From positions 1 through 64,000 of the IMG/VR virus record IMGVR_UViG_3300033993_002218: a DNA stretch of 64,000 bases, one strand, 5' to 3'. Below are positions 1 through 64,000 of the stretch, one piece after another. This DNA comes from a virus (lineage: Duplodnaviria > Heunggongvirae > Uroviricota > Caudoviricetes). The notes beneath the pieces were generated by a model. That model ran no database searches, was not told the origin of the DNA, and worked only from the letters and a program-made list of their open reading frames with translations. Position 1 is the first letter of the stretch, and every line of letters starts with the position of its first letter. The translations under genes were made by a program, and so were the position numbers.

Positions 1-15
1 GCGCCCCGTAGGGGT

Positions 16-267
16 TCAACCGATCAGGGCAGCAAGGATCCTGTCACGCTTGCGGATGGTGCTGATGCTCCAGAGATCGCGCCGCTTGCCTTTCATGGTG
101 GCGCTCAGGATGCCGTCACGCTCCATGTCCACCATGATAGCGTGAACAGTGCCCTTATGGCGGCGGGGATCCAGTCCCATGCCCCGAACGATGTCGGAGC
201 AGGTTTGGGGTCCCTGCTGGATGAGGATGCTGCGAACCATGGTGCGGGTGAGAGCAGAGAAGTTCAT
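16..267 (-). CDS. hypothetical small protein (83 aa)
   Basis: ORF track. GC-richer left segment. Start context CACCACACCACTCCG-ATG shared with neighbouring genes. Confidence 0.5.
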   Translation of the reverse strand: MNFSALTRTMVRSILIQQGPQTCSDIVRGMGLDPRRHKGTVHAIMVDMERDGILSATMKGKRRDLWSISTIRKRDRILAALIG

Positions 268-450
268 CGGAGTGGTGTGGTGAACTGATACCAGTATGGG
301 GGCAGACGGGGCGCAGTGCCATCAGGTTGTGCCACTTGTGGAACTGTCCACCATGGCGGATTAGAAGGCGGGTGCCGTGCTAGGATGAAGGTAGAACCTA
401 TTTTTGGTGGGGTTAGGTATAAAAAAAGGGAGCAAAGATGCTCCCGATTC

Positions 451-705
451 TTATAGCATTTTAATCACACCCATTATGGTAGTGATCTCTTCTGGAGTCT
501 GCCAACTGATAACATCCTCCAGCATGTTACCATTGGGACGGATAATCCCGACCTCAAAGGTATTGTGCTCGATGTCACCGTAGATTCCAGAATCCTTCGA
601 ACCTGCTGCAACACTGATCACCCAACCATTCGCAAAGGTATGTCGTGCCAGGCGGGCACCACAGGAATCAAAGAAGTTCAGGGAGGAGAAACTGTAGAAG
701 TTCAT
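451..705 (-). CDS. hypothetical protein (85 aa). ORF-track N-terminal extension trimmed to the internal ATG.
   Basis: The upstream part of ORF 451..933 is low complexity and overlaps a diverged cassette. The internal start MNFY... has the same CA-rich leader as 16..267. Confidence 0.45.
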   Translation of the reverse strand: MNFYSFSSLNFFDSCGARLARHTFANGWVISVAAGSKDSGIYGDIEHNTFEVGIIRPNGNMLEDVISWQTPEEITTIMGVIKML

Positions 706-958
706 CGGAGTGGTGTGGTGAACTGCAGTTATCCTACAGCACAGGGATCGGATCCGTCTATGGGGGGTTGTGCCACTTGTGGAACTGTCCACCATGGCGG
801 TCTTATGGGTCTGTGGTGCCTGTAGACTATGGAGACAATCAGCACCAACACCGGCAGGGTCGCCGGTTGAACAACTATCGCCACCGAACCTGCCATAAAA
901 TAATGGCGCAAAAAGTATAAAAAAAGGAGGCAACTTGTGCCCCCTTAAGTATAATCAA

Positions 959-1201
959 TCAGCGGCAACCGTCATGCCATGCTGTACCGCAACTGTTCGC
1001 GGCGATCATGTCAGCATCGGAAGGTTGCCAACCTTCGATGTATTCCAGGATCTCAATGAGATCCTCAACCTTATCATAAAGGTCGGTGGGGATTGTGAGA
1101 TCGTTAAGGATACGCTCCCAAACCGGGAGAGTAGCACCGGCAACGGTGAAGGCGTCGCAGCGGTTGAGGATGGCGGTTGCCTGGGTGGGATCGGGGATCA
1201 T
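959..1201 (-). CDS. hypothetical protein (80 aa)
   Basis: ORF track. Preferred over the overlapping plus ORF 935..1225 because all credible genes here are on the minus strand. Confidence 0.4.
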   Translation of the reverse strand: MIPDPTQATAILNRCDAFTVAGATLPVWERILNDLTIPTDLYDKVEDLIEILEYIEGWQPSDADMIAANSCGTAWHDGCR

Positions 1202-1281
1202 GGTGCGGTGTGGTTGACTCTGTAAGTCTACAGGATCGGATGGCAGGATGGGGCGCCGGAGCGCCCCGTGGTGGACAGTGG

Positions 1282-2016
1282 TCAGACTGTCACAGGCAGT
1301 TTCTTACTGTAACCGCTGAACTGTTGATTAGAACGACGGGCGCGAATTGCCTTGCCCCAGAGTGAACCTTTCGGTTGAGTTCCATGCACCAACAGAGCAA
1401 ACGGTTTCTCACCGAAACAGTGAGAGTCGTCATGATCTACTTCAAGACCTGCAGCGTTAGCATCACCTTCGGTCATGAAGACTTTAGCATAACGAGTGAA
1501 CAATCCTGCATCAATCAGACTATCCCATTTGCCACCATAAGAGGCAGTGAAGTAGAAGTTAGCAGGCATCTTAAAGTTAAGAAACAACTGCAGACTCTTA
1601 GAGTAGCAGTAGAATTTCAGATCAGGATTGCGCTGTGCAACTTCAATCCAGGCATCCAAATATGCACCAGAGAAAAAGTCTCCGCTCTCATGAATCCGCA
1701 CCAGTTTGGTATTTTTTGTGCGGTGTTCTTGAATGCCCTCATTGATAAGATCTGCTGCAGATCCATCCTTCAGAGCATCAACAATCAGGCGCAGATTGTT
1801 GGCGCGATTGTTGAATGCTGCATCGTATTGCACCTCACTGGATGCAGCAAAGCATCGGAAAATAGTATGCTCGCCATCTTGAATGTGACGCTCGCCGTTA
1901 TCAACAACAACGAACGATTTGCAATACATTGCACCGGGGCAAGTCTTACCTGCTGGCAGGTTAAAGATCAGAGTTTGCTTGCCCAGTTTGGCGTTACCCT
2001 TGGTGAAGTTCAGCAT
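1282..2016 (-). CDS. hypothetical protein (244 aa)
   Basis: Long ORF with ordinary, not low-complexity, amino-acid composition. Preceded by a diverged cassette. Confidence 0.6.
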   Translation of the reverse strand: MLNFTKGNAKLGKQTLIFNLPAGKTCPGAMYCKSFVVVDNGERHIQDGEHTIFRCFAASSEVQYDAAFNNRANNLRLIVDALKDGSAADLINEGIQEHRTKNTKLVRIHESGDFFSGAYLDAWIEVAQRNPDLKFYCYSKSLQLFLNFKMPANFYFTASYGGKWDSLIDAGLFTRYAKVFMTEGDANAAGLEVDHDDSHCFGEKPFALLVHGTQPKGSLWGKAIRARRSNQQFSGYSKKLPVTV

Positions 2017-2108
2017 GGTGGCGGTGTGGTGTGAACTGCAGTTATCCTACAGCATCAGCGGGCAGGATGGGAGGCATCGCTGCCCCCCTTGTGCCAGTTA
2101 TCGGATTG

Positions 2109-2588
2109 TCACACCCAGAGTTTCTCTTTCTTCATGCGATTCACCATTGCAGTAGCAAACTGCCCACAATCGTCACATTCAATAACTGCCTCAATCTGAT
2201 AGCGAAGTTTAGACTTTTCGGAACCCCGGAAAGTATAACGCCAGATTGCGCTGGCAGTTAGCAACAGTTGGCGGCGCTTTGCCCATCCTTCCGCACCTTT
2301 ATTAACCAAATCATGATAAACGCGAATCATGGCACGGTAAGTGTTACCATTGTGGCGCAGTCGGTTGAGTTCATGAACAAACAACTTTCCACCACTAATG
2401 TGACTATCAAGTTCAGTGGCAAAAAAGTCAACGAACTTGAGTGCAAGTTCTTCCACATTGTTAGAAACAACAGGAGCAACTGTTGGCGCCAGAGTGTCAC
2501 TTACAACGCTCAGAATCTTGGCGATCTCATCAATCTTACCTTGAACTTGGTTGCCGTTGATAACAACTTGAACAGTGGCGTTGCTCAT
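2109..2588 (-). CDS. hypothetical protein (159 aa). C-terminal ECDDCGQF.
   Basis: ORF track. Followed by a strong minus-strand terminator at about 2798-2847. Confidence 0.6.
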   Translation of the reverse strand: MSNATVQVVINGNQVQGKIDEIAKILSVVSDTLAPTVAPVVSNNVEELALKFVDFFATELDSHISGGKLFVHELNRLRHNGNTYRAMIRVYHDLVNKGAEGWAKRRQLLLTASAIWRYTFRGSEKSKLRYQIEAVIECDDCGQFATAMVNRMKKEKLWV

Positions 2589-2797
2589 GATTTTAGAAGT
2601 GAGGCGGCGTCATTGGTGCGCCGTTGAGTGAATGATGCCATGCCAGAACCGACCCGATCAACCACCATTGTGCCACTGATCGAACTGGCACAGCATCAGG
2701 GTTTTGTGGGCAGTCTGGCAGTATCTTAAGAGGACAACCAGCACCAACGGGAGAAGGGTATCTCTACTGAACAATACATCGCCACGGAACCTGTCAA

Positions 2798-2847
2798 AAA
2801 ATAATAAGATAAAGAAAAGAAAAAGGATCAGGCACCACCCTGATCCT
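2798..2847 (-). terminator. intrinsic terminator (minus strand)
   Basis: Perfect 9 bp stem AGGATCAGG/CCTGATCCT with a 7 nt loop. On the minus strand it is followed by TTTTTCTTTTCTTTATC. Confidence 0.7.
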
Positions 2848-2945
2848 CAAGATCCACTTTCACCTATCATGTATGCTATGATTATCTGTTCTCTACGCAT
2901 TGAGTGTCTTTTCTTAAGGATGGGGCGCATCTCATTCCCCGTGTA

Positions 2946-3176
2946 TCAAAAGTCTACCATCCAGTCTGGATCATTGTCAAGTGAAACCCAAAAAAAGTAT
3001 TTCTGATTCATAGATGCAAGAAACAGTTTGTTTCCTTTGTGTTGCTCGATGATACATTCATCGTTTGATTGCATCATGTTTGCAAAGCGATTCTTTGCTT
3101 TCTTCGAGATTGGAATAACGAATGCGGTTTCCATGATGTGCTCGTCGAGATGTACATAATCTAGTTGATGTCTCAT
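2946..3176 (-). CDS. hypothetical protein (76 aa, start uncertain)
   Basis: ORF track. The N-terminal codons overlap a CTCGTCGAGAT iteron copy. Alternative starts are METAF (about 3134) or MMQSN (about 3075). Confidence 0.35.
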   Translation of the reverse strand: MRHQLDYVHLDEHIMETAFVIPISKKAKNRFANMMQSNDECIIEQHKGNKLFLASMNQKYFFWVSLDNDPDWMVDF

Positions 3177-3245
3177 GACTCGTCGAGATTGAATGTGCCA
3201 CTAGATGATGTGGCACACCTCGTCGAGTTTTAGAACTCAATCTCG
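3140..3245. repeat. iteron-like cluster, 3-4 copies of CTCGTCGAG(A/T)T spaced about 40 bp
   Basis: Seen directly: ctcgtcgagatg at 3141, ctcgtcgagatt at 3180, ctcgtcgagttt at 3220. The same 9-mer near-palindrome CTCG(T)CGAG recurs at 7160-7341. Confidence 0.5.
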
Positions 3246-3376
3246 TCTAGTGTGGGGACATTATCTTGACTAGATTCACCACTGTCCATCCCAGAACACA
3301 GTGCATCAAGAATCGAAAGGATGCTGTTCCCATCAGTGCCTTGGTCCAGAAGAGTTGTCATAATTTCTTTGTTCAT
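3230..3376 (-). CDS. hypothetical small acidic protein (about 48 aa)
   Basis: Hand-translated MNKEIMTTLLDQGTDGNSILSILDALCSGMDSGESSQDNVPTLDEIEF. GGAG lies 8 nt upstream. It sits between a terminator and the next gene. Below the 60 aa ORF-track cutoff. Confidence 0.3.
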   Translation of the reverse strand: MNKEIMTTLLDQGTDGNSILSILDALCSGMDSGESSQDNVPTLDEIEF

Positions 3377-3384
3377 GAATTACT

Positions 3385-3422
3385 CCAAGAAAGAGAATGA
3401 AAGAGGGAGAAGAATCTCCCTC
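3385..3422 (-). terminator. intrinsic terminator (minus strand)
   Basis: Hairpin GAGGGAGA-AGAA-TCTCCCTC followed on the minus strand by TTTCATTCTCTTTCTT. Confidence 0.55.
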
Positions 3423-3431
3423 TAGATGCTA

Positions 3432-3644
3432 TCAGATCGACAGCAGTCGCTCGCTACGAATAGCAGAGTTGATGAAACTACCAACAGATTCCTCTTTGGC
3501 AATCACAGTATTCAGATCAGACACAAAGTTGCTGGGTTCAGCAACCTTATAGGTATAGTTACGACCACCCATGAAGGTGATGGTCACTTGCTCATCTTGC
3601 ACATCGCTGATGTTTTCGATGGCGCTGGATTGGAACTTGAACAT
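3432..3644 (-). CDS. hypothetical protein (70 aa, trimmed start MFKFQ)
   Basis: The N-terminal 33 codons of ORF 3432..3743 translate the intergenic cassette. The internal ATG is the first one after the cassette. Confidence 0.5.
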   Translation of the reverse strand: MFKFQSSAIENISDVQDEQVTITFMGGRNYTYKVAEPSNFVSDLNTVIAKEESVGSFINSAIRSERLLSI

Positions 3645-3699
3645 AATAAAAACAAAAAAGTAAGGTTTGAGTGAAGTGTTTTGAGCGGGATGCTTCACC

Positions 3700-3764
3700 C
3701 CCGCTGATGAATCTAGTATGGCACGGGTTGGCAGTGGTGTCAACCCTTGTGTGCCACTTACTGA
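3700..3764 (-). promoter_or_regulatory. intergenic promoter-hairpin cassette (type B: TTGACA in hairpin, 17 nt, CATACT)
   Basis: Minus-strand reading: GTGACAGTTCAGTAAGTGGCACA box, hairpin GGGTTGACACCACTGCCAACCC, then CATACT. TTGACA-17-CATACT fits a sigma70 spacing. Confidence 0.5.
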
Positions 3765-3785
3765 ACTGTCACAGTTCAGGTACGG

Positions 3786-4031
3786 TTAACCGTTCACCGC
3801 ACCCAACACCACAGATCTACGATTGTGGTAAGGAGAGGATTCGTCCACAAACGGATTGCCACGCAAATCGGTGTAATCTACGTGCTGCTCAGGATTGAAC
3901 TCCATAGTATCAGCATTTCCACCTCGGTCGTAATAACCACGACCCTCACTGTGGACAACTACTTCAACGATGGCATCCTGATCCTCAAAGGTGGACATCC
4001 ATTCAATCATTTGGCGAACGGTCATTGTCAT
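3786..4031 (-). CDS. hypothetical protein (82 aa, trimmed start MTMTV)
   Basis: GAGGGAGA Shine-Dalgarno about 10 nt upstream of the internal ATG. The upstream part of the ORF is cassette sequence. Confidence 0.5.
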   Translation of the reverse strand: MTMTVRQMIEWMSTFEDQDAIVEVVVHSEGRGYYDRGGNADTMEFNPEQHVDYTDLRGNPFVDESSPYHNRRSVVLGAVNG

Positions 4032-4100
4032 TAGGGGTCTCCCTCTCAACAAATGTAGTATGGCAGCAAATGGGGGGCATTTCAAGCCCCCGTGTGCCAC
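4032..4100 (-). promoter_or_regulatory. intergenic promoter-hairpin cassette (type B)
   Basis: Box GTGACAGTTCAGTAAGTGGCACA, hairpin GGGGGCTTGAAATGCCCCC, then CATACT (TTGAAA-17-CATACT). Confidence 0.5.
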
Positions 4101-4352
4101 TTACTGAACTGTCACACTCTCCACCAGTTCTTGATAGTATTCCTCACCATAGATTGAGGTGATAAGAGATTCCATGTCATTCTCAGATTCATGAGCGAAA
4201 GAATCAACTAGCAGTTCATAAACCATCTGCTCCATTGTTTTCGTATCCATTTCATCTACGACACGATCACAATACTTTTCAACAATCTCAGAAATCTGTT
4301 CGGGAGTGAGTGTCATTTTCTCAGGGGAGAATTGAAGTAACGAGTGAAGCAT
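4101..4352 (-). CDS. hypothetical acidic protein (83 aa)
   Basis: ORF track. The start could instead be the internal MTLTP. Confidence 0.5.
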   Translation of the reverse strand: MLHSLLQFSPEKMTLTPEQISEIVEKYCDRVVDEMDTKTMEQMVYELLVDSFAHESENDMESLITSIYGEEYYQELVESVTVQ

Positions 4353-4547
4353 AGCACCAGAATGATGCCAGTGGAGATCACTCCGACCAGTCCGAGAACT
4401 GTCACAGAGTCGCCAGTAAAGTTGTAAGTGTCAGGTGTCATCGGATCAGAAAAACAAACAAAGGAAGAATTGCCAGAAGATGATACATCTTCAGAGTTTG
4501 GGATGTGCCATCCTTATAGTGGATGATGAGAAGATCTTGGTTCATTA

Positions 4548-4679
4548 TCAGAAATCCCAGTTAGAGTTGAGGAAAGCGTTCCAAGTGTGCTCATCATTGT
4601 CTTCTTCATCCTGCAGTTCAGGAATGTCGAAGATTTCGCCGGGAGCATCAGCAATTTCGATCCAGAGGGTGTCTTCCAT
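4548..4679 (-). CDS. hypothetical small acidic protein (about 43 aa)
   Basis: Hand-translated MEDTLWIEIADAPGEIFDIPELQDEEDNDEHTWNAFLNSNWDF. CA-rich leader ACACACCCGACACC-ATG. Confidence 0.25.
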   Translation of the reverse strand: MEDTLWIEIADAPGEIFDIPELQDEEDNDEHTWNAFLNSNWDF

Positions 4680-4692
4680 GGTGTCGGGTGTG

Positions 4693-4780
4693 TGTGGTTG
4701 ACTTCTTAAGTATAGGGGCACTGTAGGCGATCCTAGGTGCCCCCTGTGCCAGTTGTCAGAGTGTCACACAGGCACCTTGA
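4693..4780 (-). promoter_or_regulatory. intergenic cassette (type C). Shares about 50 bp identity with the copy at 5566-5635.
   Basis: GGTTGACTTCTTAAGTATAGGGGCACTGTAGGCGATCCTAGGTGCCCC then TGTGCCAGTTGTCAGAGTGTCAC. Hairpin GGGGCAC/GTGCCCC. Confidence 0.5.
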
Positions 4781-5004
4781 CGCATTTGAGTATAACCACC
4801 TTGTCCAAGGTATCCAAAGTTCTTATGATGAATACCATAATAGTAGCGGCGAGCATTAGTCTCAGTCAGACCAAGATGATCTGCCATTCTCTTAAAAGAA
4901 TGCTTTGGGTAACATTTCTTATACAGATTAGTCATCTCACACCAGAATGATGCATTTTTGGTGAAGTTGATGCTCTTAGAAGAATGAACCTTGACGAGTT
5001 TCAT
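4756..5004 (-). CDS. hypothetical basic protein (82 aa)
   Basis: ORF track. The C-terminus and stop lie inside the conserved box of the downstream cassette. Confidence 0.5.
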   Translation of the reverse strand: MKLVKVHSSKSINFTKNASFWCEMTNLYKKCYPKHSFKRMADHLGLTETNARRYYYGIHHKNFGYLGQGGYTQMRQGACVTL

Positions 5005-5076
5005 TGGAGTGTCGGTGGTTGACTTGTTAATCTTAAGGCACCCAGAGCGGGTCTTAGGTGCCTCTGGTGCCAGTTG

Positions 5077-5544
5077 TCAGAGTGTCACAAGATCACTGAA
5101 ATCCTGGCGGGATCGTTCCTTTACGATTACCCTATCTCCACCATAAGTCTCACCCCAATACTCACCTTCTCCACCTTTCCACACAATGTAACCTTTGGCA
5201 AGTGAACAGATAGACTTCAGAAACAAATCTTCCTGCCCAGTCTTATTACCATACCCATCAATGTGAAGATTTCCATTCTCACCAATGGAAGTGTAGAAAC
5301 CAACTTCCTGAAGAATCTTTTCAGCATCCTTACAAGTCTCATGATAGTTCCAATCCATCCATGAGAACCAGCAGGACTTATGAGGACCATACTCAGGTGC
5401 CTTATCCTTATCGGGATAAGATCCACCTCGTTTCTGACTGTTAGGAACAGTATAGTTTAGTTCACACATTGCCTTATAAGCAGCATCCAGATTCTCAGCA
5501 GGAATCATAAAGGTGCTTTCTTCAATGCTGACGTAGTAACCCAT
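5077..5544 (-). CDS. hypothetical protein (155 aa, trimmed start MGYYV)
   Basis: The upstream 24 codons are cassette sequence. CA-rich SD-less leader CAACCACCACATCATC-ATG. Confidence 0.55.
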   Translation of the reverse strand: MGYYVSIEESTFMIPAENLDAAYKAMCELNYTVPNSQKRGGSYPDKDKAPEYGPHKSCWFSWMDWNYHETCKDAEKILQEVGFYTSIGENGNLHIDGYGNKTGQEDLFLKSICSLAKGYIVWKGGEGEYWGETYGGDRVIVKERSRQDFSDLVTL

Positions 5545-5616
5545 GATGATGTGGTGGTTGGTTGACTTCTTAAGTATAGGGGCACTGTAGGCGATCCTAG
5601 GTGCCCCTTGTGCCAC

Positions 5617-6087
5617 TTATGCTGCTGTCACATAGTTGGGAATCTCCACCCGTTCAGCAGCATCAAACAGACCCGTCTTGTATGCTTTCCAGTTATCATT
5701 CAGATCGAACAGGTAAGCATACTCTTCACCACCCAGATTTCCTGAGATAAACTCATCGAAACTGGTGTGTTGAATGTCGATTTCTTCTCCACGCTCAGTA
5801 TAAAAGAGTGGTTGAGGATCACGATCATTCTCATACATCATGTATCCTTGAGAGTCATGAATGTACTCTCCCTTATCATCACGAAGAGGAGATTCATGAT
5901 TCCAAGAACCACGAGTCCTCAGTGATGAGATACCACCACCATCAATCAGTTCTTGAACATCATCACGGTCAAGATAATGTTGAACCAGAAGTCTACCATT
6001 CCCTTCAGGATAACCATCCCAGTGGCAGTAGACAGAAACTACAGTGTGATCGGGCATTTCGATGCCAATGCGTGAACGAGTTCCCAT
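5617..6087 (-). CDS. hypothetical protein (156 aa)
   Basis: ORF track. Leader CATACT...CACCACACATCACTG-ATG. Confidence 0.6.
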   Translation of the reverse strand: MGTRSRIGIEMPDHTVVSVYCHWDGYPEGNGRLLVQHYLDRDDVQELIDGGGISSLRTRGSWNHESPLRDDKGEYIHDSQGYMMYENDRDPQPLFYTERGEEIDIQHTSFDEFISGNLGGEEYAYLFDLNDNWKAYKTGLFDAAERVEIPNYVTAA

Positions 6088-6161
6088 GTCAGTGATGTGT
6101 GGTGAACGATGTAAGTATGGCAGGGATCCTGAAGAACCTCAAGACCCCTTGTGCCAGTCCC

Positions 6162-6599
6162 TCAACTGGACATCTTTACATACTGCTCCACAATGTTGGA
6201 GATTTCAGTAGGACCAATCTGTGTACCATCCTTCATTACAAATGCCTGGTAAGGATCGACACCTGCCCGAGAATCAATTGTGGTGGAATTGATGGTCATG
6301 AACTTAGAAATCATGACATCTTGGCGGATTTGATCACTCAACCAATCCCAGAGATCAGTGTCATGATTATCCTCTTCGGTGTCACAGTTAATGAGAACTT
6401 CATTCCCATTCTGCCACACGTACTTTTCAAACTCCGTGATCACATCATCATACTCCATTTCTGTCAACCATGTGATACTCTCACTGAGATCATCTACATG
6501 ATTACCAACGAAATCAACCAGAGATTTCAGATAATCTTCCAGGTTGAAATCATCAGCAACTTGACACTTGGAGGTGCAAACAAATTGAGTGTAGGACAT
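6162..6599 (-). CDS. hypothetical acidic protein (145 aa)
   Basis: ORF track. Cassettes flank it on both sides. Confidence 0.6.
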   Translation of the reverse strand: MSYTQFVCTSKCQVADDFNLEDYLKSLVDFVGNHVDDLSESITWLTEMEYDDVITEFEKYVWQNGNEVLINCDTEEDNHDTDLWDWLSDQIRQDVMISKFMTINSTTIDSRAGVDPYQAFVMKDGTQIGPTEISNIVEQYVKMSS

Positions 6600-6668
6600 G
6601 AGGTGTCTCAGGTACGAATGTAATGTAGCAGAGCACCGGCAGGAAGTCCAGTGCCATTGTGCCAGTTG

Positions 6669-6857
6669 TCAGAGTGTCCTACCAGTCTGCTCAACCTCAT
6701 GCTTAATCATCGCAATTGCCCATAGAGCATTCTCACCTTCCGACAGATTCGGAAAGTTGTTCTCATAAACCTTCAAAACCGTTGCAATAGTCTCCAGAGC
6801 AGTGAAATCAGTTCGGTTGATGTTCAGTTCCATGAGAGTTGTGTGAACTGCAGTCAT
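6669..6857 (-). CDS. hypothetical protein (62 aa, trimmed start MTAVH)
   Basis: The ORF-track start lies inside the terminator hairpin. The internal ATG immediately follows the hairpin and T-run. Confidence 0.45.
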   Translation of the reverse strand: MTAVHTTLMELNINRTDFTALETIATVLKVYENNFPNLSEGENALWAIAMIKHEVEQTGRTL

Positions 6858-6864
6858 TATAGAC

Positions 6865-6912
6865 CACAAAGCGGCACGGGATCTCATGTCCTTGTGCCGC
6901 TTTTTTTATTGT
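6865..6912. terminator. bidirectional intrinsic terminator
   Basis: aaa-GCGGCACGGGATCTCATGTCCTTGTGCCGC-tttttttatt. A-run on one side and T-run on the other. Confidence 0.65.
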
Positions 6913-7159
6913 CACATCACATAAAGGGATCTAGGTCTTTGATGTTATAATGTACTTCTTCCCCACCTTCCAATTGAAGTACTTCGCGCCAATTAATATC
7001 TTCCAGATCCAGATCATCATAACACTCGATGTCTAGAACAACTCTTACCTGTCGTTTTTGTGCGATCATGAGAATTAAATGCGATTGTACTGAATTCTAT
7101 CATGCATAGTGGCGATATGCAAGACTTTGATAGTCTTGACCATCTCGCGCATAATCCTC

Positions 7160-7341
7160 TTCGAGATCTGATGCACCTAGTTCGGCATATGAGTCTTCGT
7201 CGAGATTGTAATCATTACCAAATGTGTAGTCGAGATCGTAGTCGTCGTACATAATGCTCGTCGAGATTCTGTGAGTGACTTTGATATTGTAGCATGATCT
7301 CGTCGAGATTGCAAGCAGTCGTGCAGGTCTCGTCGAGATTC
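7160..7341. repeat. iteron-like array, about 6 copies of TCGTCGAGAT(T/C) at about 30-41 bp spacing
   Basis: Seen directly at about 7162, 7198, 7230, 7259, 7300 and 7330. Near-palindrome CTCG(T)CGAG. It sits in a 700 bp ORF-free region. Confidence 0.55.
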
Positions 7342-7464
7342 ACATAAGATTATATAGCACTTATAAAGTACAAATATATTGAAATACTAACATATCATGA
7401 TAGTGTTATATGATGATATTGAGATCTTGTGAGGTTGTGCCAGTTCTTATGGTGGCGCGGGGGG

Positions 7465-7493
7465 TTGACTTTGCGAAGTGAGTGTGTTATAAT
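7465..7493 (+). promoter_or_regulatory. consensus sigma70 promoter on the plus strand (TTGACT-17-TGtTATAAT)
   Basis: TTGACT at 7465-7470, 17 nt spacer, TATAAT at 7488-7493, extended -10 TG at 7485-86. It is the only strong plus-strand signal in the window. Confidence 0.55.
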
Positions 7494-7626
7494 GCGCTCG
7501 CCAAACTTGCATAAGAATCGACCATTTATAAGGCATTATAAGGCATTTAGAAAGCATAAGACTCAAAGTATTAAAAGATAATAACATCATATAACACTAT
7601 CATTATAAAAAACAATTATATATTTT

Positions 7627-7824
7627 TTAATACCTTTTTTTAATTGATACTATTTCTAACTTAGGTTTCCATTGATGAAGACCATGACACTCAACACCTC
7701 TCTTCATCATCTTAACCATTGCTTCCTGTGCGGATTCTAATTCAAAATATACTGCCTTCAGAGTACAATTCATATAAGTGTACTCAACATAGTAGAATCC
7801 TTCCTTAAGTGGATCAAACATCAT
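7627..7824 (-). CDS. hypothetical protein (65 aa)
   Basis: ORF track. ATGA overlap with the upstream gene stop. Confidence 0.45.
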   Translation of the reverse strand: MMFDPLKEGFYYVEYTYMNCTLKAVYFELESAQEAMVKMMKRGVECHGLHQWKPKLEIVSIKKRY

Positions 7825-8294
7825 TTGTACAGATAAGATCCTGCCCAGTCAGCACGACGATAGCAATTATCACGGGATTGCTTATCCATGAGATTAAAAC
7901 GCACATGCTTGGCAGGAGACTTCCAGGTTGCAGGTTTATACACTTCACCAGTCTTCTTATCAATGAAGGCATGAATACTCTTTTGCTTCACACTACCATC
8001 ATGATTGACACCAGTTTCCATTTCAATACGCAGATACTTACGACTCTCCACAATATAGAAATTCATACGATAATCATAAGTGCCATTGCGAATTTGCTCC
8101 AGACACTTCTCATGATAGGGAACATAAGATTCATCCACAATACCATTCTTGGCAATGGCATTCTGATGAGATTTCGTAGTGTGAAGACGATAGTTCTCAT
8201 CCAGAGCATTGACCAGAGATTCAGTATAACGAAGCACATCGTTCACTTGTGCCTGAACCATAGGACGGGTTGCAACGAAGTCAGAGAAGGTCAT
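7821..8294 (-). CDS. hypothetical protein (157 aa)
   Basis: ORF track. Preceded by a cassette. Confidence 0.6.
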   Translation of the reverse strand: MTFSDFVATRPMVQAQVNDVLRYTESLVNALDENYRLHTTKSHQNAIAKNGIVDESYVPYHEKCLEQIRNGTYDYRMNFYIVESRKYLRIEMETGVNHDGSVKQKSIHAFIDKKTGEVYKPATWKSPAKHVRFNLMDKQSRDNCYRRADWAGSYLYK

Positions 8295-8377
8295 GTGAGG
8301 TTTCTGTGTGTATGAGACTATTGTAGGGCATCCAGAGGAGTCTGAAGTGCCCTGCTGTGCCAGTTAATCAGGTGTCC
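8295..8377 (-). promoter_or_regulatory. intergenic cassette (type A: box, hairpin, TATAAT/TACAAT, SD)
   Basis: tgtgtgtatgagactattgtagggcatccagaggagtctgaagtgccc then tgtgccagttaatcaggtgtcc. Confidence 0.55.
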
Positions 8378-8634
8378 TCAACAATCAAGCAATAACGGCA
8401 CTGGAAAGCAAAAGTTTCTTTTTGCCAGGTTTTCTTCACACCATTCTCTTCCCAAGAATAAACAACCTCATACCAAGGGTCAGTAGAACCATAAGAATTA
8501 AAACCCTCAACGGTCACATAACCCTTGGAACCATCTGCCCGTGCCCAACGAGAACCAACTTGGATTTCATGATGTTTGAAGAAATGACGGACAACTGCTT
8601 TGTGTCCATCTATGATTTCAGTTTCGTAATTCAT
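8368..8634 (-). CDS. hypothetical protein (88 aa)
   Basis: ORF track. Confidence 0.55.
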   Translation of the reverse strand: MNYETEIIDGHKAVVRHFFKHHEIQVGSRWARADGSKGYVTVEGFNSYGSTDPWYEVVYSWEENGVKKTWQKETFAFQCRYCLIVEDT

Positions 8635-8639
8635 TATGC

Positions 8640-8930
8640 TTAAAAGAATTCTTTAATCATTTGCTTGAGATGCCACCAAGTTGATTTGGGTTTGTCTTCT
8701 TCAAGTGGGTTTTCCCTCTGCTCAAAATCCTTTCCATTTCGACCACAGAGAGATTTATCTTTCCTGACTTCAATACAAACCATATCAACAGCATAAACTA
8801 TGCCTTTAATGTAATCCAATTCTTCAACATAATGCTTTTGGCAAACATGAAAAAGACCAGGAATCAAACGACAATGCTTACAATCGCGGCAAGCAGGAAT
8901 CGGTTCAAGTAGAGAGTAATTTTCAGACAT
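8640..8930 (-). CDS. hypothetical Cys-rich protein (96 aa, trimmed start MSENY). Possible zinc-binding CxxCxxC.
   Basis: CRDCKHC...C...C pattern. The ORF-track N-terminal extension overlaps the upstream gene. Confidence 0.5.
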   Translation of the reverse strand: MSENYSLLEPIPACRDCKHCRLIPGLFHVCQKHYVEELDYIKGIVYAVDMVCIEVRKDKSLCGRNGKDFEQRENPLEEDKPKSTWWHLKQMIKEFF

Positions 8931-9510
8931 TGAATTCCATATCAACAAGAACCATTCTAGGTGCAAGATGAGCAGTCAACTCACCAATAACTTCAGCATC
9001 AACAAGACCAAGTTTACTCTGAATTGCTTCAGGAATCAACTTCAGAATCATTTCCCGAAACCTGTCATCCTCAGCAATATAACAGGATACTTCATCAGCA
9101 AGTGCTTCAGCAAGTCGTTCGTAACTTTGTTGTGTAAGTCCCACTGCTTTTTTCTCCTGTGTGTTGTTTTTTTGAGGTGTTACGTTATGAATCCACTTCT
9201 CATTCTTATGTTCTGCAATTAGAGAACGATTTACCCAACGATCAATGTCACTACCATAATACTCATTGATGATATTGGTCGTACACTGATCGCACTCAGA
9301 ATCACTGAAACCATATCCACGATACATCTCATTTGCATAGATCGTATCATAAATGATCTTCTGTGCAATTATAGGTTCAGTGTTGGTTGTGATTACTGCA
9401 TAAACAAGTGCATTGATCTCTTCAATGACTGAATCGGGAGTGTAAGAATAGCATTCCCATTCTTTACGATCACAGTAGAGTTTGTGAACGACATAATCAA
9501 AGGTAATCAT
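8923..9510 (-). CDS. hypothetical protein (195 aa)
   Basis: ORF track. Confidence 0.6.
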   Translation of the reverse strand: MITFDYVVHKLYCDRKEWECYSYTPDSVIEEINALVYAVITTNTEPIIAQKIIYDTIYANEMYRGYGFSDSECDQCTTNIINEYYGSDIDRWVNRSLIAEHKNEKWIHNVTPQKNNTQEKKAVGLTQQSYERLAEALADEVSCYIAEDDRFREMILKLIPEAIQSKLGLVDAEVIGELTAHLAPRMVLVDMEFNV

Positions 9511-9644
9511 TTGTGAACCTCGTAGTAATCGTACTCAAAATCGGCAGGAAGTTGTGCAGTAGCAGCAGCAAGACAACTTGCAATCACCTTGTACCATGCA
9601 CCATACTCATCGAAGAAGAAGTACCGTTTGGGTCTCATGTTCAT
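9507..9644 (-). CDS. hypothetical small protein (about 45 aa)
   Basis: Hand-translated MNMRPKRYFFFDEYGAWYKVIASCLAAATAQLPADFEYDYYEVHK. It directly follows a cassette. Its stop overlaps the next ATG as ATGA. Confidence 0.35.
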   Translation of the reverse strand: MNMRPKRYFFFDEYGAWYKVIASCLAAATAQLPADFEYDYYEVHK

Positions 9645-9728
9645 GGGAGTGTTCCCTTGACTACCTTTGTATTATAAGGCATCTGGTTCCCCTGTGAAGT
9701 GCCCTGTGTGCCAGTTGTTCAGGTGTCC
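9645..9728 (-). promoter_or_regulatory. intergenic cassette (type A)
   Basis: tgtattataaggcatctggttcccctgtgaagtgccc then tgtgtgccagttgttcaggtgtcc. Confidence 0.55.
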
Positions 9729-10303
9729 AGAAGTGCCAGAATTGCCTTAAGTGTATCCTTAAGTTTCTTGTTTTCTTCCTCAAGTTCTTTAACTTTTTCA
9801 GAAAGTGAAGTGGTATCTTGAGAAGGTTCTTCTTTCCCATCAAGAATGGTTTCTGTTACATTTGCACCCTCAAGGTTGGCACCCTCAAGGTTGGCATACC
9901 TAAGGTCGGCACGATAAAGGTAGGCACCCCTAAGGTCGGCACCCCTAAGGTCGGCACGATAAAGGTCAGCACCCCTAAGGATGGCACCCTCAAGGTAAGC
10001 ACCCCTAAGGTCAGCACCCCTAAGGTCAGCACCCCTAAGGGCGGCACAACTAAGGTTGGCATCCCTAAGGTAGGCACCCCTAAGGATGGCACCATAAAGG
10101 TCGGCACCCCTAAGGGCGGCACAACTAAGGTCGGCACCCTCAAGGTCGGCACCACTAAGGTTAGTACCCCTAAGGTTAGCACTCACAAGGTTAGCACTCA
10201 CAAGGTGAGCACCGCTAAGGTTAGCACCCACAAGGTAAGCACACCCAAGGTAAGCACCCACAAGGTTAGCACCAGGTTTGATTTCGTATCCGTTGATGTT
10301 CAT
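9719..10303 (-). CDS. pentapeptide-repeat protein (about 194 aa) with a C-terminal coiled-coil tail
   Basis: About 28 tandem A(D/N)L(R/E/S)G pentapeptides (GADLRGADLRGAYLEGA...). The ORF-track start is a TTG inside the cassette. The first ATG is MNINGYE. Confidence 0.75.
   Translation of the reverse strand: MNINGYEIKPGANLVGAYLGCAYLVGANLSGAHLVSANLVSANLRGTNLSGADLEGADLSCAALRGADLYGAILRGAYLRDANLSCAALRGADLRGADLRGAYLEGAILRGADLYRADLRGADLRGAYLYRADLRYANLEGANLEGANVTETILDGKEEPSQDTTSLSEKVKELEEENKKLKDTLKAILALLDT
9850..10270. repeat. tandem 15-bp DNA repeat (ggcacccctaaggtc-like) encoding the pentapeptide repeats
   Basis: Near-identical 15-mers seen directly. Confidence 0.8.
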
Positions 10304-10385
10304 TTGGTTGGGTTGCTTATGAATCAATTATAAGGCATCTGGTTCCCCTGTGAAGTGCCCTGTGTGCCAGTTGTTCAGGTGTCCT
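10304..10385 (-). promoter_or_regulatory. intergenic cassette (type A). Near-identical to the copy at 9645-9728.
   Basis: ttataaggcatctggttcccctgtgaagtgccctgtgtgccagttgttcaggtgtcc is repeated verbatim. Confidence 0.55.
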
Positions 10386-10551
10386 CGTCGTTCAAAATAG
10401 TGATGAGTTCTTCAGTAATTTTATCCAGTTTCCTACCAAAATGCTTTGCTGTGGAATTGTCGTGACAATCAAGCAAAAAATCAGAAACACTTTCAAGTTG
10501 AGGAAGAATTTTAACTCGGATTAGTTGTTCTTTGGTAATTTGGTTAGTCAT
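10375..10551 (-). CDS. hypothetical small protein (about 58 aa)
   Basis: Hand-translated MTNQITKEQLIRVKILPQLESVSDFLLDCHDNSTAKHFGRKLDKITEELITILNDEDT. Its stop TGA lies inside the cassette box. Confidence 0.35.
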   Translation of the reverse strand: MTNQITKEQLIRVKILPQLESVSDFLLDCHDNSTAKHFGRKLDKITEELITILNDEDT

Positions 10552-10766
10552 TATCGTCCAGTAAGATAAGAGGTTTTCAGTTTTTGAATGTTCTCCAAGT
10601 GTTTGTAGAGGTTTTTGAGTTCTTCACTTTTTCTTTGTTTGAAAGAAATAAACTCTTCATTATGGTCGGCACATTCTCTGCTCCAACTACTAACAGTCAC
10701 AAATACCTCATCAATTTCTTTTTGAATAAGGTGTTCGCAGTATGCATAGGTGTCTTTTTCAGTCAT
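10551..10766 (-). CDS. hypothetical protein (71 aa, trimmed start MTEKD)
   Basis: GGAGAAAATTGAA-ATG Shine-Dalgarno. The internal start abuts the upstream stop. Confidence 0.45.
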   Translation of the reverse strand: MTEKDTYAYCEHLIQKEIDEVFVTVSSWSRECADHNEEFISFKQRKSEELKNLYKHLENIQKLKTSYLTGR

Positions 10767-10767
10767 T

Positions 10768-10992
10768 TCAATTTTCTCCGTTGAGTTTTGCGATTTCACG
10801 TTCAAGGTCACAAATGCGGTCAGTCATTTGTTGAAGAAGCATAATCAACGAAGCACTACTGATAGTTCTGCCACAATCATTTGAAATATCGTTTGCCATC
10901 TCACGATATTCACCATAAACAAATAGTAGTTCTTCACACTGAGCAACACTCTTGTAATTTCCTCTATCAAGAGTTCGGGAAAAAATAGTCAT
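10768..10992 (-). CDS. hypothetical protein (74 aa)
   Basis: ORF track. Tightly coupled. Confidence 0.5.
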   Translation of the reverse strand: MTIFSRTLDRGNYKSVAQCEELLFVYGEYREMANDISNDCGRTISSASLIMLLQQMTDRICDLEREIAKLNGEN

Positions 10993-10994
10993 TT

Positions 10995-11180
10995 TCAGTA
11001 GTTGAGTTCGGTGATTTCTTGTGTGGTGTTACCACACCTAAAGTCATCATAAATCCAATCTTGGATGAATTCAATGAATCCTTCTTGTGTAGGAGTTTCA
11101 CCAGTTTCTTCACAACACTCAAGATATACTTCGGGAGAATACTCAATAGAGCGTGTTACAATCACAGATTTGATGGTCAT
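10995..11180 (-). CDS. hypothetical acidic protein (61 aa, trimmed start MTIKS)
   Basis: The upstream stop TGA is followed by A-ATG. Confidence 0.45.
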   Translation of the reverse strand: MTIKSVIVTRSIEYSPEVYLECCEETGETPTQEGFIEFIQDWIYDDFRCGNTTQEITELNY

Positions 11181-11181
11181 T

Positions 11182-11355
11182 TCAGTTCTGGTGTTGTTTG
11201 AGGTGAAGTTTGATACAATCCATAACATCATCAAGAGTTTTAGCAGTACCACTATAGTAGTAATCCATATTCATTACATCTGTAACCCTGAGGGTGTAAG
11301 AAAAATAACAATCAGTAGAATACTGCTTGATGTCTATGTAAGTTTCGTAGTCCAT
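11182..11355 (-). CDS. hypothetical small protein (about 57 aa)
   Basis: Hand-translated MDYETYIDIKQYSTDCYFSYTLRVTDVMNMDYYYSGTAKTLDDVMDCIKLHLKQHQN. Confidence 0.35.
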   Translation of the reverse strand: MDYETYIDIKQYSTDCYFSYTLRVTDVMNMDYYYSGTAKTLDDVMDCIKLHLKQHQN

Positions 11356-11567
11356 CAGTTCTTAAAGAGTTTGTAGATGGCATCAGCAATAGCAAGTGCT
11401 TCTTCCTTATTCATACAAATGAATGAATGTCGTTTATCACCTCGCTCACTATCTTCTTCCCAATAGGAAATAGTGCAACCAGGACAACCCACATCAGTAT
11501 GAATATCTTCTACCTGATACCAAAAACCATTATGATCTTGGATAGTAATTTGAGTGCTGATTTTCAT
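11355..11567 (-). CDS. hypothetical protein (70 aa)
   Basis: ORF track. A cassette lies upstream. Confidence 0.5.
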   Translation of the reverse strand: MKISTQITIQDHNGFWYQVEDIHTDVGCPGCTISYWEEDSERGDKRHSFICMNKEEALAIADAIYKLFKN

Positions 11568-11650
11568 AGGAGGTTTCTGTGTGTATGAGACTATTATAGG
11601 GCATCCAGAGGAGTCTGGAGTGCCTCAGTGTGCCAGTTCGTCAAGTGTCC
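11568..11650 (-). promoter_or_regulatory. intergenic cassette (type A)
   Basis: tgtgtgtatgagactattatagggcatccagaggagtctggagtgcctcagtgtgccagttcgtcaagtgtcc. Confidence 0.55.
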
Positions 11651-11865
11651 TTCCACTGATTGACTGCATCAGGTTGTTCAATCCAATCCTTTGGATTACA
11701 ATCAGTTGCCATCGCAAAATCAATCTCAAGTGTTTGATTACTCTTATTCACACGAGGAACACCATACTGATACTCAACACCATTTACAGGTGCGTAGTTT
11801 TGGTAAATCCAAGTGAAGAACTCTGCCAAATCAATTTCAATAGTTCCTTCAGCAGTAAAAGACAT
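11641..11865 (-). CDS. hypothetical protein (74 aa, trimmed start MSFTA)
   Basis: The ORF-track N-terminus MPYNSLIHTKE is the translated cassette. AAGGAGG lies upstream of the internal ATG. Confidence 0.55.
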   Translation of the reverse strand: MSFTAEGTIEIDLAEFFTWIYQNYAPVNGVEYQYGVPRVNKSNQTLEIDFAMATDCNPKDWIEQPDAVNQWKDT

Positions 11866-11950
11866 TTGGAGAACCTCCTTTGTGTGTATGAGACTATTAT
11901 AAGGCATCTGGTGCCCCTGTGGAGGGGTCTTGTGCCGGTTTGGGAAGTGT

Positions 11951-12433
11951 CTACCAGGATGCTCGATAGATGAAGTGATAATCTTCTGGTGTATTTTCCA
12001 GAATCTTAGTCAGAAGTTCATAAGTGTATTCAATATTATCAAAGTAGTATTCATTAATCTCAGTGCTTCCGAAGAAGAAACCACCTTTAGGGCAAAGAAG
12101 TTCTTTTGCTTGTTCTGCATCTTTAGTCAAACTCAGTTGACCACAAATATCTTTCAGAGCAACCAAAGTTTCTCGATAAACTTCAATCTCTTGACATTCA
12201 TCTACACCATTAGCACAGTTACCCACAAAGTATTCGTGAATGGCATTTACCTTTCGCCAATACCCAACTTCAACTTTGACATATGCGGAAACAGACCCAA
12301 TTTGTTTATCCACAACATCACTCAGTTCTGCAAACTCTACAAGTTTATCAAACTTTTCATTATCCTTTCCTTCTTTATCCCAACTACAAAAACCAAATCT
12401 CTTTTCGGCATAGAGATACATATCAAGACCCAT
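11951..12433 (-). CDS. hypothetical protein (160 aa, trimmed start MGLDM)
   Basis: The same MPYNSLIHTKE cassette artefact is trimmed. AAGGAGAG lies upstream of the internal ATG. Confidence 0.6.
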   Translation of the reverse strand: MGLDMYLYAEKRFGFCSWDKEGKDNEKFDKLVEFAELSDVVDKQIGSVSAYVKVEVGYWRKVNAIHEYFVGNCANGVDECQEIEVYRETLVALKDICGQLSLTKDAEQAKELLCPKGGFFFGSTEINEYYFDNIEYTYELLTKILENTPEDYHFIYRASW

Positions 12434-12511
12434 TTGGAAACTCTCCTTTGTGTGTATGAGACTATTATAGGGCATCCAGAGGAGTCTGGAGTGCCTCAGT
12501 GTGCCAGTTCG

Positions 12512-13042
12512 TCAGGTGGCATACTTGGTGAGTAGATACCTGACATAATCATCAGGAGCATCACCCAAATCTTTACCATCAGGAACTACTTCTACATAAT
12601 GCCCGAACTTGGCAAGTTTTCTTCCTGCATCATCATTATCACAAACAGCAACCACAGGACGATTTAGCATTTGCAACCAGTTTCTATAATCCTTTGGAGG
12701 ATTATTTGCCATAGCAGCAAGAGCAGATTGCCCCATATTTGTCATACGGGCAGCATCAAAGATTCCTTCAGTCAGATAGACAACACCATCTGACTGATAG
12801 AGACTTTCGGTGCCCCATACAACTACTGTTTGGTGATTCTTGTTTCTGTAGGTATAGTATTTGCCCTCCAATTTAGAATTAAAGATTTTCTTATCACCAT
12901 TTGGGTTGTATTGTTGGTATCCTACCATTTGTCCTGATGGGTTCCAGCAATAAAAAGTGGCGATGTTGAGTTCTTCATCTAAAAATGGACGATGTAGTTC
13001 AAGGTTTAGGTGCCGTTGTTTTAGATGTTCTTTGAGGTTCAT
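12512..13042 (-). CDS. Toprim-domain protein (about 176 aa, trimmed start MNLKE)
   Basis: VVAVCDNDDAGRK resembles the Toprim DxD motif. The start lies in a 45 bp direct repeat that is also found at 13298-13341. Confidence 0.5.
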   Translation of the reverse strand: MNLKEHLKQRHLNLELHRPFLDEELNIATFYCWNPSGQMVGYQQYNPNGDKKIFNSKLEGKYYTYRNKNHQTVVVWGTESLYQSDGVVYLTEGIFDAARMTNMGQSALAAMANNPPKDYRNWLQMLNRPVVAVCDNDDAGRKLAKFGHYVEVVPDGKDLGDAPDDYVRYLLTKYAT

Positions 13043-13238
13043 CTGGAGTTTGTGTAAAATCAAGATAACAGTTGTATTCTGCACCCCAGTTATGAACTAC
13101 TAGAGTTTTACCTGAAGGAAATGTAATTTCAAGAGTCTCCCCAAAATCATTATCATAAAGAGAATAATCTTGAATATCACCATTTTCTTTCATAGTTTCC
13201 AACTCTTTAGGGTGTTTGATTTCGTAATGTAGTTTCAT
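12999..13238 (-). CDS. hypothetical protein (79 aa)
   Basis: ORF track. It is flanked by direct repeats R1 and R2. Confidence 0.45.
   Translation of the reverse strand: MKLHYEIKHPKELETMKENGDIQDYSLYDNDFGETLEITFPSGKTLVVHNWGAEYNCYLDFTQTPDEPQRTSKTTAPKP
13005..13048. repeat. direct repeat R1 (about 45 bp). Second copy at 13298-13341.
   Basis: aaggtttaggtgccgttgttttagatgttctttgaggttcat is seen twice and flanks one small-gene module. Confidence 0.7.
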
Positions 13239-13297
13239 AATGATTTACTTTTTGAGGTGGTGGTTCTTATCTAAAGTTTCAATATCATCATCAACGA
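13236..13297. repeat. direct repeat R2 (about 60 bp). Second copy at 13578-13640, partial third at 13690-13710.
   Basis: cataatgatttactttttgaggtggtggtt(c/t)ttatctaaagtttcaatatcatcatc. It encodes the tail ...DDDIETLDKNHHLKK-stop followed by ATCATT-ATG. Confidence 0.7.
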
Positions 13298-13343
13298 AAG
13301 GTTTAGGTGCCGTTGTTTTAGATGTTCTTTGAGGTTCATTCAT
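13245..13343 (-). CDS. possible 32 aa ORF or module remnant (MNEPQRTSKTTAPKPFVDDDIETLDKNHHLKK)
   Basis: Encoded entirely by repeats R1 and R2. It may be a recombination scar rather than a gene. Confidence 0.2.
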   Translation of the reverse strand: MNEPQRTSKTTAPKPFVDDDIETLDKNHHLKK

Positions 13344-13351
13344 TTTAATAA

Positions 13352-13579
13352 TCAGCAACTACCAAACCTAAAGGATTTAAAAATACTAACTCCAGAATCA
13401 TCACCATCAATATAACTTACAAAAAACCCCAACTTCTCCAACCTAATCCTATCATCATAAGGCACATCATCTGGGTCAATTTCTGCAGAGATAGTTAGTT
13501 CTTCGTGTTCACAATGAGTTGGATAATCTGGATTTCCGTACTTGGAAAATATTTGGAGTGCTTCAATCAGGTCGTTCAT
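13352..13579 (-). CDS. hypothetical acidic protein (75 aa)
   Basis: ORF track. Confidence 0.5.
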   Translation of the reverse strand: MNDLIEALQIFSKYGNPDYPTHCEHEELTISAEIDPDDVPYDDRIRLEKLGFFVSYIDGDDSGVSIFKSFRFGSC

Positions 13580-13585
13580 AATGAT

Positions 13586-13693
13586 TTACTTTTTGAGGTG
13601 GTGGTTTTTATCTAAAGTTTCAATATCATCATCGAAAAGTAATACTAGGAGAAAAATTACTACGAATGGAGAAAGGCAAATAAGAGCAAGCAT
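13586..13693 (-). CDS. possible small hydrophobic peptide (about 35 aa, MLALICLSPFVVIFLLVLLFDDDIETLDKNHHLKK)
   Basis: Predicted transmembrane N-terminus plus the repeat-encoded R2 tail. The junction KK-TAA-ATCA(C/T)T-ATG is conserved. Confidence 0.25.
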   Translation of the reverse strand: MLALICLSPFVVIFLLVLLFDDDIETLDKNHHLKK

Positions 13694-13699
13694 AGTGAT

Positions 13700-14431
13700 T
13701 TACTTTTTCAGAGTGGGCATCAGACGCAGACCATCACGGAAGATGGCATTTTTCATTTTACGCCTCACATCACTGAGGGTCTCCATAGTAGCAACGGTAT
13801 TTGCAAGAAACATTTTTTCAAGTTCCTCACGGATACGTTCAACCGAAACCTTGTTCAGCATTTCAGCAGCAAAATCGCTATTGACTGCATCCCAAGTTTG
13901 TCCTTCAATATTAAACCCTTTGGTAATGTGAAACCGCAGTGCCCTCATAACCCTCAGACCATCTTCTGCAATTCGGTCAGTAGGATTACCCACAAACCGA
14001 AGAAGATTATTCTCAAGGTCTTCACGACCACCGAAAGGATCCACCAGTTCCCCATCCAGAATTGCCATCGCATTCACGGTAAAATCCCGTCGTTGCAGGT
14101 CATCCATCAGGGTTCCGGGAAGAACAAAATCAGGACGACGACCATCACTACTCGGACCATCTTTCCGTGCCAGAACAAAGTCAGCAACAGTAGTTCTTTT
14201 CCTCACAGGATGCCACGTTGGAACTTGTGCCCGAACAGTGAAGAACTCAGGAGTTTCTAGAAAAACCTCAAATCCATCAACTTTCAAAACATTCACTAAG
14301 GTAGCAAATGCCTCATCGGCATTTGCGAACATCTTTGGATTTATCGGGATTGCAACGAAATCAACATCCTTGGAATCTACACCAAGAAACTTGTCTCGGA
14401 CTGCACCACCGACTTCTGCGAATTGGAACAT
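13700..14431 (-). CDS. tRNA nucleotidyltransferase (CCA-adding) / poly(A) polymerase family, head-neck only (243 aa)
   Basis: N-terminal VGGAVRD...D.D and RRDFTVNAMA motifs match class II CCA-adding enzymes. Confidence 0.8.
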   Translation of the reverse strand: MFQFAEVGGAVRDKFLGVDSKDVDFVAIPINPKMFANADEAFATLVNVLKVDGFEVFLETPEFFTVRAQVPTWHPVRKRTTVADFVLARKDGPSSDGRRPDFVLPGTLMDDLQRRDFTVNAMAILDGELVDPFGGREDLENNLLRFVGNPTDRIAEDGLRVMRALRFHITKGFNIEGQTWDAVNSDFAAEMLNKVSVERIREELEKMFLANTVATMETLSDVRRKMKNAIFRDGLRLMPTLKK

Positions 14432-14514
14432 TTGAGTCCTTTGCGTATGAGAGTATTATAAGACAAGAAAGAGCACCTGTGAAGTGCCCTGTGTGCCAGT
14501 TGTTCAGGTGTCCT
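14432..14514 (-). promoter_or_regulatory. intergenic cassette (type A)
   Basis: tgcgtatgagagtattataagacaagaaagagcacctgtgaagtgccctgtgtgccagttgttcaggtgtcc. Confidence 0.55.
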
Positions 14515-14516
14515 AC

Positions 14517-14642
14517 TTACTTCTTGACATCTCCACCATCAGCAGTTCTTGCGACTTTACCTGCTCTGGATGCTGATCTAAGTAATTTTAAGGCACCTCT
14601 TGCAATAGCAGCACTTTCTTGAAATTGCTGAAAGTTTTTCAT
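14517..14642 (-). pseudogene. truncated copy (41 aa) of the capsid-targeting internal-protein paralogs
   Basis: MKNFQQFQESAAIARGALKLLRSASRAGKVARTADGGDVKK-stop. About 85 bp is near-identical to 15343-15437, the N-terminus of 14673..15455. Confidence 0.4.
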
Positions 14643-14672
14643 TTATTTTAGGGAATAAAGAACATTTAGGTT

Positions 14673-15455
14673 TTAGTTATTATCCATATCTCTATATGTA
14701 CCCATCGTCTTACCAGTCTTTGGATTCATCTTTGCTTTCAATACCTTCGTATAGATCTTGTCTCTTTTTTCTTTTCCTTTTATTATGTCTTCACCACTCA
14801 TAATTCCTGAAGGTTCTGACGTAACTTTATCACCTGGGTTTGCACCTGCTTTCCATAATGCACTAGGTACGGCACCAACTTCTTTCCTGAAACTTCTACC
14901 TCTTGAGATCAAATCTTCTGGGTCATTTTTAGCATAAGATCTATCACTTAGAATTGCAACATCATGTACTGGTTTTGATGTACGATCACCACCTAACTGC
15001 TTTCTTAATGCTTTTGCGTGTCTTACTATAGATGCAGTTGATCTTACTTTTCTTGTTGCTCTTCCAGATGCAAGATTTTTATGTGGTACTTGATCTATAA
15101 CGTAATCACTTTGATTTTTATAAGTGCGGACCATAGTGGAATGATGAGGTGATGCCCATGCTTCAGTTTCTTTAGGTTGTTCGTTAGGATCACGTCTCTT
15201 GAATCCTGCCTTTTTTAGTACTACTTTATCTGAAATACTTCTTCTAGCATCTAGTCTATCCCATGTATTTTCACCTGGACCACGAGGAGGAACTGCTTTT
15301 GATTTTACATTTCTTGTTGCTCTTGCTGCTGATGTAACTCTTCTTCCACCATCAGCGGTTCTTGCGACTTTACCTGCTCTGGATGCTGATCTAAGTAATT
15401 TTAAGGCACCTCTTGCAATAGCAGCACTTTCGTTAAACTCTTGAAATGTCTTCAT
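14673..15455 (-). CDS. internal-head-protein-like basic protein with N-terminal capsid-targeting sequence (260 aa)
   Basis: MKTFQEFNESA... resembles the T4 IP capsid-targeting sequence MKTYQEFIAE, which is cleaved after Glu by the prohead protease. Basic, low complexity. Paralog of 15452..16276. Confidence 0.65.
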   Translation of the reverse strand: MKTFQEFNESAAIARGALKLLRSASRAGKVARTADGGRRVTSAARATRNVKSKAVPPRGPGENTWDRLDARRSISDKVVLKKAGFKRRDPNEQPKETEAWASPHHSTMVRTYKNQSDYVIDQVPHKNLASGRATRKVRSTASIVRHAKALRKQLGGDRTSKPVHDVAILSDRSYAKNDPEDLISRGRSFRKEVGAVPSALWKAGANPGDKVTSEPSGIMSGEDIIKGKEKRDKIYTKVLKAKMNPKTGKTMGTYRDMDNN

Positions 15456-16276
15456 TGCATTGTACCTACAAGTGCCTGAGTCACAGGATTCATTTTTGTC
15501 ATCCTATTTCCTGCAATCCTCTTATAAAGATCTGCTCTTTTTTTTCTTCCCATTACTTTATTTGTTTCACCTGGCATCACTGCTGCTGGATGAGCAGTGA
15601 CTTTATCACCTGGTTTCACATTCGATGTTGCAAGTCTTTGTGGAACATCTTTTAGTGTTTGAACAAATTCTTTACCTCTTCCGATCAGATCTGTCGGATC
15701 ATTTTTTCTATAATAATCTGATTTTGTTCCAATTTCAATATCTGCAACTTGTTTAGGAGTTCTTGTTCCTCCCAGTTGTTTTCTTAACTGACTTGCAAAG
15801 AATGCTCTTTCTCTTGATGGAGTTACCTTAAATCCACTTTGTTGTGTTCTTGCATTGAAACCATAAGACTTTTTATCTGGCAATTGTCTCTGTGCATATG
15901 CCGCTTGATTCGGATATTTTGAAACAATTGTTGTATAAAAAGAGGGTTCTCCTGATGGTGTTGATTTATAACTGTAAGACCGTGGTCTGGTTCTGTCATA
16001 ATCTCTAGCGTCAGATCGACTTGTTCTAAAATTTGCTTTTTTAAATGCTGCAAGATCGCTATTACCTAATTTACGATCAAAGTATCTTGTTGTACCTGTT
16101 TCGGGCATTCCTTTTGGTTCTACTACTCTTGATCTTACATTTCTTGTTGCTCTTGCTGCTGATGTAACTCTTCTTCCACCATCAGCAGTTCTTGCAACTC
16201 TTGATGCAGATCTTATACCCCGAAGTGCCAATCTTGCAAGGGCACTTTCCTCAAGAAACTCTTGAAATGTTTTCAC
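15452..16276 (-). CDS. internal-head-protein-like basic protein with capsid-targeting sequence (274 aa)
   Basis: MKTFQEFLEESALARLALRGIRSASRVARTADGGRRVTSAARATRNV... ATGA-coupled to the paralog downstream. Confidence 0.65.
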   Translation of the reverse strand: MKTFQEFLEESALARLALRGIRSASRVARTADGGRRVTSAARATRNVRSRVVEPKGMPETGTTRYFDRKLGNSDLAAFKKANFRTSRSDARDYDRTRPRSYSYKSTPSGEPSFYTTIVSKYPNQAAYAQRQLPDKKSYGFNARTQQSGFKVTPSRERAFFASQLRKQLGGTRTPKQVADIEIGTKSDYYRKNDPTDLIGRGKEFVQTLKDVPQRLATSNVKPGDKVTAHPAAVMPGETNKVMGRKKRADLYKRIAGNRMTKMNPVTQALVGTMQ

Positions 16277-16280
16277 TTTA

Positions 16281-16898
16281 TTATTTTGCAGTATTTCTAA
16301 CTTGATTAATTTTATCTCTTCTTGCTTCTAAATTGCGAATAGTTGGGTTATTTGCTGGAATAGGAGCACCCTTCACACCTCGATTAGACTGATGAATTCT
16401 AGTCCTTAATGTTTCAATCGTATCATCTAATTGTGTTTCCTTATAGAAAGATTTAGTTTCTGGATCTACTCTCATACCACGATTACGAGCATTTGAAAGA
16501 CCCCTGAATAGAACCTTACCAAGTCCACGAACTTCATTTAAATTTTGCTCAAAGATTGACTGCATCCATTCATCACTCATATTTTCAATAATTGCATAAG
16601 CAGAATCTAAATCTGATGCAAAATTCTCTGCAATTAAATAACCAGTTAAAAACTCATAGTGATCTGCAGTCATACTCATGCGTCTTGCAGTTACTTCATA
16701 ACGAGCTGCAGAATCTCTGTGACGCCTTCTATCACTAGCACTTGTTGCCGTTTCTGCTGCTTTTCTGTGTTTGTCAGCAGCTCCTTTTGCAGCATCGGAT
16801 GATGCAGCAGGCATAGAAGCACTACCAAATGCACCTTCAGAATATACTTGAGTATAATATAACTCTTTTAAATCATGTGCGATATTTTGATTATTCAT
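16281..16898 (-). CDS. hypothetical protein (205 aa). No capsid-targeting sequence. Possibly co-packaged or structural.
   Basis: ORF track. Sits between IP-like paralogs. Confidence 0.55.
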   Translation of the reverse strand: MNNQNIAHDLKELYYTQVYSEGAFGSASMPAASSDAAKGAADKHRKAAETATSASDRRRHRDSAARYEVTARRMSMTADHYEFLTGYLIAENFASDLDSAYAIIENMSDEWMQSIFEQNLNEVRGLGKVLFRGLSNARNRGMRVDPETKSFYKETQLDDTIETLRTRIHQSNRGVKGAPIPANNPTIRNLEARRDKINQVRNTAK

Positions 16899-16931
16899 AG
16901 GTCTACTTAAATTTGCCTTTATATTATTTAT

Positions 16932-17960
16932 TTATTTTTTTTTGGATCGCAATGAGTTAATTAAGGCAGCTGCACCAGTTAATGCTGCACCAGCAAGTGC
17001 TGCCTTTCCAGATCCTCTTAATTTAATTCTTGGTACTTTAGAAATTGCAGATGGTTTTACTGTAGGAGGTTTTGGTAAAGATGGTGCCTTGGTTTTTGGA
17101 GTTGACTTTAATGCATTCAATGCTTTAGTCTGTGAAGGTCTAGATGGTTTTGCTGGTGCAATTTGTCTTGGTTTACCAAATTCTTTATCCAATTTAATTC
17201 GACTGTCTCTAGGTAAATGCATTCTTTTAGCGTCCATATCAACCAATTCATCCCTACTTGCCCATTTTGGATCAAGATTTCCAGAAAGTGGTGTAATGCG
17301 CTGAGCACCCTTTGCCGCTTGTCTTGGTGATGGATTGCGACCAACATTGGCATATTGCCTTCCTTGCATTCCCGGTTTGCCAAATCCAGCAATCTTAGAG
17401 TATAATTTTGATCTTGTATTACGCTCACTAGTATCGTTACTGATGGGGAAGTTTGTTAAAATTGAGTTACTTGGAATACGTGGAGCAACTTGATTCTTCC
17501 ACATATCTGCAACATTTCTTGCAACAGATCTTGCTTCACCAGGATTATGTCTTCTTTTTCCCGACTGATTATACCACTCAACATCATAAACTGGTTTATT
17601 ACCTTGAGATGGAGCAATCTGATCCTTTTGACGAATTCTCATCTCAAGATCATTCTTAGTATCACGCACTCTCATACTATAACCTGCGTCGGCATCTATG
17701 TCATATTTACCAGTTTTATCAGGTCTTGCATCAAAGTCAGGATTGTTAGCACCTCGACTGACTTCATTTCTTCTTCTACTACCTTGTCTTGCAATTCTAA
17801 AAGCTTGATCCGATGTTCTAGTTGGATCTCTCTTAAATTCACCTTTTTGTCTATAATACGAAGAAGTCGCCTTACCATAAGGAGTCTTTCCTGATGGTAA
17901 GGGTTCATCTGGTTCGTAATATTTTTCTGATATTTCTAAAAACTCTCTAAAAGTCTTCAT
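16932..17960 (-). CDS. internal-protein-like basic protein with capsid-targeting sequence and a Pro/Lys-rich C-terminus (342 aa)
   Basis: MKTFREFLEISE... An exact T4 late promoter TATAAATA lies 24 nt upstream of the ATG. Confidence 0.65.
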   Translation of the reverse strand: MKTFREFLEISEKYYEPDEPLPSGKTPYGKATSSYYRQKGEFKRDPTRTSDQAFRIARQGSRRRNEVSRGANNPDFDARPDKTGKYDIDADAGYSMRVRDTKNDLEMRIRQKDQIAPSQGNKPVYDVEWYNQSGKRRHNPGEARSVARNVADMWKNQVAPRIPSNSILTNFPISNDTSERNTRSKLYSKIAGFGKPGMQGRQYANVGRNPSPRQAAKGAQRITPLSGNLDPKWASRDELVDMDAKRMHLPRDSRIKLDKEFGKPRQIAPAKPSRPSQTKALNALKSTPKTKAPSLPKPPTVKPSAISKVPRIKLRGSGKAALAGAALTGAAALINSLRSKKK

Positions 17961-17984
17961 TGATTTTGATTTGACCTCTAGGGT

Positions 17985-17992
17985 TATTTATA
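17985..17992 (-). promoter_or_regulatory. T4-type late promoter TATAAATA
   Basis: Plus strand tatttata at 17985-92. 24 nt lie between the box and the ATG of 16932..17960. Confidence 0.6.
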
Positions 17993-18494
17993 ACTTACCA
18001 TCATTACTATAACTTGAATTGATAAAATCAGTCAATTCTTCTTCACTAATTCCTTCCAACATTTTATCAAGTTCATCCTCATTCTTTTTTACATATTTGG
18101 CAAATGGATTCGCATAGTTTTTATTAAAATTCTTGAGACCAGGATTTACTGGTGTCAGTTTAACATATAATTCGGTTGGTTTGTATCCAAAATAAGATTG
18201 CAACCAGGGGCACAACCATACTTTTTCAAAGAGAACCATATCAAGATATGTGGTTCCTTGATCATTTGTTGATTGAAATGAAAGAACCGTATCAGAATCA
18301 TCAAAATCTTCAGTACTCACATAAACTTCAATCTCATCTTGAAGTTTTGGATCACGATTCATTCCAATTCGGAAATACTCATCTAAAACCAATTCAGTTC
18401 CATTGCAGAGTGCTTCGGCAACTGTATTTTGATGCTCATGATCGAATGCCCAAATGCCATATTCAGTTTTGTATGCAGTAATTTTAAGGTTCAT
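17988..18494 (-). CDS. hypothetical protein (168 aa)
   Basis: ORF track. Confidence 0.55.
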   Translation of the reverse strand: MNLKITAYKTEYGIWAFDHEHQNTVAEALCNGTELVLDEYFRIGMNRDPKLQDEIEVYVSTEDFDDSDTVLSFQSTNDQGTTYLDMVLFEKVWLCPWLQSYFGYKPTELYVKLTPVNPGLKNFNKNYANPFAKYVKKNEDELDKMLEGISEEELTDFINSSYSNDGKL

Positions 18495-18499
18495 AAGAC

Positions 18500-18583
18500 T
18501 TAAGGTTCTGGTTGTGGCACTGGTTTATATGGTTGATATGGAGATCCACCACTTTCGGACATGAACTGTGAGAAGGTCTTCAT
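18500..18583 (-). CDS. possible 27 aa mini-ORF with a capsid-targeting-like N-terminus (MKTFSQFMSESGGSPYQPYKPVPQPEP)
   Basis: The MKTFSQFMSE start resembles the IP capsid-targeting sequence. Tightly placed between two genes. Confidence 0.25.
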   Translation of the reverse strand: MKTFSQFMSESGGSPYQPYKPVPQPEP

Positions 18584-18610
18584 GTTTTTATTTGTATTTA
18601 GATCTCACCC

Positions 18611-18880
18611 TCAATCATTATTGTATGGTGGATTGTCAAAACGATGTGCCCAGAGTTGATGAGATCGTTCTTTCATATTCATAACCATGTTATATTTCTT
18701 TTTGATTTCAGAATCATCGGAAAGATCATAGATCTCACCATATCCAACAAAATCATAAATGTCCAGAAAATGATTCAGAACATCATTGAAAAGACTATGT
18801 TCTTCAAATGAAAACTCTATTGTGACTGGTTTCTGATCACAATAGTTATGTTCATTAATTTCAATCATTGGGGTTTGCAT
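18611..18880 (-). CDS. hypothetical protein (89 aa)
   Basis: Strong Shine-Dalgarno TAAGGAGGAATTCTC-ATG. Confidence 0.55.
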   Translation of the reverse strand: MQTPMIEINEHNYCDQKPVTIEFSFEEHSLFNDVLNHFLDIYDFVGYGEIYDLSDDSEIKKKYNMVMNMKERSHQLWAHRFDNPPYNND

Positions 18881-19032
18881 GAGAATTCCTCCTTATTGTC
18901 AAATGTATTATAAGGTATCTTATGAGGCAAATGCCATCAGACTGTGCCAGTTTGAAAAGTGGTCTATCAGTGCAATACAAATGCCAGAATTACACCAAAG
19001 ATAGCACCAGCGACAAATATTTTCATGATATT

Positions 19033-19269
19033 TTATTTTTCATAAATTGATGTTCTTGACTTCAAGTAGTTAAGTTCATTCCACTGTTTCTGATAACATA
19101 AAACCAAAAGACGATCATTTGCATGAATTGACGATGCCTTATAATTAATTTGATTTTTTGGTTTTACCAAAACCTCAATAGTAATGTAGTCAGAATCCTT
19201 GAAATAAACCCAACCTTCAACATTTCTTTTCCATGTCACATAATCATTGACTTTTGGAACATAACTCAT
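19033..19269 (-). CDS. hypothetical protein (78 aa, trimmed start MSYVP)
   Basis: ATGA overlap with the upstream small ORF. Confidence 0.5.
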   Translation of the reverse strand: MSYVPKVNDYVTWKRNVEGWVYFKDSDYITIEVLVKPKNQINYKASSIHANDRLLVLCYQKQWNELNYLKSRTSIYEK

Positions 19270-19433
19270 TCTTCCAAATCTAATACTGCACGAAGACAAT
19301 TGGGATTATATCCCTGAGTAAGATAATGTTGAAGTTTTTGATTACATTGTTCCTTTGTAAGTTTGGTTGCTGACTCGTCAATCAACTCCCAACCATTTGT
19401 AAACAATTCTTCAATACGATACAATTGTGTCAT
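19266..19433 (-). CDS. hypothetical small protein (about 55 aa)
   Basis: Hand-translated MTQLYRIEELFTNGWELIDESATKLTKEQCNQKLQHYLTQGYNPNCLRAVLDLEE. ATGA-coupled on both sides. Confidence 0.35.
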   Translation of the reverse strand: MTQLYRIEELFTNGWELIDESATKLTKEQCNQKLQHYLTQGYNPNCLRAVLDLEE

Positions 19434-19660
19434 GTGGTAAATGCCTCCAGAATGCCAGATTCATATTCATCAACAAGAGCGAACTTTTGTGCATTGACTA
19501 CACGATCCATAATCCGATCTGTATAGCGATCATCAAATTGCTTTTCTGCAACAAGAAGTTCAAATGCCTCAGTATCAGATTGAGCAATCAGATTGATCAG
19601 ACCACCACCTTCAGATGCTGGAAACGGAACCCAGTAATCAACGATATAAAGATACTTCAT
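19430..19660 (-). CDS. hypothetical protein (76 aa)
   Basis: ORF track. Confidence 0.5.
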   Translation of the reverse strand: MKYLYIVDYWVPFPASEGGGLINLIAQSDTEAFELLVAEKQFDDRYTDRIMDRVVNAQKFALVDEYESGILEAFTT

Positions 19661-19673
19661 TTGTTTTTGTAAA

Positions 19674-19844
19674 TTACTCCTTAATTGTAGATGAATGTGT
19701 GAGATTTGTCAATTGTCTTTGAACTTCAATTTGAAGTGAAATGAGATGTGAATACAGAAAAGATTGATACTCATTTCCCTTCAGAAGAGAAGTGAGATTA
19801 TCAATCTGTAGAAGTGCCAGAATCAGTTTGCTTTTCTCATTCAT
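19674..19844 (-). CDS. hypothetical protein (56 aa, trimmed)
   Basis: The start MNEKS follows the upstream stop as TGA-T-ATG. Confidence 0.4.
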   Translation of the reverse strand: MNEKSKLILALLQIDNLTSLLKGNEYQSFLYSHLISLQIEVQRQLTNLTHSSTIKE

Positions 19845-19845
19845 A

Positions 19846-20049
19846 TCACATGAATTCGGCAAGATAGTAATCAACCGTCACTTCCAGTTCTGCCGCTTTT
19901 TTTTCAATCTCATCATGAACTGTTTTTTGAGCAGTTTTCTTAGAGTTCAGATATGCCATCTTACTCTGATGGTACAGTTTTTCCACTTCGGCATGTTTGA
20001 TGAAATCCTTAAGTGCCTTGATGAATTGGTTAATATCAGAATCGTTCAT
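19846..20049 (-). CDS. hypothetical protein (67 aa, trimmed start MNDSD)
   Basis: ORF track, trimmed. Confidence 0.45.
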   Translation of the reverse strand: MNDSDINQFIKALKDFIKHAEVEKLYHQSKMAYLNSKKTAQKTVHDEIEKKAAELEVTVDYYLAEFM

Positions 20050-20189
20050 TTGGAAAGATGGCAATGGGGATGTGAGATTTCGGCACATTTAGTGTCATAT
20101 GCCTTGAAGAGTTCTTGATCACGTTTGATCAGAACTACATTATACATCAGAATGGCAATGAATGCAAGAAAGATGTAAGTTGGTTTCAT
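20046..20189 (-). CDS. small membrane-anchored protein (about 47 aa)
   Basis: MKPTYIFLAFIAILMYNVVLIKRDQ... has an N-terminal transmembrane helix. GAGGA Shine-Dalgarno. ATGA overlap downstream. Confidence 0.4.
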   Translation of the reverse strand: MKPTYIFLAFIAILMYNVVLIKRDQELFKAYDTKCAEISHPHCHLSK

Positions 20190-20264
20190 CAGTCCTCTGT
20201 GTGTATGAAAGTATTATAGGGCATCCAGGGTGATGTGGAGTGCCCTGTGCCAGTTGTCAGAGTG

Positions 20265-20681
20265 TCACACTGCTACCAGTTTTTTCGGATCAAACTTGCC
20301 ATAAGTGATGACTGCATTTTCAACTTGAACTTTACCATTCATAAAATACTTGACCCACATATCCTCAGGTTCTTCACCCTTACCAGTAAGAATGAACAGC
20401 ACATTCGGATATTCCTTAGAAAGCCTACACATATCCTCAGTGTGGTCATACCATTTTTGTTGAACACCAAATGGATTGAAAGTTAGAAAATTAACCACAT
20501 CATTTTGAGTAGCAATGCTGGTCTCATACATCTTTTCAACATCTTTGATGAGTCGTTTCTTCAACTCATCAGAGATATTTGATTGTTGAATTTCTTCAAT
20601 TTCGGATTGTTTCTTTTTCTCAACATGACCTTTGTCTTGAGAATTGTCAATGCTCAGTTCGTAGTAAGTGTAGTAACCCAT
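20265..20681 (-). CDS. hypothetical protein (138 aa)
   Basis: ORF track. Confidence 0.55.
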   Translation of the reverse strand: MGYYTYYELSIDNSQDKGHVEKKKQSEIEEIQQSNISDELKKRLIKDVEKMYETSIATQNDVVNFLTFNPFGVQQKWYDHTEDMCRLSKEYPNVLFILTGKGEEPEDMWVKYFMNGKVQVENAVITYGKFDPKKLVAV

Positions 20682-20715
20682 GTTCGGTGTCTTGTGTGTA
20701 TATGAGTATTATAGG

Positions 20716-20925
20716 TCAGAAGGAGGGGGTCAGGTCGTACCGTAGTCCAGTTTGCGAACTGTCCATCCGCTCCATCACAGAATAGAGTTTGTTATAGAGT
20801 GCTGGCGCACTCCCATAGTCTCTGGCAATGTGAATTTGATCAATATTCTCTAGATTTTGAAGTGCAGAGAGGATAATACCAATCTCATGCACATTTAGAT
20901 TTACTTGTGTTTCTGTCATATTCAT
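20716..20925 (-). CDS. hypothetical protein (69 aa)
   Basis: ORF track. Confidence 0.45.
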   Translation of the reverse strand: MNMTETQVNLNVHEIGIILSALQNLENIDQIHIARDYGSAPALYNKLYSVMERMDSSQTGLRYDLTPSF

Positions 20926-20928
20926 TAA

Positions 20929-21072
20929 TTATGTGGGATTTACTTCAACTGAACGAACATTTGGAGTTTGATTAAAGATGCGCTCACAGAGAACAGATGA
21001 TTCGGAATTGGTTTCCACAATCTCTTGAAAATACTCTCCGTTAAGAGTTTCTATTGTAACGATGTAAGTCAT
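20929..21072 (-). CDS. hypothetical small protein (about 47 aa)
   Basis: Hand-translated MTYIVTIETLNGEYFQEIVETNSESSVLCERIFNQTPNVRSVEVNPT. Confidence 0.3.
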   Translation of the reverse strand: MTYIVTIETLNGEYFQEIVETNSESSVLCERIFNQTPNVRSVEVNPT

Positions 21073-21173
21073 TTAATCCAAGGCAATCTTAGGGTTTCTA
21101 CTACACGATCAATCAGTTCTTTTTTCTTCTTTGGGTCTAGAAGAATTTCTTTAATATTCAATCTTCGAATCAT
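21069..21173 (-). CDS. hypothetical small basic protein (about 34 aa)
   Basis: Hand-translated MIRRLNIKEILLDPKKKKELIDRVVETLRLPWIK. ATGA overlap downstream. Confidence 0.25.
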   Translation of the reverse strand: MIRRLNIKEILLDPKKKKELIDRVVETLRLPWIK

Positions 21174-21174
21174 T

Positions 21175-21372
21175 TCAGTTGCCTTCAAAATTGTTGATAA
21201 TGTTTCGGGCAAACTTCATGAAACCATATGAAGTCAAACCAAGACCATCATAACCATCAAGCATATCAGTCTGATTGTAGGTGTTCACAATCAGCAGGCA
21301 AGCATCGTAGAGTGCTGCCTGATGCTCCTCTTCAGAACGGAAGGAGATCGCGTTGTGGGATGGAAGAGTCAT
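21175..21372 (-). CDS. hypothetical protein (65 aa)
   Basis: ORF track. Confidence 0.45.
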   Translation of the reverse strand: MTLPSHNAISFRSEEEHQAALYDACLLIVNTYNQTDMLDGYDGLGLTSYGFMKFARNIINNFEGN

Positions 21373-21399
21373 GGGTTCGTTCCCTTGATTACCTTGTAA

Positions 21400-21897
21400 T
21401 TATACTGCCTGCAGCAGGCGGTTCGGGAAGTGCTGTGCCAGTTCAAGAGGTGGCACAGGGTTTTTCTCCAGAATATACTCCAGATATAGCGTTTCTTCTT
21501 GCTCCCGTGCCTCAATTTCGTGTGGTTGATCGTCATAAGCATAAAATTCCACTGGTTCTTTACAATAAAGCATTTTTCCACGACGGAACTGCAGGGAACC
21601 CATCACCCACTGTCGTAGATGAACCAGTTCATGAAAAAGAGTTTTTATATACAACTCCTCATTCATATGAGTCTGAAGTTCAATCAGAAAACTGCGTGGT
21701 CGTCTAAAATCATCCTCAAAATCACACCAACCGTAGACAAATTCACGCTTCAGTCCACGATGCAGAATCTCCACTTCAATTTTATGTCGTGGAAGAAACT
21801 TATTCAGAAACCAAACGGTAATGTCCTCACAGAGGCGTTTAGAATAACCGTATCCAGAAGTCTTAATGTAATACATGAACCCCAGTGCAAAAACCAA
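21400..21897 (-). CDS. putative zinc metallopeptidase-like protein (HExxH motif, 165 aa). Start uncertain.
   Basis: TLFHELVHLRQW contains HELVH. No other family assignment is possible by eye. Confidence 0.45.
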   Translation of the reverse strand: MVFALGFMYYIKTSGYGYSKRLCEDITVWFLNKFLPRHKIEVEILHRGLKREFVYGWCDFEDDFRRPRSFLIELQTHMNEELYIKTLFHELVHLRQWVMGSLQFRRGKMLYCKEPVEFYAYDDQPHEIEAREQEETLYLEYILEKNPVPPLELAQHFPNRLLQAV

Positions 21898-21939
21898 ATG
21901 AACGAAGAAATGAAAATGAGTTTGTCAGTTGTTGTCATC

Positions 21940-22095
21940 TTTAAAATAAGATCTTAGATGCTTATAAACTTTTATGGATTCATGATAAAGTTCAACATCA
22001 TCTTCTTCATAATCTTCCTCTGAACTATAATCATAAAATTCTCTAATAGTATACATTAGTAAATCAAGTTGTTGCCGAATTTCAAGATTAGTCAT
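21940..22095 (-). CDS. hypothetical small acidic protein (about 51 aa)
   Basis: Hand-translated MTNLEIRQQLDLLMYTIREFYDYSSEEDYEEDDVELYHESIKVYKASKILF. ATGA overlap upstream. Confidence 0.3.
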
Positions 22096-22253
22096 ACATA
22101 CATCCTATTATCAAGATAATCAATTAATGTAACATTGGGATCTACATTATCTGGCACATATTCATAGAAAAAATATTCCATTGCAGCATATGCTTGATCC
22201 GAAGAATCTTCATGCAAAAGAAACATAATTTGACGAAAAGTGAATTCATTCAT
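22092..22253 (-). CDS. hypothetical protein (53 aa, trimmed start MNEFT)
   Basis: ORF track, trimmed. Confidence 0.4.
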   Translation of the reverse strand: MNEFTFRQIMFLLHEDSSDQAYAAMEYFFYEYVPDNVDPNVTLIDYLDNRMYV

Positions 22254-22621
22254 CAGCAAGCAAAAGTAAGTCCTCCAAGTGATGCACCCAATGCAGTTGC
22301 CCAACCATAATTTCGTGGATAATTCATGGCAGCAGCACGACCAATTGCACCACCAAGTACGGCACCCAATACAGTTCTTGTAGGATTACAGTTTGGATTA
22401 GTTGCCTTACCACCATTACTATAGTACTGATTTGCACCATTGCAAGGAACATTGTAAGTTTGAACACTTACACCGCCAGGTACATAATTACCATAACGAT
22501 CATATCCACCGGGTCGATAGACTTCTTGATTCTGAGTGCAGACTGCAAAGTTATTCACTTGTTGTGCCATCACGGGAATCGGAGCAAACAGAAGTGCGGA
22601 AAGAAGGAAAAGTTTTTTCAT
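22253..22621 (-). CDS. secreted glycine-zipper protein (122 aa). Signal peptide then a GxxxG-rich C-terminus.
   Basis: MKKLFLLSALLFAPIPVMA signal peptide. GAVLGGAIGRAAA...ALGASLGG glycine zipper, like the 17 kDa antigen / Gly-zipper OMP family. Confidence 0.6.
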   Translation of the reverse strand: MKKLFLLSALLFAPIPVMAQQVNNFAVCTQNQEVYRPGGYDRYGNYVPGGVSVQTYNVPCNGANQYYSNGGKATNPNCNPTRTVLGAVLGGAIGRAAAMNYPRNYGWATALGASLGGLTFAC

Positions 22622-22698
22622 TATTCTTTGCGTATGAGAGTATTATAAGGCAAGAAAGGGCACCCCGAAGGATGCCCTGTGCCAGTTGTCAAAGTGTC
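22622..22698 (-). promoter_or_regulatory. intergenic cassette (type A) with a textbook terminator hairpin
   Basis: Minus strand: ACACTTTGACAACTGGCACA box, hairpin GGGCATCC-TTCG-GGGTGCCC, TTTCTT run, then TTATAAT. Confidence 0.6.
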
Positions 22699-22699
22699 A

Positions 22700-23518
22700 T
22701 CACTTACCAGTCAGACCACCAGGCAGGAAATCCATCTTAGCACCGTTGATAATCACCATCTTTTGGATGCTACCATTCTCAAATGCTGCTTTGAGGATTT
22801 CGTTACGTTGATACTCCAGAGATTGAGTCGTCACAGTAGAAGCAAGTGCCTTATTCTCTTCTGCTTTCAGTTGAGCAGTGCGAGTTTTCACCTCTTGCTC
22901 TTTATTTGCCGATTGGGCAGCAACCACACGGTTCACAGAGGCAACCAGTGCGTCAGGCAGGTCTGCTTTCACAACCACAACGGATTCAATATCAATCTTA
23001 CCGGCAAGGTTGTTCTTCTCCAGAGACAGATTCAGATTCTGTTTGATAGTTTCTTGAATCTTATCCAGACTGCTGTTCACTTCCAGAGCAGGATATTCAT
23101 CAACCGATTGGTTCACGGCAGAAGTAATCAGACGTTTGATGAAACTTGCCATCAGTTCAATCTGACCATTCTCACTGACACCGTGATTGGTAATATCATA
23201 ACCAGTGTAGAAATTATACAGACTGGTGGGAGACAGACTATAAGTAACCACAACATCCATATCTTTCATAATGGTGTTGTCTTTGGTCTTGGGAGTCAGA
23301 TCACTGGATTGTACTGTGATCTTACGAGTGTTGAATACCTTAATAGAACCAAAACCATCGTATTTGATACCAGGAGTGAGAACTTCATTCTTCACCTGAC
23401 CATCAAATCCAATATAGAGACCATTTTCACCAGTGTTAATCGTAGTGAATTGACCAGCAGTGAGAATCAGTGCCAGAAAAACACCGCCAACACCAATAGC
23501 AATTTTTCCAGTAGACAT
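22700..23518 (-). CDS. SPFH / band-7 (prohibitin-stomatin-HflKC family) membrane protein (272 aa)
   Basis: N-terminal transmembrane helix followed by an SPFH-like core and a long Ala/Lys/Glu coiled-coil tail. Confidence 0.8.
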   Translation of the reverse strand: MSTGKIAIGVGGVFLALILTAGQFTTINTGENGLYIGFDGQVKNEVLTPGIKYDGFGSIKVFNTRKITVQSSDLTPKTKDNTIMKDMDVVVTYSLSPTSLYNFYTGYDITNHGVSENGQIELMASFIKRLITSAVNQSVDEYPALEVNSSLDKIQETIKQNLNLSLEKNNLAGKIDIESVVVVKADLPDALVASVNRVVAAQSANKEQEVKTRTAQLKAEENKALASTVTTQSLEYQRNEILKAAFENGSIQKMVIINGAKMDFLPGGLTGK

Positions 23519-23545
23519 AATTTAAGTTAATTAAGTAAAGAACAA

Positions 23546-23707
23546 TTAGTCAGAAGTGAGACCAGCATAGATAAATGCTGCTCCCAGAATAAGAATCAGA
23601 ACAAGAGGTAGCATCTTGATAAAGAACAAGACAGGAATACCTCTTGCAAGAAGCACAAGGAGAATCAGAAGTATTCCGATTCCTGTGCCAAGAATGCGTC
23701 CAATCAT
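23546..23707 (-). CDS. small two-helix membrane protein (about 53 aa). Possible NfeD-like partner of the SPFH protein.
   Basis: Hand-translated MIGRILGTGIGILLILLVLLARGIPVLFFIKMLPLVLILILGAAFIYAGLTSD. It sits immediately upstream of the SPFH gene on the same strand. Confidence 0.4.
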   Translation of the reverse strand: MIGRILGTGIGILLILLVLLARGIPVLFFIKMLPLVLILILGAAFIYAGLTSD

Positions 23708-23710
23708 ACC

Positions 23711-23932
23711 TTAAATTTCCTCAGGTTCCCAAACAGCATTTTCAATATACTGTTTTGATGTGGAGTCACTGTTGAGAGGATGGTCATCTTCAAACTCTCC
23801 AATTTCAGTAGATTGTACAGATACAATTGTAGTGAGAATTCTATCTTGGTTTTGCAAACCATAGAGGATGTAATCAAGTTTATCAAGATAATCTAAGTCA
23901 ACACAAACAATTTCAACTTTGTATGCTTTCAT
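23711..23932 (-). CDS. hypothetical protein (73 aa)
   Basis: ORF track. Confidence 0.45.
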   Translation of the reverse strand: MKAYKVEIVCVDLDYLDKLDYILYGLQNQDRILTTIVSVQSTEIGEFEDDHPLNSDSTSKQYIENAVWEPEEI

Positions 23933-23944
23933 AATGTTAAATTC

Positions 23945-24364
23945 TCAAGGAACAATCCAATCGTAACCATCAGGTTGTTTAACACTCTCAGAACCATCAT
24001 ATTCATCAATACGATAGGCACCAGAGACCTCAGCAATAGCAAGTTTAGCATAATCACCGTCTGCTTCCTCACCAAGTTCTTCTACAACTTGAACAAGAAT
24101 GGGGTCGTGTCGGTCAACATTATGGTCATACCAAGTTTGTTCGGAAAGCTTTTTATTGTAAGCAAGACGTTCAGTAAGAGACATAGAAGACCATTCCTTC
24201 TTTTCAAGACGTTCTTCAGGTGGAACCAACCAAATGGTGAAGATACCCATAAAGTCACCATTTTCAATCCAAACTTCTTTGCCTTGAAGTTCCCAGTAAC
24301 GCTTACATGCTTCACGGGAAAGACCGAATCCACCGTAGCAGGCATTATATACTACTTTAGTCAT
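23945..24364 (-). CDS. hypothetical protein (139 aa)
   Basis: ORF track. Confidence 0.55.
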   Translation of the reverse strand: MTKVVYNACYGGFGLSREACKRYWELQGKEVWIENGDFMGIFTIWLVPPEERLEKKEWSSMSLTERLAYNKKLSEQTWYDHNVDRHDPILVQVVEELGEEADGDYAKLAIAEVSGAYRIDEYDGSESVKQPDGYDWIVP

Positions 24365-24624
24365 TTGAATGCTCCAGCAATAATAGCAATGACAATAGCG
24401 ATAGTAAGAATTACGACCGCAAGTAAAAGACTAATCCAAATGGGAGACAATACCCACCACCAAGACCAAGTAATAACATTAGTCAGTTTGAGACCAATGA
24501 ACAGAACAGTCAGAGCACCAGTGAAACTGATACCACCAGAAGATGAAGAAGATGAAGATGACATAGTTTTGGAACGTGATTGTTTGATTGCGTTTTGTTC
24601 AATGAGATCAAGAAGTTTGCTCAT
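24361..24624 (-). CDS. membrane protein (87 aa). Ser-run followed by two transmembrane helices.
   Basis: SSSSSSSSGG then hydrophobic ALTVLFIGL... and SLLLAVVILTIAIVIAIIAGAF. Confidence 0.55.
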   Translation of the reverse strand: MSKLLDLIEQNAIKQSRSKTMSSSSSSSSGGISFTGALTVLFIGLKLTNVITWSWWWVLSPIWISLLLAVVILTIAIVIAIIAGAFK

Positions 24625-24636
24625 TTCTTATGATAA

Positions 24637-24831
24637 TCAGTTATAAGTGCAGAGTTGAGTCATACGACCGTATTGAATGCCTTCAGACCATTTACCACCA
24701 GCATTCATACAGGATTGTTTGTTTGGAATAACAGAGTTGCCTGTGACAACACCTACACCAATAGCAAGTAGAATGCCACCAATGGCAACGGCAATCATCA
24801 GTTCAACAAGAGTAAATCCTTTGGAGTTCAT
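24637..24831 (-). CDS. type IV pilin / pseudopilin-like small protein (64 aa)
   Basis: MNSKGFTLVELMIAVAIGGILLAIG is a canonical prepilin class III signal: G-FTLxE at the cleavage site, then a hydrophobic helix with a conserved E. Confidence 0.6.
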   Translation of the reverse strand: MNSKGFTLVELMIAVAIGGILLAIGVGVVTGNSVIPNKQSCMNAGGKWSEGIQYGRMTQLCTYN

Positions 24832-24912
24832 TGGGTTTCGTTGATTACTTGTTTATTATAAGGCATCAAAGGGCACCTGTGAAGTGCCCCTGTGCCAGTT
24901 AGTCAGGTGTCC
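24832..24912 (-). promoter_or_regulatory. intergenic cassette (type A) with a perfect hairpin
   Basis: ttattataaggcatcaaagggcacctgtgaagtgcccctgtgccagttagtcaggtgtcc. Hairpin GGGCAC-CTGTGAA-GTGCCC. Confidence 0.55.
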
Positions 24913-25346
24913 GTCATATTGAACCAAGTTTCAAATTGAACCGGTTCAATTTGCTTGAGTTTATCAATAATATCATCAGAAAGATTTCCTTCATCATAAA
25001 GATTAAAGAAATGGTCATAGAAAATACCAAATTCAAAAACACCACTTCCAGTTCCAAATACAGGAAGAATCTCAGGAAGATACTGAGGAAAATGCTTTTG
25101 AAATACTTCAACTTCACTTTCAGTAAGATCAGTCACCGTAAATCTACTACGATAGTCTTCATAATCGCAGAAGGTCAATGTTTCATTAGTTCCAAATCCA
25201 ATTTCCAATTCTTGACCTGGAAATAAATCAAAGTAAATCTTTGCAAGAGCAAAAAGTTTTTCAATTTCTTGATAATCTTTTACTGCAAATGCCTCCACAT
25301 TAAATTCATCTGCCCAATTATCTTGAAATTTGATAAGTTGTTTCAT
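24903..25346 (-). CDS. hypothetical acidic protein (147 aa)
   Basis: ORF track. Confidence 0.55.
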   Translation of the reverse strand: MKQLIKFQDNWADEFNVEAFAVKDYQEIEKLFALAKIYFDLFPGQELEIGFGTNETLTFCDYEDYRSRFTVTDLTESEVEVFQKHFPQYLPEILPVFGTGSGVFEFGIFYDHFFNLYDEGNLSDDIIDKLKQIEPVQFETWFNMTDT

Positions 25347-25357
25347 TTGAATAATAA

Positions 25358-25894
25358 TCAGATTGCCTCAGTGACGATCTTGGCACCCTTGAACTTGGAT
25401 CGGGCGCTCTTGTTCTTGGTATCCACACCAGTCACCACGGCGATCTGGGGCGAGGAAGAACCAGTATAGAGTAGGATGTCGTTCTTGCTCACAGCACCAG
25501 GAGTACCAACATAATGATTCTCACTGGTTCCCATCTTGGCACTGAAGGTATAAGGCAGAACTTCTTCAAGATCTTTCTTATCAAAGACATGAATCGTTCC
25601 AGTACCTTTTTCTTCAATCAGGTATTGATTAGAACTGTTGGTGCCGATGTGAGTGCCATAGGCAACCTTATTATCAACGGTGAAAGAATATAGAGTTTTA
25701 GTATCAGCAGTCATTTCAGTTTCCTCAGTGTAAAGTTTTAGATCAGATGCATATTCGGTAAAAGATTGTTTGGAATGAAGATAACGACATTGCCAAGACT
25801 CTTGTGTATACCAACCTTTAGCGACAATTTCAGCAGGTTTTCTACCATATTTTTTGGTGACAATATCACCAACATTAAATTGTGTCATAATCAA
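25358..25894 (-). CDS. hypothetical protein (178 aa)
   Basis: ORF track. Confidence 0.55.
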   Translation of the reverse strand: MIMTQFNVGDIVTKKYGRKPAEIVAKGWYTQESWQCRYLHSKQSFTEYASDLKLYTEETEMTADTKTLYSFTVDNKVAYGTHIGTNSSNQYLIEEKGTGTIHVFDKKDLEEVLPYTFSAKMGTSENHYVGTPGAVSKNDILLYTGSSSPQIAVVTGVDTKNKSARSKFKGAKIVTEAI

Positions 25895-26187
25895 ATGGTA
25901 AGGTTTTCAACTTCATAAAGGAGGACTTCAACTTCCTCCTCAGATAGATGCCCAAGAACATCATCCGTGATGGGAGTATCATAGCAGATATCCCAGTTTT
26001 CTTCAAGTCCTTTGAGAATTGCAAGTTCATACAGTCCTTGTTCGGCACCATACGAACCACCAAATCCACCGGGAGAGGTAAAACGCACAACACTTACACC
26101 ATATCCATTCGGGAAAAAGTATCGTGCAGCAATACCACTGTCAGGATAGTTGGTATGAGGTTCAAAATTAAGATCAGAGAATTTCAT
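25891..26187 (-). CDS. hypothetical protein (98 aa, trimmed start MKFSD)
   Basis: The ORF-track start lies in the cassette -10. Confidence 0.5.
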   Translation of the reverse strand: MKFSDLNFEPHTNYPDSGIAARYFFPNGYGVSVVRFTSPGGFGGSYGAEQGLYELAILKGLEENWDICYDTPITDDVLGHLSEEEVEVLLYEVENLTI

Positions 26188-26268
26188 TGGTTTTTTCTGA
26201 TTACCCACATATTATAAGGGGTTCCCAGTGCTCTGAGAACCCTTAGTGTGCCAGTTTGCTAACTGTCC

Positions 26269-26481
26269 TCAATCATCATAAATTCGACACTCAAGTGCAT
26301 CAGGATGTGCATCGCAATACAGTTCTAATGCAGTTGGATCATGATCATCATTTGGATGATGTTCTTTATATGTTATGAGTGCTTCCAATTCTTCTTCAGT
26401 GTGTCTTCTTGCCTGAGGAGAAGTCATAGGATCATTCAGAATATCTTCATCCTTCTGAATGTGCTGATTAATGTTTTTCAT
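26269..26481 (-). CDS. hypothetical acidic His-rich protein (70 aa)
   Basis: ORF track. Confidence 0.45.
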   Translation of the reverse strand: MKNINQHIQKDEDILNDPMTSPQARRHTEEELEALITYKEHHPNDDHDPTALELYCDAHPDALECRIYDD

Positions 26482-26512
26482 CGTTTTGTAGCGTTATGAT
26501 ATATTTATTTTT

Positions 26513-26719
26513 TCATTCACTCAGAGAAGTTCCTCGCCAATTCTTTGGAGTTGGCGGATCACATTTTCCCTCAAGAGAACGAACAAGTAATTCTGTGAAT
26601 AGTTCCATCTTTTCTGGATGAACTGATGCGGGATTTTCATTAATTGCGTTTTTTAGAGCAACAAGTTCATTCCATTCGGCATCTGTCAGGTCTTTAATTT
26701 CGGTTCGGGAGAATGTCAT
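26513..26719 (-). CDS. hypothetical protein (68 aa, trimmed)
   Basis: ORF track, trimmed. Confidence 0.45.
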   Translation of the reverse strand: MTFSRTEIKDLTDAEWNELVALKNAINENPASVHPEKMELFTELLVRSLEGKCDPPTPKNWRGTSLSE

Positions 26720-26804
26720 AAGTTTTTTGCGATACGTTCCCAATGTTAGCATTTCAATACACTACTATCTAGTAACTTAATGTTTTCTTTGGGATCATGT
26801 AACA

Positions 26805-27152
26805 TTACTTAATGAAGTCATCAAGAGTATCTAGATCATCTTTAAGATCTTTCTCTACTCTTTTATCATGATAATGAGACCATAGAGCATTATGGACATC
26901 CATAAGACTATCAATCCAGAAACCAGTAGGATAAATGCCTAGTTTATCCATCAATCCTCGATGACTGGTTCCTTCTTTTTCAGCATTACACATAACGCTA
27001 CAGATTGCCTGAACCATATCAAGTTTATCTTGTTCGGAAAGCATAAAATACTTTCCTACTGCTCGTTGCTTTGCCTCTTCATTTTCTTTTTGAAGTTGCT
27101 TGCAGGCATCAGAATCCCACCAATCTCGTAGTGCTTTATTAAGTTCAGTCAT
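26805..27152 (-). CDS. hypothetical protein (115 aa, trimmed)
   Basis: ORF track, trimmed. Confidence 0.5.
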   Translation of the reverse strand: MTELNKALRDWWDSDACKQLQKENEEAKQRAVGKYFMLSEQDKLDMVQAICSVMCNAEKEGTSHRGLMDKLGIYPTGFWIDSLMDVHNALWSHYHDKRVEKDLKDDLDTLDDFIK

Positions 27153-27375
27153 CTTTTCCAAAGAATGTTCCAAAAAATCCAGAGTCTCCCTGCTTTCTAT
27201 TTTCTAACTTATCAAGTAAAGCATCCGTATGAATAAGTGCATCAATCCGCGATATCATCTCTGCAACGGTACTACAAACCATAGAGCGTTCTTGTCGTGC
27301 TGCAAAGGCAAGTGCTGCCCTCAAAGATTGTTCCGCATCTTTTAGGTTTCTTTCTACAGTTTCAGATAGTGCCAT
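27145..27375 (-). CDS. hypothetical protein (76 aa)
   Basis: ORF track. Followed upstream by a 150 bp AT-rich region without a cassette. Confidence 0.45.
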   Translation of the reverse strand: MALSETVERNLKDAEQSLRAALAFAARQERSMVCSTVAEMISRIDALIHTDALLDKLENRKQGDSGFFGTFFGKDD

Positions 27376-27528
27376 TTAATCTTTCCTCACATTTAGTATA
27401 AAAAGTTCCATTAACATAACAGGATTTACCTGCCTCATAATATTTTATCACACTTGGAGATTGTTGAATAGGTATGCAAAAATTTCCTTTATTTGTAAAA
27501 AAGTTATATAAACACAGCATATGGAACA

Positions 27529-27975
27529 TTACACTTTTTTAATAAGATAAGAACCGTCTCCCTGATCAATCCATTCAATTTGATCTCCTTCGTTAAGACC
27601 TATTGCTTCTAGAAGATCATCAGGGAATGTAATAAAATATTCACCACTTGGTCCATCAGACTCTACAGGAAGTTGCCACTTAGTTACTTTATCTTCTTTC
27701 ACATCATTCTCCCAAAAATCATCCCAAGCACCTTGACATTCTGGTGATGAATCATTCCTATCACAACTCAGATGCCCCTTGCCGTTGCCATTCAGAAGTG
27801 CCAGAAGATCATAACAGCGACCAGTATGATATTTGTGATGATAATACTGCTCTTCTACAACTCTTTTGATAACATCATAGATTTCTTGAGGGGATGCTTC
27901 TGCCGAAGAAATAGCATCATAGATCCACTCTTCCAATCGTTCAAGCGAATACTTCTTGTAGTCAAAGTCAGTCAT
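27529..27975 (-). CDS. hypothetical acidic protein (148 aa, trimmed)
   Basis: ORF track, trimmed. Confidence 0.5.
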   Translation of the reverse strand: MTDFDYKKYSLERLEEWIYDAISSAEASPQEIYDVIKRVVEEQYYHHKYHTGRCYDLLALLNGNGKGHLSCDRNDSSPECQGAWDDFWENDVKEDKVTKWQLPVESDGPSGEYFITFPDDLLEAIGLNEGDQIEWIDQGDGSYLIKKV

Positions 27976-27976
27976 T

Positions 27977-28513
27977 TCATTCCCCCTTATGATTTTTGTC
28001 AAATGGTGCCTTAAAGTAATGATTCGCAGCAGAATGGAAAATCATCACACCTTCTGGATTCATAAAACCAGGAGAAGCAAGAGAACCATTATTTGAAAGA
28101 AAGTTCATTGCATCGTTAATTTCATTAGTATCAAACTCTCCAGCATAAAGAGTAGGAACAACATAGCAACATGCAGGAATGTTTTCCGCATTCCAGATAT
28201 TCACATTAAACAGGGAGAATCTTTTCTCACCTTTTGGAAGATTATAACCTCGTTGAATACCACTTCCCCACCATTCTCCATGATGACGACCAGCACCAAG
28301 TTTCATCAGTTCATCTTGATTTTCAGATGCCCAACGATGAAATCCAAAGTTGTCGGATTCTGCACTCAACCACCGATTACGACTTCCGACAAACATATCC
28401 CCATCATCAGTAATGTAGATAAGTCCATTTGTGCCATCAATTTTTTCAGTTACCACACATTCCTTATGAAGACGGGGAATCTTAGGAAAAAGAATAAATT
28501 CAGGATAGTTCAT
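27977..28513 (-). CDS. putative RNA ligase-family nucleotidyltransferase (Rnl2-like motif I), 178 aa
   Basis: TEKIDGTNGLIYI matches the covalent-lysine motif I (EKIHGTN in T4 Rnl2). EGVMIF is a possible motif IV. It is shorter than a canonical Rnl2. Confidence 0.5.
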   Translation of the reverse strand: MNYPEFILFPKIPRLHKECVVTEKIDGTNGLIYITDDGDMFVGSRNRWLSAESDNFGFHRWASENQDELMKLGAGRHHGEWWGSGIQRGYNLPKGEKRFSLFNVNIWNAENIPACCYVVPTLYAGEFDTNEINDAMNFLSNNGSLASPGFMNPEGVMIFHSAANHYFKAPFDKNHKGE

Positions 28514-28582
28514 TTGTTTGGTTGCGTATAAGAGTATTATAAGGGGTCTACAGGGTTTGTGGAGTGTCCTTGTGCCAGTTGT

Positions 28583-28735
28583 TCAAGTGTCCTCTTTGAT
28601 TGCTTGTTCCATAATAATCTGGATCTCCTTGCTTGTCAACCCATTTAACCATTTCCAATCTGGGTCTTGTGGATCCCAATCCATCGTATAAGATCCATCC
28701 TCGTTTTGAGTTATCTTAAGTGTATCCTTAGACAT
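28583..28735 (-). CDS. hypothetical small protein (about 50 aa)
   Basis: Hand-translated MSKDTLKITQNEDGSYTMDWDPQDPDWKWLNGLTSKEIQIIMEQAIKEDT. Its stop lies in the cassette box. Confidence 0.3.
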   Translation of the reverse strand: MSKDTLKITQNEDGSYTMDWDPQDPDWKWLNGLTSKEIQIIMEQAIKEDT

Positions 28736-28955
28736 CACTCAAATCGCCAGTATCCCATTCATTTCTTTCTTTCTTTCTCAATTTTTTGAGTTCCTTCATC
28801 ATATCTTTAATTTCCTGATAAGCAACTTCAGGAGACATTTTATCAGACACTTCAAGTCCAACAATCAATTGAACCTTATCTCCAAATCTGGCAAGTGCTC
28901 TTTCAAATTCAGTAAGCGATTCATACATTTGTTTCAGTCCTATAATGTTCAGCAA
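28728..28955 (-). CDS. hypothetical protein (75 aa)
   Basis: ORF track. Confidence 0.45.
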   Translation of the reverse strand: MLNIIGLKQMYESLTEFERALARFGDKVQLIVGLEVSDKMSPEVAYQEIKDMMKELKKLRKKERNEWDTGDLSDV

Positions 28956-29136
28956 GAATATCTATACGGGCATCCAGAGAGTTCTCCAGACGATAAAGTT
29001 GATTTGTGATTTCAACATTTTCTTCTTCTAGTTTGATGACTCTATTTTCAAGTTCAACTAAACGATCATAGATATCATCTGTGGGAGTATTTGGATTAAG
29101 TCCCCACTTTTTATGAAACCAATAGGGATCACTCAC
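28921..29136 (-). CDS. hypothetical coiled-coil protein (71 aa)
   Basis: ORF track. Confidence 0.45.
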   Translation of the reverse strand: MSDPYWFHKKWGLNPNTPTDDIYDRLVELENRVIKLEEENVEITNQLYRLENSLDARIDILAEHYRTETNV

Positions 29137-29283
29137 AATACACCAACCTCTTTTAAATAATTTCTGTATCTCATAAACCTTGTGAGACTTGGTTGCCTAG
29201 GAACATCAAGTTGGTGGCAGATTTCCTCATATTGCAACCAAGCACACCAAGGAGTTGTCTCATCAAAAACATGATAAGGATAT

Positions 29284-29493
29284 TCACAATTTTCCACTTA
29301 TTTTCCCTTCATAAGATTTGGATTCAGGGAAACCTTCCTGTCTCATTTTTAGATACCAGCGAGTTGCCGAAATACACTGTCCTTCAGTTAAAGAGGTGAT
29401 GATTTCCTTATCATTCTTGTCATAAGAACTCCAAGTTCCCCACTTCTTCTGAATTACATAGAAGACATCATCAATTAGATTCTCTTCGTTCAT
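29284..29493 (-). CDS. hypothetical protein (69 aa)
   Basis: ORF track. Confidence 0.45.
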   Translation of the reverse strand: MNEENLIDDVFYVIQKKWGTWSSYDKNDKEIITSLTEGQCISATRWYLKMRQEGFPESKSYEGKISGKL

Positions 29494-29598
29494 TTACTTT
29501 CTTTACAGTTTCATGTAGTTCTTTGAGTGCTTCAATTGTCTCAGGAGTTTCTTCCCACTCCCAAGAGTTTCCATTCTTATCCACAAAAGTTCGGGTAG

Positions 29599-29790
29599 TC
29601 ATTCTTTTTCCTCCTTGATTGTAAGGGTATAATCCTTTTTCTTAAACTTACAACGATCTATGTATTTTTGAGCATGTTCTTGAGTTTGAAAGTAACAAGT
29701 TTTCTTGTCCTTCAAATCTTTACCATCCTTATGAACTATTTTTATTGGAAATCCAGAATGTGGAAATTCTTCTTTAACTGGTTTAATCAT
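29599..29790 (-). CDS. hypothetical basic protein (63 aa)
   Basis: ORF track. Confidence 0.45.
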   Translation of the reverse strand: MIKPVKEEFPHSGFPIKIVHKDGKDLKDKKTCYFQTQEHAQKYIDRCKFKKKDYTLTIKEEKE

Positions 29791-29960
29791 TCGGTTCCTC
29801 CATAAAGACGTTGCCCTTCCTCATATCCCATTTGATATGCAGTTCTCATCCATTCTAGCATAGAATCACGATTTTTGGATTCAAAATCATCCCAGAACCT
29901 TTCAGACCTAAAAACAAATCCTTCCAGTTCATAAAACCAATCATCAAATCCTTCGTTCAT
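29787..29960 (-). CDS. hypothetical small protein (about 57 aa)
   Basis: Hand-translated MNEGFDDWFYELEGFVFRSERFWDDFESKNRDSMLEWMRTAYQMGYEEGQRLYGGTE. Coupled by TAATG upstream and ATGA downstream. Confidence 0.35.
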   Translation of the reverse strand: MNEGFDDWFYELEGFVFRSERFWDDFESKNRDSMLEWMRTAYQMGYEEGQRLYGGTE

Positions 29961-30130
29961 TAGTCGTATAGGTTTTGTTGATGTTGTAGTCTATCTATCA
30001 TATCATAGATGTGAGTTTGTGAATAGTCAAATGCACCAAATCGTTGAGGATTCTTATCCTTCATTTTTGACAGCATATTAAGATGATCCCAGTATGTATT
30101 GATTACATACCCATAATGTGCTTCATTCAT
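29960..30130 (-). CDS. hypothetical protein (56 aa). The terminal, non-repetitive member of the Gly/Tyr-rich array operon.
   Basis: MNEAHYGYVINTYWDHLNMLSKMKDKNPQRFGAFDYSQTHIYDMIDRLQHQQNLYD. It has the same RBS (GAAGGAGGGATTGAT-ATG) as the Gly/Tyr-rich genes. The upstream stop is TGA-T-ATG. Confidence 0.5.
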   Translation of the reverse strand: MNEAHYGYVINTYWDHLNMLSKMKDKNPQRFGAFDYSQTHIYDMIDRLQHQQNLYD

Positions 30131-30131
30131 A

Positions 30132-30449
30132 TCAATCCCTCCTTCGGGTTCTTGTGGATATTGTACCGTTACCGTCACCGTAACCAAAACCGTTACCGTT
30201 ACCGTAACCGGCACCGGCACCGTAACCATCACCGGAACCGTAACCGGCACCGTGTCCGTAACCGGAACCGTAACCGGAACCGGAACCGTAACCGGAACCG
30301 GAACCGTAACCGGAACCGTCACCGCCATAGTGACCAAAACCGTTACCGTAACCGTCACCGTCACCGTAACCAAAACCGTAACCGTAACCGGCACCGGCAC
30401 CGTAACCATCACCGGAACCGTAACCTACGGGATAAAAGTATTCAGTCAT
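30132..30449 (-). CDS. Gly/Tyr-rich low-complexity protein, array member 6 (105 aa)
   Basis: MTEYFYPVGYGSGDGYGAGAGYGYGFGYGDGDGYG... Starts at the ATG after the AAGGAGGGATTGAT RBS. The ORF-track upstream extension (VTVTV...) is the cassette and RBS read in frame. Confidence 0.6.
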   Translation of the reverse strand: MTEYFYPVGYGSGDGYGAGAGYGYGFGYGDGDGYGNGFGHYGGDGSGYGSGSGYGSGSGYGSGYGHGAGYGSGDGYGAGAGYGNGNGFGYGDGNGTISTRTRRRD

Positions 30450-30450
30450 A

Positions 30451-30702
30451 TCAATCCCTCCTTCGCGTTCTTGTGGATATTGTACCGTCACCGTTACCGT
30501 AACCGTCACCGTAACCGTAACCGTCACCGTAACCGTCACCGTAACCGTCACCGTTACCGTAACCGTAACCGTAACCGTCACCGTCACCGGAACCGTAACC
30601 GTTACCGTCACCGTTACCGTAACCGTAACCGTAACCGTAACCGGAACCGGAACCGTAACCGGAACCGGAACCGGAACCTACGGGATAAAAGTATTCAGTC
30701 AT
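30451..30702 (-). CDS. Gly/Tyr-rich protein, array member 5 (83 aa)
   Basis: MTEYFYPVGSGSGSGYGSGSGYGYGYGYGNGDGNG... Same RBS. Stop-T-ATG coupling. Confidence 0.6.
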   Translation of the reverse strand: MTEYFYPVGSGSGSGYGSGSGYGYGYGYGNGDGNGYGSGDGDGYGYGYGNGDGYGDGYGDGYGYGDGYGNGDGTISTRTRRRD

Positions 30703-30703
30703 A

Positions 30704-30949
30704 TCAATCCCTCCTTCGCGTTCTTGTGGATATTGTACCGTCACCGTAACCGCAACCGTCACCGTAACCGTCACCGTAACCGTCACCGTAACCGTTACCG
30801 TATCCGTCACCGTAACCGGCACCGACACCGTCACCGTAACCGTCACCGTTACCGTAACCGTTACCGTAACCGTCACCGTAACCGTAACCGGAACCGGAAC
30901 CGTAACCGGAACCGGAACCGTAACCTACGGGATAAAAGTATTCAGTCAT
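30704..30949 (-). CDS. Gly/Tyr-rich protein, array member 4 (81 aa)
   Basis: MTEYFYPVGYGSGSGYGSGSGYGYGDGYGNGYGNGDGYGDG... Confidence 0.6.
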   Translation of the reverse strand: MTEYFYPVGYGSGSGYGSGSGYGYGDGYGNGYGNGDGYGDGVGAGYGDGYGNGYGDGYGDGYGDGCGYGDGTISTRTRRRD

Positions 30950-30950
30950 A

Positions 30951-31250
30951 TCAAGACCTCCTTCGGGTTCTTGTGGATATTGTACCGGAACCGTAACCGT
31001 AACCGAAACCGAAACCGTCACCGTTACTGTAACCGTAACCGGCACCGACACCGGCACCGTAACCGAAACCGTAAACGCCACCGTCACCGTAACCGTAACC
31101 GAAACCGGAACCGTCACCGCCATAGTGACCAAAACCGTTACCATTACCGGAACCGTCACCGTCACCGTAACCGGCACCGTAACTGTGTCCGTCACCGTAA
31201 CCGTTACCGGCACCGGAACCGTAACCTACGGGATAAAAGTATTCAGTCAT
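30951..31250 (-). CDS. Gly/Tyr-rich protein, array member 3 (99 aa)
   Basis: MTEYFYPVGYGSGAGNGYGDGHSYGAGYGDGDGSGNGNGFGHYGG... Confidence 0.6.
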   Translation of the reverse strand: MTEYFYPVGYGSGAGNGYGDGHSYGAGYGDGDGSGNGNGFGHYGGDGSGFGYGYGDGGVYGFGYGAGVGAGYGYSNGDGFGFGYGYGSGTISTRTRRRS

Positions 31251-31251
31251 A

Positions 31252-31503
31252 TCAAGACCTCCTTCGGGTTCTTGCAGATATTGTACCGTTACCGTAACCG
31301 GAACCGTAACCGTAACCGCCACCGGAACTGTAACCGTAACCGTTACCGTTACTGTAACCGTAACCGTAACCGTAACCGGAACCGTCACTGTAACCGTAAC
31401 CGGAACCGTCACTGTAACCGTAACCGTAACCTTCACCGTAACCGTAACCGGAACCGGAACCGGAACCGTAACCGTTACCTACGGGATAAAAGTATTCAGT
31501 CAT
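31252..31503 (-). CDS. Gly/Tyr-rich protein, array member 2 (83 aa)
   Basis: MTEYFYPVGNGYGSGSGSGYGYGEGYGYGYSDGSGYGYSDGSGYG... Confidence 0.6.
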   Translation of the reverse strand: MTEYFYPVGNGYGSGSGSGYGYGEGYGYGYSDGSGYGYSDGSGYGYGYGYSNGNGYGYSSGGGYGYGSGYGNGTISARTRRRS

Positions 31504-31504
31504 A

Positions 31505-31612
31505 TTAATCCCTCCTTCGGGTTCTTGTGGATATTGTACCGGAACCGTAACCGTAACCGTCACCGGAACCGTAACCGTTACCGGCACCTACGGGATAAGA
31601 GTATTCAGTCAT
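31505..31612 (-). CDS. Gly/Tyr-rich protein, array member 1 (35 aa, shortest)
   Basis: MTEYSYPVGAGNGYGSGDGYGYGSG... It is the first gene after the terminator at about 31626-31657. GGAG lies 8 nt upstream. Confidence 0.5.
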   Translation of the reverse strand: MTEYSYPVGAGNGYGSGDGYGYGSGTISTRTRRRD

Positions 31613-31625
31613 AAGAAACTCCACA

Positions 31626-31657
31626 AAATAAAAAAGGGAGGAAGTAAATTCCTCCCT
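31626..31657 (-). terminator. intrinsic terminator (minus strand) upstream of the Gly/Tyr-rich array
   Basis: GGGAGGAA-TTTAC-TTCCTCCC followed by TTTTTTATTTTG on the minus strand. Confidence 0.7.
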
Positions 31658-31667
31658 CAAAAACACA

Positions 31668-31997
31668 TCACTTACCCCAGTTTTCGTCAACAGGGACAGT
31701 GAAAATCACAGAACCGGCAGGAACCCGAACAGGATAAGGAGAAGTCTTGAGGGTCACTTTACTGTCCTTGGGATTTGCAAGAACACCAGTGAAACCGATA
31801 GATTCCCAGCGGAAAACGTGAATGGCATTATGAATTATCAGTTCGCCAGTGACATCATCGGTCTCAACGTTACCGGCAAAAATCCATCCACGGTCAATGA
31901 CCACCACAGAGCGATCACCAGTAGGAACAGAAGTAGAACCAACGGGAACATAAGTAACACCGTTGATTTCAATAGTAGAAAGAGAAGCAGTCGTCAT
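31668..31997 (-). CDS. hypothetical protein (109 aa), beta-rich
   Basis: ORF track. Confidence 0.55.
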   Translation of the reverse strand: MTTASLSTIEINGVTYVPVGSTSVPTGDRSVVVIDRGWIFAGNVETDDVTGELIIHNAIHVFRWESIGFTGVLANPKDSKVTLKTSPYPVRVPAGSVIFTVPVDENWGK

Positions 31998-32068
31998 AAC
32001 GTTTGTTTGATTACCTGTGTATTATAAGGGATTGAAGGGGGTTTGGGAAGGGGTCTTGTGCCAGTTGT

Positions 32069-32461
32069 TCAGGTGTCCTCATCATCTGGAAGGAAAATCA
32101 AAGTAGGTTTTTGATCTTCCTCATACCTTGAATAACCAATAAACTCTCCAGGATATCCATCAACATAAGGCATAATCCATTCAAAAAACTTTTGAATCTC
32201 CTGACCATAGTTTTTAATGTCCCCCTTACCAAGAAGAGACCACCGTTGAGTGATACCGTCGTAGGTTAGCGAACGACAATGGGTATCAGGAGTGTAACAA
32301 CTGCCAGAATAGAACATACTACCCCACCTATCAGGATAAGGTTCCAAAACTTTTTCGTCACTTTCTTCCATATCACACATTACCTTCAACACCTCAATAA
32401 TCTCATCAGGTGTATCTTTTTTGAGATCCACATTAACGTAGATTTCAGTGTACATTCCCAT
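32069..32461 (-). CDS. hypothetical acidic protein (131 aa, trimmed start MGMYT)
   Basis: The cassette-derived N-terminus MLYDTLIHTRN is trimmed. AAGGAAC lies upstream of the internal ATG. Confidence 0.55.
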   Translation of the reverse strand: MGMYTEIYVNVDLKKDTPDEIIEVLKVMCDMEESDEKVLEPYPDRWGSMFYSGSCYTPDTHCRSLTYDGITQRWSLLGKGDIKNYGQEIQKFFEWIMPYVDGYPGEFIGYSRYEEDQKPTLIFLPDDEDT

Positions 32462-32539
32462 AGCAATTAAGTTCCTTGTGTGGATGAGAGTATCATAAAG
32501 CATCCAGAGGAGTCTGGAGTGCCTCAGTGTGCCAGTTGT

Positions 32540-32917
32540 TCAGGTGTCCTTGTCAATCATATCACCAACAAGGTCATTAAGTTGATCAAACATTTTTTTA
32601 GTAAATGGAACTGTTTTTACCTTACCAGTTTCCACATCATCTGCCATTTGCATCAAACTTTCTAGAAACTCTTTTGGATACACATCGTCGTCATTCAAAC
32701 TAAACCAAAATTCAACATAACACTGCTCAAATGGAACATCATCTTTTAGAAGAGTATAATGTTTTTGATTATCCTCAAACCACACTAAGTCCATCCAAGT
32801 GATAAAGTTATGACGAATAGATTGCCATCCGGTCATCCAGCAATGTCCGATGTAGTAGTCCCACAAAGACATCTTAACTTTATTCTTATTAGTTCCTAGA
32901 AGTGCTTTTGAAAACAT
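32540..32917 (-). CDS. hypothetical protein (125 aa)
   Basis: ORF track. The start could be the internal MSLWD. Confidence 0.5.
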   Translation of the reverse strand: MFSKALLGTNKNKVKMSLWDYYIGHCWMTGWQSIRHNFITWMDLVWFEDNQKHYTLLKDDVPFEQCYVEFWFSLNDDDVYPKEFLESLMQMADDVETGKVKTVPFTKKMFDQLNDLVGDMIDKDT

Positions 32918-32930
32918 TTACTTTATTTGA

Positions 32931-33071
32931 TTATTTAATATTTTTAAGTGGTGGTTGTGAAGGCAATCTTAGCAGAAGAGGCAATAAACGCACAAATGCT
33001 ACTTTTAGGCACAGTTCAATTGCTGCACCAAGGGCAATTAGTAGAGCGAAGGTGAATAGAGAGTTAAGCAT
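32931..33071 (-). CDS. small hydrophobic membrane protein (about 46 aa)
   Basis: MLNSLFTFALLIALGAAIELCLKVAFVRLLPLLL... It is the in-frame tail of ORF 32931..33266. AT-rich, lying just outside the GC-rich island. Confidence 0.35.
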   Translation of the reverse strand: MLNSLFTFALLIALGAAIELCLKVAFVRLLPLLLRLPSQPPLKNIK

Positions 33072-33306
33072 CGGCACCCTCCAGCTCGGCGGCGATGGCG
33101 AGGAGTTGATCGCGCACTTTGCAACGATTGCGAATGGCGGCAAGTGAAAAGGATCCTTTGTCGATGTCACTAGGCTCCGGCACCACCTGGTCCGCAGCAG
33201 CCCGCAGGGCGGCGGCAATGCCTTGGCGAGTTGTTCCGGCTTGGTCAAATGCGGAGTCGGCGGCACTCAGCACCGCCCTGGCGGCGGGGGAGAGAGGTTT
33301 AGTCAT
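33064..33306 (-). CDS. GC-rich-island small protein, paralog 1 (80 aa)
   Basis: MTKPLSPAARAVLSAADSAF...AAALRAAADQVVPE...QLLAIAAELEGADA. About 60% GC against a genome background of about 38%. Confidence 0.5.
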   Translation of the reverse strand: MTKPLSPAARAVLSAADSAFDQAGTTRQGIAAALRAAADQVVPEPSDIDKGSFSLAAIRNRCKVRDQLLAIAAELEGADA

Positions 33307-33617
33307 TCAGGAAGCGCCTCCAGTGCGCGGCGGATGTTATCAGGTGGATTAAAAACTCCAGCTTGTCTCGCAATACGGAGCAATTCATCTAGATCCTTGA
33401 ATGCCTGCTCCTTCAAGCTCGGCGGCTTGGGGCGGCGGGCAGAACGAAGATCTTCCATCCACTGAGGCTGGTTTTCCAGCCACTCACAGCACGCCTCCAG
33501 CTCCTGGTCGGCACCCCATTGGGCGACAATCACAAGGATCTCTTTATTGCTTAATGACAGGTTGTTCCACTTATCTAACAGCTCGAGTGGTGGGGTGATG
33601 GGGTGTTGATTAGTCAT
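33303..33617 (-). CDS. GC-rich-island protein (104 aa), unrelated to the paralog trio
   Basis: ORF track. ATGA-coupled. Confidence 0.5.
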   Translation of the reverse strand: MTNQHPITPPLELLDKWNNLSLSNKEILVIVAQWGADQELEACCEWLENQPQWMEDLRSARRPKPPSLKEQAFKDLDELLRIARQAGVFNPPDNIRRALEALPE

Positions 33618-33826
33618 TGTCCCTCCAGTTCATCAGCGACGGCCAGGAGTTGAATCCTGTCCTGTTTGCAGTGCACAGCAGCTGCTCGCAGGGCGGCGGC
33701 GGCAATCTCGTTGACATTCTCTAGGCAGAAGTCTCCAGTGGGAGCTGTTGCAGCATCCAAAACTCTCTGCGCGGCGGGGGAAAGCGTACTGTTCAAACCG
33801 TAAAAACCCTGCGATTTATTACACAT
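33614..33826 (-). CDS. GC-rich-island small protein, paralog 2 (about 70 aa). Possible alternative TTG start at about 33796 giving M-NSTLSPAAQRVL.
   Basis: ...LSPAAQRVLDAATAP...AAAALRAAAVHCK...QLLAVADELEGQ. The ORF-track N-terminal extension is discarded. Confidence 0.45.
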   Translation of the reverse strand: MCNKSQGFYGLNSTLSPAAQRVLDAATAPTGDFCLENVNEIAAAALRAAAVHCKQDRIQLLAVADELEGQ

Positions 33827-34046
33827 TGCCACCCTCCAGCTCGGCGGCGATGGCGAGAAGCTGATACCTAACCTCATCCTTATCTGTCCAGTCGCTAGAT
33901 GGATATTTATCCTTTGGCACCACCTGATCCGCAGCAGATCGCAGGGCGGCGGCGAGGCACTCCACGTCACACTCCAATGGTTCATCTAGCCAAATGCTGC
34001 GATAGGCATCCAGCACCGCCTGCGCTTGTGGTGATAGTTCAGTCAT
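33819..34046 (-). CDS. GC-rich-island small protein, paralog 3 (75 aa)
   Basis: MTELSPQAQAVLDAYRS...LAAALRSAADQVVPKD...QLLAIAAELEGGNV. Confidence 0.5.
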   Translation of the reverse strand: MTELSPQAQAVLDAYRSIWLDEPLECDVECLAAALRSAADQVVPKDKYPSSDWTDKDEVRYQLLAIAAELEGGNV

Positions 34047-34049
34047 AAG

Positions 34050-34135
34050 GTTTCTGTGCTTGTATCCTTTTATTATAGGGCATCAAAGGGCACCTGTGAA
34101 GTGCCCTTGTGCCAGTTTAGAGAGTGTCATACAGA
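34050..34135 (-). promoter_or_regulatory. intergenic cassette (type A) at the boundary of the GC-rich island
   Basis: ttttattatagggcatcaaagggcacctgtgaagtgcccttgtgccagtttagagagtgtcat. Confidence 0.55.
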
Positions 34136-34443
34136 AAGGCAACCCAGAGCATTTTACAAAAAATATGAAATGCCTGGTCCATTCCGAGGTTATAATAACC
34201 CCTACACTTACCATAGTCAATAGCAAAATGAATAATCCATTCTGCAAGTCCAAGCAGAGGAATACCAGTAATTACAGCAACAAACAATCCGTGAAGTGCC
34301 GTATGTCCTGCCATCCACCAAGTCCAGTGAAGAACTACATCTTTTCCAGGGCATTTTTCTACTGCCATTCTATCATTTTGTAGCACAAAATCGGCAACAA
34401 AATGTGCGAGAATGAGAAGTATGAGTATGTTAATGTATGTCAT
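34117..34443 (-). CDS. polytopic membrane protein (108 aa), His-rich
   Basis: Three or four hydrophobic segments. Confidence 0.55.
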   Translation of the reverse strand: MTYINILILLILAHFVADFVLQNDRMAVEKCPGKDVVLHWTWWMAGHTALHGLFVAVITGIPLLGLAEWIIHFAIDYGKCRGYYNLGMDQAFHIFCKMLWVAFLYDTL

Positions 34444-34504
34444 CCTAATAATCCAGTGCGTCTAATAAACAACAGTATAAGAATAATTGTAAGTGCTAAC
34501 CATA

Positions 34505-34840
34505 TCATTCATCAAAATCCCAAGGTGCTTTGCGTTGAAGTAGTTTAGCAATCTTTTCGTCGTATTGTGGTGGTTCATTCAATCGTTCTACAAGAGCATC
34601 AAAATCTTCTGCCGGTAGGACAATCTTTTCTGGTTCCACTCCTTTACCCCAGAACTTCTCAAACTCCCATTTGTAGTTCATATCCAACCATCCACCATTC
34701 AGAGAACTCCAGAATGAACCCCAAATGTGATAATCATCAAACCTGAAACCCTGATGAGAAATCAAACGATACCACCACCAGAAACTAGAATATTTTATGT
34801 ATCTGTTGCTGATTATAAGTTTGTTAATAAGTATCATCAT
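34505..34840 (-). CDS. hypothetical Trp-rich protein (111 aa, trimmed)
   Basis: ORF track, trimmed. Confidence 0.45.
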   Translation of the reverse strand: MMILINKLIISNRYIKYSSFWWWYRLISHQGFRFDDYHIWGSFWSSLNGGWLDMNYKWEFEKFWGKGVEPEKIVLPAEDFDALVERLNEPPQYDEKIAKLLQRKAPWDFDE

Positions 34841-35168
34841 AAAATTCGTAGATAATCTCTGTGGTTTCATCAATCAGTTCTGATGTAATTATACCACAAT
34901 CACATTCTTTTGGAATAAAGACATTATATTTCTCACCATATGGCAACCAACCACGATTAAACTTCTGTTCCAGATATGCTACGTGTTTCTCACCTTCTTC
35001 TGTGAATGGTTGTTGAAAGAGATAATGTAAAGCATCGTGCTCTGCATATGCCCTAAGTGCTCTTTCTGTTTTGTATGGAAACTTATGTTGTTGAGTAACT
35101 GTCACAACCCAACGACGATGAATTTTTTGTGGAATAGTATCTAAGAATTGTTGAATGTCCATTACCAT
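34824..35168 (-). CDS. hypothetical protein (114 aa)
   Basis: ORF track. Confidence 0.5.
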   Translation of the reverse strand: MVMDIQQFLDTIPQKIHRRWVVTVTQQHKFPYKTERALRAYAEHDALHYLFQQPFTEEGEKHVAYLEQKFNRGWLPYGEKYNVFIPKECDCGIITSELIDETTEIIYEFYDDTY

Positions 35169-35299
35169 TCACCTTTGATACTAGAAATATAAGAATAGTT
35201 CAAATAATTCCAGAACATACTTTGATACACAATCACATTTGAACTATTAGAAGTCATAAGTGATTTCCACATTTCAAAACACATCTGAAATTTTTTCAT
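35162..35299 (-). CDS. hypothetical small protein (about 45 aa)
   Basis: Hand-translated MKKFQMCFEMWKSLMTSNSSNVIVYQSMFWNYLNYSYISSIKGEW. ATGA overlap upstream. Confidence 0.25.
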   Translation of the reverse strand: MKKFQMCFEMWKSLMTSNSSNVIVYQSMFWNYLNYSYISSIKGEW

Positions 35300-35505
35300 T
35301 TTCCTTCAAGTTCATCAAGTTTCTCATTCACAAAACCAGTCATATCAAGTGTTCGTGGGTCTACACCTTCATCAAGACAATCAAGCATAAACTCCATAAA
35401 TGCTCCAAGAATTAGACAAGCACGACGCTTATCGTGTTCTGTGATGGTGGTATGAGGAGAAGCAACATACTTAACGATGTGCTCATAAAGTTCGTCATAG
35501 GTCAT
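35296..35505 (-). CDS. hypothetical protein (69 aa)
   Basis: ORF track. Confidence 0.45.
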   Translation of the reverse strand: MTYDELYEHIVKYVASPHTTITEHDKRRACLILGAFMEFMLDCLDEGVDPRTLDMTGFVNEKLDELEGK

Positions 35506-35684
35506 GGGGTTTCATCACTGTAGTTTACATAGAGATTGTCGCCACCAATATTCAGGTGATAGATTTTACCGTTGGTGAGATAGATTCCCAACCATACGGC
35601 ACGACCTTGCTCCATCACCTCATAGTGTACCATAGAAACGTCCTCAAGAACGAACTCATCAGGATTCTTAATAAATCGTGGCAT
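35502..35684 (-). CDS. hypothetical protein (60 aa)
   Basis: ORF track. Confidence 0.4.
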   Translation of the reverse strand: MPRFIKNPDEFVLEDVSMVHYEVMEQGRAVWLGIYLTNGKIYHLNIGGDNLYVNYSDETP

Positions 35685-36037
35685 TATGCTACACCATCAG
35701 CACTATCTTTGAATTCCCTAACTCTTTTCAGAAATGCAGTTGCCTGCTCATCAAGTGCCTCAATCAAATCCTCAATATCAGAAATCGCAATAAAGTCATA
35801 TTGCTGATTTAAGTGTTCGCAACGAAATGCGTCAATTGCAGATTGTAGGGTAATCATCTGCAAATGCATCATACTAATTGGTCCTCCAGTTGGTAATGAT
35901 TCACATTCCATATTGTAGTAGTCATTATACCTTTGCAGAACACGATTACTCCTTTCTTTTCGTTTCCATTCTCTGTTTTCTGCTTCACGACGTTCTGCCT
36001 CTTCGAACATTTCGTCTGGGTATGGAGAAACATCCAT
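35684..36037 (-). CDS. hypothetical acidic protein (117 aa)
   Basis: ORF track. Confidence 0.5.
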   Translation of the reverse strand: MDVSPYPDEMFEEAERREAENREWKRKERSNRVLQRYNDYYNMECESLPTGGPISMMHLQMITLQSAIDAFRCEHLNQQYDFIAISDIEDLIEALDEQATAFLKRVREFKDSADGVA

Positions 36038-36110
36038 AATGTTGGTTCCTTTGATTTCTCATATTATACAACAAAGGGCACTCGGTTTCAAGTGCCCTTG
36101 TGCCGGTTCT

Positions 36111-36335
36111 TCAAGTGTCTATTTCAAACTTTACTCCCATTTCCCACAATACCTGTCTGGCAAATGTAATTTCTCCCCACGCAGAACCATCGTTAAAAGC
36201 ATCATTATGACTACCAGAAGTCTTATCATAACTATCCCCATGAATATCAAAACAAGTTCTATCCTCTGCCCTATCTTTAAGTAAACGAATGAGTTTTAGA
36301 TATTCATTTTTATATTTTTTGGGTGTGTCAGTCAT
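36111..36335 (-). CDS. hypothetical protein (74 aa)
   Basis: ORF track. Cassettes on both sides. Confidence 0.5.
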   Translation of the reverse strand: MTDTPKKYKNEYLKLIRLLKDRAEDRTCFDIHGDSYDKTSGSHNDAFNDGSAWGEITFARQVLWEMGVKFEIDT

Positions 36336-36406
36336 TAGGTTTCTGTGTGTATGAGACTATTATACAGCAAAAGGCACCTGATTTCAAGTGCCTTTGTGAC
36401 GGTTCT

Positions 36407-36604
36407 TCAACTGTTCTCCACAATCTCATTAAGGTCTTTCATAAGAATCTTCATTTCCTCCAAATCAACCTTGTTCATTACAAGATAAGCAAGAGTATCA
36501 ATAGCAACTTCAATTCGTTGATTTTTTTCAACAAAAGTTTCTTTCATTCCCATTTTCTGTTTTTGGTTTGTGAGAGTAATGAGTTCTTCTGCGGAGAAAG
36601 TCAT
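36407..36604 (-). CDS. hypothetical protein (65 aa)
   Basis: ORF track. Confidence 0.45.
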   Translation of the reverse strand: MTFSAEELITLTNQKQKMGMKETFVEKNQRIEVAIDTLAYLVMNKVDLEEMKILMKDLNEIVENS

Positions 36605-36690
36605 AAGAGAGTTCCTTTGTGTGTATGAGAGTATTATAAGGCAAGAAAGGGCACCCCAAAGGATGCCCTGTGCCAGTTGTTCAAGTGTCC
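36605..36690 (-). promoter_or_regulatory. intergenic cassette (type A) upstream of nadV
   Basis: tgtgtgtatgagagtattataaggcaagaaagggcaccccaaaggatgccctgtgccagttgttcaagtgtcc. Confidence 0.55.
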
Positions 36691-38064
36691 TCAGACAATT
36701 ACAGAAGCATTGTATCGGACTTCATCAAAGGTATACTCTTTGACGATTTCACCATTCTCAAACACAGTCTCAAGAACTTCTTCAGCATCAGTCCTACCTT
36801 CCAAGTCAGTGAAATAACCTTCATCATTACGATAGAGTGTTACACGACCTTTCTTGGATTCTTTACCCATATCGGTAATTGGACTCTTATACACATCTCT
36901 CTGTTCTCCTTTAACTTCAATTGAAGAACACTTCATTGCAAACTTCTGAGTATCACGGTCAATACTTTGAAGAAGTTTACCACCTTGACCGAAGGCAATG
37001 TTGTCTGCAGAATATCCAGCAGTCATTGCTCTATAAAGAATTCGGTCAATCGTATCTTGAGTGATACCATCACCTTGAATAATACGGACGTGATTAAGAA
37101 CTTTGAATCCTTTATCATTTACCGTGTGTCCATAGTGACTATCAAGAATCTTAAGGCACTCAGTTACAACTTCTGGAGGATAACCACTATCAGGACGAAC
37201 CACAAGAGTTGCACCAGAGTTGATTACATCATCCTTGAGAACAGTGCCCCACATATGGCAGGCATCGTAAATGTTATAACTATCACTTACGCAAGCAAAG
37301 AGACTGTTAGGTTTGCCGTAGATTTTTACCATATTACGGTAAGAATCTTCTTCACCCTTTCTACCCCAAGAAGTCACGGTGCTGTGTTCCATAGCAGGAA
37401 TAGAGAATCCTGCAATATCAATGTTGTAGTATTCTTTACCATAAAGCAAAGCACTTACCGTATCAGTTCCCTGAAAGTTTACAAGGTGTGCGAGACCACC
37501 AATACCAGCAGACTCGAAGGAAGATACACCACGAGCACCGAAATCGTGAAGTTTGAACTCAATCGTTCTGGGATCTCCAGTTTTCATCAAGTAATCGTGA
37601 ATGATTCTCTTACTTTCGTAGGAGTTGGTAGCAACAGTAGTTCCGTACCAAATACTCCTGAGAAGTGCAGTCTCAATATAACTTGTCAACCAAGCACATT
37701 GAGGGTCAGTATTTTCAACAGTAGCAAGAACATTCTTCACAGGAATTACAGAACCTTCAGGAACTGCTTTGATGCGAATAGGCAACTTACCACCATATTC
37801 ACGAAGAATATATTCCCAACCTTCACGATTGAAAGGTTCTCCGTGTCCCCCAGCAATTAGTTCAGCAAAATCAATATCTTCCTGAGTAATAGGATTAGAA
37901 AGATACTCCTTTAGAAAGATTTGAAGACCGAAGAAAACAGTTTGTTTCCAACTACCTCCACGACTTTCAACATAGGAATATACGTTCGTAGTCCCTTCGG
38001 GATACTGATTGTATTGCGAAAACTTGTAAGAATCTGTGTTTGTGATAATCGTTTTGTTAATCAT
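36691..38064 (-). CDS. nadV: nicotinamide phosphoribosyltransferase (NAMPT/NadV), 457 aa
   Basis: The N-terminus ...TDSYKFSQYNQYPEGTTNVYSYVESRGG and overall length match the NAMPT family. Shine-Dalgarno TTAAGGAGTTTAAA-ATG. Confidence 0.9.
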   Translation of the reverse strand: MINKTIITNTDSYKFSQYNQYPEGTTNVYSYVESRGGSWKQTVFFGLQIFLKEYLSNPITQEDIDFAELIAGGHGEPFNREGWEYILREYGGKLPIRIKAVPEGSVIPVKNVLATVENTDPQCAWLTSYIETALLRSIWYGTTVATNSYESKRIIHDYLMKTGDPRTIEFKLHDFGARGVSSFESAGIGGLAHLVNFQGTDTVSALLYGKEYYNIDIAGFSIPAMEHSTVTSWGRKGEEDSYRNMVKIYGKPNSLFACVSDSYNIYDACHMWGTVLKDDVINSGATLVVRPDSGYPPEVVTECLKILDSHYGHTVNDKGFKVLNHVRIIQGDGITQDTIDRILYRAMTAGYSADNIAFGQGGKLLQSIDRDTQKFAMKCSSIEVKGEQRDVYKSPITDMGKESKKGRVTLYRNDEGYFTDLEGRTDAEEVLETVFENGEIVKEYTFDEVRYNASVIV

Positions 38065-38146
38065 TTTAAACTCCTTAAAATGTGGATAATGCCTTCGGTC
38101 TATCCAAAGGACTTTTGTGTGTTAATGACTGTCACCTGTCAAAGTT

Positions 38147-38326
38147 TCATTTACCTAAAATAATATCTAAAAGGGTTCTTTTCTTTTTTGGTTTAGGTTC
38201 TTTTATTTTGGGTCTTTTCTCCGGTGGATTGATAAACTTAACCCCGAAATATTCCTCAAAAAACTTTATCCGAAGTTTAGGGTCGTTAAGTATTTTTCTA
38301 AGTCTTGGACTTATAACACCTTTCAT
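38147..38326 (-). CDS. hypothetical small basic protein (about 59 aa)
   Basis: Hand-translated MKGVISPRLRKILNDPKLRIKFFEEYFGVKFINPPEKRPKIKEPKPKKKRTLLDIILGK. The competing plus ORF 38082..38336 is a less likely call. Confidence 0.3.
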   Translation of the reverse strand: MKGVISPRLRKILNDPKLRIKFFEEYFGVKFINPPEKRPKIKEPKPKKKRTLLDIILGK

Positions 38327-38332
38327 TTTAGT

Positions 38333-38584
38333 TTAACACCTAAATTGCTCTTTACCACCGTGAATATTATTCAACACTTGTTGATGTTGAGGTGGTCCTG
38401 CTTGAGGGTCAATATCGTGCTTAAAAACAAGAGCGAGATGACTTTGGATTAAGTCAACTTGTCTTTTGCTTAATCCTTCTGCTCCTATATCACCGTGCAA
38501 TTCAAAATAACCCTGTAACCAATAACAAAACTCAGTTGCTTTCATAGTAGATAATGTGTTATAGAACAAGTTCAGGTTTACCAT
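38333..38584 (-). CDS. hypothetical protein (83 aa)
   Basis: ORF track. Confidence 0.45.
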   Translation of the reverse strand: MVNLNLFYNTLSTMKATEFCYWLQGYFELHGDIGAEGLSKRQVDLIQSHLALVFKHDIDPQAGPPQHQQVLNNIHGGKEQFRC

Positions 38585-39086
38585 CTAAATCCTCACGCAA
38601 AGCAGTGAGAACTTGACCCAACCAATTAGTTCCTTGCCAATTAGCAGGATTTTCAATCTCTTTCTCATAACCACCAAGACCCACACCCCAAACAGTATCA
38701 GTAGGTGATGCTTCAACCAGATAATAACCTTTAGTTTCCATCAGGTAATTATAAGCATCTTCATTTTGAGTGAACTTATAAAAGCATCCCTCATAAACAA
38801 TTTGCCTTGCGTGATTATCCCAAACTTCCTTATTGAAGTTCTTGACTTTACGACCAAGTGCTTTCTGGTCTCCTGGAAAGGTTTTCTTCATAATCTTTCG
38901 AGCAATATCAAGGTCATTAAAGAGTAATGCCTTCTTATGCATCATATACTGTTCGGCGCAGTTATATGGGTCTCCACTTCGGGTATCTAGAAAAGGAGTA
39001 TCCGCCCAGTTTGATAGGAACCCATTATAGAAAAAGACATATTGACTATACTTCTCTAGAAAGTTTTGTTCTTTGAATTGCATCAT
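38559..39086 (-). CDS. NADAR-domain (YbiA-like, DUF1768) protein, about 175 aa
   Basis: Trp/Gly-rich core ...YNCAEQYMMHKKALLF...WGVGLGG...NWQGTNWLGQVL typical of NADAR. Trimmed to MMQF with GGAG upstream. Confidence 0.7.
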   Translation of the reverse strand: MMQFKEQNFLEKYSQYVFFYNGFLSNWADTPFLDTRSGDPYNCAEQYMMHKKALLFNDLDIARKIMKKTFPGDQKALGRKVKNFNKEVWDNHARQIVYEGCFYKFTQNEDAYNYLMETKGYYLVEASPTDTVWGVGLGGYEKEIENPANWQGTNWLGQVLTALREDLDGKPELVL

Positions 39087-39088
39087 TG

Positions 39089-40108
39089 TTATACTCCGGT
39101 AAAATAGTTGATGATTTCGTAATGGTCTTCGTAGCACTCACTTGGATTGATTTTGGAAATTGGAATCCATTTTGCAGATGTAGCATCACTTCCACCTTTG
39201 ACTTTTGGAAGTTCTCCGTTAGGAAGTTTGATGTGAAATGCATGAGTGATTGTCCTACCTCTGGTGCTTCGTTCAATCGCATCAAAGACTTTTGCTTCTG
39301 CTATATTACCACGAAGAACTGGAGCAGGCACCTTGAGTTGAGTTTCCTCCCTCACTTCCCGTATCATAGCATCCTCTAGGGACTTGTCGCTTAAAGCGTC
39401 TAGGAACCCTCCAGGAAGGGCAAGGAGACCCTTTCCAGGTTCTGCCCGACGACGAATCATCAGAATGTGCCCACACTGCACTACGACGGCATCCACCGTC
39501 ACGAAGGTTGGGGGATATGGGAAAGAAGCATACTGAGACTTATATTTTTCAACAAAATCAATCTCTCGGAGAATTTGGTCGTAATCCTCTGTCTTAGAAA
39601 ACTTATTGAGAAACTCCAGAACTTCTACTGGAATGACACTCTTAATAAAGTTTGGGTTGTAGTCCTCTTTGAAGTAGAGTTTTCGGATTTGAGATGCACT
39701 CAGTTCTTCAATCAAAGGGACTTCAATTAGGTCCCACTGAGGGAACATATCAAGATAGAAAGAAGTCTCATCTTTCTTGTATCCAATAATTCCAACTTTA
39801 ATGTCTTCAAAGGGATTGATTTTATTCACAATACTTTGAACTCTAGATACCCAAGCATCATTGTTGTAGATGGTATCTTGAATTGGATGAATGCTATAAC
39901 TAGCATTTACCATCATTAAAGTTTCGTTGATTAAATATTCCCGTTCATCATAAGAGAATGGGTTCTTAAAAGTTCTGGGTTGATTTGCAGACCCCACAAT
40001 AATCGCAGTGTGTTCTGCAAGTTCTGTTGCCCGTTTGATAATCTCTAGGTGAGCATTATGGAACGGTTGAAACCGACCAATAAAAACAATTACATCATAT
40101 TTTTTCAT
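39089..40108 (-). CDS. natV: bifunctional NMN adenylyltransferase / Nudix ADP-ribose pyrophosphatase (NatV/NadM-Nudix type), about 339 aa
   Basis: FIGRFQPFHNAHLEI is the (H/T)xGH nucleotidyltransferase motif. GGFLDALSDKSLEDAMIREVREETQL is a Nudix box. The start is trimmed to MKKYD behind TAAGGAGTTTAGAATT-ATG. Confidence 0.85.
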   Translation of the reverse strand: MKKYDVIVFIGRFQPFHNAHLEIIKRATELAEHTAIIVGSANQPRTFKNPFSYDEREYLINETLMMVNASYSIHPIQDTIYNNDAWVSRVQSIVNKINPFEDIKVGIIGYKKDETSFYLDMFPQWDLIEVPLIEELSASQIRKLYFKEDYNPNFIKSVIPVEVLEFLNKFSKTEDYDQILREIDFVEKYKSQYASFPYPPTFVTVDAVVVQCGHILMIRRRAEPGKGLLALPGGFLDALSDKSLEDAMIREVREETQLKVPAPVLRGNIAEAKVFDAIERSTRGRTITHAFHIKLPNGELPKVKGGSDATSAKWIPISKINPSECYEDHYEIINYFTGV

Positions 40109-40225
40109 AATTCTAAACTCCTTAGAATGTTGTGTTGTTAGAACGTCTATCGTTCTAATGTATGTATTATAATGGAAAAGGGGGGCACCTGTAAAGTGCC
40201 CTTGTGCCAGTTGTTCAAGTGTCCT
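40109..40225 (-). promoter_or_regulatory. intergenic cassette (type A) upstream of natV
   Basis: attataatggaaaaggggggcacctgtaaagtgcccttgtgccagttgttcaagtgtcc. -10 at 40166-71. Confidence 0.55.
40138..40158 (-). promoter_or_regulatory. perfect 8 bp inverted repeat (TTAGAACG-tctat-CGTTCTAA) in the natV leader, between the -10 and the Shine-Dalgarno
   Basis: Seen directly. Candidate operator or leader hairpin. Confidence 0.4.
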
Positions 40226-40290
40226 CAAATAAGTGCTTTGTTTTTTCTTTGAGTTCTTTTATAAGGTCATCCCTGATAATTTCTTGTGGT

Positions 40291-40539
40291 TCAGTCATTC
40301 TTCACCTGCTTATATTTCAGGGCAAAGTGTCGGTAAGCACCCATAGCAATTTTAGGCATCCAATCACTATGATAACGTAATGGAAGAGTTAAGTTAGAAC
40401 AGAACTCCCGTGCCTTATTTCGCAATAAAGAGTTTTCATCCTCACCAGTTTCTTTCCAATTCTCATAATCCTCAATAACCTTCCAGAGGTCTTCCTCATT
40501 CATAGAATTGACGAAACTCTCAATTGTTAGGTATTTCAT
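40291..40539 (-). CDS. hypothetical protein (82 aa)
   Basis: ORF track. Confidence 0.5.
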   Translation of the reverse strand: MKYLTIESFVNSMNEEDLWKVIEDYENWKETGEDENSLLRNKAREFCSNLTLPLRYHSDWMPKIAMGAYRHFALKYKQVKND

Positions 40540-40611
40540 AAGAGGTTTCTGTGTGTATGAGACTATTATAGGGCATCTGGTGCCCCTGTAGAGGGGTCTT
40601 GTGCCAGTTCT

Positions 40612-40761
40612 TCAGGTGTCCTCTTTCTTCTGCTTCTCAATAAGTTCTCTCAGTTTCTTTCTACCATAATCCGTTAATTCCTTTTTAGAGTTTCTCAAGT
40701 CTTCAATCTCCTTTTCAGAAAGAAAGAAACCATCAGAAAGATTCCCGTATTCTTCACTCAT
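40612..40761 (-). CDS. hypothetical small protein (about 49 aa)
   Basis: Hand-translated MSEEYGNLSDGFFLSEKEIEDLRNSKKELTDYGRKKLRELIEKQKKEDT. Confidence 0.3.
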   Translation of the reverse strand: MSEEYGNLSDGFFLSEKEIEDLRNSKKELTDYGRKKLRELIEKQKKEDT

Positions 40762-40933
40762 CTCTAATCTTTCTCAACCATAGAGCAAATTCAGACCACT
40801 TTTCGTTATTTACTTGTTCTTGAAGTTCAGCACCACGGTAATCTTTGTTGATTTTATGACACCAAGCAGTCATCTCACTCACAATAAGATGTCGGTGCAT
40901 CTGGAGCATCGTATCAATTTGTTCATCTGACAT
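40754..40933 (-). CDS. hypothetical small protein (about 59 aa)
   Basis: Hand-translated MSDEQIDTMLQMHRHLIVSEMTAWCHKINKDYRGAELQEQVNNEKWSEFALWLRKIRDE. Confidence 0.3.
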   Translation of the reverse strand: MSDEQIDTMLQMHRHLIVSEMTAWCHKINKDYRGAELQEQVNNEKWSEFALWLRKIRDE

Positions 40934-41174
40934 CTTCAGTCTCCTTTGCTATTTTTTTAATCCAGATAATATCAAGTTTGTTTGCTTTTTTTACTACTCT
41001 ACCATATTTACTATAACGAAGTCCACCACCACTTCCCAAATCAAATACAAAAGAACGGTCATCATCTGGATAGGCAGGAGAATTTCTAATTTTACCATAA
41101 AGAGTACTATCGTCTCTGCGAACAACTTTGACGACATAATCAACACATTCTTCAAGATTAACAAGTTCAGTCAT
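40923..41174 (-). CDS. hypothetical protein (83 aa)
   Basis: ORF track. Confidence 0.45.
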   Translation of the reverse strand: MTELVNLEECVDYVVKVVRRDDSTLYGKIRNSPAYPDDDRSFVFDLGSGGGLRYSKYGRVVKKANKLDIIWIKKIAKETEDVR

Positions 41175-41323
41175 TCTTCACTTAAACTCAAATCACAATC
41201 CTTCCTCATTTTTTCCAATTGTTGTTTTATGGGTCGTTGATAAGTCGGTTGAAGATTGAAGGCAACCCATTCAATACACTTATTCAGTTGTTCGTTTGCG
41301 ATTTGTTTTTCGTTTTCAGTCAT
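41171..41323 (-). CDS. hypothetical small protein (about 50 aa)
   Basis: Hand-translated MTENEKQIANEQLNKCIEWVAFNLQPTYQRPIKQQLEKMRKDCDLSLSE. ATGA-coupled on both sides. Confidence 0.3.
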   Translation of the reverse strand: MTENEKQIANEQLNKCIEWVAFNLQPTYQRPIKQQLEKMRKDCDLSLSEE

Positions 41324-41505
41324 TCTGCCTCACGATAATGTTGTGCGTTTAATGTTCTCCACATTACAATCTGTTCAAAACATTCTCCAAGAGAACGGCA
41401 AACAAAACTATCTTCATCTATTCCATCAGGACCATCCCAGATAGTAGCAGTATATCCTTTTGTTGGATGTGGTGTGTAAGTGATTTCAATTCTCATTGTT
41501 CCCAA
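41320..41505 (-). CDS. hypothetical protein (61 aa)
   Basis: ORF track. Confidence 0.4.
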   Translation of the reverse strand: MGTMRIEITYTPHPTKGYTATIWDGPDGIDEDSFVCRSLGECFEQIVMWRTLNAQHYREAE

Positions 41506-41684
41506 GCATAAGATTTCAGGAGTTCATTATCTTTCTCTAGTTGTTCAATTCTATCACACAATTCGGTGATAATACAAATCAAAGAAGGATAGCAAATGGT
41601 TTCAGTATCACTCCCATCCTCCATATCGACATATCGTAAATAGAGAAGTTCTTTCTCAAAGTTGCGGTCAGTCATCACTTTCAA
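41493..41684 (-). CDS. hypothetical protein (63 aa)
   Basis: ORF track. Confidence 0.4.
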   Translation of the reverse strand: MKVMTDRNFEKELLYLRYVDMEDGSDTETICYPSLICIITELCDRIEQLEKDNELLKSYAWEQ

Positions 41685-41955
41685 TCAAATTTGCAAGTTG
41701 TTTAATAGTCAAAAGTTTAAGAGTTTCAATAGGCACCTTATGTCTTTCTGCCATCCTCATTCCACTATCAAATCCTTCTTTGTATGCTTCCTTACGGACT
41801 TCAGTAAGTTCCCCATTAATTTTTCTAAGTCTGCGTGAATGTTCAATCAGTTTTTCTACAGTAAGTTTACCTGGAGTATAAAGAGAACCCAGAAGTTCTT
41901 TTGAGTATTCTTCAATTAGTTGGTCGTCAGTCATAATAGGTATTGCAATTCCCAT
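41668..41955 (-). CDS. hypothetical protein (95 aa)
   Basis: ORF track. Confidence 0.5.
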   Translation of the reverse strand: MGIAIPIMTDDQLIEEYSKELLGSLYTPGKLTVEKLIEHSRRLRKINGELTEVRKEAYKEGFDSGMRMAERHKVPIETLKLLTIKQLANLIESDD

Positions 41956-42109
41956 AATTTAGATAGTGCCAGAACAACTTTCTCATTCTTTCTTCATCTT
42001 CAAACCCGTGAATATGTGGATACATCAAATTTGACCAAGAATACACACAATACTCAAAGAGATGGATTGAGGTATAGATGTTCCACCTTTTCCAGGTGTC
42101 TTTGGTCAT
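41927..42109 (-). CDS. hypothetical protein (60 aa)
   Basis: ORF track. Confidence 0.4.
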   Translation of the reverse strand: MTKDTWKRWNIYTSIHLFEYCVYSWSNLMYPHIHGFEDEERMRKLFWHYLNYGNCNTYYD

Positions 42110-42681
42110 CGTAGTTTCTCCCGTAGCATTCTAACACACTTATTCCATCCATCAGAATTCAGGTCGTGTTCTTTAGGCAACCATTTATCAACCGCACCCA
42201 AAACATCATCAATAAACATAGGTTTGTCAAGTTTACGAAGAGCATCATAAAGTGTCTGTGGTTTTGTTGGTTGATATTCTTTTGCTGAGATGTTTAGATT
42301 ATGAAGAATACCTTTAGAACCGAATAGTTCAAACCATTCACTCCAAGAAGAACATCCATTAGGAGGATTACCTCGTATAATACAGTTAATCATAGATGCT
42401 TCTGCTTTGATTTTATTTGCATCATCCACTAACGATTGGTGTGCTTCATAACCTTTCTTGAAGACAACCCAGAAAGGTTCTCCCATAGGATACTCACCAT
42501 AAGCATCTTTATATGCCTCTTCTGCTGGTGATTTTGTTTCTTCAAGTTTTTGTAGTTTCATTTGAAGGAGAGCAATATCTTCTTTGAGTTGTTGTATTTT
42601 TTCGTTATTTGATTTTTGTTGTTCCATAAGAATTTCATCAGTTATTTGGTTTCTTATATACTCAAATCTATAATCAATCAT
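42106..42681 (-). CDS. hypothetical protein (191 aa). Paralog of 42674..43132.
   Basis: Shared coiled-coil N-terminus and KSP(A/C)EEAYK..YG.YP core. Confidence 0.55.
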   Translation of the reverse strand: MIDYRFEYIRNQITDEILMEQQKSNNEKIQQLKEDIALLQMKLQKLEETKSPAEEAYKDAYGEYPMGEPFWVVFKKGYEAHQSLVDDANKIKAEASMINCIIRGNPPNGCSSWSEWFELFGSKGILHNLNISAKEYQPTKPQTLYDALRKLDKPMFIDDVLGAVDKWLPKEHDLNSDGWNKCVRMLREKLR

Positions 42682-43132
42682 TAAGTCCTCCTAGTTGAGA
42701 TTGATTAAGTTTTACGGTAATTTGTTTGTCGTCTTCATTAATAATATCACAACACTCATAAAGATAATCTATAAAAATTTGGTGCCAATCAAGAATACTA
42801 AACTCATCATCATCAAAGTTAGGAAAATCCTCACCAACTCCATATTTGTATTCACCAAGAAATTGATAAAGAGTTTTGCGTTTTTTTGGTTCTTGTGGAG
42901 TTGGTTGATATGCTCCTACCTTATAATCTTCCTTTGAGGCATTATACCCCTTGCAGAAAACATCCCACCAGACATAAGACATCCCATTACCAATACCAGT
43001 ATCAGGATAATTACCATAAACTCTTTTATATGCCTCTTCACACGGAGATTTGTGCTTCTCCATTTCTTTGAGAAGTTCTAATTTTGCTTGAAGGACTTTT
43101 ATTTCTCCTTCTGTTTTTTCAATTTCCGTCAT
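42674..43132 (-). CDS. hypothetical protein (152 aa). Paralog of 42106..42681.
   Basis: As above. Confidence 0.55.
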   Translation of the reverse strand: MTEIEKTEGEIKVLQAKLELLKEMEKHKSPCEEAYKRVYGNYPDTGIGNGMSYVWWDVFCKGYNASKEDYKVGAYQPTPQEPKKRKTLYQFLGEYKYGVGEDFPNFDDDEFSILDWHQIFIDYLYECCDIINEDDKQITVKLNQSQLGGLND

Positions 43133-43335
43133 TTTAGTTCTGCTTTGAGTTGATTTACAAGGTCTTTTGCTTGATTTAGAAACTCTCTGGATTGATGTGC
43201 CCTACCTTTATGAATGAGCACCCAATCAGGTTTTTCCGTACTTTCAATTACACAACCATTTCCAATCGTTGCCCGTGTGTATTCAATCGCATTCCAAAGT
43301 TGATTCAGTTGTTCTTTGGTGATTTGAGTAGTCAT
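43129..43335 (-). CDS. hypothetical protein (68 aa)
   Basis: ORF track. Confidence 0.45.
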   Translation of the reverse strand: MTTQITKEQLNQLWNAIEYTRATIGNGCVIESTEKPDWVLIHKGRAHQSREFLNQAKDLVNQLKAELK

Positions 43336-43676
43336 TTCAGGTTAAGTAGTTCTTTTTCTTCATCAGTCAAGGAAGCAAGGTCTTTCTTGAGTTGTTTAAG
43401 TTTTCGTTCCTTTGCTTTTACTTTCTCTGCCTTTTCTTTCTCCAATTGCTTCATCCGTTTCTCATACTCTTTGTCGGTTTCTTCCCGATGCTTGTAGAGG
43501 TAATATTCGGTGTATTTTTCACCACCATAATCCCATTCCCAATCACTCTCAATTCCCTCCCAACCAGCATCTAAATCATTTTGGAGTGAAGCAATAATAT
43601 TCTCAAGAGAACCATCAAAGTCCCCCCAGTATTGTTGAGTTTCTTTGACTTGAATTTTTTTAGGTTGGTTAGTCAT
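43332..43676 (-). CDS. hypothetical Lys/Glu-rich protein (114 aa). Shares the C-terminus LTDEEKELLNLK with 43673..43999.
   Basis: A 40 bp direct repeat lies at the two 3' ends. Confidence 0.5.
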   Translation of the reverse strand: MTNQPKKIQVKETQQYWGDFDGSLENIIASLQNDLDAGWEGIESDWEWDYGGEKYTEYYLYKHREETDKEYEKRMKQLEKEKAEKVKAKERKLKQLKKDLASLTDEEKELLNLK

Positions 43677-43999
43677 TTCAGGTTAAGAAGTTCTTTTTCT
43701 TCATCAGTCAAACGATCAATCAGTTCTTGTCGTTTTTGTGCTTTGAGTTCATCTCGTCTTTTTGTTTCCAACTCTTCATCAAGAATACTCATCATAGCAT
43801 CAAAATCATAATCACCTTTATTCCAGGTACTTTCATTCTCATTTGTGATAAAAACTGAATAATGGTAATAATCATCTTCAACCCAAGTATAATAGATTTT
43901 TATCTCAAACCCATCATCTTTTTGTTTGATGTCGTAAGTAGCACCAAGTTTATTTGCTTTGGCAAACAGTTGGAGAAGTTCAGTTGCTAAGATAGTCAT
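43673..43999 (-). CDS. hypothetical protein (108 aa). Shares the C-terminus with 43332..43676.
   Basis: As above. Confidence 0.5.
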   Translation of the reverse strand: MTILATELLQLFAKANKLGATYDIKQKDDGFEIKIYYTWVEDDYYHYSVFITNENESTWNKGDYDFDAMMSILDEELETKRRDELKAQKRQELIDRLTDEEKELLNLK

Positions 44000-44223
44000 T
44001 TCAGTTTCTTTAAAATTTGTTTATATTGATTTACAATTTGTTTATGATAACCAATTCTAAATCCCAATCCTGCCTGAACCAGTCGAATTTCTTTCTCCCA
44101 ATGTTCAATCATCATTTCACAAAGTTCTTCGTGAGTAGGAAGAGGAAGTTTGTCTTCATTATCAAGACCTTCGGTCATATGAACAATAGTCATAAGAGGT
44201 TTCTGGGTGTATAAGAGTATCAT
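43996..44223 (-). CDS. hypothetical protein (75 aa)
   Basis: ORF track. Confidence 0.45.
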   Translation of the reverse strand: MILLYTQKPLMTIVHMTEGLDNEDKLPLPTHEELCEMMIEHWEKEIRLVQAGLGFRIGYHKQIVNQYKQILKKLK

Positions 44224-44275
44224 ACCACTCCCAGAACCCCACAGAGCATCCCCTGTGCCAGTTCTTCAAGTGTCC

Positions 44276-44428
44276 TCACTCATTCACAGGAATACTATAA
44301 ATCTCTACACTCTCTGGAACTACTATTACTCTATTTGTTTCAATAGCAAATCTAATACTATCCCCAAGTTCTTTTTTTAGTTGTGCTGAATAATCTTCAG
44401 GAACTTTTGCGACAATAAGGTTTTCCAT
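44276..44428 (-). CDS. hypothetical small protein (about 50 aa)
   Basis: Hand-translated MENLIVAKVPEDYSAQLKKELGDSIRFAIETNRVIVVPESVEIYSIPVNE. Confidence 0.3.
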   Translation of the reverse strand: MENLIVAKVPEDYSAQLKKELGDSIRFAIETNRVIVVPESVEIYSIPVNE

Positions 44429-44464
44429 AATGATTTTCAAATAACTTTGTGTATTATAGTGGAT

Positions 44465-44617
44465 TTATGTGGGCAAGTCAAGATTTTTGTAAATCGCATC
44501 CACCCATATCTTATCAAAATATTTCCTGTCTTCATCAGTAATCATATTCTCCCTCAAATACTCTTCAAGGGTGGTGTTATTATCATCCAAGAACTTTTGG
44601 ATTTCTTCAAGGTTCAT
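44465..44617 (-). CDS. hypothetical small protein (about 50 aa)
   Basis: Hand-translated MNLEEIQKFLDDNNTTLEEYLRENMITDEDRKYFDKIWVDAIYKNLDLPT. The plus ORF 44447..44656 is its antisense. Confidence 0.3.
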   Translation of the reverse strand: MNLEEIQKFLDDNNTTLEEYLRENMITDEDRKYFDKIWVDAIYKNLDLPT

Positions 44618-44984
44618 AATCATAAACCTCAAAGGTTATTCTTTTACCACAACTGAAACCTCCAATAGCATCAACCTGTAAAGATACACATTTTACTTGT
44701 GCGGTTCCGTTCTTTACTTTTTCTGCCAATTCTAAGAAAGCATCATTCGCACTGTGTTTGTCATAAGATTTGATTGTTGATGCCTTTGTAATACCTGTGT
44801 TTGATGTTGCTACTGATGGAGTTGTGAGATTGGATGCGACTGAATCCCATTTTTTGAATGCGTTCTCAACTTGTGCTAATGTTATTTCACCTTCAAACTC
44901 TTCTGCTTTTATGACTTTTGGTTTTTCTTTTTTCTCTGGGTAAAGTTCAAAATACTTATCCAGCAAAGGATTAGAATTAGTCAT
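44607..44984 (-). CDS. hypothetical protein (125 aa). Paralog of 44977..45282 (MTN..L..KY..YP).
   Basis: ORF track. Confidence 0.5.
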   Translation of the reverse strand: MTNSNPLLDKYFELYPEKKEKPKVIKAEEFEGEITLAQVENAFKKWDSVASNLTTPSVATSNTGITKASTIKSYDKHSANDAFLELAEKVKNGTAQVKCVSLQVDAIGGFSCGKRITFEVYDYEP

Positions 44985-45282
44985 AAGACCTAAACACCTG
45001 AATAGTAATCATTTGCCCCTCATTATACTTCACATATGGATTATAGTCAATATTAGATGATGGTTCAATCCCCCAAAAATAAGAAGGTATAGTATTTGCT
45101 CTCCTATAATTGTCTTTTGCTTCATAGTTCTGAAAAGATGCTTTACCTGTTTTGAGGTCTTCTATCAACTTTTCAAGTTCATAAATGAGTTTCCTGTCCT
45201 CATATCGCAAATGACTGTATGGGTCTTTTGGAGGTTCTGGTTTATAGATTTGGTTATATTTTTCAATTAGGGGATTGGTCAT
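44977..45282 (-). CDS. hypothetical protein (101 aa). Paralog of 44607..44984.
   Basis: ORF track. Confidence 0.5.
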   Translation of the reverse strand: MTNPLIEKYNQIYKPEPPKDPYSHLRYEDRKLIYELEKLIEDLKTGKASFQNYEAKDNYRRANTIPSYFWGIEPSSNIDYNPYVKYNEGQMITIQVFRSYD

Positions 45283-45407
45283 TTCACTTCCTCACTAACT
45301 GGTGTTTCCATAGGTTCAATAAGTAAAACAGTTGCATCGGGGGATGTTTCTGCAGTCAAAAGAGGTTCCCATTTTTTTATAAGTTTTTGAGTTTCTTCTT
45401 CAGTCAT
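45279..45407 (-). CDS. hypothetical small protein (about 42 aa)
   Basis: Hand-translated MTEEETQKLIKKWEPLLTAETSPDATVLLIEPMETPVSEEVK. ATGA overlaps. Confidence 0.3.
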   Translation of the reverse strand: MTEEETQKLIKKWEPLLTAETSPDATVLLIEPMETPVSEEVK

Positions 45408-45538
45408 TCTTCATCCTCAATATTTCCCCAACGATTGAGTGCCTCACGGACAGTATTTCTAACTTCGGGATAAAGATTGTAATACCCTCCAATCTCATCC
45501 CAAAGTTCATCAATTTGTTCGTCGGTTGGTTCAGTCAT
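45404..45538 (-). CDS. hypothetical small protein (about 44 aa)
   Basis: Hand-translated MTEPTDEQIDELWDEIGGYYNLYPEVRNTVREALNRWGNIEDEE. Confidence 0.3.
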   Translation of the reverse strand: MTEPTDEQIDELWDEIGGYYNLYPEVRNTVREALNRWGNIEDEE

Positions 45539-45722
45539 CTTTCTTTATCACAAAATTAACTGGAATGTAGTCTATTGATTTATAAGATATAACCGTAACA
45601 TTCACCACACCATTCTCAATATCTTGTGCTGTATTATTCGTTTCGTCGCAGATTATCTTGTAATTACCAGATAAAAAAGATTGTCTTATTTCCTCAAGTT
45701 GTTTACGTTGTTCTTCAGTCAT
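45531..45722 (-). CDS. hypothetical protein (63 aa)
   Basis: ORF track. Confidence 0.45.
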   Translation of the reverse strand: MTEEQRKQLEEIRQSFLSGNYKIICDETNNTAQDIENGVVNVTVISYKSIDYIPVNFVIKKDD

Positions 45723-46222
45723 TTTAAATCCTCCTCATCAATAAGAATAACAGTTTCAAAAGCAAGTTCCTTACAAAGACCACAGTGATTTCCAAACTTC
45801 TCCATCAAATCCCACATTTGAAATTCACAGTATCCATTCTCATCTTCTTTAGGTGGTTCATAAGGAAACTTATTCAATTTACCGTGAGAGTTCCAAAAAT
45901 CTTCCCACCGTTTCTTATGAAGTTCTTTACCGAACTTTGTGAGACGAACCTTGACAGTTTCGTTAATGTTGAAGGATTTCATTTCACAATATTTCACAGG
46001 TGATTTTGAGATTACGGGAGAAATACAAGGAATAGTATTAGGAGAAGTGAGAGGAGTATAATGAGGAGGAGTATAAACTAATGGAGATTTACTCAAATAC
46101 TCTTCTACAATATTACAATCCCAAGCATCCTCATAAAACTGCTTACCATAGAAAATAGCATCTTTCCTTTCTGGAAATGCTGCTACAAATGTGTCTTTAT
46201 AATAGAGTGAATAAACTTTCAT
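45719..46222 (-). CDS. hypothetical protein (167 aa)
   Basis: ORF track. Confidence 0.55.
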   Translation of the reverse strand: MKVYSLYYKDTFVAAFPERKDAIFYGKQFYEDAWDCNIVEEYLSKSPLVYTPPHYTPLTSPNTIPCISPVISKSPVKYCEMKSFNINETVKVRLTKFGKELHKKRWEDFWNSHGKLNKFPYEPPKEDENGYCEFQMWDLMEKFGNHCGLCKELAFETVILIDEEDLK

Positions 46223-46587
46223 CGTCCAAACCTATTGTAAAGATAAACCTGTGCCCGTCCCTTCGTTGAAACCACAATATCATAACCAAGTTTATTGATA
46301 ATCTTTTCTAATCTTTCTCTGTGAAAACTAACACCATCCCAGGTATGAGGATAATGGTCAATAAACTCCACACTCTTACCAGGATTTTCAAGTGCTTCTG
46401 TGATTGCTTTCATATACAGAGCAGTGGTTCTTCCAGTTCCTCTGGTTGTTTCTTGTTCGTATTTGTTTAGAACCCGATCTAATTTTTCGGAAATTGGGAG
46501 TGGAAATATATCAAAATCAATAAAATCACTCACGTTATTGAGAGTTTCATAAAGGTCTTGAGCAAGTTGTTTGTAATTGGCAGTCAT
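46219..46587 (-). CDS. hypothetical protein (122 aa)
   Basis: ORF track. Confidence 0.5.
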   Translation of the reverse strand: MTANYKQLAQDLYETLNNVSDFIDFDIFPLPISEKLDRVLNKYEQETTRGTGRTTALYMKAITEALENPGKSVEFIDHYPHTWDGVSFHRERLEKIINKLGYDIVVSTKGRAQVYLYNRFGR

Positions 46588-46802
46588 TTACAATCCCTCT
46601 CTGGGTCAAAGTCAATATATTCTGTCGTAGTTCTCCTCACATAATCACAAAGTTCCTTCTGTGCTACTTCAAGTGAAAAAAAGGAACCATCATTATAAGG
46701 TTCACACTTGAATGGATTATACCACCAAAACAGAAACTTTACCTGTGGATAATACCTTATGCGGTCTCCTTTGGTTTTTTTGACGATACGATACTTATTC
46801 AT
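46584..46802 (-). CDS. hypothetical protein (72 aa)
   Basis: ORF track. Confidence 0.45.
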   Translation of the reverse strand: MNKYRIVKKTKGDRIRYYPQVKFLFWWYNPFKCEPYNDGSFFSLEVAQKELCDYVRRTTTEYIDFDPERDCK

Positions 46803-47014
46803 TTTGTTCCAGGAGCATAGAGGTGTTTATAATCTTTATTTTCCGTGCTTCGTATCCCCGTATCAAACAATTTTTTAAGTTCGTGATAAACAAGCACCAG
46901 TTCTTTATCAGGTGTTAGACATCCACTATCCCTTTCAGTTCGTAGAAGTTGATAGAGTTCTTGTGCTTGTTCCTCTGTGAGTTCCAAAACATACGATTTT
47001 TTGATTTGTATCAT
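46799..47014 (-). CDS. hypothetical protein (71 aa)
   Basis: ORF track. Confidence 0.45.
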   Translation of the reverse strand: MIQIKKSYVLELTEEQAQELYQLLRTERDSGCLTPDKELVLVYHELKKLFDTGIRSTENKDYKHLYAPGTK

Positions 47015-47100
47015 TTGAGTGAGGGGTTATTCATAAGGTTATTATACAACAAAAAAGGTGCCCTGTAAAGGCACCTTGTTCCAGTTCGTCAAGTGTCCTT
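47015..47100 (-). promoter_or_regulatory. intergenic cassette (type A) with a classic terminator
   Basis: Minus strand: GGACACTTGACGAACTGGAACA box, hairpin AGGTGCC-TTTACAG-GGCACCT, TTTTTTGTTG run, then TATAAT. Confidence 0.6.
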
Positions 47101-47104
47101 TATG

Positions 47105-47251
47105 CTACTGCTCTGACCAATCTTTCAGTTCATATGCCTCTTCTTCATCCCAACAGAACCCAGTAAGAAGTTCAATAATCTCCTTTACAGGAACATCAGT
47201 TTCTTTGGAAATGGTTTCCAGTGCTTCAATCAGTTTAGTGTTTTCAGTCAT
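47105..47251 (-). CDS. hypothetical small acidic protein (about 48 aa)
   Basis: Hand-translated MTENTKLIEALETISKETDVPVKEIIELLTGFCWDEEEAYELKDWSEQ. ATGA overlap upstream. Confidence 0.3.
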   Translation of the reverse strand: MTENTKLIEALETISKETDVPVKEIIELLTGFCWDEEEAYELKDWSEQ

Positions 47252-47484
47252 CGTTCTACTCGGTTGATAGATTGTTCGTGTGAGATTTTAGTGGAGGTTG
47301 GTTGAGAAACAGTAAGAGTGTTGTTTCTATAAGTGTATGTAATTTCTCCTGTTTCCTTATTCATAAGATATGCCCAGTCAGTTGGAATTGTATCACAACA
47401 ATCCCGAAACTTTTCAGTTGAAGATACTTCCATCACAATAGGAAGATTGTTAGAGTGATGATAAAAGATTGCTACAAGAGTCAT
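47248..47484 (-). CDS. hypothetical protein (78 aa)
   Basis: ORF track. Confidence 0.45.
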   Translation of the reverse strand: MTLVAIFYHHSNNLPIVMEVSSTEKFRDCCDTIPTDWAYLMNKETGEITYTYRNNTLTVSQPTSTKISHEQSINRVER

Positions 47485-47726
47485 TGTGGGTCTCCTACAA
47501 GTCCAGTTGGTCCAGTTGGATAAGATGAGTTGAAGTATTCTGCTTCTTCACGACTTTCCCAACCATTTTCATTACCCATTTCGTAGATTGCTCGGGCAAA
47601 CTTCAAGATGTCTTCACTTTTCCCAGACCACTCTACAACTGACATATTACAATAAAGATGTTGAGAGGCAATTTCAAGGATTTGTTCGTTGGTAATCATT
47701 ATTGTCCTCCTGTTGCTTGAAAACAA
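47481..47726 (-). CDS. hypothetical protein (81 aa). C-terminal motif TGLVGDPQ is shared with 54825..55052.
   Basis: ORF track. Confidence 0.45.
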   Translation of the reverse strand: MFSSNRRTIMITNEQILEIASQHLYCNMSVVEWSGKSEDILKFARAIYEMGNENGWESREEAEYFNSSYPTGPTGLVGDPQ

Positions 47727-47881
47727 CCATCATATCCATCATTCCAACCTTTTTCATAAGCAAGTTTAGCAACTCGGGCACCAAACTCCATTGGAGAAGG
47801 TTCAAAGGGGGGTGGAAGACCCTCATCTACTCTTTGCTTTCTCATTCTATTCCAAAGTTGAAAAAGTTCGTCTTCAGTCAT
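47699..47881 (-). CDS. hypothetical protein (60 aa). C-terminal motif DGCFQATGGQ is shared with 52023..52184.
   Basis: ORF track. Confidence 0.45.
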   Translation of the reverse strand: MTEDELFQLWNRMRKQRVDEGLPPPFEPSPMEFGARVAKLAYEKGWNDGYDGCFQATGGQ

Positions 47882-48123
47882 TGGATTACAGTCTTAACAG
47901 TTACTTTTTGAGGTTCGTATGCTACAATATAATAATCTGGAACGTAATCTTTATTATTCTGCTTGTTGGTATCTACATACTCCTCATATGCTTCCTCATA
48001 AGAATCAAAGAACGCATCCCAAGTATCCTGTCCCCATCCTCGCTCGGATTCACGATAGGAAACTTTCCAAATGTCTTTAGTGTTTTCCAGTTCAATTACT
48101 TGTTCTTCTGTCAGTCTGGGCAT
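47878..48123 (-). CDS. hypothetical acidic protein (81 aa)
   Basis: ORF track. Confidence 0.45.
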   Translation of the reverse strand: MPRLTEEQVIELENTKDIWKVSYRESERGWGQDTWDAFFDSYEEAYEEYVDTNKQNNKDYVPDYYIVAYEPQKVTVKTVIQ

Positions 48124-48205
48124 TTGAACCTCCTTTGTTTGTCCTACTATTATAAGGCAAAAAGGGCACCTGTGGAGTGACCTTGTGCCAGTTCTTCAAG
48201 TGTCC

Positions 48206-48808
48206 TTATTCTATTTTTATTCTATTACAAGTATTAATTCCTCTATGTTTTTGATAATTTGACAAAGCACCAGGATTTGCTATGTATCCAGTGATAGTGC
48301 ATTGCCATTTCTGTGATATAGTTTTTTTACAATTTTTTGACCTTTCTTCTTTTGTCAGTCCCCAAAATCCAACACCAAGTTCTTTTTGAACCTGATGTCC
48401 TTTTCTACGAACAGCATCTCTTTCTTCCTTTGTCTGTGCGTGTATTCCTACTTTGTTTTTATAGTTTAGTTTTCCAGATTTTCCTCCACCAATCTTCCCC
48501 GCAATAGAACAAGATTTTATAGAAAAAATACAACCACAATTTTCATTCAAACACCAATTATCATTCAAAACATATGATATTATTCTTTTTTCAATTTTAT
48601 TTCCACTCAACCATCCTTCGTCAGTATATGGAAAAACTTCAAGTATTTGTTTCTTTGGTGTATAGAGTTCCCAACACCATTTGTTTGTTATAGGAGAACC
48701 CATATAATATTCATTATATTTTTTTTCCTTATGAACTCCATAGTAATAATATGGTACTTCTTCAAAAGTAATCTTATACAAATATATTCTTGGACTTTGA
48801 TAAGTCAT
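48206..48808 (-). CDS. putative GIY-YIG homing endonuclease (Seg-like), 200 aa
   Basis: N-terminal RIYLYKITFEEVPYYYYGV fits GIY-(10)-YIG spacing. Basic C-terminal half. The segment is markedly AT-rich. A free-standing gene between cassettes. Confidence 0.5.
   Translation of the reverse strand: MTYQSPRIYLYKITFEEVPYYYYGVHKEKKYNEYYMGSPITNKWCWELYTPKKQILEVFPYTDEGWLSGNKIEKRIISYVLNDNWCLNENCGCIFSIKSCSIAGKIGGGKSGKLNYKNKVGIHAQTKEERDAVRRKGHQVQKELGVGFWGLTKEERSKNCKKTISQKWQCTITGYIANPGALSNYQKHRGINTCNRIKIE
48206..48808 (-). mobile_element. candidate free-standing homing endonuclease gene
   Basis: Same evidence as the CDS. It has its own flanking terminator hairpin at 48850-48877. Confidence 0.4.
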
Positions 48809-48849
48809 TTCTATTCTACTGGTACTGCATTACTATTTATGAGAGTTCA

Positions 48850-48877
48850 TAATAGAAAAGGTGCCCGAAAGCACCTA
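48850..48877 (-). terminator. intrinsic terminator (minus strand)
   Basis: AGGTGC-tttcgg-GCACCT then TTTTCTATT on the minus strand. Confidence 0.55.
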
Positions 48878-48918
48878 ATCTGTCCGTAGAGAATTGCAGT
48901 ACCAACAGACATTCTTAT

Positions 48919-49092
48919 TTATGCTTCAATCTCCTCTGCTTTTACCCATTCGGCAGTTCTCCATTCAGACCATTTCATATCAGGATTTGGTGGGCACAAA
49001 TAACCACCCTGACCAATAGGAAACAACATAAAACGATACTGAATATCTGGTTTCATTCCCAGTTCGTGTTCTACAATTCGTAGTTCAATCAT
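48919..49092 (-). CDS. hypothetical small protein (about 57 aa)
   Basis: Hand-translated MIELRIVEHELGMKPDIQYRFMLFPIGQGGYLCPPNPDMKWSEWRTAEWVKAEEIEA. ATGA overlap upstream. Confidence 0.3.
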   Translation of the reverse strand: MIELRIVEHELGMKPDIQYRFMLFPIGQGGYLCPPNPDMKWSEWRTAEWVKAEEIEA

Positions 49093-49379
49093 AAAACCTC
49101 CACTACTTTTCCAAATACACTTTTAGTCCATCCGTTAATTCTACCCTTATTATTTCCAATTAGACATCCTTTATTCACATCTACTGCCTTCACCAAGTGT
49201 GTATAAAACTTTCCATTCACCTTACAATATACAATATCTCCCACTTCTACATCCTCAACAGATGCAGGGGATAATTTATGCTCTTGTCCTGAATGAATGA
49301 GGGGAACCATAGAGTTTCCTTTCTCACTCGTTACAAATGTTTCTCCATTTTGGAGTTTTTCTAATTTATAGTTTCTCAT
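49089..49379 (-). CDS. S24-family (LexA/UmuD/CI-like) peptidase domain protein, 96 aa
   Basis: GNSMVPLIHSGQ resembles the GDSMxPxIxxGD serine motif. A downstream K (TKSVFGKVV) fits the Ser-Lys dyad. Single domain, no helix-turn-helix. Confidence 0.5.
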   Translation of the reverse strand: MRNYKLEKLQNGETFVTSEKGNSMVPLIHSGQEHKLSPASVEDVEVGDIVYCKVNGKFYTHLVKAVDVNKGCLIGNNKGRINGWTKSVFGKVVEVL

Positions 49380-49402
49380 TATTGTAGCACGAAATGTAGG
49401 AT

Positions 49403-49576
49403 TTACTCATTATTTAACACTTCATCAAGTTCTTGAATATTACTCTCAAATTTTATAAATTTCAAGTTATTCAACATCTCAAAAAGTTCAGTTTTCTCAT
49501 CGTTCCATTTTTGAATGCTTGAGGGATAATTTTGGTTTTTAGATTTGATGATTTTTGGATTATCCGGTTTAGTCAT
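49403..49576 (-). CDS. hypothetical small protein (about 57 aa)
   Basis: Hand-translated MTKPDNPKIIKSKNQNYPSSIQKWNDEKTELFEMLNNLKFIKFESNIQELDEVLNNE. Confidence 0.3.
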   Translation of the reverse strand: MTKPDNPKIIKSKNQNYPSSIQKWNDEKTELFEMLNNLKFIKFESNIQELDEVLNNE

Positions 49577-49764
49577 TTCTGGTTCTCTTGAAGTTTTAGA
49601 TAATCATAAGAAATCTTACATTCCTTTTGATGTTCCATACAGAACACAATACCCTCTTGCTTTCCTTTATCATTACCACCCTCCATACCAAAAACATACA
49701 TAACGGGCATAAAAAGCATAAGGGCAATAATCGCGATTACAGCACCAGCATCGGGGTTATTCAT
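49573..49764 (-). CDS. small membrane protein (63 aa, trimmed start MNNPD)
   Basis: AVIAIIALMLFMPVMYVFG transmembrane helix. ATGA overlap upstream. Confidence 0.45.
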   Translation of the reverse strand: MNNPDAGAVIAIIALMLFMPVMYVFGMEGGNDKGKQEGIVFCMEHQKECKISYDYLKLQENQK

Positions 49765-49982
49765 TTCACATAATCTCCAATCACAGGAACAGCACCACAA
49801 ATATCATTCACTCTTGCTACTGTTTGTCCTTTGAGTGCTTGACGACACTCCAAGTTCTTATTATATGTTTGTTGAAAGAGTGCTCGTTGTTGTTGGGCAT
49901 CATAAGTAATAACACCAGCAGCAACGATTACAAAAACAAATACAGACAAAACTGCCCAATCAATAGTTTCAAAGTTTTTCAT
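49761..49982 (-). CDS. small membrane protein (73 aa)
   Basis: WAVLSVFVFVIVAAGVI transmembrane helix. Confidence 0.45.
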   Translation of the reverse strand: MKNFETIDWAVLSVFVFVIVAAGVITYDAQQQRALFQQTYNKNLECRQALKGQTVARVNDICGAVPVIGDYVK

Positions 49983-50166
49983 TCAATTCTCCATTAATAA
50001 TGTTTTTAATGTTATTATACTTGATTTTATCAATTTCTTCATCTACCCACTTCTTCATACCCTCATTCATACTTTTGAGTGCTTTATCCCAATCAGACCC
50101 AGAAGAAGTGATTGTGATTCTTGATACTTTACCCTCTTCATTGAGTTCAAATTCTGGTTCAGTCAT
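49969..50166 (-). CDS. hypothetical protein (65 aa)
   Basis: ORF track. Confidence 0.45.
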   Translation of the reverse strand: MTEPEFELNEEGKVSRITITSSGSDWDKALKSMNEGMKKWVDEEIDKIKYNNIKNIINGELNEKL

Positions 50167-50330
50167 CGTTCAGCAACCACAATAAAGTCATTCATAGAAA
50201 TACTCCTCTTACTTTTAGCAAGAATACCTTGATTGGGAAAATAAGGAACTGCTACAAGATTATAGAATGGTCTCAACTGCTCATAGAGAGTATAAAGGTG
50301 TCCGTCTTTCTTGTATCGGTAGAGTTTCAT
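50163..50330 (-). CDS. hypothetical small protein (about 56 aa)
   Basis: Hand-translated MKLYRYKKDGHLYTLYEQLRPFYNLVAVPYFPNQGILAKSKRSISMNDFIVVAER. Confidence 0.3.
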   Translation of the reverse strand: MKLYRYKKDGHLYTLYEQLRPFYNLVAVPYFPNQGILAKSKRSISMNDFIVVAER

Positions 50331-50503
50331 AGTGCCTCCACATTATAGGAAAGACGATTTAGATAATCTACAGCAGGGTCAAAGTAGAGTTGGTCAGCAA
50401 CCTCACGGATTGCCGATGCCAGTGCTTCCTTCATATCATCTGTGGGTTCCACAATCAATTCTGCCTTGAATGCTTCCCAAACTTTGTATGCTGCGTCAGT
50501 CAT
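50327..50503 (-). CDS. hypothetical small protein (about 58 aa)
   Basis: Hand-translated MTDAAYKVWEAFKAELIVEPTDDMKEALASAIREVADQLYFDPAVDYLNRLSYNVEAL. Confidence 0.3.
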   Translation of the reverse strand: MTDAAYKVWEAFKAELIVEPTDDMKEALASAIREVADQLYFDPAVDYLNRLSYNVEAL

Positions 50504-50687
50504 AAGTCCTCATCAATCGTGAATAAGAGTAGTTCCAAGTAGAAGGGTCTTCTGGGTCAAAAGGGTTCTTGTATTCTTTTGGTTCATAAGGTTCATAAGG
50601 TTCTGGTGTATATTGGAAGAGTTTAGAAGCAAGATAAGAACCAAGACAAGGAAACAGAAACCAAAGAAGAGCAGATGTAAGGGTCAT
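50496..50687 (-). CDS. small membrane protein (63 aa, trimmed start MTLTS)
   Basis: LLWFLFPCLGSYLASKLF transmembrane helix. ATGA overlap upstream. Confidence 0.45.
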   Translation of the reverse strand: MTLTSALLWFLFPCLGSYLASKLFQYTPEPYEPYEPKEYKNPFDPEDPSTWNYSYSRLMRTYD

Positions 50688-50890
50688 TTGTTTGCTTGAT
50701 TGCGAAGTCCAGTGTGAGTAATAAAAAGTAACTTTTCTTCTTCTAACCAATCGGCAATCTCCAAAAGTGTTGCCTTTGCTTCGTTGTTTCGGCAATCCTC
50801 ATAAGTTTCTCCTTGTGGAGCAGTAGAGATTGCCGTAGCAATTCGTTGGAGTAGGGTTTTAGAGTCAGTCATTTCAACCTCCAATAGCAC
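50684..50890 (-). CDS. hypothetical protein (68 aa)
   Basis: ORF track. Confidence 0.45.
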   Translation of the reverse strand: MLLEVEMTDSKTLLQRIATAISTAPQGETYEDCRNNEAKATLLEIADWLEEEKLLFITHTGLRNQANK

Positions 50891-51080
50891 CAGTCAATAC
50901 ACTATCAACACCATCCTTCCAACCATCATCATAACCTTCTCGATACTCAATTTCCATAACCTTAGCAGCAAACCTCATAGCAACCTCACGAAATGCGTTG
51001 TTCATAGCACCAATCATATCAGGAGACATACCAAATTCAGTTCCATCTCCCCAGAGTTCCATTAGTCGTTGGTCAGTCAT
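50874..51080 (-). CDS. hypothetical protein (68 aa). Member of the ...EGYDDGW... small-protein family.
   Basis: ORF track. Confidence 0.45.
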   Translation of the reverse strand: MTDQRLMELWGDGTEFGMSPDMIGAMNNAFREVAMRFAAKVMEIEYREGYDDGWKDGVDSVLTGAIGG

Positions 51081-51104
51081 CAGTCCTTTGTGTGTATAAG
51101 AGTA

Positions 51105-51323
51105 TTATAAGGCATCTTGTGCCCCTGTGGAGGGGTCTTGTGCCAGTTCTTCAAGTGTCATCTCACATCTTTTCTCATAAGCATCACAGACACTTTTTAA
51201 TACATCTGTAGTCATAGGCATACTCAATTCAGCAAATGTCTTATTACAAGTATGGCAAGTGATTTTACAAGGATTTCCCTGCGAAATCCATATATCACAT
51301 TTTTTAGGTTCAATCATTTTCAA
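51105..51323 (-). CDS. hypothetical Cys-rich protein (72 aa) whose last 18 codons are encoded by the intergenic cassette
   Basis: The frame reads through box and hairpin (…MTLEELAQDPSTGAQDAL) and stops at TAA inside the TTATAAT -10 of cassette 51081-51165. Confidence 0.45.
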   Translation of the reverse strand: MKMIEPKKCDIWISQGNPCKITCHTCNKTFAELSMPMTTDVLKSVCDAYEKRCEMTLEELAQDPSTGAQDAL

Positions 51324-51555
51324 AATCTCTGGGTTCTACATAAGGGTCTTTACAACCAGTATAAGCATACATTTTATTATTCATCTTATACCAGTCGTGA
51401 TTGAGAGCATACCAAAAGGTCATACAATACCAATCATAAAATCCAAGTCCTTCATCATATGAACCAAAGATATTGGTTTCTTCTGGAACAGACATCCAAA
51501 TCTTCCAGTAATCAAAAATCATTTTAGTTAGTTTCATAATACATATCCTCTTCAT
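51310..51555 (-). CDS. hypothetical protein (81 aa)
   Basis: ORF track. Confidence 0.45.
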   Translation of the reverse strand: MKRICIMKLTKMIFDYWKIWMSVPEETNIFGSYDEGLGFYDWYCMTFWYALNHDWYKMNNKMYAYTGCKDPYVEPRDFEND

Positions 51556-51709
51556 ATTTTACATAATCACTTTGAAGATAGTTAAAGAACTCTCCGTCTT
51601 CACTTCTCATAGTATAGCACCACTCATCAAAGATTTCCCAAATCCAATACCACCCGACTTGGATTTTTTCAAAGAAGTTCATAGGACGATTATAGAGTTT
51701 AGTCATCAT
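51524..51709 (-). CDS. hypothetical protein (61 aa)
   Basis: ORF track. Confidence 0.4.
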   Translation of the reverse strand: MMTKLYNRPMNFFEKIQVGWYWIWEIFDEWCYTMRSEDGEFFNYLQSDYVKYEEDMYYETN

Positions 51710-51778
51710 ATTTCAGTTTTAAAGTGAATAACATAATCAGGGATACAATACTTACTAAATGCCCAATTTGCTCTCCAG

Positions 51779-52021
51779 TCATTCCATCCACTTCCTCAAA
51801 TCAACAATTTTGTAAGAATCACACCTCAAATCTTTTATACCAAAATTTTCATATTGGTAGAATTGTTTAAACAAAAGTTTTCCACTCATCGCATAAGTGT
51901 ATGGTTTTAACACTTTAATCATTTTTGATTCTGCTTCTTCGTATGTTTTATAACAACCTACCCACTCTTCAGGGTCACCACAGGAATAGTGATGACAGGC
52001 AATCAAAAGATAAGGTTTCAT
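51779..52021 (-). CDS. hypothetical protein (80 aa, trimmed start MKPYLLI). Paralog of 54825..55052.
   Basis: Both start MKPYLLI... and contain YEIVDLR(E/K)WME. Confidence 0.5.
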   Translation of the reverse strand: MKPYLLIACHHYSCGDPEEWVGCYKTYEEAESKMIKVLKPYTYAMSGKLLFKQFYQYENFGIKDLRCDSYKIVDLRKWME

Positions 52022-52022
52022 T

Positions 52023-52184
52023 TCAGTTGCCTCCTGTTGCTTGAAAACATCCATCATCATAACCTTCTTCGTAGATTGCTTTGGCAAACTTCAAGAGTTC
52101 GTCTTTCCAACAAATACAGATTTTGTATTTATTAACACCAATCCCATAGGTTTCAGCAAGTTCAAGGATTTGTTCGTCAGTCAT
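52023..52184 (-). CDS. hypothetical protein (53 aa, trimmed). C-terminal motif DGCFQATGGN.
   Basis: Paralog of 47699..47881. Confidence 0.45.
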   Translation of the reverse strand: MTDEQILELAETYGIGVNKYKICICWKDELLKFAKAIYEEGYDDGCFQATGGN

Positions 52185-52569
52185 TTTCAAATGAATTAAA
52201 ATGTTCAAGATATTCAATCATATACGGTTGCATAAACTCCCAACCATCGTTTAGTTCTTGCCAAAATCTTCCTGTAAGATTTTCTTGAGTGTATTTTGGG
52301 TCATCAAATAACCACTCATTCCACCTATAAAAATCTTGTGAGTAAATACCAAAAACTGAAGCAACCCAAAATTCAAATGCAATTTTAAATTGAGTAAATG
52401 GATGAATCATTTCAGTTTTATAAAACTCATCCCAATCAGGATGAGGCATACCAGCAAGCACCATTTCACCACATTCAGGGCAGTGAAACATACCAATAGG
52501 AGCATCTTTGTAGATGTCTGCTGTTGGGTCAAACGTGCATTTAGTCATTTCAATAAAGCAAAAGAACAT
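52177..52569 (-). CDS. hypothetical protein (130 aa)
   Basis: ORF track. Confidence 0.5.
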   Translation of the reverse strand: MFFCFIEMTKCTFDPTADIYKDAPIGMFHCPECGEMVLAGMPHPDWDEFYKTEMIHPFTQFKIAFEFWVASVFGIYSQDFYRWNEWLFDDPKYTQENLTGRFWQELNDGWEFMQPYMIEYLEHFNSFEND

Positions 52570-52783
52570 CTACATCCACTCGGGAAAACTCCCAGTAATC
52601 ACCAAGGTCTTTTTTATTATAAATTGTGTACTCATCGGGTTTATTTAATTCTGAAGAATTCACTGTTGCAGTTACAACTTCCAAATCAATTTCAGTTTCA
52701 TAGAACATACCCCCAGAATCTGTAACTACTTCCATATTTTCTGGATACTCTTTCAGTTTTTCAATCAATTCTGCAATAGTCAT
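52550..52783 (-). CDS. hypothetical protein (77 aa). MTIAELIEKLKEYP family, paralogs at 54165..54392 and 56787..57002.
   Basis: ORF track. Confidence 0.5.
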   Translation of the reverse strand: MTIAELIEKLKEYPENMEVVTDSGGMFYETEIDLEVVTATVNSSELNKPDEYTIYNKKDLGDYWEFSRVDVDVLLLY

Positions 52784-53019
52784 AGTGCCTCAAGTTCATT
52801 AATAAGAGTCAAAAGTTCATCCACATAAATCACACTATCTCCTCCATACATTCTAGCATAAAACTCGTCCATATTGGGGTCTGGTGGAAGAGAAGATGAG
52901 TATTGATTGATGATTTCTTTGATTGTATGAATAAGAAGTTTGGGTTGAGACAAATCTTTTTCCTTATCCATATGGGCATAAAGAACTTTTTTTGCTTGTT
53001 CGGTTTTGTAATTAGTCAT
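52780..53019 (-). CDS. hypothetical protein (79 aa)
   Basis: ORF track. Confidence 0.45.
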   Translation of the reverse strand: MTNYKTEQAKKVLYAHMDKEKDLSQPKLLIHTIKEIINQYSSSLPPDPNMDEFYARMYGGDSVIYVDELLTLINELEAL

Positions 53020-53025
53020 AAGTCT

Positions 53026-53187
53026 TTAAATAGTATGATACGAACTTGGGTGTTCATTAATATAAGCAATCGCTTTCTTAATATCTCCATTTGTTGAGTA
53101 TAATGCCTTCTTGCAATCCATTATCCCGGCACCAGTTATTTCACGCAACTCTTTAATTAACTTAGGGTCTTTATGAGGTTCAGTCAT
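53026..53187 (-). CDS. EF-Ts N-terminal (EF-Tu-binding, UBA-like) domain mimic, 53 aa
   Basis: Hand-translated [73 protein letters not shown] matches the EF-Ts signature (E. coli ...[29 protein letters not shown]...). ATGA overlap upstream. Confidence 0.6.
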
Positions 53188-53393
53188 TTCAAGTTATCCA
53201 TAAGAAACTGTTTGTAATCACCTTGTCCGTTATAATAGTTGGAATTATACTCTTTCCAACTATCTTCATCTTCTGTGGTTTCGGGCAACCACTCCTTTAG
53301 TAGTTTTATCATTTCTATGACAAACCTTGGGTCGTGTAGTCCTCCCGTTTTTTTAAGATAATAGAAAAAGAAAGATTCTTTTTTTATACTCAT
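53184..53393 (-). CDS. hypothetical protein (69 aa)
   Basis: ORF track. Confidence 0.45.
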
Positions 53394-53396
53394 CTT

Positions 53397-53618
53397 TCAA
53401 ATCCTCAATCTTTTAAGTTCTCTTTCCATCCATTCCAATTCCCGTTTCAGTCGTTCCTGTTTGAGAACCTCATATTCTTCATCAGTAGGAATAGGAGGAA
53501 GTTTTACCCATCCAGAAGGTGTTCCACACATAAAATCTCCATTACTCCACATCCACAGAGTTCCATCGGCACATAATGCTCTATTTCCAGAGATTTGTAT
53601 AGGTGTTCTTTCAGTCAT
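53397..53618 (-). CDS. hypothetical protein (73 aa)
   Basis: ORF track. Confidence 0.45.
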   Translation of the reverse strand: MTERTPIQISGNRALCADGTLWMWSNGDFMCGTPSGWVKLPPIPTDEEYEVLKQERLKRELEWMERELKRLRI

Positions 53619-53794
53619 TCTTCTACCTCCTCATCATCCAGTTCATAAGCAATAGTAGTAGCACCAAAAAGAATTAACTTTTTAACAGTTTCATACTCAA
53701 CCACACCATATAGGTCAAAATCATAAATTGCTTCGTTAGTCCAGTCATCAATAGTATTTTGAATATGATCCAAAAGTTTTTTTCGTTCAGTCAT
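53615..53794 (-). CDS. hypothetical small acidic protein (about 58 aa)
   Basis: Hand-translated MTERKKLLDHIQNTIDDWTNEAIYDFDLYGVVEYETVKKLILFGATTIAYELDDEEVE. Confidence 0.3.
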   Translation of the reverse strand: MTERKKLLDHIQNTIDDWTNEAIYDFDLYGVVEYETVKKLILFGATTIAYELDDEEVEE

Positions 53795-53982
53795 TCTTCC
53801 ATCTCCATTTCCATTACATAGATGATATCAAAAGACTGTTGAAAAGGTTGCCACTCATACTCATCAAGCATTTTCTTTGCCATTTCTTCTGCTTTTTCTT
53901 TTGATTTGAATGCCTTATGAATTTTCCCTAGATTATAATCTGGACCATAATCGTAGTCTTCAGCAACCAGATAGATTTTCAT
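53791..53982 (-). CDS. hypothetical protein (63 aa)
   Basis: ORF track. Confidence 0.45.
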   Translation of the reverse strand: MKIYLVAEDYDYGPDYNLGKIHKAFKSKEKAEEMAKKMLDEYEWQPFQQSFDIIYVMEMEMEE

Positions 53983-54161
53983 TCTTTTATCCTTTCATAA
54001 TCAGCAAAACCATCTGGATTTAGATGTCCTACTGTGAGTTTGATACTTGTTCCAGTAAGTTCGTGTTGAAGAACAACTCTATGAGAATACTGCTCCATTA
54101 CAACATAAACATCATTAGAGTTCTTATGTTTCCATTTAGAACCTATTGGTATTTCAGTCAT
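53979..54161 (-). CDS. hypothetical protein (60 aa)
   Basis: ORF track. Confidence 0.4.
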   Translation of the reverse strand: MTEIPIGSKWKHKNSNDVYVVMEQYSHRVVLQHELTGTSIKLTVGHLNPDGFADYERIKE

Positions 54162-54164
54162 TCT

Positions 54165-54392
54165 TCATTCTCCACAAAGTTTAAGTGCTGGAACTTTTTC
54201 GTGAGTTGTATCTTTGGTCCAAGAACATACCTCTTCGTGTTTTCCATAAAACCAAGCAGTGTTATAATTCAAATAAATGTCCATTTCTTCAAAATAACCA
54301 ACATCATCTACTCCACCCTCATAACCACGAACAACCACTCTCAAATCTTGTGGATACTCTTTAAGTTTTTCAATCAATTCAGCAACAGTCAT
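54165..54392 (-). CDS. hypothetical protein (75 aa). MTVAELIEKLKEYP family.
   Basis: ORF track. Confidence 0.5.
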   Translation of the reverse strand: MTVAELIEKLKEYPQDLRVVVRGYEGGVDDVGYFEEMDIYLNYNTAWFYGKHEEVCSWTKDTTHEKVPALKLCGE

Positions 54393-54583
54393 TCTTCATC
54401 CTCCAAGGAAGCAATAAGTTTTACGATGTGATAGTATTCTTTGTAGTGCTCTGTATTATTCCATTCTTCATAGGCATCTTCTATTGTAAGGTAAATGACC
54501 TGATTGGTCTTATGTAAATCAGCATACACTTTACCATCCTGCCTCTTCAACATAATCACATAGAATTCAGTCATTCTTCCCAC
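54389..54583 (-). CDS. hypothetical protein (64 aa)
   Basis: ORF track. Confidence 0.45.
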   Translation of the reverse strand: MGRMTEFYVIMLKRQDGKVYADLHKTNQVIYLTIEDAYEEWNNTEHYKEYYHIVKLIASLEDEE

Positions 54584-54828
54584 CCATCAAAGTATTCTGT
54601 GAAAAAATTGAAACTCAAACCAACCTTACCAACTTGAAAATCTACTCCAAATAAAGAATTAGTAAAAAATGAGAATAGGATGTATAATCCACCATCACTA
54701 AAAACTAAACGACTGGGATTTTCATAATGAACCCAGAATAATGTTTTATTGTTGAGGATACCAAACTGCCAAGTGTAGTCGGCATCACCATCATCCCAAA
54801 CTTTTTTGTCGTATTGAAAGAGTTTCAC
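54571..54828 (-). CDS. hypothetical protein (85 aa)
   Basis: ORF track. Confidence 0.45.
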   Translation of the reverse strand: MKLFQYDKKVWDDGDADYTWQFGILNNKTLFWVHYENPSRLVFSDGGLYILFSFFTNSLFGVDFQVGKVGLSFNFFTEYFDGWEE

Positions 54829-55052
54829 TGTGGGTCTCCAATAAGTCCAGTAGTTCCAAAAGTATCAAATGTAGTATCTTCCATCCATTCCCTCAAATCA
54901 ACGATTTCATACCAATCATTACTATACTTATTTTTAGATAGTTCTTCCCATTTTTCTTTTGCTTCTTCTTCGGTAGCATAACAAGCAACCCAATCACCAG
55001 TATAAGCAGAAGGATAGTAGTTGTCCCCAACAATCAAAAGATAAGGTTTCAT
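54825..55052 (-). CDS. hypothetical protein (75 aa). MKPYLLI family. C-terminus TGLIGDPQ.
   Basis: ORF track. Confidence 0.5.
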   Translation of the reverse strand: MKPYLLIVGDNYYPSAYTGDWVACYATEEEAKEKWEELSKNKYSNDWYEIVDLREWMEDTTFDTFGTTGLIGDPQ

Positions 55053-55330
55053 AGCAACTCCATTTTACATTTACCATTCACATCATAAACCACTTTGACT
55101 TGATAATCTACTGACATATCTGCTCTCCACATAGCATCTTTGAACTCTTGTGTTTCTTTCTCTGGGTATTTGGGAACAATTTTCATATTCTCATCATACT
55201 CATTACAATTTACATCACCAAGATAATGAAGATTTAGATAACGACGGAGTTGTTGTCGTTGTTCGTGGTCAAGTTGAATTCTCACAAATGTGATGAATTC
55301 GTTTGATACTGGGAGTTCTTCGTTAGTCAT
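55049..55330 (-). CDS. hypothetical protein (93 aa)
   Basis: ORF track. Confidence 0.45.
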   Translation of the reverse strand: MTNEELPVSNEFITFVRIQLDHEQRQQLRRYLNLHYLGDVNCNEYDENMKIVPKYPEKETQEFKDAMWRADMSVDYQVKVVYDVNGKCKMELL

Positions 55331-55460
55331 TCTTCTTATAAAACTCTATTTTAAGTTGAGTAATGAGTAAATCAACTTTATCTTCAATACGAGTAAGTCG
55401 TTCCTCAATCGTATCTATACGATACTCATCAATTGCTTGTTTTTTTATTTCGTAAATCAT
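55327..55460 (-). CDS. hypothetical small coiled-coil protein (about 44 aa)
   Basis: Hand-translated MIYEIKKQAIDEYRIDTIEERLTRIEDKVDLLITQLKIEFYKKND. Confidence 0.3.
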
Positions 55461-55915
55461 AGTTTTATAAAGTGAAATTCACCATCTTGTTTTGTTTTAC
55501 CCCAGAGAAATTCATTTGAATCTATATCATATCCAGCATCTCTGGAATAGTAATTAATACCATCAAACTTCAAAAATGTGGAAACATAAGCATTTCTCTT
55601 GGGTATGATACAATTATCATTTATACCAATCCAAGAGTTATTTACATACTCAAAAACAATCTCACAAGATTTGGTATTTGTAAGATTATTATAAGGTGTC
55701 ATAATAACATTCTCACCAGACACGGATAATTCCAATGTTGTTGCCCGATAAGGTTTTTCTTCCCCATCAATATCATACCAACTCTTTGAGTATAACATTC
55801 CGTCAGGAAGTTCTTCAAATTTAATATGAATATGTGCCCAAAGTGGTGGACTGTTAAATGCTTGCTGTTGGTTAGAATAATTACCAATCAATTTTACTTT
55901 GAAATCTTCAATCAT
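55457..55915 (-). CDS. hypothetical protein (152 aa)
   Basis: ORF track. Confidence 0.55.
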   Translation of the reverse strand: MIEDFKVKLIGNYSNQQQAFNSPPLWAHIHIKFEELPDGMLYSKSWYDIDGEEKPYRATTLELSVSGENVIMTPYNNLTNTKSCEIVFEYVNNSWIGINDNCIIPKRNAYVSTFLKFDGINYYSRDAGYDIDSNEFLWGKTKQDGEFHFIKL

Positions 55916-56154
55916 TCTTCATCCTCCCAATCAATCTCAACGGTTTCAAACTGTTCTACATTAGTGTAAGGCATAGGATTTGCGGGTCCTCCCATCTCAT
56001 AATGGATTTTATCAAACAATTCATTAAGCACTAAACTCTCAAATCCTTCTTGGTCTGGATAATCCTCCCAGTCCTCAAACATTTCAGTTGTGGGAGAAAC
56101 TGTGAGAGTTCGGGTGTAAGTTACTGTGATTGCTTTGAGTTGGATTTTAGTCAT
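55912..56154 (-). CDS. hypothetical acidic protein (80 aa)
   Basis: ORF track. Confidence 0.45.
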   Translation of the reverse strand: MTKIQLKAITVTYTRTLTVSPTTEMFEDWEDYPDQEGFESLVLNELFDKIHYEMGGPANPMPYTNVEQFETVEIDWEDEE

Positions 56155-56322
56155 TTCAGTTCAAAATACCAAGAGTGTAAAGTTGTCGTTCAATCCTCTC
56201 ACTTGGAGAACCAGTAAAGGCACCAACAAGTTCAGGATTTAGGGAATCAAGTTTTTGAGCAAGTTCCCAACATTTCACAATTTCTTGTTGATACTCTTTG
56301 AGAAGTTCTTCTTGTTCAGTCA
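56154..56322 (-). CDS. hypothetical small protein (about 55 aa)
   Basis: Hand-translated MTEQEELLKEYQQEIVKCWELAQKLDSLNPELVGAFTGSPSERIERQLYTLGILN. Confidence 0.3.
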
Positions 56323-56484
56323 TTCTTTATCCAAAGTAAATTTAATTTCTTCAACCCAACTATGAGACAGGATTGCTTCGGCAAGAGCAGAAGCACCAAG
56401 AGAATGGGAACCATCCACTTCACGGATAATCTCTGCCAGTCGGATAATGTGTCCTACTTTTGGTGGTAGTTTGTTGGTCATTTC
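56322..56484 (-). CDS. hypothetical small protein (about 53 aa)
   Basis: Hand-translated MTNKLPPKVGHIIRLAEIIREVDGSHSLGASALAEAILSHSWVEEIKFTLDKE. Confidence 0.3.
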
Positions 56485-56486
56485 AA

Positions 56487-56717
56487 TTAGTAATCAAATG
56501 GATTGTCGTAAATGGTGTTTTCATTCATAACATCAACTTCATCTTCGTGAAACTCAAACTCACCTTCATCCAATTGTGTGGCAAGTTTTTTAATGTGTTC
56601 AATTCGTTTCTGCCTATCCTCAGGGTTAGTAAAAACCTCACAAGGAGTATAAAAGGTGTTCCATTCCTCCCTACAACCAGTGTCAGTATCGTAGAATAGC
56701 AAATAAACTTTAGTCAT
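56487..56717 (-). CDS. hypothetical acidic protein (76 aa)
   Basis: ORF track. Confidence 0.45.
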   Translation of the reverse strand: MTKVYLLFYDTDTGCREEWNTFYTPCEVFTNPEDRQKRIEHIKKLATQLDEGEFEFHEDEVDVMNENTIYDNPFDY

Positions 56718-56786
56718 CAGCAGTCCTTTGTGTATATGAGAGTATTATAAGGCAAAAAGGGCACCTGTGGAGATGCCCTGTGTCAG

Positions 56787-57002
56787 TTATTCAGGTGTCC
56801 CCAACCAATCATCATCATTATCAAATTCTTCCATAGCAAGAATATAATATTCACCAGGAGAATTTGTGGTATCATAATTATAATCAAGATGCTCATCCAG
56901 ATTATCAGTTGGGAAAATACTACCATCAAAACGAACTAAAACTTTAGTTTCGGGATTTACATTTTTGAGAATTTCAAGAAGTTCTTTTACTTTGATGCTC
57001 AT
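56787..57002 (-). CDS. hypothetical protein (71 aa). ELLEILK family.
   Basis: ORF track. Confidence 0.45.
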   Translation of the reverse strand: MSIKVKELLEILKNVNPETKVLVRFDGSIFPTDNLDEHLDYNYDTTNSPGEYYILAMEEFDNDDDWLGTPE

Positions 57003-57146
57003 TTCAGTAATGTGTGTGTTTGTTGTGTATGAGAGTATTATAGGGCATCAGGAGGCATCTGTGGGATGCTCTTGTGCCAGTTTCTAAAGCACCACTGGTG
57101 GCAACCGTCCAAAAAATATCCAGTTCTTTTTTATCAGGTAGTTCTT

Positions 57147-57395
57147 TCAATATTCTTCCTCCCAACTATTCCAAGTGATACCAAAGATTTCTGCCGAAAA
57201 ACCAAATCTCCAACACCAGAAGAGAATATCAATCAAACGATTGTTTCCAATTCCAATTTGAAGATAAGGATTTCCAGGAGGAAACTCATTCCAATCAAGA
57301 CTAAGTTGAAGGAATGACCTTTTTTTACCTTTGATGATGGTGAAGATGTGCTCTACACCAAAATCTTCTTTGCTGTAGTAATCAAGTAGTTTCAT
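57147..57395 (-). CDS. hypothetical protein (82 aa)
   Basis: ORF track. Confidence 0.45.
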   Translation of the reverse strand: MKLLDYYSKEDFGVEHIFTIIKGKKRSFLQLSLDWNEFPPGNPYLQIGIGNNRLIDILFWCWRFGFSAEIFGITWNSWEEEY

Positions 57396-57979
57396 TTTAC
57401 TTTACCGTGAAGAGGGCAGTCACCATTCACCCATTTTTTATCATCGGGCATTTCTTCATTATCCATCACAGGACACTTACAACCCATCATCACAGCAGAA
57501 CTACTACCAGGAACCAGACCTTTCCATTCCTTATGATACTCTGCAGTCATCGCATCCATTTCCCCATCAGTATATTGAGGATTATCAGGATTTTCAAAAC
57601 GTGAGAGTTTTGCTTTCAGGTCACGGATTTCTGTTTCCAGTTTTCCTACATAATTATCCTGTTTAGTCTCATATTCAAGGATTTTTTCACGATAATCCTC
57701 AACCAATTTCAAATCATAATCCTCAGCAGTCTTACGCATTTCTTCGGTGCTACGCATATCATTAAAGGCAACATAGCAAGCACCTTTGGCAATACCTGCC
57801 TCATTATGACCCATCGCACCAGCAAACTTGGCAAACAGTTGGAAGAGTTGAATGCTATTCAGGTCTTCTGCAGGGCACTCAAAAGTAATGTGCTCTTCTG
57901 GAATCATCTCATCATCGTAGATACCACCTTTATGATCCCAAGTGGAATCAAATTTCAATGTAACTTTTGCGGAGTGCAT
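57392..57979 (-). CDS. hypothetical protein with a C-terminal Cys cluster (about 195 aa, trimmed start MHSAK)
   Basis: C-terminal ...GCKCPVMDNEEMPDDKKWVNGDCPLHG is a zinc-ribbon-like cluster. The ORF-track start lies in the cassette. Confidence 0.5.
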   Translation of the reverse strand: MHSAKVTLKFDSTWDHKGGIYDDEMIPEEHITFECPAEDLNSIQLFQLFAKFAGAMGHNEAGIAKGACYVAFNDMRSTEEMRKTAEDYDLKLVEDYREKILEYETKQDNYVGKLETEIRDLKAKLSRFENPDNPQYTDGEMDAMTAEYHKEWKGLVPGSSSAVMMGCKCPVMDNEEMPDDKKWVNGDCPLHGKVK

Positions 57980-58062
57980 AATGCGGGTTTTGCGGAATAC
58001 AAATACTATAAAGCACCCCAACCCGAAAGTCAAGGTGCCTGTGCCAGTTGTTAAAGTGGATT

Positions 58063-58287
58063 TCAGAACTTATAATCGCCCTCATAGTATGCGGAGATTA
58101 CTTTATCGTAGTTTGCTGTTGGACAATTTGATAAACGATGATGAAGATGATTTAACCCAGAGATCTCATATTCTTCAACATTAATGTCTTGTAGAAGACC
58201 AATAAGACTCTTTCGTTCGTTTGATGTCCTCGGATTACGAAGAGCACAACGATTCATTCCTTCTAGATTCCTGTAAGTTCTGGACAT
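58063..58287 (-). CDS. hypothetical protein (74 aa, trimmed start MSRTY)
   Basis: GAGGATAGGAAA-ATG Shine-Dalgarno upstream of the internal start. Confidence 0.45.
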   Translation of the reverse strand: MSRTYRNLEGMNRCALRNPRTSNERKSLIGLLQDINVEEYEISGLNHLHHRLSNCPTANYDKVISAYYEGDYKF

Positions 58288-58318
58288 TTTCCTATCCTCA
58301 ATTACATTTGAAAGTTTA

Positions 58319-58561
58319 TCACTCTTTTTGATTTTGTGCAAGTTCTTTTTGTAATTTTTTGGCAAGTTTCATACAACGACGCCAAATCAAATATTTAATT
58401 AAAGGATTTGCTGGATTGTGTAATGCCCACCACTTAACCTTTTCGTATTGCACTCTTGCAAGTTGTGTCAGCATATAAAATGCCCTCGCTATGGAATTGT
58501 CTGTTGCTATAAGATAGGCAACAATTGCAAAGAGTGCAAACCAGGCGTAGTAATAGGTCAT
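58319..58561 (-). CDS. small membrane protein (80 aa)
   Basis: YYYAWFALFAIVAYLIA transmembrane helix. Confidence 0.45.
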   Translation of the reverse strand: MTYYYAWFALFAIVAYLIATDNSIARAFYMLTQLARVQYEKVKWWALHNPANPLIKYLIWRRCMKLAKKLQKELAQNQKE

Positions 58562-58575
58562 AGTGATTTCAGATT

Positions 58576-58788
58576 TTATGCACCAAATCCTTTAGATTTG
58601 GATTTCTTCTTATCTATAACATTTATAAGATCCAAAAAATCTGGAATCTGACAATGCTGCCACCAATACACCTGAGTATCCTCCCAGTTATCAAAAATTA
58701 CCTTTGTATCATTTTTTAGAGTGATTTCATAGGTATGTCTATCATAAGGAGCATCAGATGTACAAGAAAAACTACTCAATACCATCAA
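58576..58788 (-). CDS. hypothetical protein (70 aa)
   Basis: ORF track. Confidence 0.45.
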   Translation of the reverse strand: MMVLSSFSCTSDAPYDRHTYEITLKNDTKVIFDNWEDTQVYWWQHCQIPDFLDLINVIDKKKSKSKGFGA

Positions 58789-58975
58789 ACTTCCTCATGA
58801 AACGAACACAATTCTTAAATTTCCTCCATTCATCATCTGAGAAATTATCAGATGCATAAGGAATACCAACAACTGTGGCACAAACACGATTGACATTTAT
58901 ACGAATCATCATGTCTTCTGCAAAAACAGGATTGTTGCAAAGAACAATGAATGGAATAAGAAGTGCTTTTTTCAT
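58772..58975 (-). CDS. small secreted protein (67 aa)
   Basis: MKKALLIPFIVLCNNPVFA signal-peptide-like N-terminus. Confidence 0.45.
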   Translation of the reverse strand: MKKALLIPFIVLCNNPVFAEDMMIRINVNRVCATVVGIPYASDNFSDDEWRKFKNCVRFMRKFDGIE

Positions 58976-59205
58976 TTTAGGAAGTTTTCAAGACTAGATG
59001 TGGTTTTCTTTCTGGACATTTTAACTTGTTTTTCAATATAAGTCTTTGCAGTCTTATAGTTGTTAGTAGTATGAACTTGCTGTCCCTTGTGAACAATAAT
59101 AAACTTATTTCCACAAGGAACTGCTGCCCATTCCATATCCTTACTTACATATCCATTTGGATCTCCAGGTTTCGGATTCAGAATACCTTCGTTTTGAGTG
59201 TTCAT
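58972..59205 (-). CDS. hypothetical protein (77 aa)
   Basis: ORF track. Confidence 0.45.
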   Translation of the reverse strand: MNTQNEGILNPKPGDPNGYVSKDMEWAAVPCGNKFIIVHKGQQVHTTNNYKTAKTYIEKQVKMSRKKTTSSLENFLK

Positions 59206-59345
59206 CAGTAGATAATTGTAGAGGACATTACCCGTGCATTCGGATATTGTGCAAGAGCAACTTGAATTGCCTCTTGACGATTGCGGGCATAACAGTCAAC
59301 ATAGAAAGTTTGACCACTGACCATGCAAGTAACACGATGCTTCAT
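59202..59345 (-). CDS. hypothetical small protein (about 47 aa)
   Basis: Hand-translated MKHRVTCMVSGQTFYVDCYARNRQEAIQVALAQYPNARVMSSTIIY. ATGA overlap downstream. Confidence 0.3.
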
Positions 59346-59355
59346 AATTTAAACC

Positions 59356-60606
59356 TCACTTGTTAATTGTAGAAATTACAGGTTGCCCCTGAACAAATGC
59401 CATATCAGCAACAGATTGCAGTCGTCGTGCGGTTGCAATCCCAGTATTAGCATACACCGGAACATGAATAAAACCATAGGATTTCACATAATCTTCGGTT
59501 TTACCAGGAGTCAGAGACCCCTCTGAGAGACGCCTAGAATCCTCTGGATGAAGGCGCACCACACGCCCAATGGTTTGCACCATAGAAGTATAGTCCATGT
59601 TCCTCATGAGGATGCAGGAGGTCAATCCTGGGCAATCAATACCCTCAGAAAGAATGGAGTAGTGAAGAAGAACAAACTTCTTGGTAGAATCTGCACCGTA
59701 TTCCTTGAGAGTTTCAAAGAATACATCACGCTTGACTTTTTGATTGTTAATGAATGCACCATGCTTAGCAGTAATCCACAGAATCTCATAACCATGAGAC
59801 TGAATCTCAGTCATAAAATCAGTTTCGGCAAGCATACGAATCATTACCTTAGTATTCGGTGCTGCAACCAGAACCTTTTCCATGTTCTCTTCATTCAGAA
59901 TAGTATCCAGAAGAGTCATGCAATCATGTTCTGCACCAAATTCTTTATTACGAACAACATTCCTTTCCTGAGTATTGATTTGTGGAGGAACAATGAATCC
60001 CTCCTTAACCATATCAGAAGCAGAAATATTCGTAATCATTTGACCATACACATGACTCCAGTTCATACCAGGTTTGTTGTAAACATTAGAATACTTTGGA
60101 GTTGCAGTATAAGAATAGAATCGCTTGGACTTCTGAGACAATTGCTCCACATAAGGAAAGAAATCCTTACGAACGGAATTATGTGCCTCATCCATATGAA
60201 CGGTATCAATTTCAATACCAGACTCAATCAGACGATGAAGAGAATGATACGTTGTAAAGATCAGTTTATGACCTTCAACATTCTCATGCCATTCACGAAT
60301 CATCTTAGGACTGGTAGTGCAGAAATGATCAGTATCACCAGAATGCACATGAAGAATGTGAGCATTATTAATGTACTTGATGTAATCCGAACACAACTGA
60401 GAAGTCAACAGGATTCGTGGAGAAATCACAACAACAGTTTGATGCTGAGACTTCTTATACTCACGAATAGTATCTCCGATACCAATCAGAGTCTTACCTG
60501 CACCAGTCACGGCACAGACAACACCTCTGGAATATTTGGAGAGCATGTCAAGAGCACTTTGCTGATGAGGACGAAACTGAATCATGGGGTGATTGGTTGA
60601 CTTCAC
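59356..60606 (-). CDS. SF2 DEAH-box helicase (416 aa)
   Basis: Walker A CAVTGAGKTLIGI. DEAH box HMDEAHN. Motif III TATP. C-terminal helicase fold with TIGRVVR (motif VI-like). Confidence 0.8.
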   Translation of the reverse strand: MKSTNHPMIQFRPHQQSALDMLSKYSRGVVCAVTGAGKTLIGIGDTIREYKKSQHQTVVVISPRILLTSQLCSDYIKYINNAHILHVHSGDTDHFCTTSPKMIREWHENVEGHKLIFTTYHSLHRLIESGIEIDTVHMDEAHNSVRKDFFPYVEQLSQKSKRFYSYTATPKYSNVYNKPGMNWSHVYGQMITNISASDMVKEGFIVPPQINTQERNVVRNKEFGAEHDCMTLLDTILNEENMEKVLVAAPNTKVMIRMLAETDFMTEIQSHGYEILWITAKHGAFINNQKVKRDVFFETLKEYGADSTKKFVLLHYSILSEGIDCPGLTSCILMRNMDYTSMVQTIGRVVRLHPEDSRRLSEGSLTPGKTEDYVKSYGFIHVPVYANTGIATARRLQSVADMAFVQGQPVISTINK

Positions 60607-60672
60607 GTATTATAGCAATAAAAAATCCCCTTGTAGGGGATGGTGTGGACGGTTCTTCAGGTGTCCTATAGA
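60607..60672 (-). promoter_or_regulatory. variant cassette (GGTTGACTTCAC..TATAAT; A-run/hairpin/T-run) upstream of the helicase gene
   Basis: ggttgacttcacgtattatagcaataaaaaatccccttgtaggggatggtgtggacggttcttcaggtgtcc. Confidence 0.5.
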
Positions 60673-60802
60673 AGCTTAGATTCTCATCTTCAACGGAGAC
60701 AAACCTAGTCTAGCAGTATTTTAGTAAAGTGTCAATCGTCCGCAAAGCGGATGCGGTGGGGGAGGGGTGCAGGGGTGATGGCGTTGTGGGAGTAGAGCAT
60801 GG

Positions 60803-61588
60803 TTAGACCATCGTGATGCCCCATTTGAAGGCCAACCATGCCTGCAGTGAGTCTCGATCAGTGCTGTTCAACACAGAGGAGAAACATATAACCTCACCGA
60901 TCAAGCCAAGCCAGCCACGACCGGCGTTTGTTCTATCGTTACCTAATTGAACTCCTTGAGTCGCGTTAAATGAGGCCGAGCCATTATTTAAGATTCGGAT
61001 GATCGAGGGATCGTCAACGCTTGGCGAAGTGAAATGCGATGTGCTGAATCTGTCGGTTGTTCCGCCATTGATGTAAGCGCGATCAAAGCCGGTGCCGTCC
61101 TGATTGTAAGAAGTGCTGTTGCCGCTAATGCGCCACCCGGGATCATTTGAGCTAGTAATCAATCCGCCAAAGCTAGTATAAGTTCCGCCAAATGCCCCAT
61201 CCATGATAACGTAGATTTCAGCTATAGCCGTTGTCGTCGTGTCTGTATTTCGCAGATAATTGTTGTGATTGCTACTGCCCCAATCCAAGCATTTTTTGCT
61301 GTTGATGCCTGTCACGTACTGCGGACCTGTTGCGCTTTTTGATAGCGTCCATGCTCTGCTGCCCTTGCTGGTAACCGCAGTGATTTCCGTTCCCGATGTG
61401 GTGACGGTAGTCTCATCGGCAAAGTCGTACCAGAGAACTGGAGATAGCCCTGGCGTTGGATCACCAGCTGATGGCCAAATCGCCGCACGCCTTGCCACGC
61501 TCTGCTCATTCTGGAACCAGAGCCCGGTTGCTGCGCTGCCTGTTGGCACACGCCTGACACCAATCAATCCGCCGTTGAAGCCCAACAT
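60803..61588 (-). CDS. GC-rich LamG-like (concanavalin-A-like lectin/glucanase fold) protein, 261 aa. Probably structural or a tail-fibre accessory.
   Basis: The C-terminus ...GWLGLIGEVICFSSVLNSTDRDSLQAWLAFKWG follows the LamG_3 pattern. GC is far above the local average. Co-transcribed behind a late promoter. Confidence 0.5.
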   Translation of the reverse strand: MLGFNGGLIGVRRVPTGSAATGLWFQNEQSVARRAAIWPSAGDPTPGLSPVLWYDFADETTVTTSGTEITAVTSKGSRAWTLSKSATGPQYVTGINSKKCLDWGSSNHNNYLRNTDTTTTAIAEIYVIMDGAFGGTYTSFGGLITSSNDPGWRISGNSTSYNQDGTGFDRAYINGGTTDRFSTSHFTSPSVDDPSIIRILNNGSASFNATQGVQLGNDRTNAGRGWLGLIGEVICFSSVLNSTDRDSLQAWLAFKWGITMV

Positions 61589-61962
61589 CAGAGGATCTCC
61601 TGATAAATTATCTCACCGGAAACAGTAATATCAATATCATTAGCAGAACTTGCCTGTGCTCTAAGTTCATCTCCTTCTTCCAAATAAAAATAAGTTTCTT
61701 TCGTACTAATTACCTGTGTGGCATCAGCAGGAACAGCAATAGTTTTTGCAATATATCCATCAATACTATTTCTCAATATACTTACACTAATATCTACAGC
61801 ACTTGAACCATCTACATTTGCGGCAAAAATACAATTAATTTTATAAGAACTATTACTATCAGAAAGATTTGTTACAATTCCAACCATGTCTGTAGTACTA
61901 ATACCGACAATAGTTGTAAATCCGACAATTGAAGTTGGATTTTTAAGATTTGGTGCAGTCAT
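61588..61962 (-). CDS. hypothetical beta-rich (structural?) protein (124 aa)
   Basis: ORF track. A late promoter lies 22 nt upstream of the ATG. Confidence 0.55.
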   Translation of the reverse strand: MTAPNLKNPTSIVGFTTIVGISTTDMVGIVTNLSDSNSSYKINCIFAANVDGSSAVDISVSILRNSIDGYIAKTIAVPADATQVISTKETYFYLEEGDELRAQASSANDIDITVSGEIIYQEIL

Positions 61963-61984
61963 TATTATTCTATATGTGTATGGA

Positions 61985-61992
61985 TATTTATA
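61985..61992 (-). promoter_or_regulatory. T4-type late promoter TATAAATA
   Basis: Plus strand tatttata at 61985-92. 22 nt to the ATG at 61962. Confidence 0.6.
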
Positions 61993-64000
61993 CTAGAACA
62001 TAAAGGAAGCAACAACAGCATTAATACCAGAACCAGAACCAGTGATACCAGTTAATTGAGATCCATCACCACTAAATGAAGTTGCAGTTACTACACCAGA
62101 AACTAAAACATCTCCAGTAACAGTTAATTTAGATGTTGGACTTGTGGTTCCAATACCAACATTAAAGTTCTCATCTCCAATAATCCAAGTACTATTTCCT
62201 ACACCAATTGCTAATTGATTATCACCAGATGAATTGTAGAGTTGAACATTATGTCCAATCGCTATATTGCAAGATCCAGTGATATTATTAGATCCAGCGT
62301 CCTTTCCAAAGAAGTTATTATAACATCCAGTGGTATTATTAGATCCAGCATTTTGTCCAAAAAAGTTATTACTAGATCCAGTGGTATTAAAATAACCAGA
62401 ATACTTACCAAAGAAGTTATTATAATTTCCAGTGATGTTGTTAAGTCCTACTCTATTACCAAAAAAGTTATTATTACATCCAGTGGTGTTAGAACATCCT
62501 GCACTAGCACCTAAGAAGTTATTACGTCTTCCATCGGTGTTGTCTTTTCCTGCACCCTCACCAAAGAAATTATTATAAGATCCAGTGGTGTTATTAAGTC
62601 CCGCACATCTACCAAAGAAGTTATTATCAGATCCAGTGCTTCCTTCAACAGTATCAACGGTAATTGTAATATCATCAGTACCAGAAGAACCGCCAACAGC
62701 AGAACCATCAATCGTAAGTGTATTTCCTTGATTATAATTTTGACCCTCTGTTATAATATTAACTATAGTAACATCACCATTACCATCTCTTTCAACATAG
62801 AAAGTTGCCCCAGATCCATCACCACCAGTTCCAGATACATCAGGATAAGAGTTATTTGCTTCTCCTGCTAATGTGGTGGAACTTGTGATACCTATAGATG
62901 TTATTCTACCTTTTCTTCCTTGCCCTGCATAAACACCTAAGAAGTTATTAAAACATCCAGTGGTGTTACAATAACCAGAATACTTACCAAAGAAGTTATT
63001 ATTAGATCCAGTGGTGTTGTGGAGTCCTGCACAAGCACCAAAGAAGTTATTAAAAGATCCTGTGCTAATCTCTGCTCCTGTAGACCTACCAAACAAGTTG
63101 TTATCAGATCCTTCATAGTCATATCCCAGTTCTGCTGCAAATCCAGCGTCCTTTCCAAAGAAGTTATTATAACATCCAGTGGTGTTATTTTGTCCTGCAG
63201 AACGACCAAAGGAGTTATTATAAGATCCAGTGGTGTTACCACCACCTGCACCAGCACCAAAGAAGTTATTATGATTTCCAGTAGTGTTCGCTGCTCCAGC
63301 AAAAGCACCAAAGAAGGTATTATCACTTCCAATGGTATTATAACTTCCTGCACAATAACCAAAGAAGTTATTATAATATCCAGTGGTGTTGTTACGTCCT
63401 GCGTTATTACCAAAGAAGTTATTATAAGATCCAGTGGTGTTTGCAAATCCTGCATAACGACCAAAGAAGTTATTATAAGATCCATCAATGTTGGAACATC
63501 CTGCTCTATTACCAAAGAAGTTATTATAAGATCCATCAATGTTGGAACATCCTGCACCAGCACCTAAGAAGTTATTATAAGATCCATCAATGTTGGAATA
63601 TCCTGCTCTATTACCAAAGAAGTTATTATTAAAACCACCATTATAACCACCATTACAATTATTAAAATAACCAGATTCGCATCCAAGGAAAATATTATCA
63701 CCACCTTTAATATTATAATATCCAGCAGAAAGACCAATAAAAATATTCTGCCCATCACCTTCATTACTAGTGGTAGAACTTCCAGCGCCTATACCAGCAA
63801 AAAAGTTATGTTGGGATGATGAAACTGAACAACCAGTAGTGGAATCACCAATTCTTATATTACCACTACCAAATCCTAATACTCCACCATATATTTCAAG
63901 TTCAGTTACTGGATTTGTGGTTCCAATACCGACATTAGAGGTTGTATGAATTCCAGCGGATGTTGTAACCCACTGAGATGAACCACCACCTCCACCCCCA
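61993..64000 (-). CDS. long NNFFG/NTTG-repeat fibre/adhesin-like protein. Partial, with the N-terminus beyond the window (at least 669 aa).
   Basis: By hand, the frame of ORF 61993..63096 continues with no stop to position 64000. The ORF-track start at 63096 is an internal TTG. Roughly 20-residue repeats G(S/C)YNN(F/S)FG..AG..NTTG. Confidence 0.7.
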   Translation of the reverse strand, partial: GGGGGGSSQWVTTSAGIHTTSNVGIGTTNPVTELEIYGGVLGFGSGNIRIGDSTTGCSVSSSQHNFFAGIGAGSSTTSNEGDGQNIFIGLSAGYYNIKGGDNIFLGCESGYFNNCNGGYNGGFNNNFFGNRAGYSNIDGSYNNFLGAGAGCSNIDGSYNNFFGNRAGCSNIDGSYNNFFGRYAGFANTTGSYNNFFGNNAGRNNTTGYYNNFFGYCAGSYNTIGSDNTFFGAFAGAANTTGNHNNFFGAGAGGGNTTGSYNNSFGRSAGQNNTTGCYNNFFGKDAGFAAELGYDYEGSDNNLFGRSTGAEISTGSFNNFFGACAGLHNTTGSNNNFFGKYSGYCNTTGCFNNFLGVYAGQGRKGRITSIGITSSTTLAGEANNSYPDVSGTGGDGSGATFYVERDGNGDVTIVNIITEGQNYNQGNTLTIDGSAVGGSSGTDDITITVDTVEGSTGSDNNFFGRCAGLNNTTGSYNNFFGEGAGKDNTDGRRNNFLGASAGCSNTTGCNNNFFGNRVGLNNITGNYNNFFGKYSGYFNTTGSSNNFFGQNAGSNNTTGCYNNFFGKDAGSNNITGSCNIAIGHNVQLYNSSGDNQLAIGVGNSTWIIGDENFNVGIGTTSPTSKLTVTGDVLVSGVVTATSFSGDGSQLTGITGSGSGINAVVASFMF
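62240..64000. repeat. tandem roughly 60 bp coding repeats (aagaagttattataagatccagtggtgtt...)
   Basis: Seen directly. They create spurious ORFs in other frames, for example 62937..63563. Confidence 0.8.

Follow-up and report, generated by a model that had tools for sequence, protein, structure and literature searches.

Putative early-promoter cassettes in a T4-like cyanophage genome carry a box common to cyanobacterial Yfr2 promoters

The window analysed here (the whole 64-kb stretch of viral DNA) holds 44 cassettes of ∼90 bases (265-60668), all on the minus strand and in the same orientation as the genes. They probably serve a T4-like cyanophage (Kyanoviridae) as portable early-promoter modules that the host RNA polymerase reads and that are equipped with a site for a host factor. 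New here is that this site, a dyad-symmetric box, is common to phage cassettes and the promoters of host Yfr2 small RNAs.

Cassettes were detected with a profile HMM of 41 aligned copies at a cut-off of E≤0.01, giving 44 where a first-pass annotation had counted about 40. The order of parts described in that annotation (box, hairpin, −10 and leader with ATG) is constant in all copies. In the window, 21 sites match the box GGACACYTGAMCAACTGGCACA with ≤3 mismatches where 0 are expected, and 16 match TTATAATACTCTCATACACA where 0.03 are expected. Cassettes had been placed before nearly every gene, but they occupy 42 of 187 minus-strand ORF junctions and 33 of 52 gaps of ≥60 nt; the units they head have a median of about 3 ORFs, and cassette-free gaps reach 5.6 kb. 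The stop codon of the upstream ORF lies within or abuts the box in most copies, as noticed earlier; the TGA of the box serves as stop 14 times, and most other copies have TGA or TAA 1-17 nt away. Near-identical copies, also seen at first pass, are found at 9671-9728 and 10327-10384 (100% identity, 58 nt) and at 4690-4771 and 5554-5635 (87%, 82 nt). Since the window contains only seven paralogous ORF pairs, none accounting for the copies, cassettes are placed independently of one another, in line with the earlier view. Individual cassettes are listed in Table 1.

Table 1. Cassettes of the 64-kb window. All were identified by HMM match and by the anatomy of the copy.
Cassette	Span (strand)	Box	−10 hexamer	Other features
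1	265..351 (-)	328-351 (GTGGACAGTTCCACAAGTGGCACA)	CATACT 293-298	ATG 265-267
2	703..792 (-)	769-792	TAGGAT 731-736 (−10-like)	ATG 703-705
3	2014..2113 (-)	2090-2113	TAGGAT 2044-2049	spacer 40 nt (unusually long)
4 (weak)	2586..2692 (-)	2669-2692 (TGTGCCAGTTCGATCAGTGGCACA), near-perfect palindrome	CATCAT (poor)	
5 (weak)	3132..3217 (-)	3194-3217, palindromic	TAGATT (poor)	no hairpin
6	3696..3773 (-)	3750-3773	CATACT 3715-3720	TTGACA at 17 nt
7	4029..4116 (-)	4093-4116	CATACT 4057-4062	TTGAAA at 17 nt; type matches marine phage ACG-2014f
8	4677..4768 (-)	4745-4768	TATACT 4709-4714	leader earlier called type C
9	5002..5089 (-)	5066-5089	TAAGAT 5030-5035	
10	5542..5632 (-)	5609-5632	TATACT 5573-5578	87% identity to cassette 8
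11	6085..6173 (-)	6150-6173	CATACT 6114-6119	hairpin 12 bp
12	6597..6681 (-)	6658-6681	TACATT 6622-6627	
13	6831..6916 (-)	6893-6916	TATAAT 6856-6861	
14	8292..8379 (-)	8356-8379	TACAAT 8320-8325	box includes TGA of ORF 8368-8634
15	9642..9730 (-)	9707-9730	TATAAT 9671-9676	
16	10301..10386 (-)	10363-10386	TATAAT 10327-10332	identical to cassette 15 over 58 nt; leader differs
17	11565..11652 (-)	11629-11652	TATAAT 11593-11598	hairpin GGCAcTCCAGA/TCTGGAtGCC
18	11863..11954 (-)	11931-11954	TATAAT 11896-11901	
19	12431..12523 (-)	12500-12523	TATAAT 12464-12469	
20	14429..14515 (-)	14492-14515	TATAAT 14455-14460	upstream of CCA tRNA nucleotidyltransferase gene; orthologue upstream of gp211, phage B3
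21	18878..18966 (-)	18943-18966	TATAAT 18907-18912	
22	20187..20269 (-)	20246-20269	TATAAT 20213-20218	spacer 27 nt
23	20679..20766 (-)	degenerate (...AACTGGACTA)	TATAAT 20708-20713	no hairpin
24	21370..21457 (-)	21434-21457 (TGTGCCACCTCTTGAACTGGCACA), palindromic	TATAAT 21399-21404	
25	22619..22701 (-)	22678-22701	TATAAT 22642-22647	hairpin GGGCATCC/GGGTGCCC, then TTT
26	24829..24914 (-)	24891-24914	TATAAT 24855-24860	loop TTCACA
27	26185..26270 (-)	26247-26270	TATAAT 26211-26216	
28	28511..28594 (-)	28571-28594	TATAAT 28536-28541	no stable hairpin
29	31995..32080 (-)	32057-32080	TATAAT 32021-32026	no hairpin
30	32459..32551 (-)	32528-32551	TATGAT 32492-32497	
31	34044..34131 (-)	34108-34131	TATAAT 34072-34077	
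32	36035..36122 (-)	36099-36122	TATAAT 36063-36068	TTGAAA at 17 nt; hairpin passes terminator scan
33	36333..36418 (-)	36395-36418	TATAAT 36359-36364	TTGAAA at 17 nt
34	36602..36692 (-)	36669-36692	TATAAT 36633-36638	consensus copy, directly 3′ of NAMPT gene stop codon
35	40106..40226 (-)	40203-40226	TATAAT 40166-40171	leader 57 nt (long); upstream of NMNAT-Nudix gene
36	40537..40623 (-)	40600-40623	TATAAT 40565-40570	
37	44191..44277 (-)	44254-44277	TATGAT 44219-44224	
38	47012..47100 (-)	47077-47100	TATAAT 47041-47046	TTTACA at 17 nt; hairpin and T6, passes terminator scan
39	48121..48207 (-)	48184-48207	TATAAT 48149-48154	
40	51078..51162 (-)	51139-51162	TATAAT 51104-51109	
41	56715..56802 (-)	56779-56802	TATAAT 56744-56749	
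42	57000..57096 (-)	57073-57096, right half only	TATAAT 57037-57042	
43	57977..58063 (-)	58040-58063, right half	TATAGT 58005-58010	TTGACT at 17 nt
44	60583..60668 (-)	60645-60668, variant with 1-nt insertion	TATAAT 60609-60614	hairpin CCCCT/AGGGG, then T6; upstream of UvsW-like helicase gene

The box is a 24-bp dyad, G-M-CA-S-TT-N4-AA-S-TGGCACA, optionally preceded by TGT, in which the symmetric positions G4/C21, C6/G19, A7/T18, T9/A16 and T10/A15 are conserved. When the left half of the box varies (GTGCCA, GTGACA, AGGACA), the right half (TGGCAC) never shows a matching change, which indicates that the box acts as a fixed sequence rather than as a stem. Box types A and B of the first-pass annotation are kept here, whereas its type C (GGTTGACTTCTTAAGTATAGG) does not represent another box but a TATACT −10 with its leader, read as reverse complement, next to an ordinary box.

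The spacer that follows is 29-31 bp long, and in about three quarters of the copies it contains a GC hairpin that differs from copy to copy. The distance from box to −10 is 29-31 nt in 40 of the 44 window copies, 29-30 nt in 97% of 124 unique copies from other contigs, and unchanged even in copies devoid of hairpin. Those 124 copies display 62 different stems; 64% of related spacers fold at ≤−8 kcal/mol versus 4% of random 30-mers, and the median folding z-score in the window is −2.85. Thus, pairing is conserved independently of sequence, in window and related copies alike. The hairpins had been likened to bidirectional terminators, a description that suits only about a third of the copies: hairpins followed by ≥3 T number only about 14 of 44, about two thirds of the copies have a short T-run or none, and three cassette hairpins pass a standard terminator scan in a 20-kb stretch. 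In 26 of 41 copies a −35-like hexamer (≥4/6 matches, against a background of 5% per position) lies inside the hairpin (loop), at 16-18 bp from the −10; the −35 of the other 15 is poor. The TTGACA or TTGAAA located exactly 17 nt from CATACT, already pointed out at first pass, is present in the copies at about 3759 and 4102. The −10/leader segment, once called invariant, varies: TATAAT is perfect in 28 of 44 copies, the hexamers of the 12 copies in the first, GC-rich 7 kb are weak (CATACT, TAGGAT), and leaders form at least four families. The ATG is 20-30 nt from the −10 in 40 of 44 copies. In a promoter scan of 32-52 kb, the best matches are the cassettes.

The strict box palindrome occurs at 55 genome loci versus about 9 expected (our own estimate), about 18 of them cyanobacterial. 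Ten of the cyanobacterial boxes precede a Cyano-1/Yfr2 gene by 38-40 nt, in a promoter with the layout box, ∼30 nt, TATTAT, ∼6 nt and RNA 5′ end. The same box stands at the same distance from Yfr2 genes in several cyanobacterial lineages. The exact matches come from Nostocales, a Synechococcales MAG, Cyanothece and one uncultured cyanobacterium, and not from yfr2 promoters of Synechococcus or Cyanobium, the actual hosts. A second tandem Yfr2 copy is also preceded by a degenerate box, and host promoters with this box and the 30-bp spacing have no hairpin at all. Because phage and host share the element, the phage has probably put its early genes under the control of a host regulator, and the box is most likely a hijacked host transcription-factor site. 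In picocyanobacteria, PMM1637 (GntR/PlmA) binds and activates yfr2 promoters through a palindrome that begins 55-57 nt before the start site (PMC6191309). A cyanobacteria-specific activator of the GntR/PlmA type is therefore the best candidate for binding the box, by analogy, since CGRE1 as published in words has GTTG/GTTA flanks separated by 13-14 nt and a GTG(A)TCAC-like centre, an arrangement unlike that of the box, and is stated by its authors to be confined to marine picocyanobacteria. The strict box palindrome recurs as well in about 14 Acidobacteriota loci.

The cassette family is also present in S-PM2, ACG-2014f, B3, S-SRM01, S-CRM01 and many IMG/VR contigs. Promoter-early stem-loops (PeSLs) are defined by an upstream stop codon, a sigma-70-like promoter, a stem-loop overlapping the promoter, an SD and a start codon, and are located among small ORFs of a hyperplastic region (PMC2839356, PMC4122927). 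The window cassettes fit this definition, as the first reading of the sequence had proposed; what has to be corrected in that reading is its −35 site, the share of terminator-like hairpins and the density of cassettes. Classical PeSLs have an AT-rich UP region; the cassettes have instead the symmetric box found in host sRNA promoters. Gene neighbourhoods break at cassettes, adjacency with relatives being kept at 2 of 26 cassette junctions versus 34 of 94 other junctions (Fisher p = 0.004). Loss of synteny is likewise seen at intergenic gaps of ≥40 nt that have no cassette (adjacency kept at 1 of 15), so that the enrichment of breakpoints is not specific to cassettes. Recombination between cassettes is visible in the related phage ACG-2014f: a three-gene module of 3,543 bp with one cassette at each end distinguishes isolate C90 from US4, and the shorter isolate, US4, has a single chimeric cassette at the junction. 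One four-gamete case (spacer by leader) is found in the window.

Collectively, these features suggest how a cassette may work. Transcription would start about 7 nt after the −10 hexamer, placing the box at about −66 to −43, where a dimeric host transcription factor would most likely bind. The spacer of fixed length (29-31 bp) would supply the −35-like hexamer at 16-18 bp, and in about three quarters of copies its otherwise free sequence has come to form a GC-rich hairpin. Reached by transcription from upstream, such a hairpin would terminate or attenuate the preceding transcript, or stabilise its 3′ end. The TATAAT-like −10 would then be followed by an unstructured leader of 20-30 nt, with or without SD. 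As about 90 nt of near-identical sequence heads each gene block, cassettes would also offer sites of homologous crossover where, in keeping with the PeSL model, a phage can acquire, lose or exchange a block.

One could see in the cassettes classical PeSLs and nothing more, their box being kept as a patch of recombination homology or by recent copying, and devoid of any role in transcription. Identity between cassettes extends furthest in the box and the −10/leader, the ACG-2014f joint falls inside a cassette, and the window holds near-identical copies. This explanation is unlikely, since the same element stands at the same 30-bp distance from the −10 before host sRNA genes that are not shuffled, spacing is fixed while spacer sequence is free, and homology-driven recombination does not need conserved positions to be dyad-symmetric. 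The box could otherwise bind a phage-encoded regulator, for example one shutting off early genes at the middle/late switch, with host Yfr2 promoters manipulated as well. Phages typically control dozens of co-regulated early promoters through one operator, and the operator here is conserved among phages infecting different Synechococcus; such a regulator is nonetheless rather improbable, given an element conserved across cyanobacterial orders before a host gene with a known host regulator there (PMC6191309).

Box and hairpin could also form an RNA-level 3′-end module (double hairpin, terminator or processing signal) beside a separate, simple TATAAT promoter. Palindromic box variants are able to form a 7-10 bp stem, a stop codon lies in or beside the box, and the second hairpin conserves its pairing regardless of sequence. 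Such a module is very unlikely: the common type-A box is unable to fold because its left half varies with no compensation, the host box lies upstream of the Yfr2 start and is not transcribed with Yfr2, and the distance to the −10 is constant even where the hairpin is missing. Least credible, and already disfavoured, is the mechanism of the first-pass annotation, in which TTGAAC of the box is the −35 and extrusion or removal of the hairpin brings it to the −10. Many type-A boxes do contain TTGAAC or TTGAAG 39-40 bp from the −10, but TTGAAC covers the variable dyad centre and the stop codon, so that no −35 is conserved there, and it is missing in type-B and host boxes. Moreover, the canonical −35-like hexamer is already in place within the hairpin in 26/41 copies, and both hairpin-less copies and host promoters keep the 30-bp spacing.

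Small ORFs on the minus strand crowd the window, which is ∼90% coding. The identifiable genes encode NAMPT, an NMNAT–Nudix fusion, a CCA tRNA nucleotidyltransferase, an SPFH protein and a UvsW-like helicase, and past 60.8 kb genes for virion proteins are found. Among 50,697 phage records, the only DNA-level relatives are the Synechococcus myoviruses S-SRM01, B3 and B23 (76–78% identity across ∼5% of a 20-kb query), and none is a close relative. From gene content and this short list of relatives, the window therefore represents the hyperplastic and presumably early region of a T4-like cyanophage (Kyanoviridae) without a close sequenced relative. No tRNA genes were found in the window, and the curated covariance models of Rfam 15 gave zero matches at the gathering threshold over its whole length; at that threshold Rfam was equally silent in the phage loci L121–L124, which include S-CRM01 (L121), S-PM2 (L123) and the ACG-2014f isolate C90 (L124).

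A cassette of ∼90 nt, composed of a 24-bp dyad box, a spacer, a −10 element, a leader and an ATG, recurs throughout this region. A profile HMM built from 41 aligned copies retrieves 44 window copies at E ≤ 0.01, all 44 on the minus strand, with a median copy-to-copy spacing of 967 nt (range 235–5,640). The strings by which the first-pass annotation had described the module occur far above expectation and on the minus strand only: 21 matches at ≤3 mismatches for the box string (0 expected) and 16 for the −10/leader string (0.03 expected). De novo repeat finding recovers the same cassette families and confirms the near-identical pairs pointed out in that annotation. The core AACTGGCACA is located 27–33 nt, mostly 29–31 nt, 5′ of a TATAAT-like hexamer at ∼40 sites of the window. 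An ATG lies 20–30 nt 3′ of the −10 in 40/44 cassettes; at the other end, the TGA of the box is the stop codon of the upstream ORF in 14 copies, and in the remaining ones this stop codon is mostly 1–17 nt away from the box. Cassettes were initially thought to separate nearly every gene. They occupy 42 of 187 ORF junctions and 33 of 52 gaps of ≥60 nt, and a cassette-headed block holds ∼3 ORFs (median), so that this claim is wrong. Nor is the leader invariant, as at least four leader families exist and a perfect TATAAT is present in only 28 copies. Ordinary copies also account for the supposed separate ‘type C’, whose sequence is their TATACT −10 plus leader read as the reverse complement.

In the window and its relatives, the box is conserved at G4, C6, A7, T9, T10, A15, A16, T18, G19, G20, C21, A22, C23 and A24. 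These positions form symmetric pairs, so that the box is a dyad, (TGT)G-M-CA-S-TT-N4-AA-S-TGGCACA, and near-perfect palindromes occur. In type A, the common form, AGGACA is what remains of the distal half and the proximal half is still TGGCACA, without compensating change; such uncompensated decay is typical of DNA sites recognised by protein and not of RNA stems. Box and −10 are separated by 29–31 bp in 40/44 window copies and by 29–30 bp in 97% of 124 unique related cassettes, and this distance is unchanged where the spacer sequence is free and where the hairpin is absent. The promoter therefore sets the position of the box, which spans about −66 to −43.

The −10 retains A2 and T6 in 44/44 cassettes. 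A −35-like hexamer with at least 4/6 matches to TTGACA, a level reached by chance at ∼5% per position, lies 16–18 bp from the −10 in 26/41 copies (e.g. TTGACA, TTGAAA, TTGACT, TTCACA, TTTACA and TCCACA), in the loop or the 5′ arm of the hairpin; the −35 is poor in the other 15/41. The best matches of an independent scan for sigma-70-type promoters, run over 32–52 kb, are cassettes. The TTGAAC of the box had been taken for a −35, a reading that is not supported: it spans the variable box centre and the stop codon and is missing from other box variants.

Hairpins of ≥5 bp with dG ≤ −6 kcal/mol are formed by 33/41 spacers, with a median folding z-score of −2.85 against shuffles in the window. Their stems vary by copy (GGGCAC/GTGCCC, GGGCATCC/GGGTGCCC, CTCCAGA/TCTGGA, CCCCT/AGGGG, GGGTTCTCAG/CTGGGAACCC and others). 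The 124 related cassettes stem from other contigs; a fold of ≤−8 kcal/mol is reached by 64% of them versus 4% of random 30-mers, and 62 different stems are present. Since stem sequences differ while folding persists, pairing rather than sequence is under selection, suggesting that the hairpin acts in single-stranded form (RNA), in the transcript arriving from upstream. As in a Rho-independent terminator, the function first suggested for these hairpins, a GC-rich hairpin follows a gene. This suggestion fits about a third of the copies, with at least three T right after the GC stem in ∼14/44 (counted from sequences); a terminator scan requiring ≥5 T in 8 is satisfied by 3 cassette hairpins in 32–52 kb. 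In contrast to such terminators, the hairpin sits inside a promoter and encloses its −35, and most copies have no usable T-run. For the remaining hairpins, attenuation, 3′-end protection or insulation may at most be proposed.

Other origins and functions were considered for the module. Duplication of a single locus, raised at the outset, or segmental duplication would generate repeated copies, but only seven paralogous ORF pairs exist in the window and both are rejected. The cassette is not a MITE, as terminal repeats and target duplications are absent and the copies keep strictly to one orientation and one placement with respect to genes; it is not an integron attC-like site either, as the order of the GTT/AAC core is reversed and no integrase is involved. 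A homing-endonuclease target is excluded because 44 self-targets would be suicidal. For the box, the sites of NtcA (GTA-N8-TAC) and CRP (TGTGA-N6-TCACA), the DnaA box, HLR1/RpaB and the Pho box disagree in spacing or sequence. TGGCAC would fit the −24 element of a sigma-54 promoter, but TTGC is missing at N5, and cyanobacteria are not known to have sigma-54. An outer stem between GGCA of the box and TGCC just 5′ of the −10 was likewise discarded, its variants being uncompensated as read from the sequences.

The cassette is widespread in cyanophages. Scanning relatives with a profile built from the copies, a check proposed with the initial description, gave 207 cassettes in 90 fetched loci, and the pattern AACTGGCACA-N28-32-TATAAT matched >120 IMG/VR contigs. 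Isolates with cassettes comprise S-SRM01, S-CRM01 and B3/B23, the latter with an orthologous copy 5′ of the CCA-adding enzyme gene. One S-CRM01 site annotated solely as ‘Rho independent terminator’ is a full cassette (box, hairpin and TAGAAT) upstream of rnaseH. The first 25 kb of S-PM2 contain at least seven cassettes, ORFanage included; a study of this ORFanage noticed one such hairpin and judged promoter-early stem-loops (PeSLs) too sparse to matter (PMC4503421). The palindromic type-B cassette, found in the first 7 kb of the window, occurs in 125 marine Synechococcus phage records, nearly all ACG-2014f among the matches listed, and one ACG-2014f isolate carries ∼35 cassettes in 35 kb.

Cassettes coincide with borders of exchanged modules. 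Adjacency was scored by asking whether homologues of both neighbours of an ORF junction are adjacent in related contigs: it is kept somewhere for 2/26 cassette junctions versus 34/94 others (Fisher p = 0.004). Adjacency is lost just as readily at other gaps of ≥40 nt (kept in 1/15), so that cassettes are shown to mark module borders, not to cause breaks. When a neighbour is replaced, the retained gene still has a cassette attached in 20–26% of cases versus 5–8% at other junctions. A direct test is provided by ACG-2014f isolates C90 and US4. A 3,543-bp segment with a hypothetical gene, a DNA methyltransferase gene and a helicase gene, bounded by a cassette at each end, is present in C90 only, and its flanks are 99% identical on either side. 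The single US4 cassette at the joint has the box and hairpin of the left C90 copy and the −10 and leader of the right copy; as read from the two genomes, this chimera corresponds exactly to the joint that Arbiol et al. described for PeSL deletion/insertion (PMC2839356). All four combinations of two spacer types and two leader types are present in the window.

PeSLs are known in T4-like phages RB49/phi1, T4/PST and KVP40/nt-1 (Arbiol et al. 2010, PMC2839356; Comeau et al. 2014, PMC4122927), and no prior description in cyanophages was found in the literature searched. PeSL and cassette are both intergenic modules made of an upstream stop, a sigma-70-like −35/−10, a stem-loop that can overlap the −35, a Shine–Dalgarno sequence and a start codon. 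Both are gathered among the small ORFs of hyperplastic regions and lie at indel borders between close relatives, with crossovers mapped within the module; here, crossover inside the element is seen in ACG-2014f C90/US4, and the window itself contributes only indirect evidence, the adjacency counts. Where the classical PeSL has an AT-rich stretch 5′ of the −35, the cassette has the 24-bp dyad box, at a fixed distance and ∼50% G+C, and its stem-loop, unlike that of a PeSL, occupies one constant position, the box-to-(−10) spacer. Thus, the original assignment to PeSLs stands for promoter, stem-loop, gap-filling order and indel borders, and fails for the AT-rich upstream stretch, replaced by the box. 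In the cyanomyoviruses S-PM2 and Syn9, sigma-70-like early promoters have been predicted, and an unmodified host polymerase is assumed because AsiA/MotA and Alt/Mod homologues are lacking (both as summarised in PMC2984593). Those promoters resemble cassettes in their host-type −35/−10 5′ of early genes. Their descriptions in the literature searched are confined to −35/−10, and box, fixed spacer, hairpin and cassette character go unmentioned there.

A counterpart of the box lies in cyanobacterial genomes. The strict palindrome TGTGMCASTT-N4-AASTGGCACA, scanned in one genome per bacterial species, has 55 loci against ∼9 expected by our own chance estimate; they include ∼7 mis-binned phage contigs, ∼18 cyanobacterial loci and ∼14 in Acidobacteriota (L129, L131, L135, L138, L145, L148, L151, L155 and others), the last also above that estimate. 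At 10 of the cyanobacterial loci (Anabaena, several Nodularia, Cyanocohniella, a Synechococcales MAG, Cyanothece and two uncultured cyanobacteria), the box is located 38–40 nt upstream of a Cyano-1 RNA gene (RF01701), a member of the Yfr2 family of small RNAs. The order toward the RNA is box, ∼30 nt, a TATTAT-like −10, ∼6 nt and the RNA 5′ end UUGUGUGUGAGGAG, collinear with the phage promoters and alignable column for column. In Anabaena and Cyanocohniella, the second tandem Yfr2 copy also has a box in front of it, in degenerate form. Host and phage elements share the box consensus, the ∼30 bp to the −10 and the placement of a dyad just 5′ of the −35 region of an otherwise sigma-70-type promoter. 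They differ in that the Yfr2 promoter drives a non-coding RNA and the cassette heads genes. Host Yfr2 spacers have no hairpin, so that the hairpin is a phage addition within a length-constrained spacer. Judged by sequence, the comparison establishes the phage box as the upstream element of host Yfr2 promoters. In a metagenome scan, TGGCACA-N34-44-TGTGAGGAG gave at least 120 matches, essentially random, with no Yfr2 gene among the matches listed.

We infer that a host transcription factor recognises the box, and by analogy PlmA would be the best guess only. In marine picocyanobacteria, a palindrome named CGRE1 starts 55–57 nt upstream of the yfr2 start site and is bound by PMM1637, a cyanobacteria-specific GntR/PlmA-type protein that activates yfr2 transcription under high light and nitrogen starvation (Lambrecht et al. 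2018, PMC6191309). Outside this group, the PlmA regulon is described as ‘yet unknown’ (PMC7344720). In the wording of PMC6191309, CGRE1 measures 21–22 nt, with GTTG/GTTA flanks and a GTG(A)TCAC-like centre, and is confined to picocyanobacteria; set against this verbal description, the arrangement of the box is not obviously the same. No GTT[GA]-N13/14-[CT]AAC was found upstream of the Cyano-1 genes examined, and no link of CGRE1 or PMM1637 to phages in the literature searched.

The most frequent leader family, ACUCUCAUACACAC... (18 copies), shows complementarity to the 5′ consensus of Yfr2, with predicted duplexes of −14 to −17 kcal/mol (control median −6.1; ≤−10 in 11% of controls). Pairing between Yfr2 and the Yfr1 motif is known (PMC6778093). 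Being complementary to the Yfr2 5′ end, the leader therefore resembles that motif, ACUCCUCACAC. As the leader copies share descent, they amount to one or two independent observations, and a leader–Yfr2 pairing may be regarded as a lead, not a finding.

At infection, host RNA polymerase holoenzyme would start at ∼40 cassettes, probably helped by a host factor on the box, and each cassette would drive 1 to ∼20 small genes as a block. The hairpin of the next cassette may limit read-through or protect the 3′ end, thereby insulating the units. Recombination between cassettes, where blocks would swap because cassettes are the only long repeats, could add, remove or exchange blocks while expression signals survive, an incoming block bringing or finding a full stop–promoter–leader junction. 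It is tempting, if rather improbable, to combine box and leader into promoter-plus-RNA mimicry, with dozens of early blocks plugged into the host PlmA–Yfr2 circuit and a leader imitating the Yfr1 motif. If so, a host GntR/PlmA activator responding to light and nitrogen status would switch on phage early transcription, phage early mRNAs and the host Yfr1/Yfr2 network could titrate or regulate each other, and phage early expression would be tied to host physiology.

PeSLs and sigma-70-like cyanophage early promoters are already known. What appears to be new, within the literature searched (the S-CRM01 and S-PM2 genome papers fall outside that scope), is that cyanomyoviruses carry a dense family of cassettes, that these have a fixed architecture and that their box is common to host Yfr2 promoters; a search there for the box string with cyanophage returned nothing relevant. 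For T4-like cyanophages, which lack Alt/Mod and AsiA/MotA, only generic sigma-70-like early motifs have been reported so far. One highly conserved operator before ∼40 early blocks, common to a host sRNA promoter with a known regulator, is a concrete testable handle and could explain why early phage expression tracks host light and nutrient state. The box is also a candidate operator for the PlmA regulon beyond marine picocyanobacteria (PMC7344720). PeSL-type shuffling, formerly judged unlikely in cyanophages, extends to them, as the natural ACG-2014f joint shows. In practice, the cassette can serve to mark early transcription units when cyanophage genomes and metagenomes are annotated.

Horizontal acquisition of a block is suggested for the start of the window, which is GC-richer and has cassettes resembling the ones in marine Synechococcus phage ACG-2014f and in S-PM2. 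The HNH unit that distinguishes C90 from US4 looks like a mobile endonuclease that brings along a cassette to serve the gene following it. In the S-PM2 RefSeq record, the coordinates of the tRNA annotation are probably misplaced. The Trichormus locus L143 is a host gene controlled in the same way or else DNA of phage origin.

Coordinates of individual cassette elements and of other features in the window and in fetched loci
Source	Position	Strand	Feature	Observation
Window	2669–2692; 21434–21457		Box	Near-perfect palindrome
Window	36602–36632; 51078–51103; 11565–11592		Leader	Examples of the commonest family
Window	1–7000		Cassette-bearing block	GC 0.44–0.52 vs ∼0.37 elsewhere; palindromic type-B boxes, weak −10 (CATACT, TATACT, TAGGAT)
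Window	45022–45050; 44453–44481; 48859–48876	−	Strong sigma-70-like promoters (TTGACT-17-TATAAT) without box	Alongside, boxless hairpin with T-run and TATTAT remnant; possibly a degraded ‘half’ cassette
Window	9719–10327	−	ORF for pentapeptide-repeat protein (A[DN]LxG-type repeats)	15-nt DNA period; two flanking cassettes 100% identical over 58 nt
Window	14532–14643 vs 15345–15456		112-nt direct repeat	92% identity
Window	14517–14642		Small ORF	Partial duplicate of neighbour ORF 14673–15455
Window	29960–31587	−	Tandem array of four or five paralogous small ORFs for Gly/Tyr-rich repeat proteins (MTEYFYPVGYGSGSGYG...TISTRTRRRD)	DNA repeat period 12/18 nt, local GC ∼0.50, zero cassettes between them
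Window	61993–63764	−	Virion-protein-like ORFs with 51-nt tandem repeat (17-aa, NNFFG...NTTG)	PHROG matches to virion structural and tail-spike proteins; cassette-bearing region ends here
S-CRM01 (L121)	HQ615693 78808–78827; L121 4022–4041		‘Rho independent terminator’ annotation at the cassette upstream of rnaseH	Box and −10 missed by the annotation
S-PM2 (L123), NC_006820.1	17414–19333		Annotated tRNA genes	Overlap CDSs; recovered by neither ARAGORN nor Rfam
ACG-2014f C90 (L124)	28674–29199		HNH endonuclease gene and downstream cassette	Present
ACG-2014f US4 (L125)	25129–25172		Corresponding site	HNH gene and cassette missing
Trichormus MAG, chromosome contig (L143)	4620–4730		Box, ∼30-nt spacer, ATAGTA, phage-like leader (CATAAGCAACCAAGGAG...ATG)	Before a protein gene

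Follow-up and report, generated by a model that had tools for sequence, protein, structure and literature searches.

A conserved region of T4-like cyanophages that looks like an early switch joined to a candidate replication origin

Results

Genes and features of the locus

The window, as we call the whole stretch of DNA that was analysed, is 64,000 nucleotides long and comes from the IMG/VR record IMGVR_UViG_3300033993_002218. Its minus strand carries almost all of the ORFs, most of which are small. The NAMPT gene of the window has its best match in Synechococcus phages (62% identity), and the region under study aligns at 75% identity (blastn) to an unannotated gap in S-SRM01, a freshwater T4-like cyanophage of the Kyanoviridae, a family whose T4-like cyanophages count among the commonest viruses in lakes and oceans. 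These matches place the window in an unsequenced relative of the family. A megablast of positions 6600-8000 against INPHARED gives no match and no close sequenced relative.

The region, between 6913 and 7626, had been described from the sequence as 700 bp free of ORFs and without any credible ORF. That description is wrong. Two conserved minus-strand genes, which we name A and B, lie inside it (Table 1): gene A matches phrog_12516 (E=5e-13), and gene B is conserved in 37 protein variants. Because both genes are coding, non-coding sequence is limited to 7253-7626 (374 bp); of the six repeats found in 7158-7341, three fall inside gene B. None of the records that we examined has an annotation in the non-coding part. 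To the left of gene A, the hairpin of the terminator that had been claimed there is present (6868-6877 pairing with 6894-6903), followed by a T-run on the plus strand. The Rfam 15 covariance models find nothing relevant at E<=1 in 2500-9000, and ARAGORN finds no tRNA and no tmRNA.

Table 1. Positions of the genes, promoters and sites described in the text. Coordinates are those of the window.
Feature	Position	Strand	Description
Second array	3101..3250		Four sites (3101, 3142, 3180, 3220) and a degenerate inverted copy at 3239-3250
Gene A	6917..7069	-	50-aa conserved acidic protein, M.AQKR.VRVTLDI.CYDDLDLE.I.W.ELL.LEGDE.V
Gene B	7100..7252	-	50 aa, Asp/Tyr-rich acidic peptide, MYDDYDLDY...DLDE...DYARDGQDY..LAYRHYA
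O6	7158..7167		Inside gene B; coded both as protein and as DNA site
O5	7197..7206		Inside gene B; coded both as protein and as DNA site
O4	7227..7236		Inside gene B; coded both as protein and as DNA site
O3	7257..7269		Covers the early transcribed/ribosome-binding region; ends 4 nt before the gene B ATG
P_B	7286..7314	-	TTGCAA (7314-7309), 17-nt spacer, TGcTACAAT (-10 at 7291-7286)
O2	7299..7311		Fills the -35/-10 spacer of P_B; full palindrome 7297-7309
O1	7329..7341		30 bp (centre to centre) upstream of O2
Inverted repeat, left arm	7393..7420		Inverted copy of the ATCATATAACACTATCAT box; upstream of P_+
P_+	7465..7493	+	TTGACT, 17-nt spacer, TGtTATAAT; fires against the direction of all genes
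Transcript start	7494..7515	+	Conserved, GCGCTCGCCAAACTTGCATAAG
Tandem 10-14-nt units	7509..7568	+	GCATAAGAATCGAC, CATTTATAAGG, CATTATAAGG, CATTTAGAAAG, CATAAGACTCAAAG
AT-rich tract	7564..7645		Ends in the conserved TATATTTTTTAATACCTTTTTTTAAT element; in RNA, an AU-rich hairpin and then U7
Inverted repeat, right arm (box slot)	7580..7607		Elsewhere holds TTCTCAAT inverted repeats or DnaA boxes

A palindromic motif in two clusters

The sequence-only reading had pointed to about six repeats near 7160-7341 and to more of them near 3140-3245. This array is real, with 6 and 4 copies, and it is enriched: allowing at most one mismatch, TCGTCGAGAT has 11 matches in the 64 kb where 2.1 are expected, a count not reached in any of 100 shuffles. 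Every match lies in one of two clusters, one at 3101-3229 (4 copies, spacing 38-41) and one at 7158-7339 (6 copies and one overlapping reverse match, with centre spacings of 39, 30, 31, 42 and 30), so that looking for the repeat elsewhere in the window turns up these two clusters only. A search with a 12-mer and at most two mismatches gives the same picture.

The CTCGTCGAGATT repeats are imperfect 13-15-bp palindromes, AATCTCGtCGAGATT. A logo built from 342 sites reads (a/t)tCTCGTCGAGAT(t), and it bears out the near-palindromic core that had been noticed, since the logo core CTCG-T-CGAG is palindromic; the AT extension is only partly mirrored. Spacings in the same set of sites peak at 30-33 and 42 bp, approximately 3 and 4 helical turns, and some (36 and 39 bp) are off-phase. 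The palindrome may have something in common with the early-gene element of Syn9 (Doron et al. 2016), but it is present at only two places in the window, whereas a different motif marks six other promoters. Full-text literature searches for the motif return unrelated primer matches only, and a paired-motif scan of 185,579 genomes gives chance-looking matches in GC-rich bacteria, with no cyanobacteria among the matches listed.

Fixed geometry at the gene B promoter

The repeats next to gene B are tied to a promoter. In 38 distinct loci, the layout along the gene strand is near-invariant: cTTGCA, ATCTCGACGAG, 6-7 nt, TAtAAT, 16-18 nt, a second ATCTCGACGAG, 2-5 nt and the ATG of gene B, with an extra site about 30 bp upstream. 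P_B is a sigma70-type promoter, and in almost all of these loci it is overlapped at fixed positions by palindromic sites. The position of O3 is invariant in 35 of the 38.

The 37 protein variants of gene B range from 42 to 62 aa, their N- and C-termini do not change, and all the length changes are in frame. The gene is annotated as PSSM2_098 in P-SSM2 and is unannotated in S-SRM01 and S-T4. The sites within gene B translate as (D/N)-L-(D/E)-(E/Y), and codon usage at these sites departs from that of the rest of the gene. CTC accounts for 87% of the Leu codons in the L-D-E tripeptides vs 3% elsewhere in gene B, and GAC for 84% of the Asp codons vs 29% elsewhere. The codon choice is fixed to the motif, and therefore a DNA site is selected on top of the protein code. 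On this evidence, gene B would be a clear example of DNA-binding sites coded into protein-coding sequence.

The second array, which is conserved in S-SRM01, sits between two minus-strand genes, the one at 3230..3376 and gene C (2946..3134). One of its sites lies in codons 9-12 of gene C, in a different reading frame; altogether the copies use three different frames, and there are copies in the intergenic DNA upstream of gene C, so the signal is at the DNA level. Similar intergenic arrays are found in five loci (L085, L101, L132, L138 and L161), and six other loci have small arrays in front of other small genes. Arrays upstream of other small genes suggest a putative regulon.

The module across cyanophages

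We find at least 81 IMG/VR viral contigs with an exact CTCGTCGAGATT pair 15-35 bp apart, each with an array of 4-10 copies. We extracted 57 distinct modules for comparison, and the promoter-geometry analysis above uses 38 distinct loci. In the plus orientation of the window, the 57 modules have a common order: gene A(-), gene B(-), a minus-strand promoter, 2-5 more palindromic sites, P_+, the leader CGCTCGCTaaaCTTGCATAAG, tandem units, the box slot and the element TATATTTTTTAATACCTTTTTTTAAT. By this comparison of sequences, the module of the window is one copy of a block common to many T4-like cyanophages. It is present in the cultured phages P-SSM2, P-SSM5, S-T4, S-SRM01 and S-SKS1, and related palindromic arrays are also found in S-SRM01, P-SSM2 and S-T4. 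In the 250 kb of P-SSM2 there is just one array, and it stands at the homologous place.

Four other isolates, S-SM2, S-SCSM1, Bellamy and SynMITS9220M01, have no palindromic sites and no gene B, but they keep gene A, the minus-strand promoter, P_+, the box slot and the T-rich end. The palindromic repeats are thus separable from the promoter/AT-rich core. Gene A is the gene that is always linked to the module. It adjoins it in 38 loci and also in these four isolates and in S-SKS1, and its 121 homologues are all hypothetical.

Genes A and B are both strongly acidic, and neither has a Pfam, PDB or fold match or belongs to a recognisable DNA-binding family. For gene A, a profile search of PDB sequences, Pfam and a Foldseek search with its AlphaFold model are all without a match; the model has a pLDDT of 84 and regular secondary structure is almost absent from it. 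We also considered an AbrB/MazE- or RHH-like fold for gene A, which the profile, Pfam and Foldseek searches do not support. A, B and 7627..7824, the genes beside the arrays, give no match to a Rep or HTH family, or to DNA-binding families and folds of other kinds, and we find no candidate for a DNA-binding regulator near the arrays. The presence of gene A without sites in S-SM2 argues against gene A as the binder.

The plus-strand promoter and the AT-rich tract

The right half of the region, to which we now turn, has a promoter that reads the other way. The consensus sigma70 promoter that had been reported on the plus strand is present at 7465-7493, and it is the sole plus-strand match to TTGACA-17-TATAAT (at most one mismatch) in the 64 kb, where the minus strand has 11. 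P_+ is conserved as TTGACA-17-TGnTA(C/T)GCT in the 57 distinct modules and in the isolates. About the first 22 transcribed nucleotides are conserved as well, and no ORF follows P_+ on the plus strand. Relative to P_+, the nearest palindromic site lies anywhere from -57 to -167, and with no fixed place for it, control of P_+ by the array is conjectural.

Downstream of the leader are the tandem units, where the TTATAAGGCA copies seen in the first reading are found at 7526-7545. Relatives have 2-8 copies of 10-23 nt. The units vary by lineage in both sequence and number, and a GG-containing core is kept; the strains L292 and L294 differ from the window in the number of units even though the rest of the module is identical. 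A Pho-box (CTTA-N7-CTTA) was considered for the 10-11-nt units and rejected: most lineages have 20-23-nt units, and only CTTA matches.

The AT-rich tract that had been proposed is real. Positions 7564-7663 are the least stable duplex of the window at W=40, 60 and 100 bp, and the homologous tract of P-SSM2 is in the top 0.04% for low duplex stability. As RNA, the plus strand has an AU-rich hairpin followed by U7 at 7568-7643. Its fold is no better than that of shuffles (z=-1.2), and a conserved intrinsic terminator or hairpin for the plus-strand RNA is not seen across loci.

An inverted repeat with 28-nt arms, 93% complementary and with 159 nt between them, brackets P_+. Its right arm occupies the box slot, whose content changes among lineages. 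Most lineages have three TTCTCAAT copies in the slot, one of them inverted. CATATAACAC boxes are found in the slot of the window and of L295, L296 and L146, and in L295 and L296 there are also box copies on both sides of the promoter. A third kind of slot has DnaA boxes. In 9 of the 57 modules (about one sixth) it contains 2-3 perfect TTTTCCACA boxes in a single orientation, and the density of TTTTCCACA is 1.46/kb in the module vs 0.004/kb in the rest of the same contigs. The slot of S-SKS1 has two perfect TTATCCACA boxes, and those of S-SM2 and S-SCSM1 have TTTTCCAC/TTCTCCACA pairs, which are DnaA boxes. The window itself has no DnaA box (TTWTNCACA) in 7494-7823. TTTTCCACA is the cyanobacterial DnaA box, trios of which define oriC in cyanobacteria (PMC4674748), and the 2-3 boxes of the relatives, at 11-31-bp spacing and beside an AT-rich tract, resemble the oriC of Cyanothece (PMC4674748).

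Discussion

Operators over an early promoter

To our knowledge, neither a replication origin nor a regulator of the earliest genes has been established experimentally in T4-like cyanophages. In the searchable literature on cyanophage origins, non-coding RNAs, regulatory motifs and DnaA boxes, we came across no account of the module. On an origin we found one statement only, in PMC2984593, which cites a single theta origin predicted for Syn9 from GC skew.

We lean towards reading the CTCGTCGAGATT repeats as an operator array over an early promoter, within a divergent control region. The repeats are read as operators and not as origin iterons because they have fixed promoter positions, are reused at other small genes and are coded in gene B. 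The iteron reading, which the sequence-only reading had put first, is not supported for the repeats, as four isolates keep the P_+ core, the slot and the T-rich end without them; its fallback, an operator array of some regulator together with a short plus-strand RNA, is the one that fits the evidence best, and for the repeats it is supported. Because the array stands back-to-back with the conserved P_+, we read the whole region as a putative divergent early control region.

From the sites we infer protein binding, repression and timing, which would work as follows. A dimeric DNA-binding protein would bind the imperfect palindromes. On P_B it would take three sites, one upstream of the -35, one in the spacer and one extending from the first transcribed bases to near the ATG. 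P_B would drive the small genes B and A, and the three sites within gene B would serve as auxiliary operators. An occupied array would shut off or time the early operon, and similar arrays (for instance 3101-3229) would do likewise for other small genes. The array may also activate instead of repress. What speaks against operators is the size of the arrays: 6-10 phased sites over 200-300 bp exceed what a simple repressor needs, and phased site arrays are also typical of the nucleoprotein complexes of origins or partition. The off-phase spacings of 36 and 39 bp count against operators too, as does the want of a recognisable DNA-binding fold or family in the acidic genes A and B.

A candidate origin in the right half

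A transcription-activated origin is a plausible reading of the right half, the other being a non-coding RNA gene. The proposal of a promoter-dependent origin for the region gains support for this half only, where the least stable DNA and the DnaA boxes of relatives are found, and is not supported for the palindromic repeats. We take an origin here, which is compatible with operators on the left, to be a serious possibility that stops somewhat short of probable. Host RNA polymerase would read P_+ early, and an untranslated transcript would cross the tandem repeats and the slot and reach 7564-7645, where an R-loop or activated unwinding would prime phage DNA synthesis. The slot would bind an initiator, which may be host DnaA where TTTTCCACA or TTATCCACA boxes are present and another protein at the CATATAACAC boxes in the phage of the window. 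The neighbouring palindromic array might gate the use of the origin.

Several observations favour an origin. Positions 7564-7663, the least stable duplex in 64 kb, lie downstream of the only strong plus-strand promoter, and the homologous tract of P-SSM2 has the extreme rank given above. The 10-23-nt tandem units are iteron-like, with approximately one or two helical turns each. Perfect TTTTCCACA boxes are present in 9 of the 57 modules, and there are boxes in S-SKS1, S-SM2 and S-SCSM1. The module is single-copy in P-SSM2, a phage that encodes gp59, gp41, gp61 and UvsW, the R-loop initiation proteins in T4. Against this, the window itself has no DnaA box and no Rep-like initiator gene is found nearby, DnaA boxes can also act as transcriptional regulators, and AT-rich intergenic DNA is common in phages. 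The GC skew of P-SSM2 gives no origin signal either: with almost every gene on the same strand, the skew is dominated by gene orientation and is monotonic. Once detrended, it has a weak maximum near 65 kb, whose sign is not the one that a classical origin would give.

Measured against the known kinds of origin, the region agrees in part. As in iteron origins, repeats (7158-7341 and 7509-7568) stand beside an AT-rich element (7564-7663), but there is no adjacent Rep gene and the palindromic repeats do not always accompany the core. The cluster of boxes beside an unwinding element that makes a DnaA origin is found only in relatives and is absent from the window. The arrangement of T4 oriF/oriG, a promoter with an unwinding element just downstream, is found here at the level of sequence.

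A bolder proposal is that T4-like cyanophages use the module, with its switch, as the origin of their lytic replication. An early host-type promoter would send an untranslated RNA into the unwinding element, the swappable slot would set specificity, DnaA would be recruited in many lineages by perfect cyanobacterial boxes, and the operator array, dual-coded in the tiny acidic gene B, would gate both firing and an immediate-early anti-host function. We consider this combination speculative and rather unlikely; if true, phage DNA replication would be tied to the replication status of the host, which may depend on light and cell cycle.

Other explanations

The product of P_+ could instead be a functional short early non-coding RNA of approximately 140-250 nt, which we judge improbable. 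Its tandem A/U-rich units with AAGG/GAGG cores would titrate an RNA-binding factor or ribosomes, or alternatively it would act as antisense RNA on transcripts that read through from 7627..7824, the gene upstream. An RNA would account for the conservation of the promoter and of the first ~22 nt, for the AU-rich hairpin and U7 at 7568-7643, which could terminate the transcript, for an ORF-free transcript opposite to all genes, and for a GG-containing core of the repeat units that is kept across lineages. It is harder to reconcile with the absence of an Rfam family at E<=1, a fold at z=-1.2 vs shuffles, no terminator hairpin conserved across loci, and repeat units whose sequence and number vary freely, even in near-identical strains. 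The transcribed part also contains perfect DnaA boxes and DNA palindromes, which indicate a function of the DNA itself.

The 28-nt inverted repeat, with its 93% complementary arms flanking P_+, also raises the idea of an invertible (phase-variable) promoter, flipped by a recombinase. We reject this explanation, which we find hardly credible, because the arms are copies of the CATATAACAC box on either side of P_+ and the orientation is uniform: P_+ points the same way in all eight sequences compared (the window and seven related contigs, among them near-identical strains from different samples). In most lineages the two box copies both lie downstream of the promoter, or the boxes are of another kind, and a recombinase gene beside the module is not seen in a search that was not exhaustive.

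Least credible of all is that the repeats have no DNA role and just spell a repeated peptide (DLDE) in gene B or in a longer, frameshifted gene, for while all six copies in 7158-7341 are readable as (N/D)LDE in two frames, three of them lie upstream of the conserved gene B ATG in promoter DNA, those of the second cluster are in three frames and in intergenic DNA, and the synonymous codons are fixed to the DNA motif.

The proposed operator array and the candidate origin beside it provide concrete cis-elements for origin mapping, for the search for a regulator and for the coupling of phage replication to host DnaA. These elements are testable because the module is single-copy and widely conserved, with a backward host-type promoter, DnaA boxes in several cultured phages and dense operators.

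Comparison with known systems

Among known regulatory systems, the left half is most easily set beside the multi-operator regions of lambda OR/OL, lac O2 in lacZ and gal OI in galE, which are established knowledge. As in the module, palindromes there overlap the -35/-10 elements and the transcript start, extra sites lie downstream in coding regions, promoters stand back-to-back, and the site is reused at other promoters. Unlike these systems, the module has 6-10 sites per array, several of which are dual-coded in a 50-aa ORF, no HTH gene is adjacent, and the phage is lytic and T4-like, not temperate. The RHH arrays of ParR-parC and of omega of pSM19035, established as well, are like the module in that they have many short phased repeats at several promoters of one replicon. 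Their repeats are 7-11-bp direct or inverted heptads, in contrast to the 13-15-bp palindromes of the module, and the module is in a lytic phage without need for partition, where no RHH protein is found.

For the right half, we compare three kinds of origin. Cyanobacterial oriC, P1 oriR and the lambda ori are like the relatives of the window in having TTTTCCACA boxes by an AT tract and tandem iteron-like units. Unlike DnaA-box and iteron origins, the window has no DnaA box and no Rep gene, and the type of box is swapped among lineages (DnaA, TTCTCAAT or CATATAACAC). T4 oriE, which reportedly has the small early genes repEA/repEB and 12-nt iterons, shares with the module short repeats in or near tiny early genes, transcription of both strands and a T4-type phage. 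There is no sequence similarity between the two, the opposite-strand promoter of the module is host-type early and not late, relatives of the module have DnaA boxes, and the module is known from sequence alone. T4 oriF/oriG consist of a promoter with a downstream DNA-unwinding element, and an R-loop serves as primer. They differ from the module in having a MotA-dependent promoter, where the module has a sigma70-type promoter and places tandem repeats and a box slot before the AT tract. They are like it in that a strong promoter fires into the least stable DNA, approximately 70-150 bp downstream, and the replication set of gp59, gp41, gp61 and UvsW is present in the phage family of the module too. 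Overall, the module looks like an early switch joined to a candidate replication origin, that is, a multi-operator control region beside an origin-like element made of a promoter and a DNA-unwinding element (DUE).

Variation around the plus-strand promoter

The module, the block at about 6917-7645 that holds genes A and B, the palindromic site array, P_+ (the plus-strand sigma70-type promoter) and the tandem units that follow it, is identical between the window and two related contigs from other samples (L292 and L294), except for the number and sequence of the tandem units (7523-7568 in the window). This difference is a strain-level copy-number polymorphism of the repeats. Immediately 5' of the -35 of P_+ lies a G-rich run, GGTGGCGCGGGGGG (7421-7464), at a position normally taken by A/T-rich UP elements. 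Relatives have GGGtctGGGag...GGGGGtGGG at the homologous positions, and the run is not universal upstream of P_+, as L117 is without it.

Next to the module, the hairpin listed in the table overlaps the first ATG of ORF 6669..6887, and therefore the true start of this ORF is probably 6857. The hairpin is absent at the equivalent position in the cultured freshwater cyanophage S-SRM01.

Secondary arrays in related contigs

Some of the secondary arrays, the smaller clusters of palindromic sites upstream of other small genes, have features of their own. In L085 (5950-6047) and L101, the product of the gene ending beside the array is highly acidic (...DWQATWDQNLRHDFDFVDGFVFHS) and by eye looked ArdA-like (anti-restriction). 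In L138 (about 8309-8369) and L161, TTATCACA comes after each palindromic site (ATCTCGACGAGtTTATCACA, three times) and is a second co-repeated element.

Other features of the window

The table collects the features located in the window. Positions 1-2000 have a GC content of 51-54% with positive GC skew, and the remainder of the window has 36-46%. A further region, 29960-31510, has 50% GC, a strongly negative GC skew, a positive AT skew, and numerous long overlapping ORFs on both strands, a combination pointing to a gene that is repetitive or of odd composition.

Features located in the window, with strand
Feature	Position	Strand	Remarks
GP88-family gene	1282..2016	minus	within the GC-rich 1-2000
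Hairpin	6868-6912	plus	perfect 10-bp stem, 16-nt loop, then T7; opposite to genes
(TTCA)CAGGTGCCCTTTgatgccTTATAAT promoter	14455-14479	minus	
(TTCA)CAGGTGCCCTTTgatgccTTATAAT promoter	22642-22666	minus	
(TTCA)CAGGTGCCCTTTgatgccTTATAAT promoter	24855-24879	minus	
(TTCA)CAGGTGCCCTTTgatgccTTATAAT promoter	34072-34096	minus	
(TTCA)CAGGTGCCCTTTgatgccTTATAAT promoter	36356-36380	minus	
(TTCA)CAGGTGCCCTTTgatgccTTATAAT promoter	36633-36657	minus	
NAD salvage pair	36691-38064 and 39089-40228	minus	NAMPT (PF04095/PF18127) and a fused cytidylyltransferase-like/NUDIX protein

A second promoter family

Separate from the palindromic sites, the window includes a promoter family, (TTCA)CAGGTGCCCTTTgatgccTTATAAT, whose spacer carries a conserved GGTGCCCTTT; six copies are present where 0.03 are expected. 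This family may be the general early-gene element of the phage, and is possibly the Syn9-type element described for that cyanophage's early genes (Doron et al. 2016).
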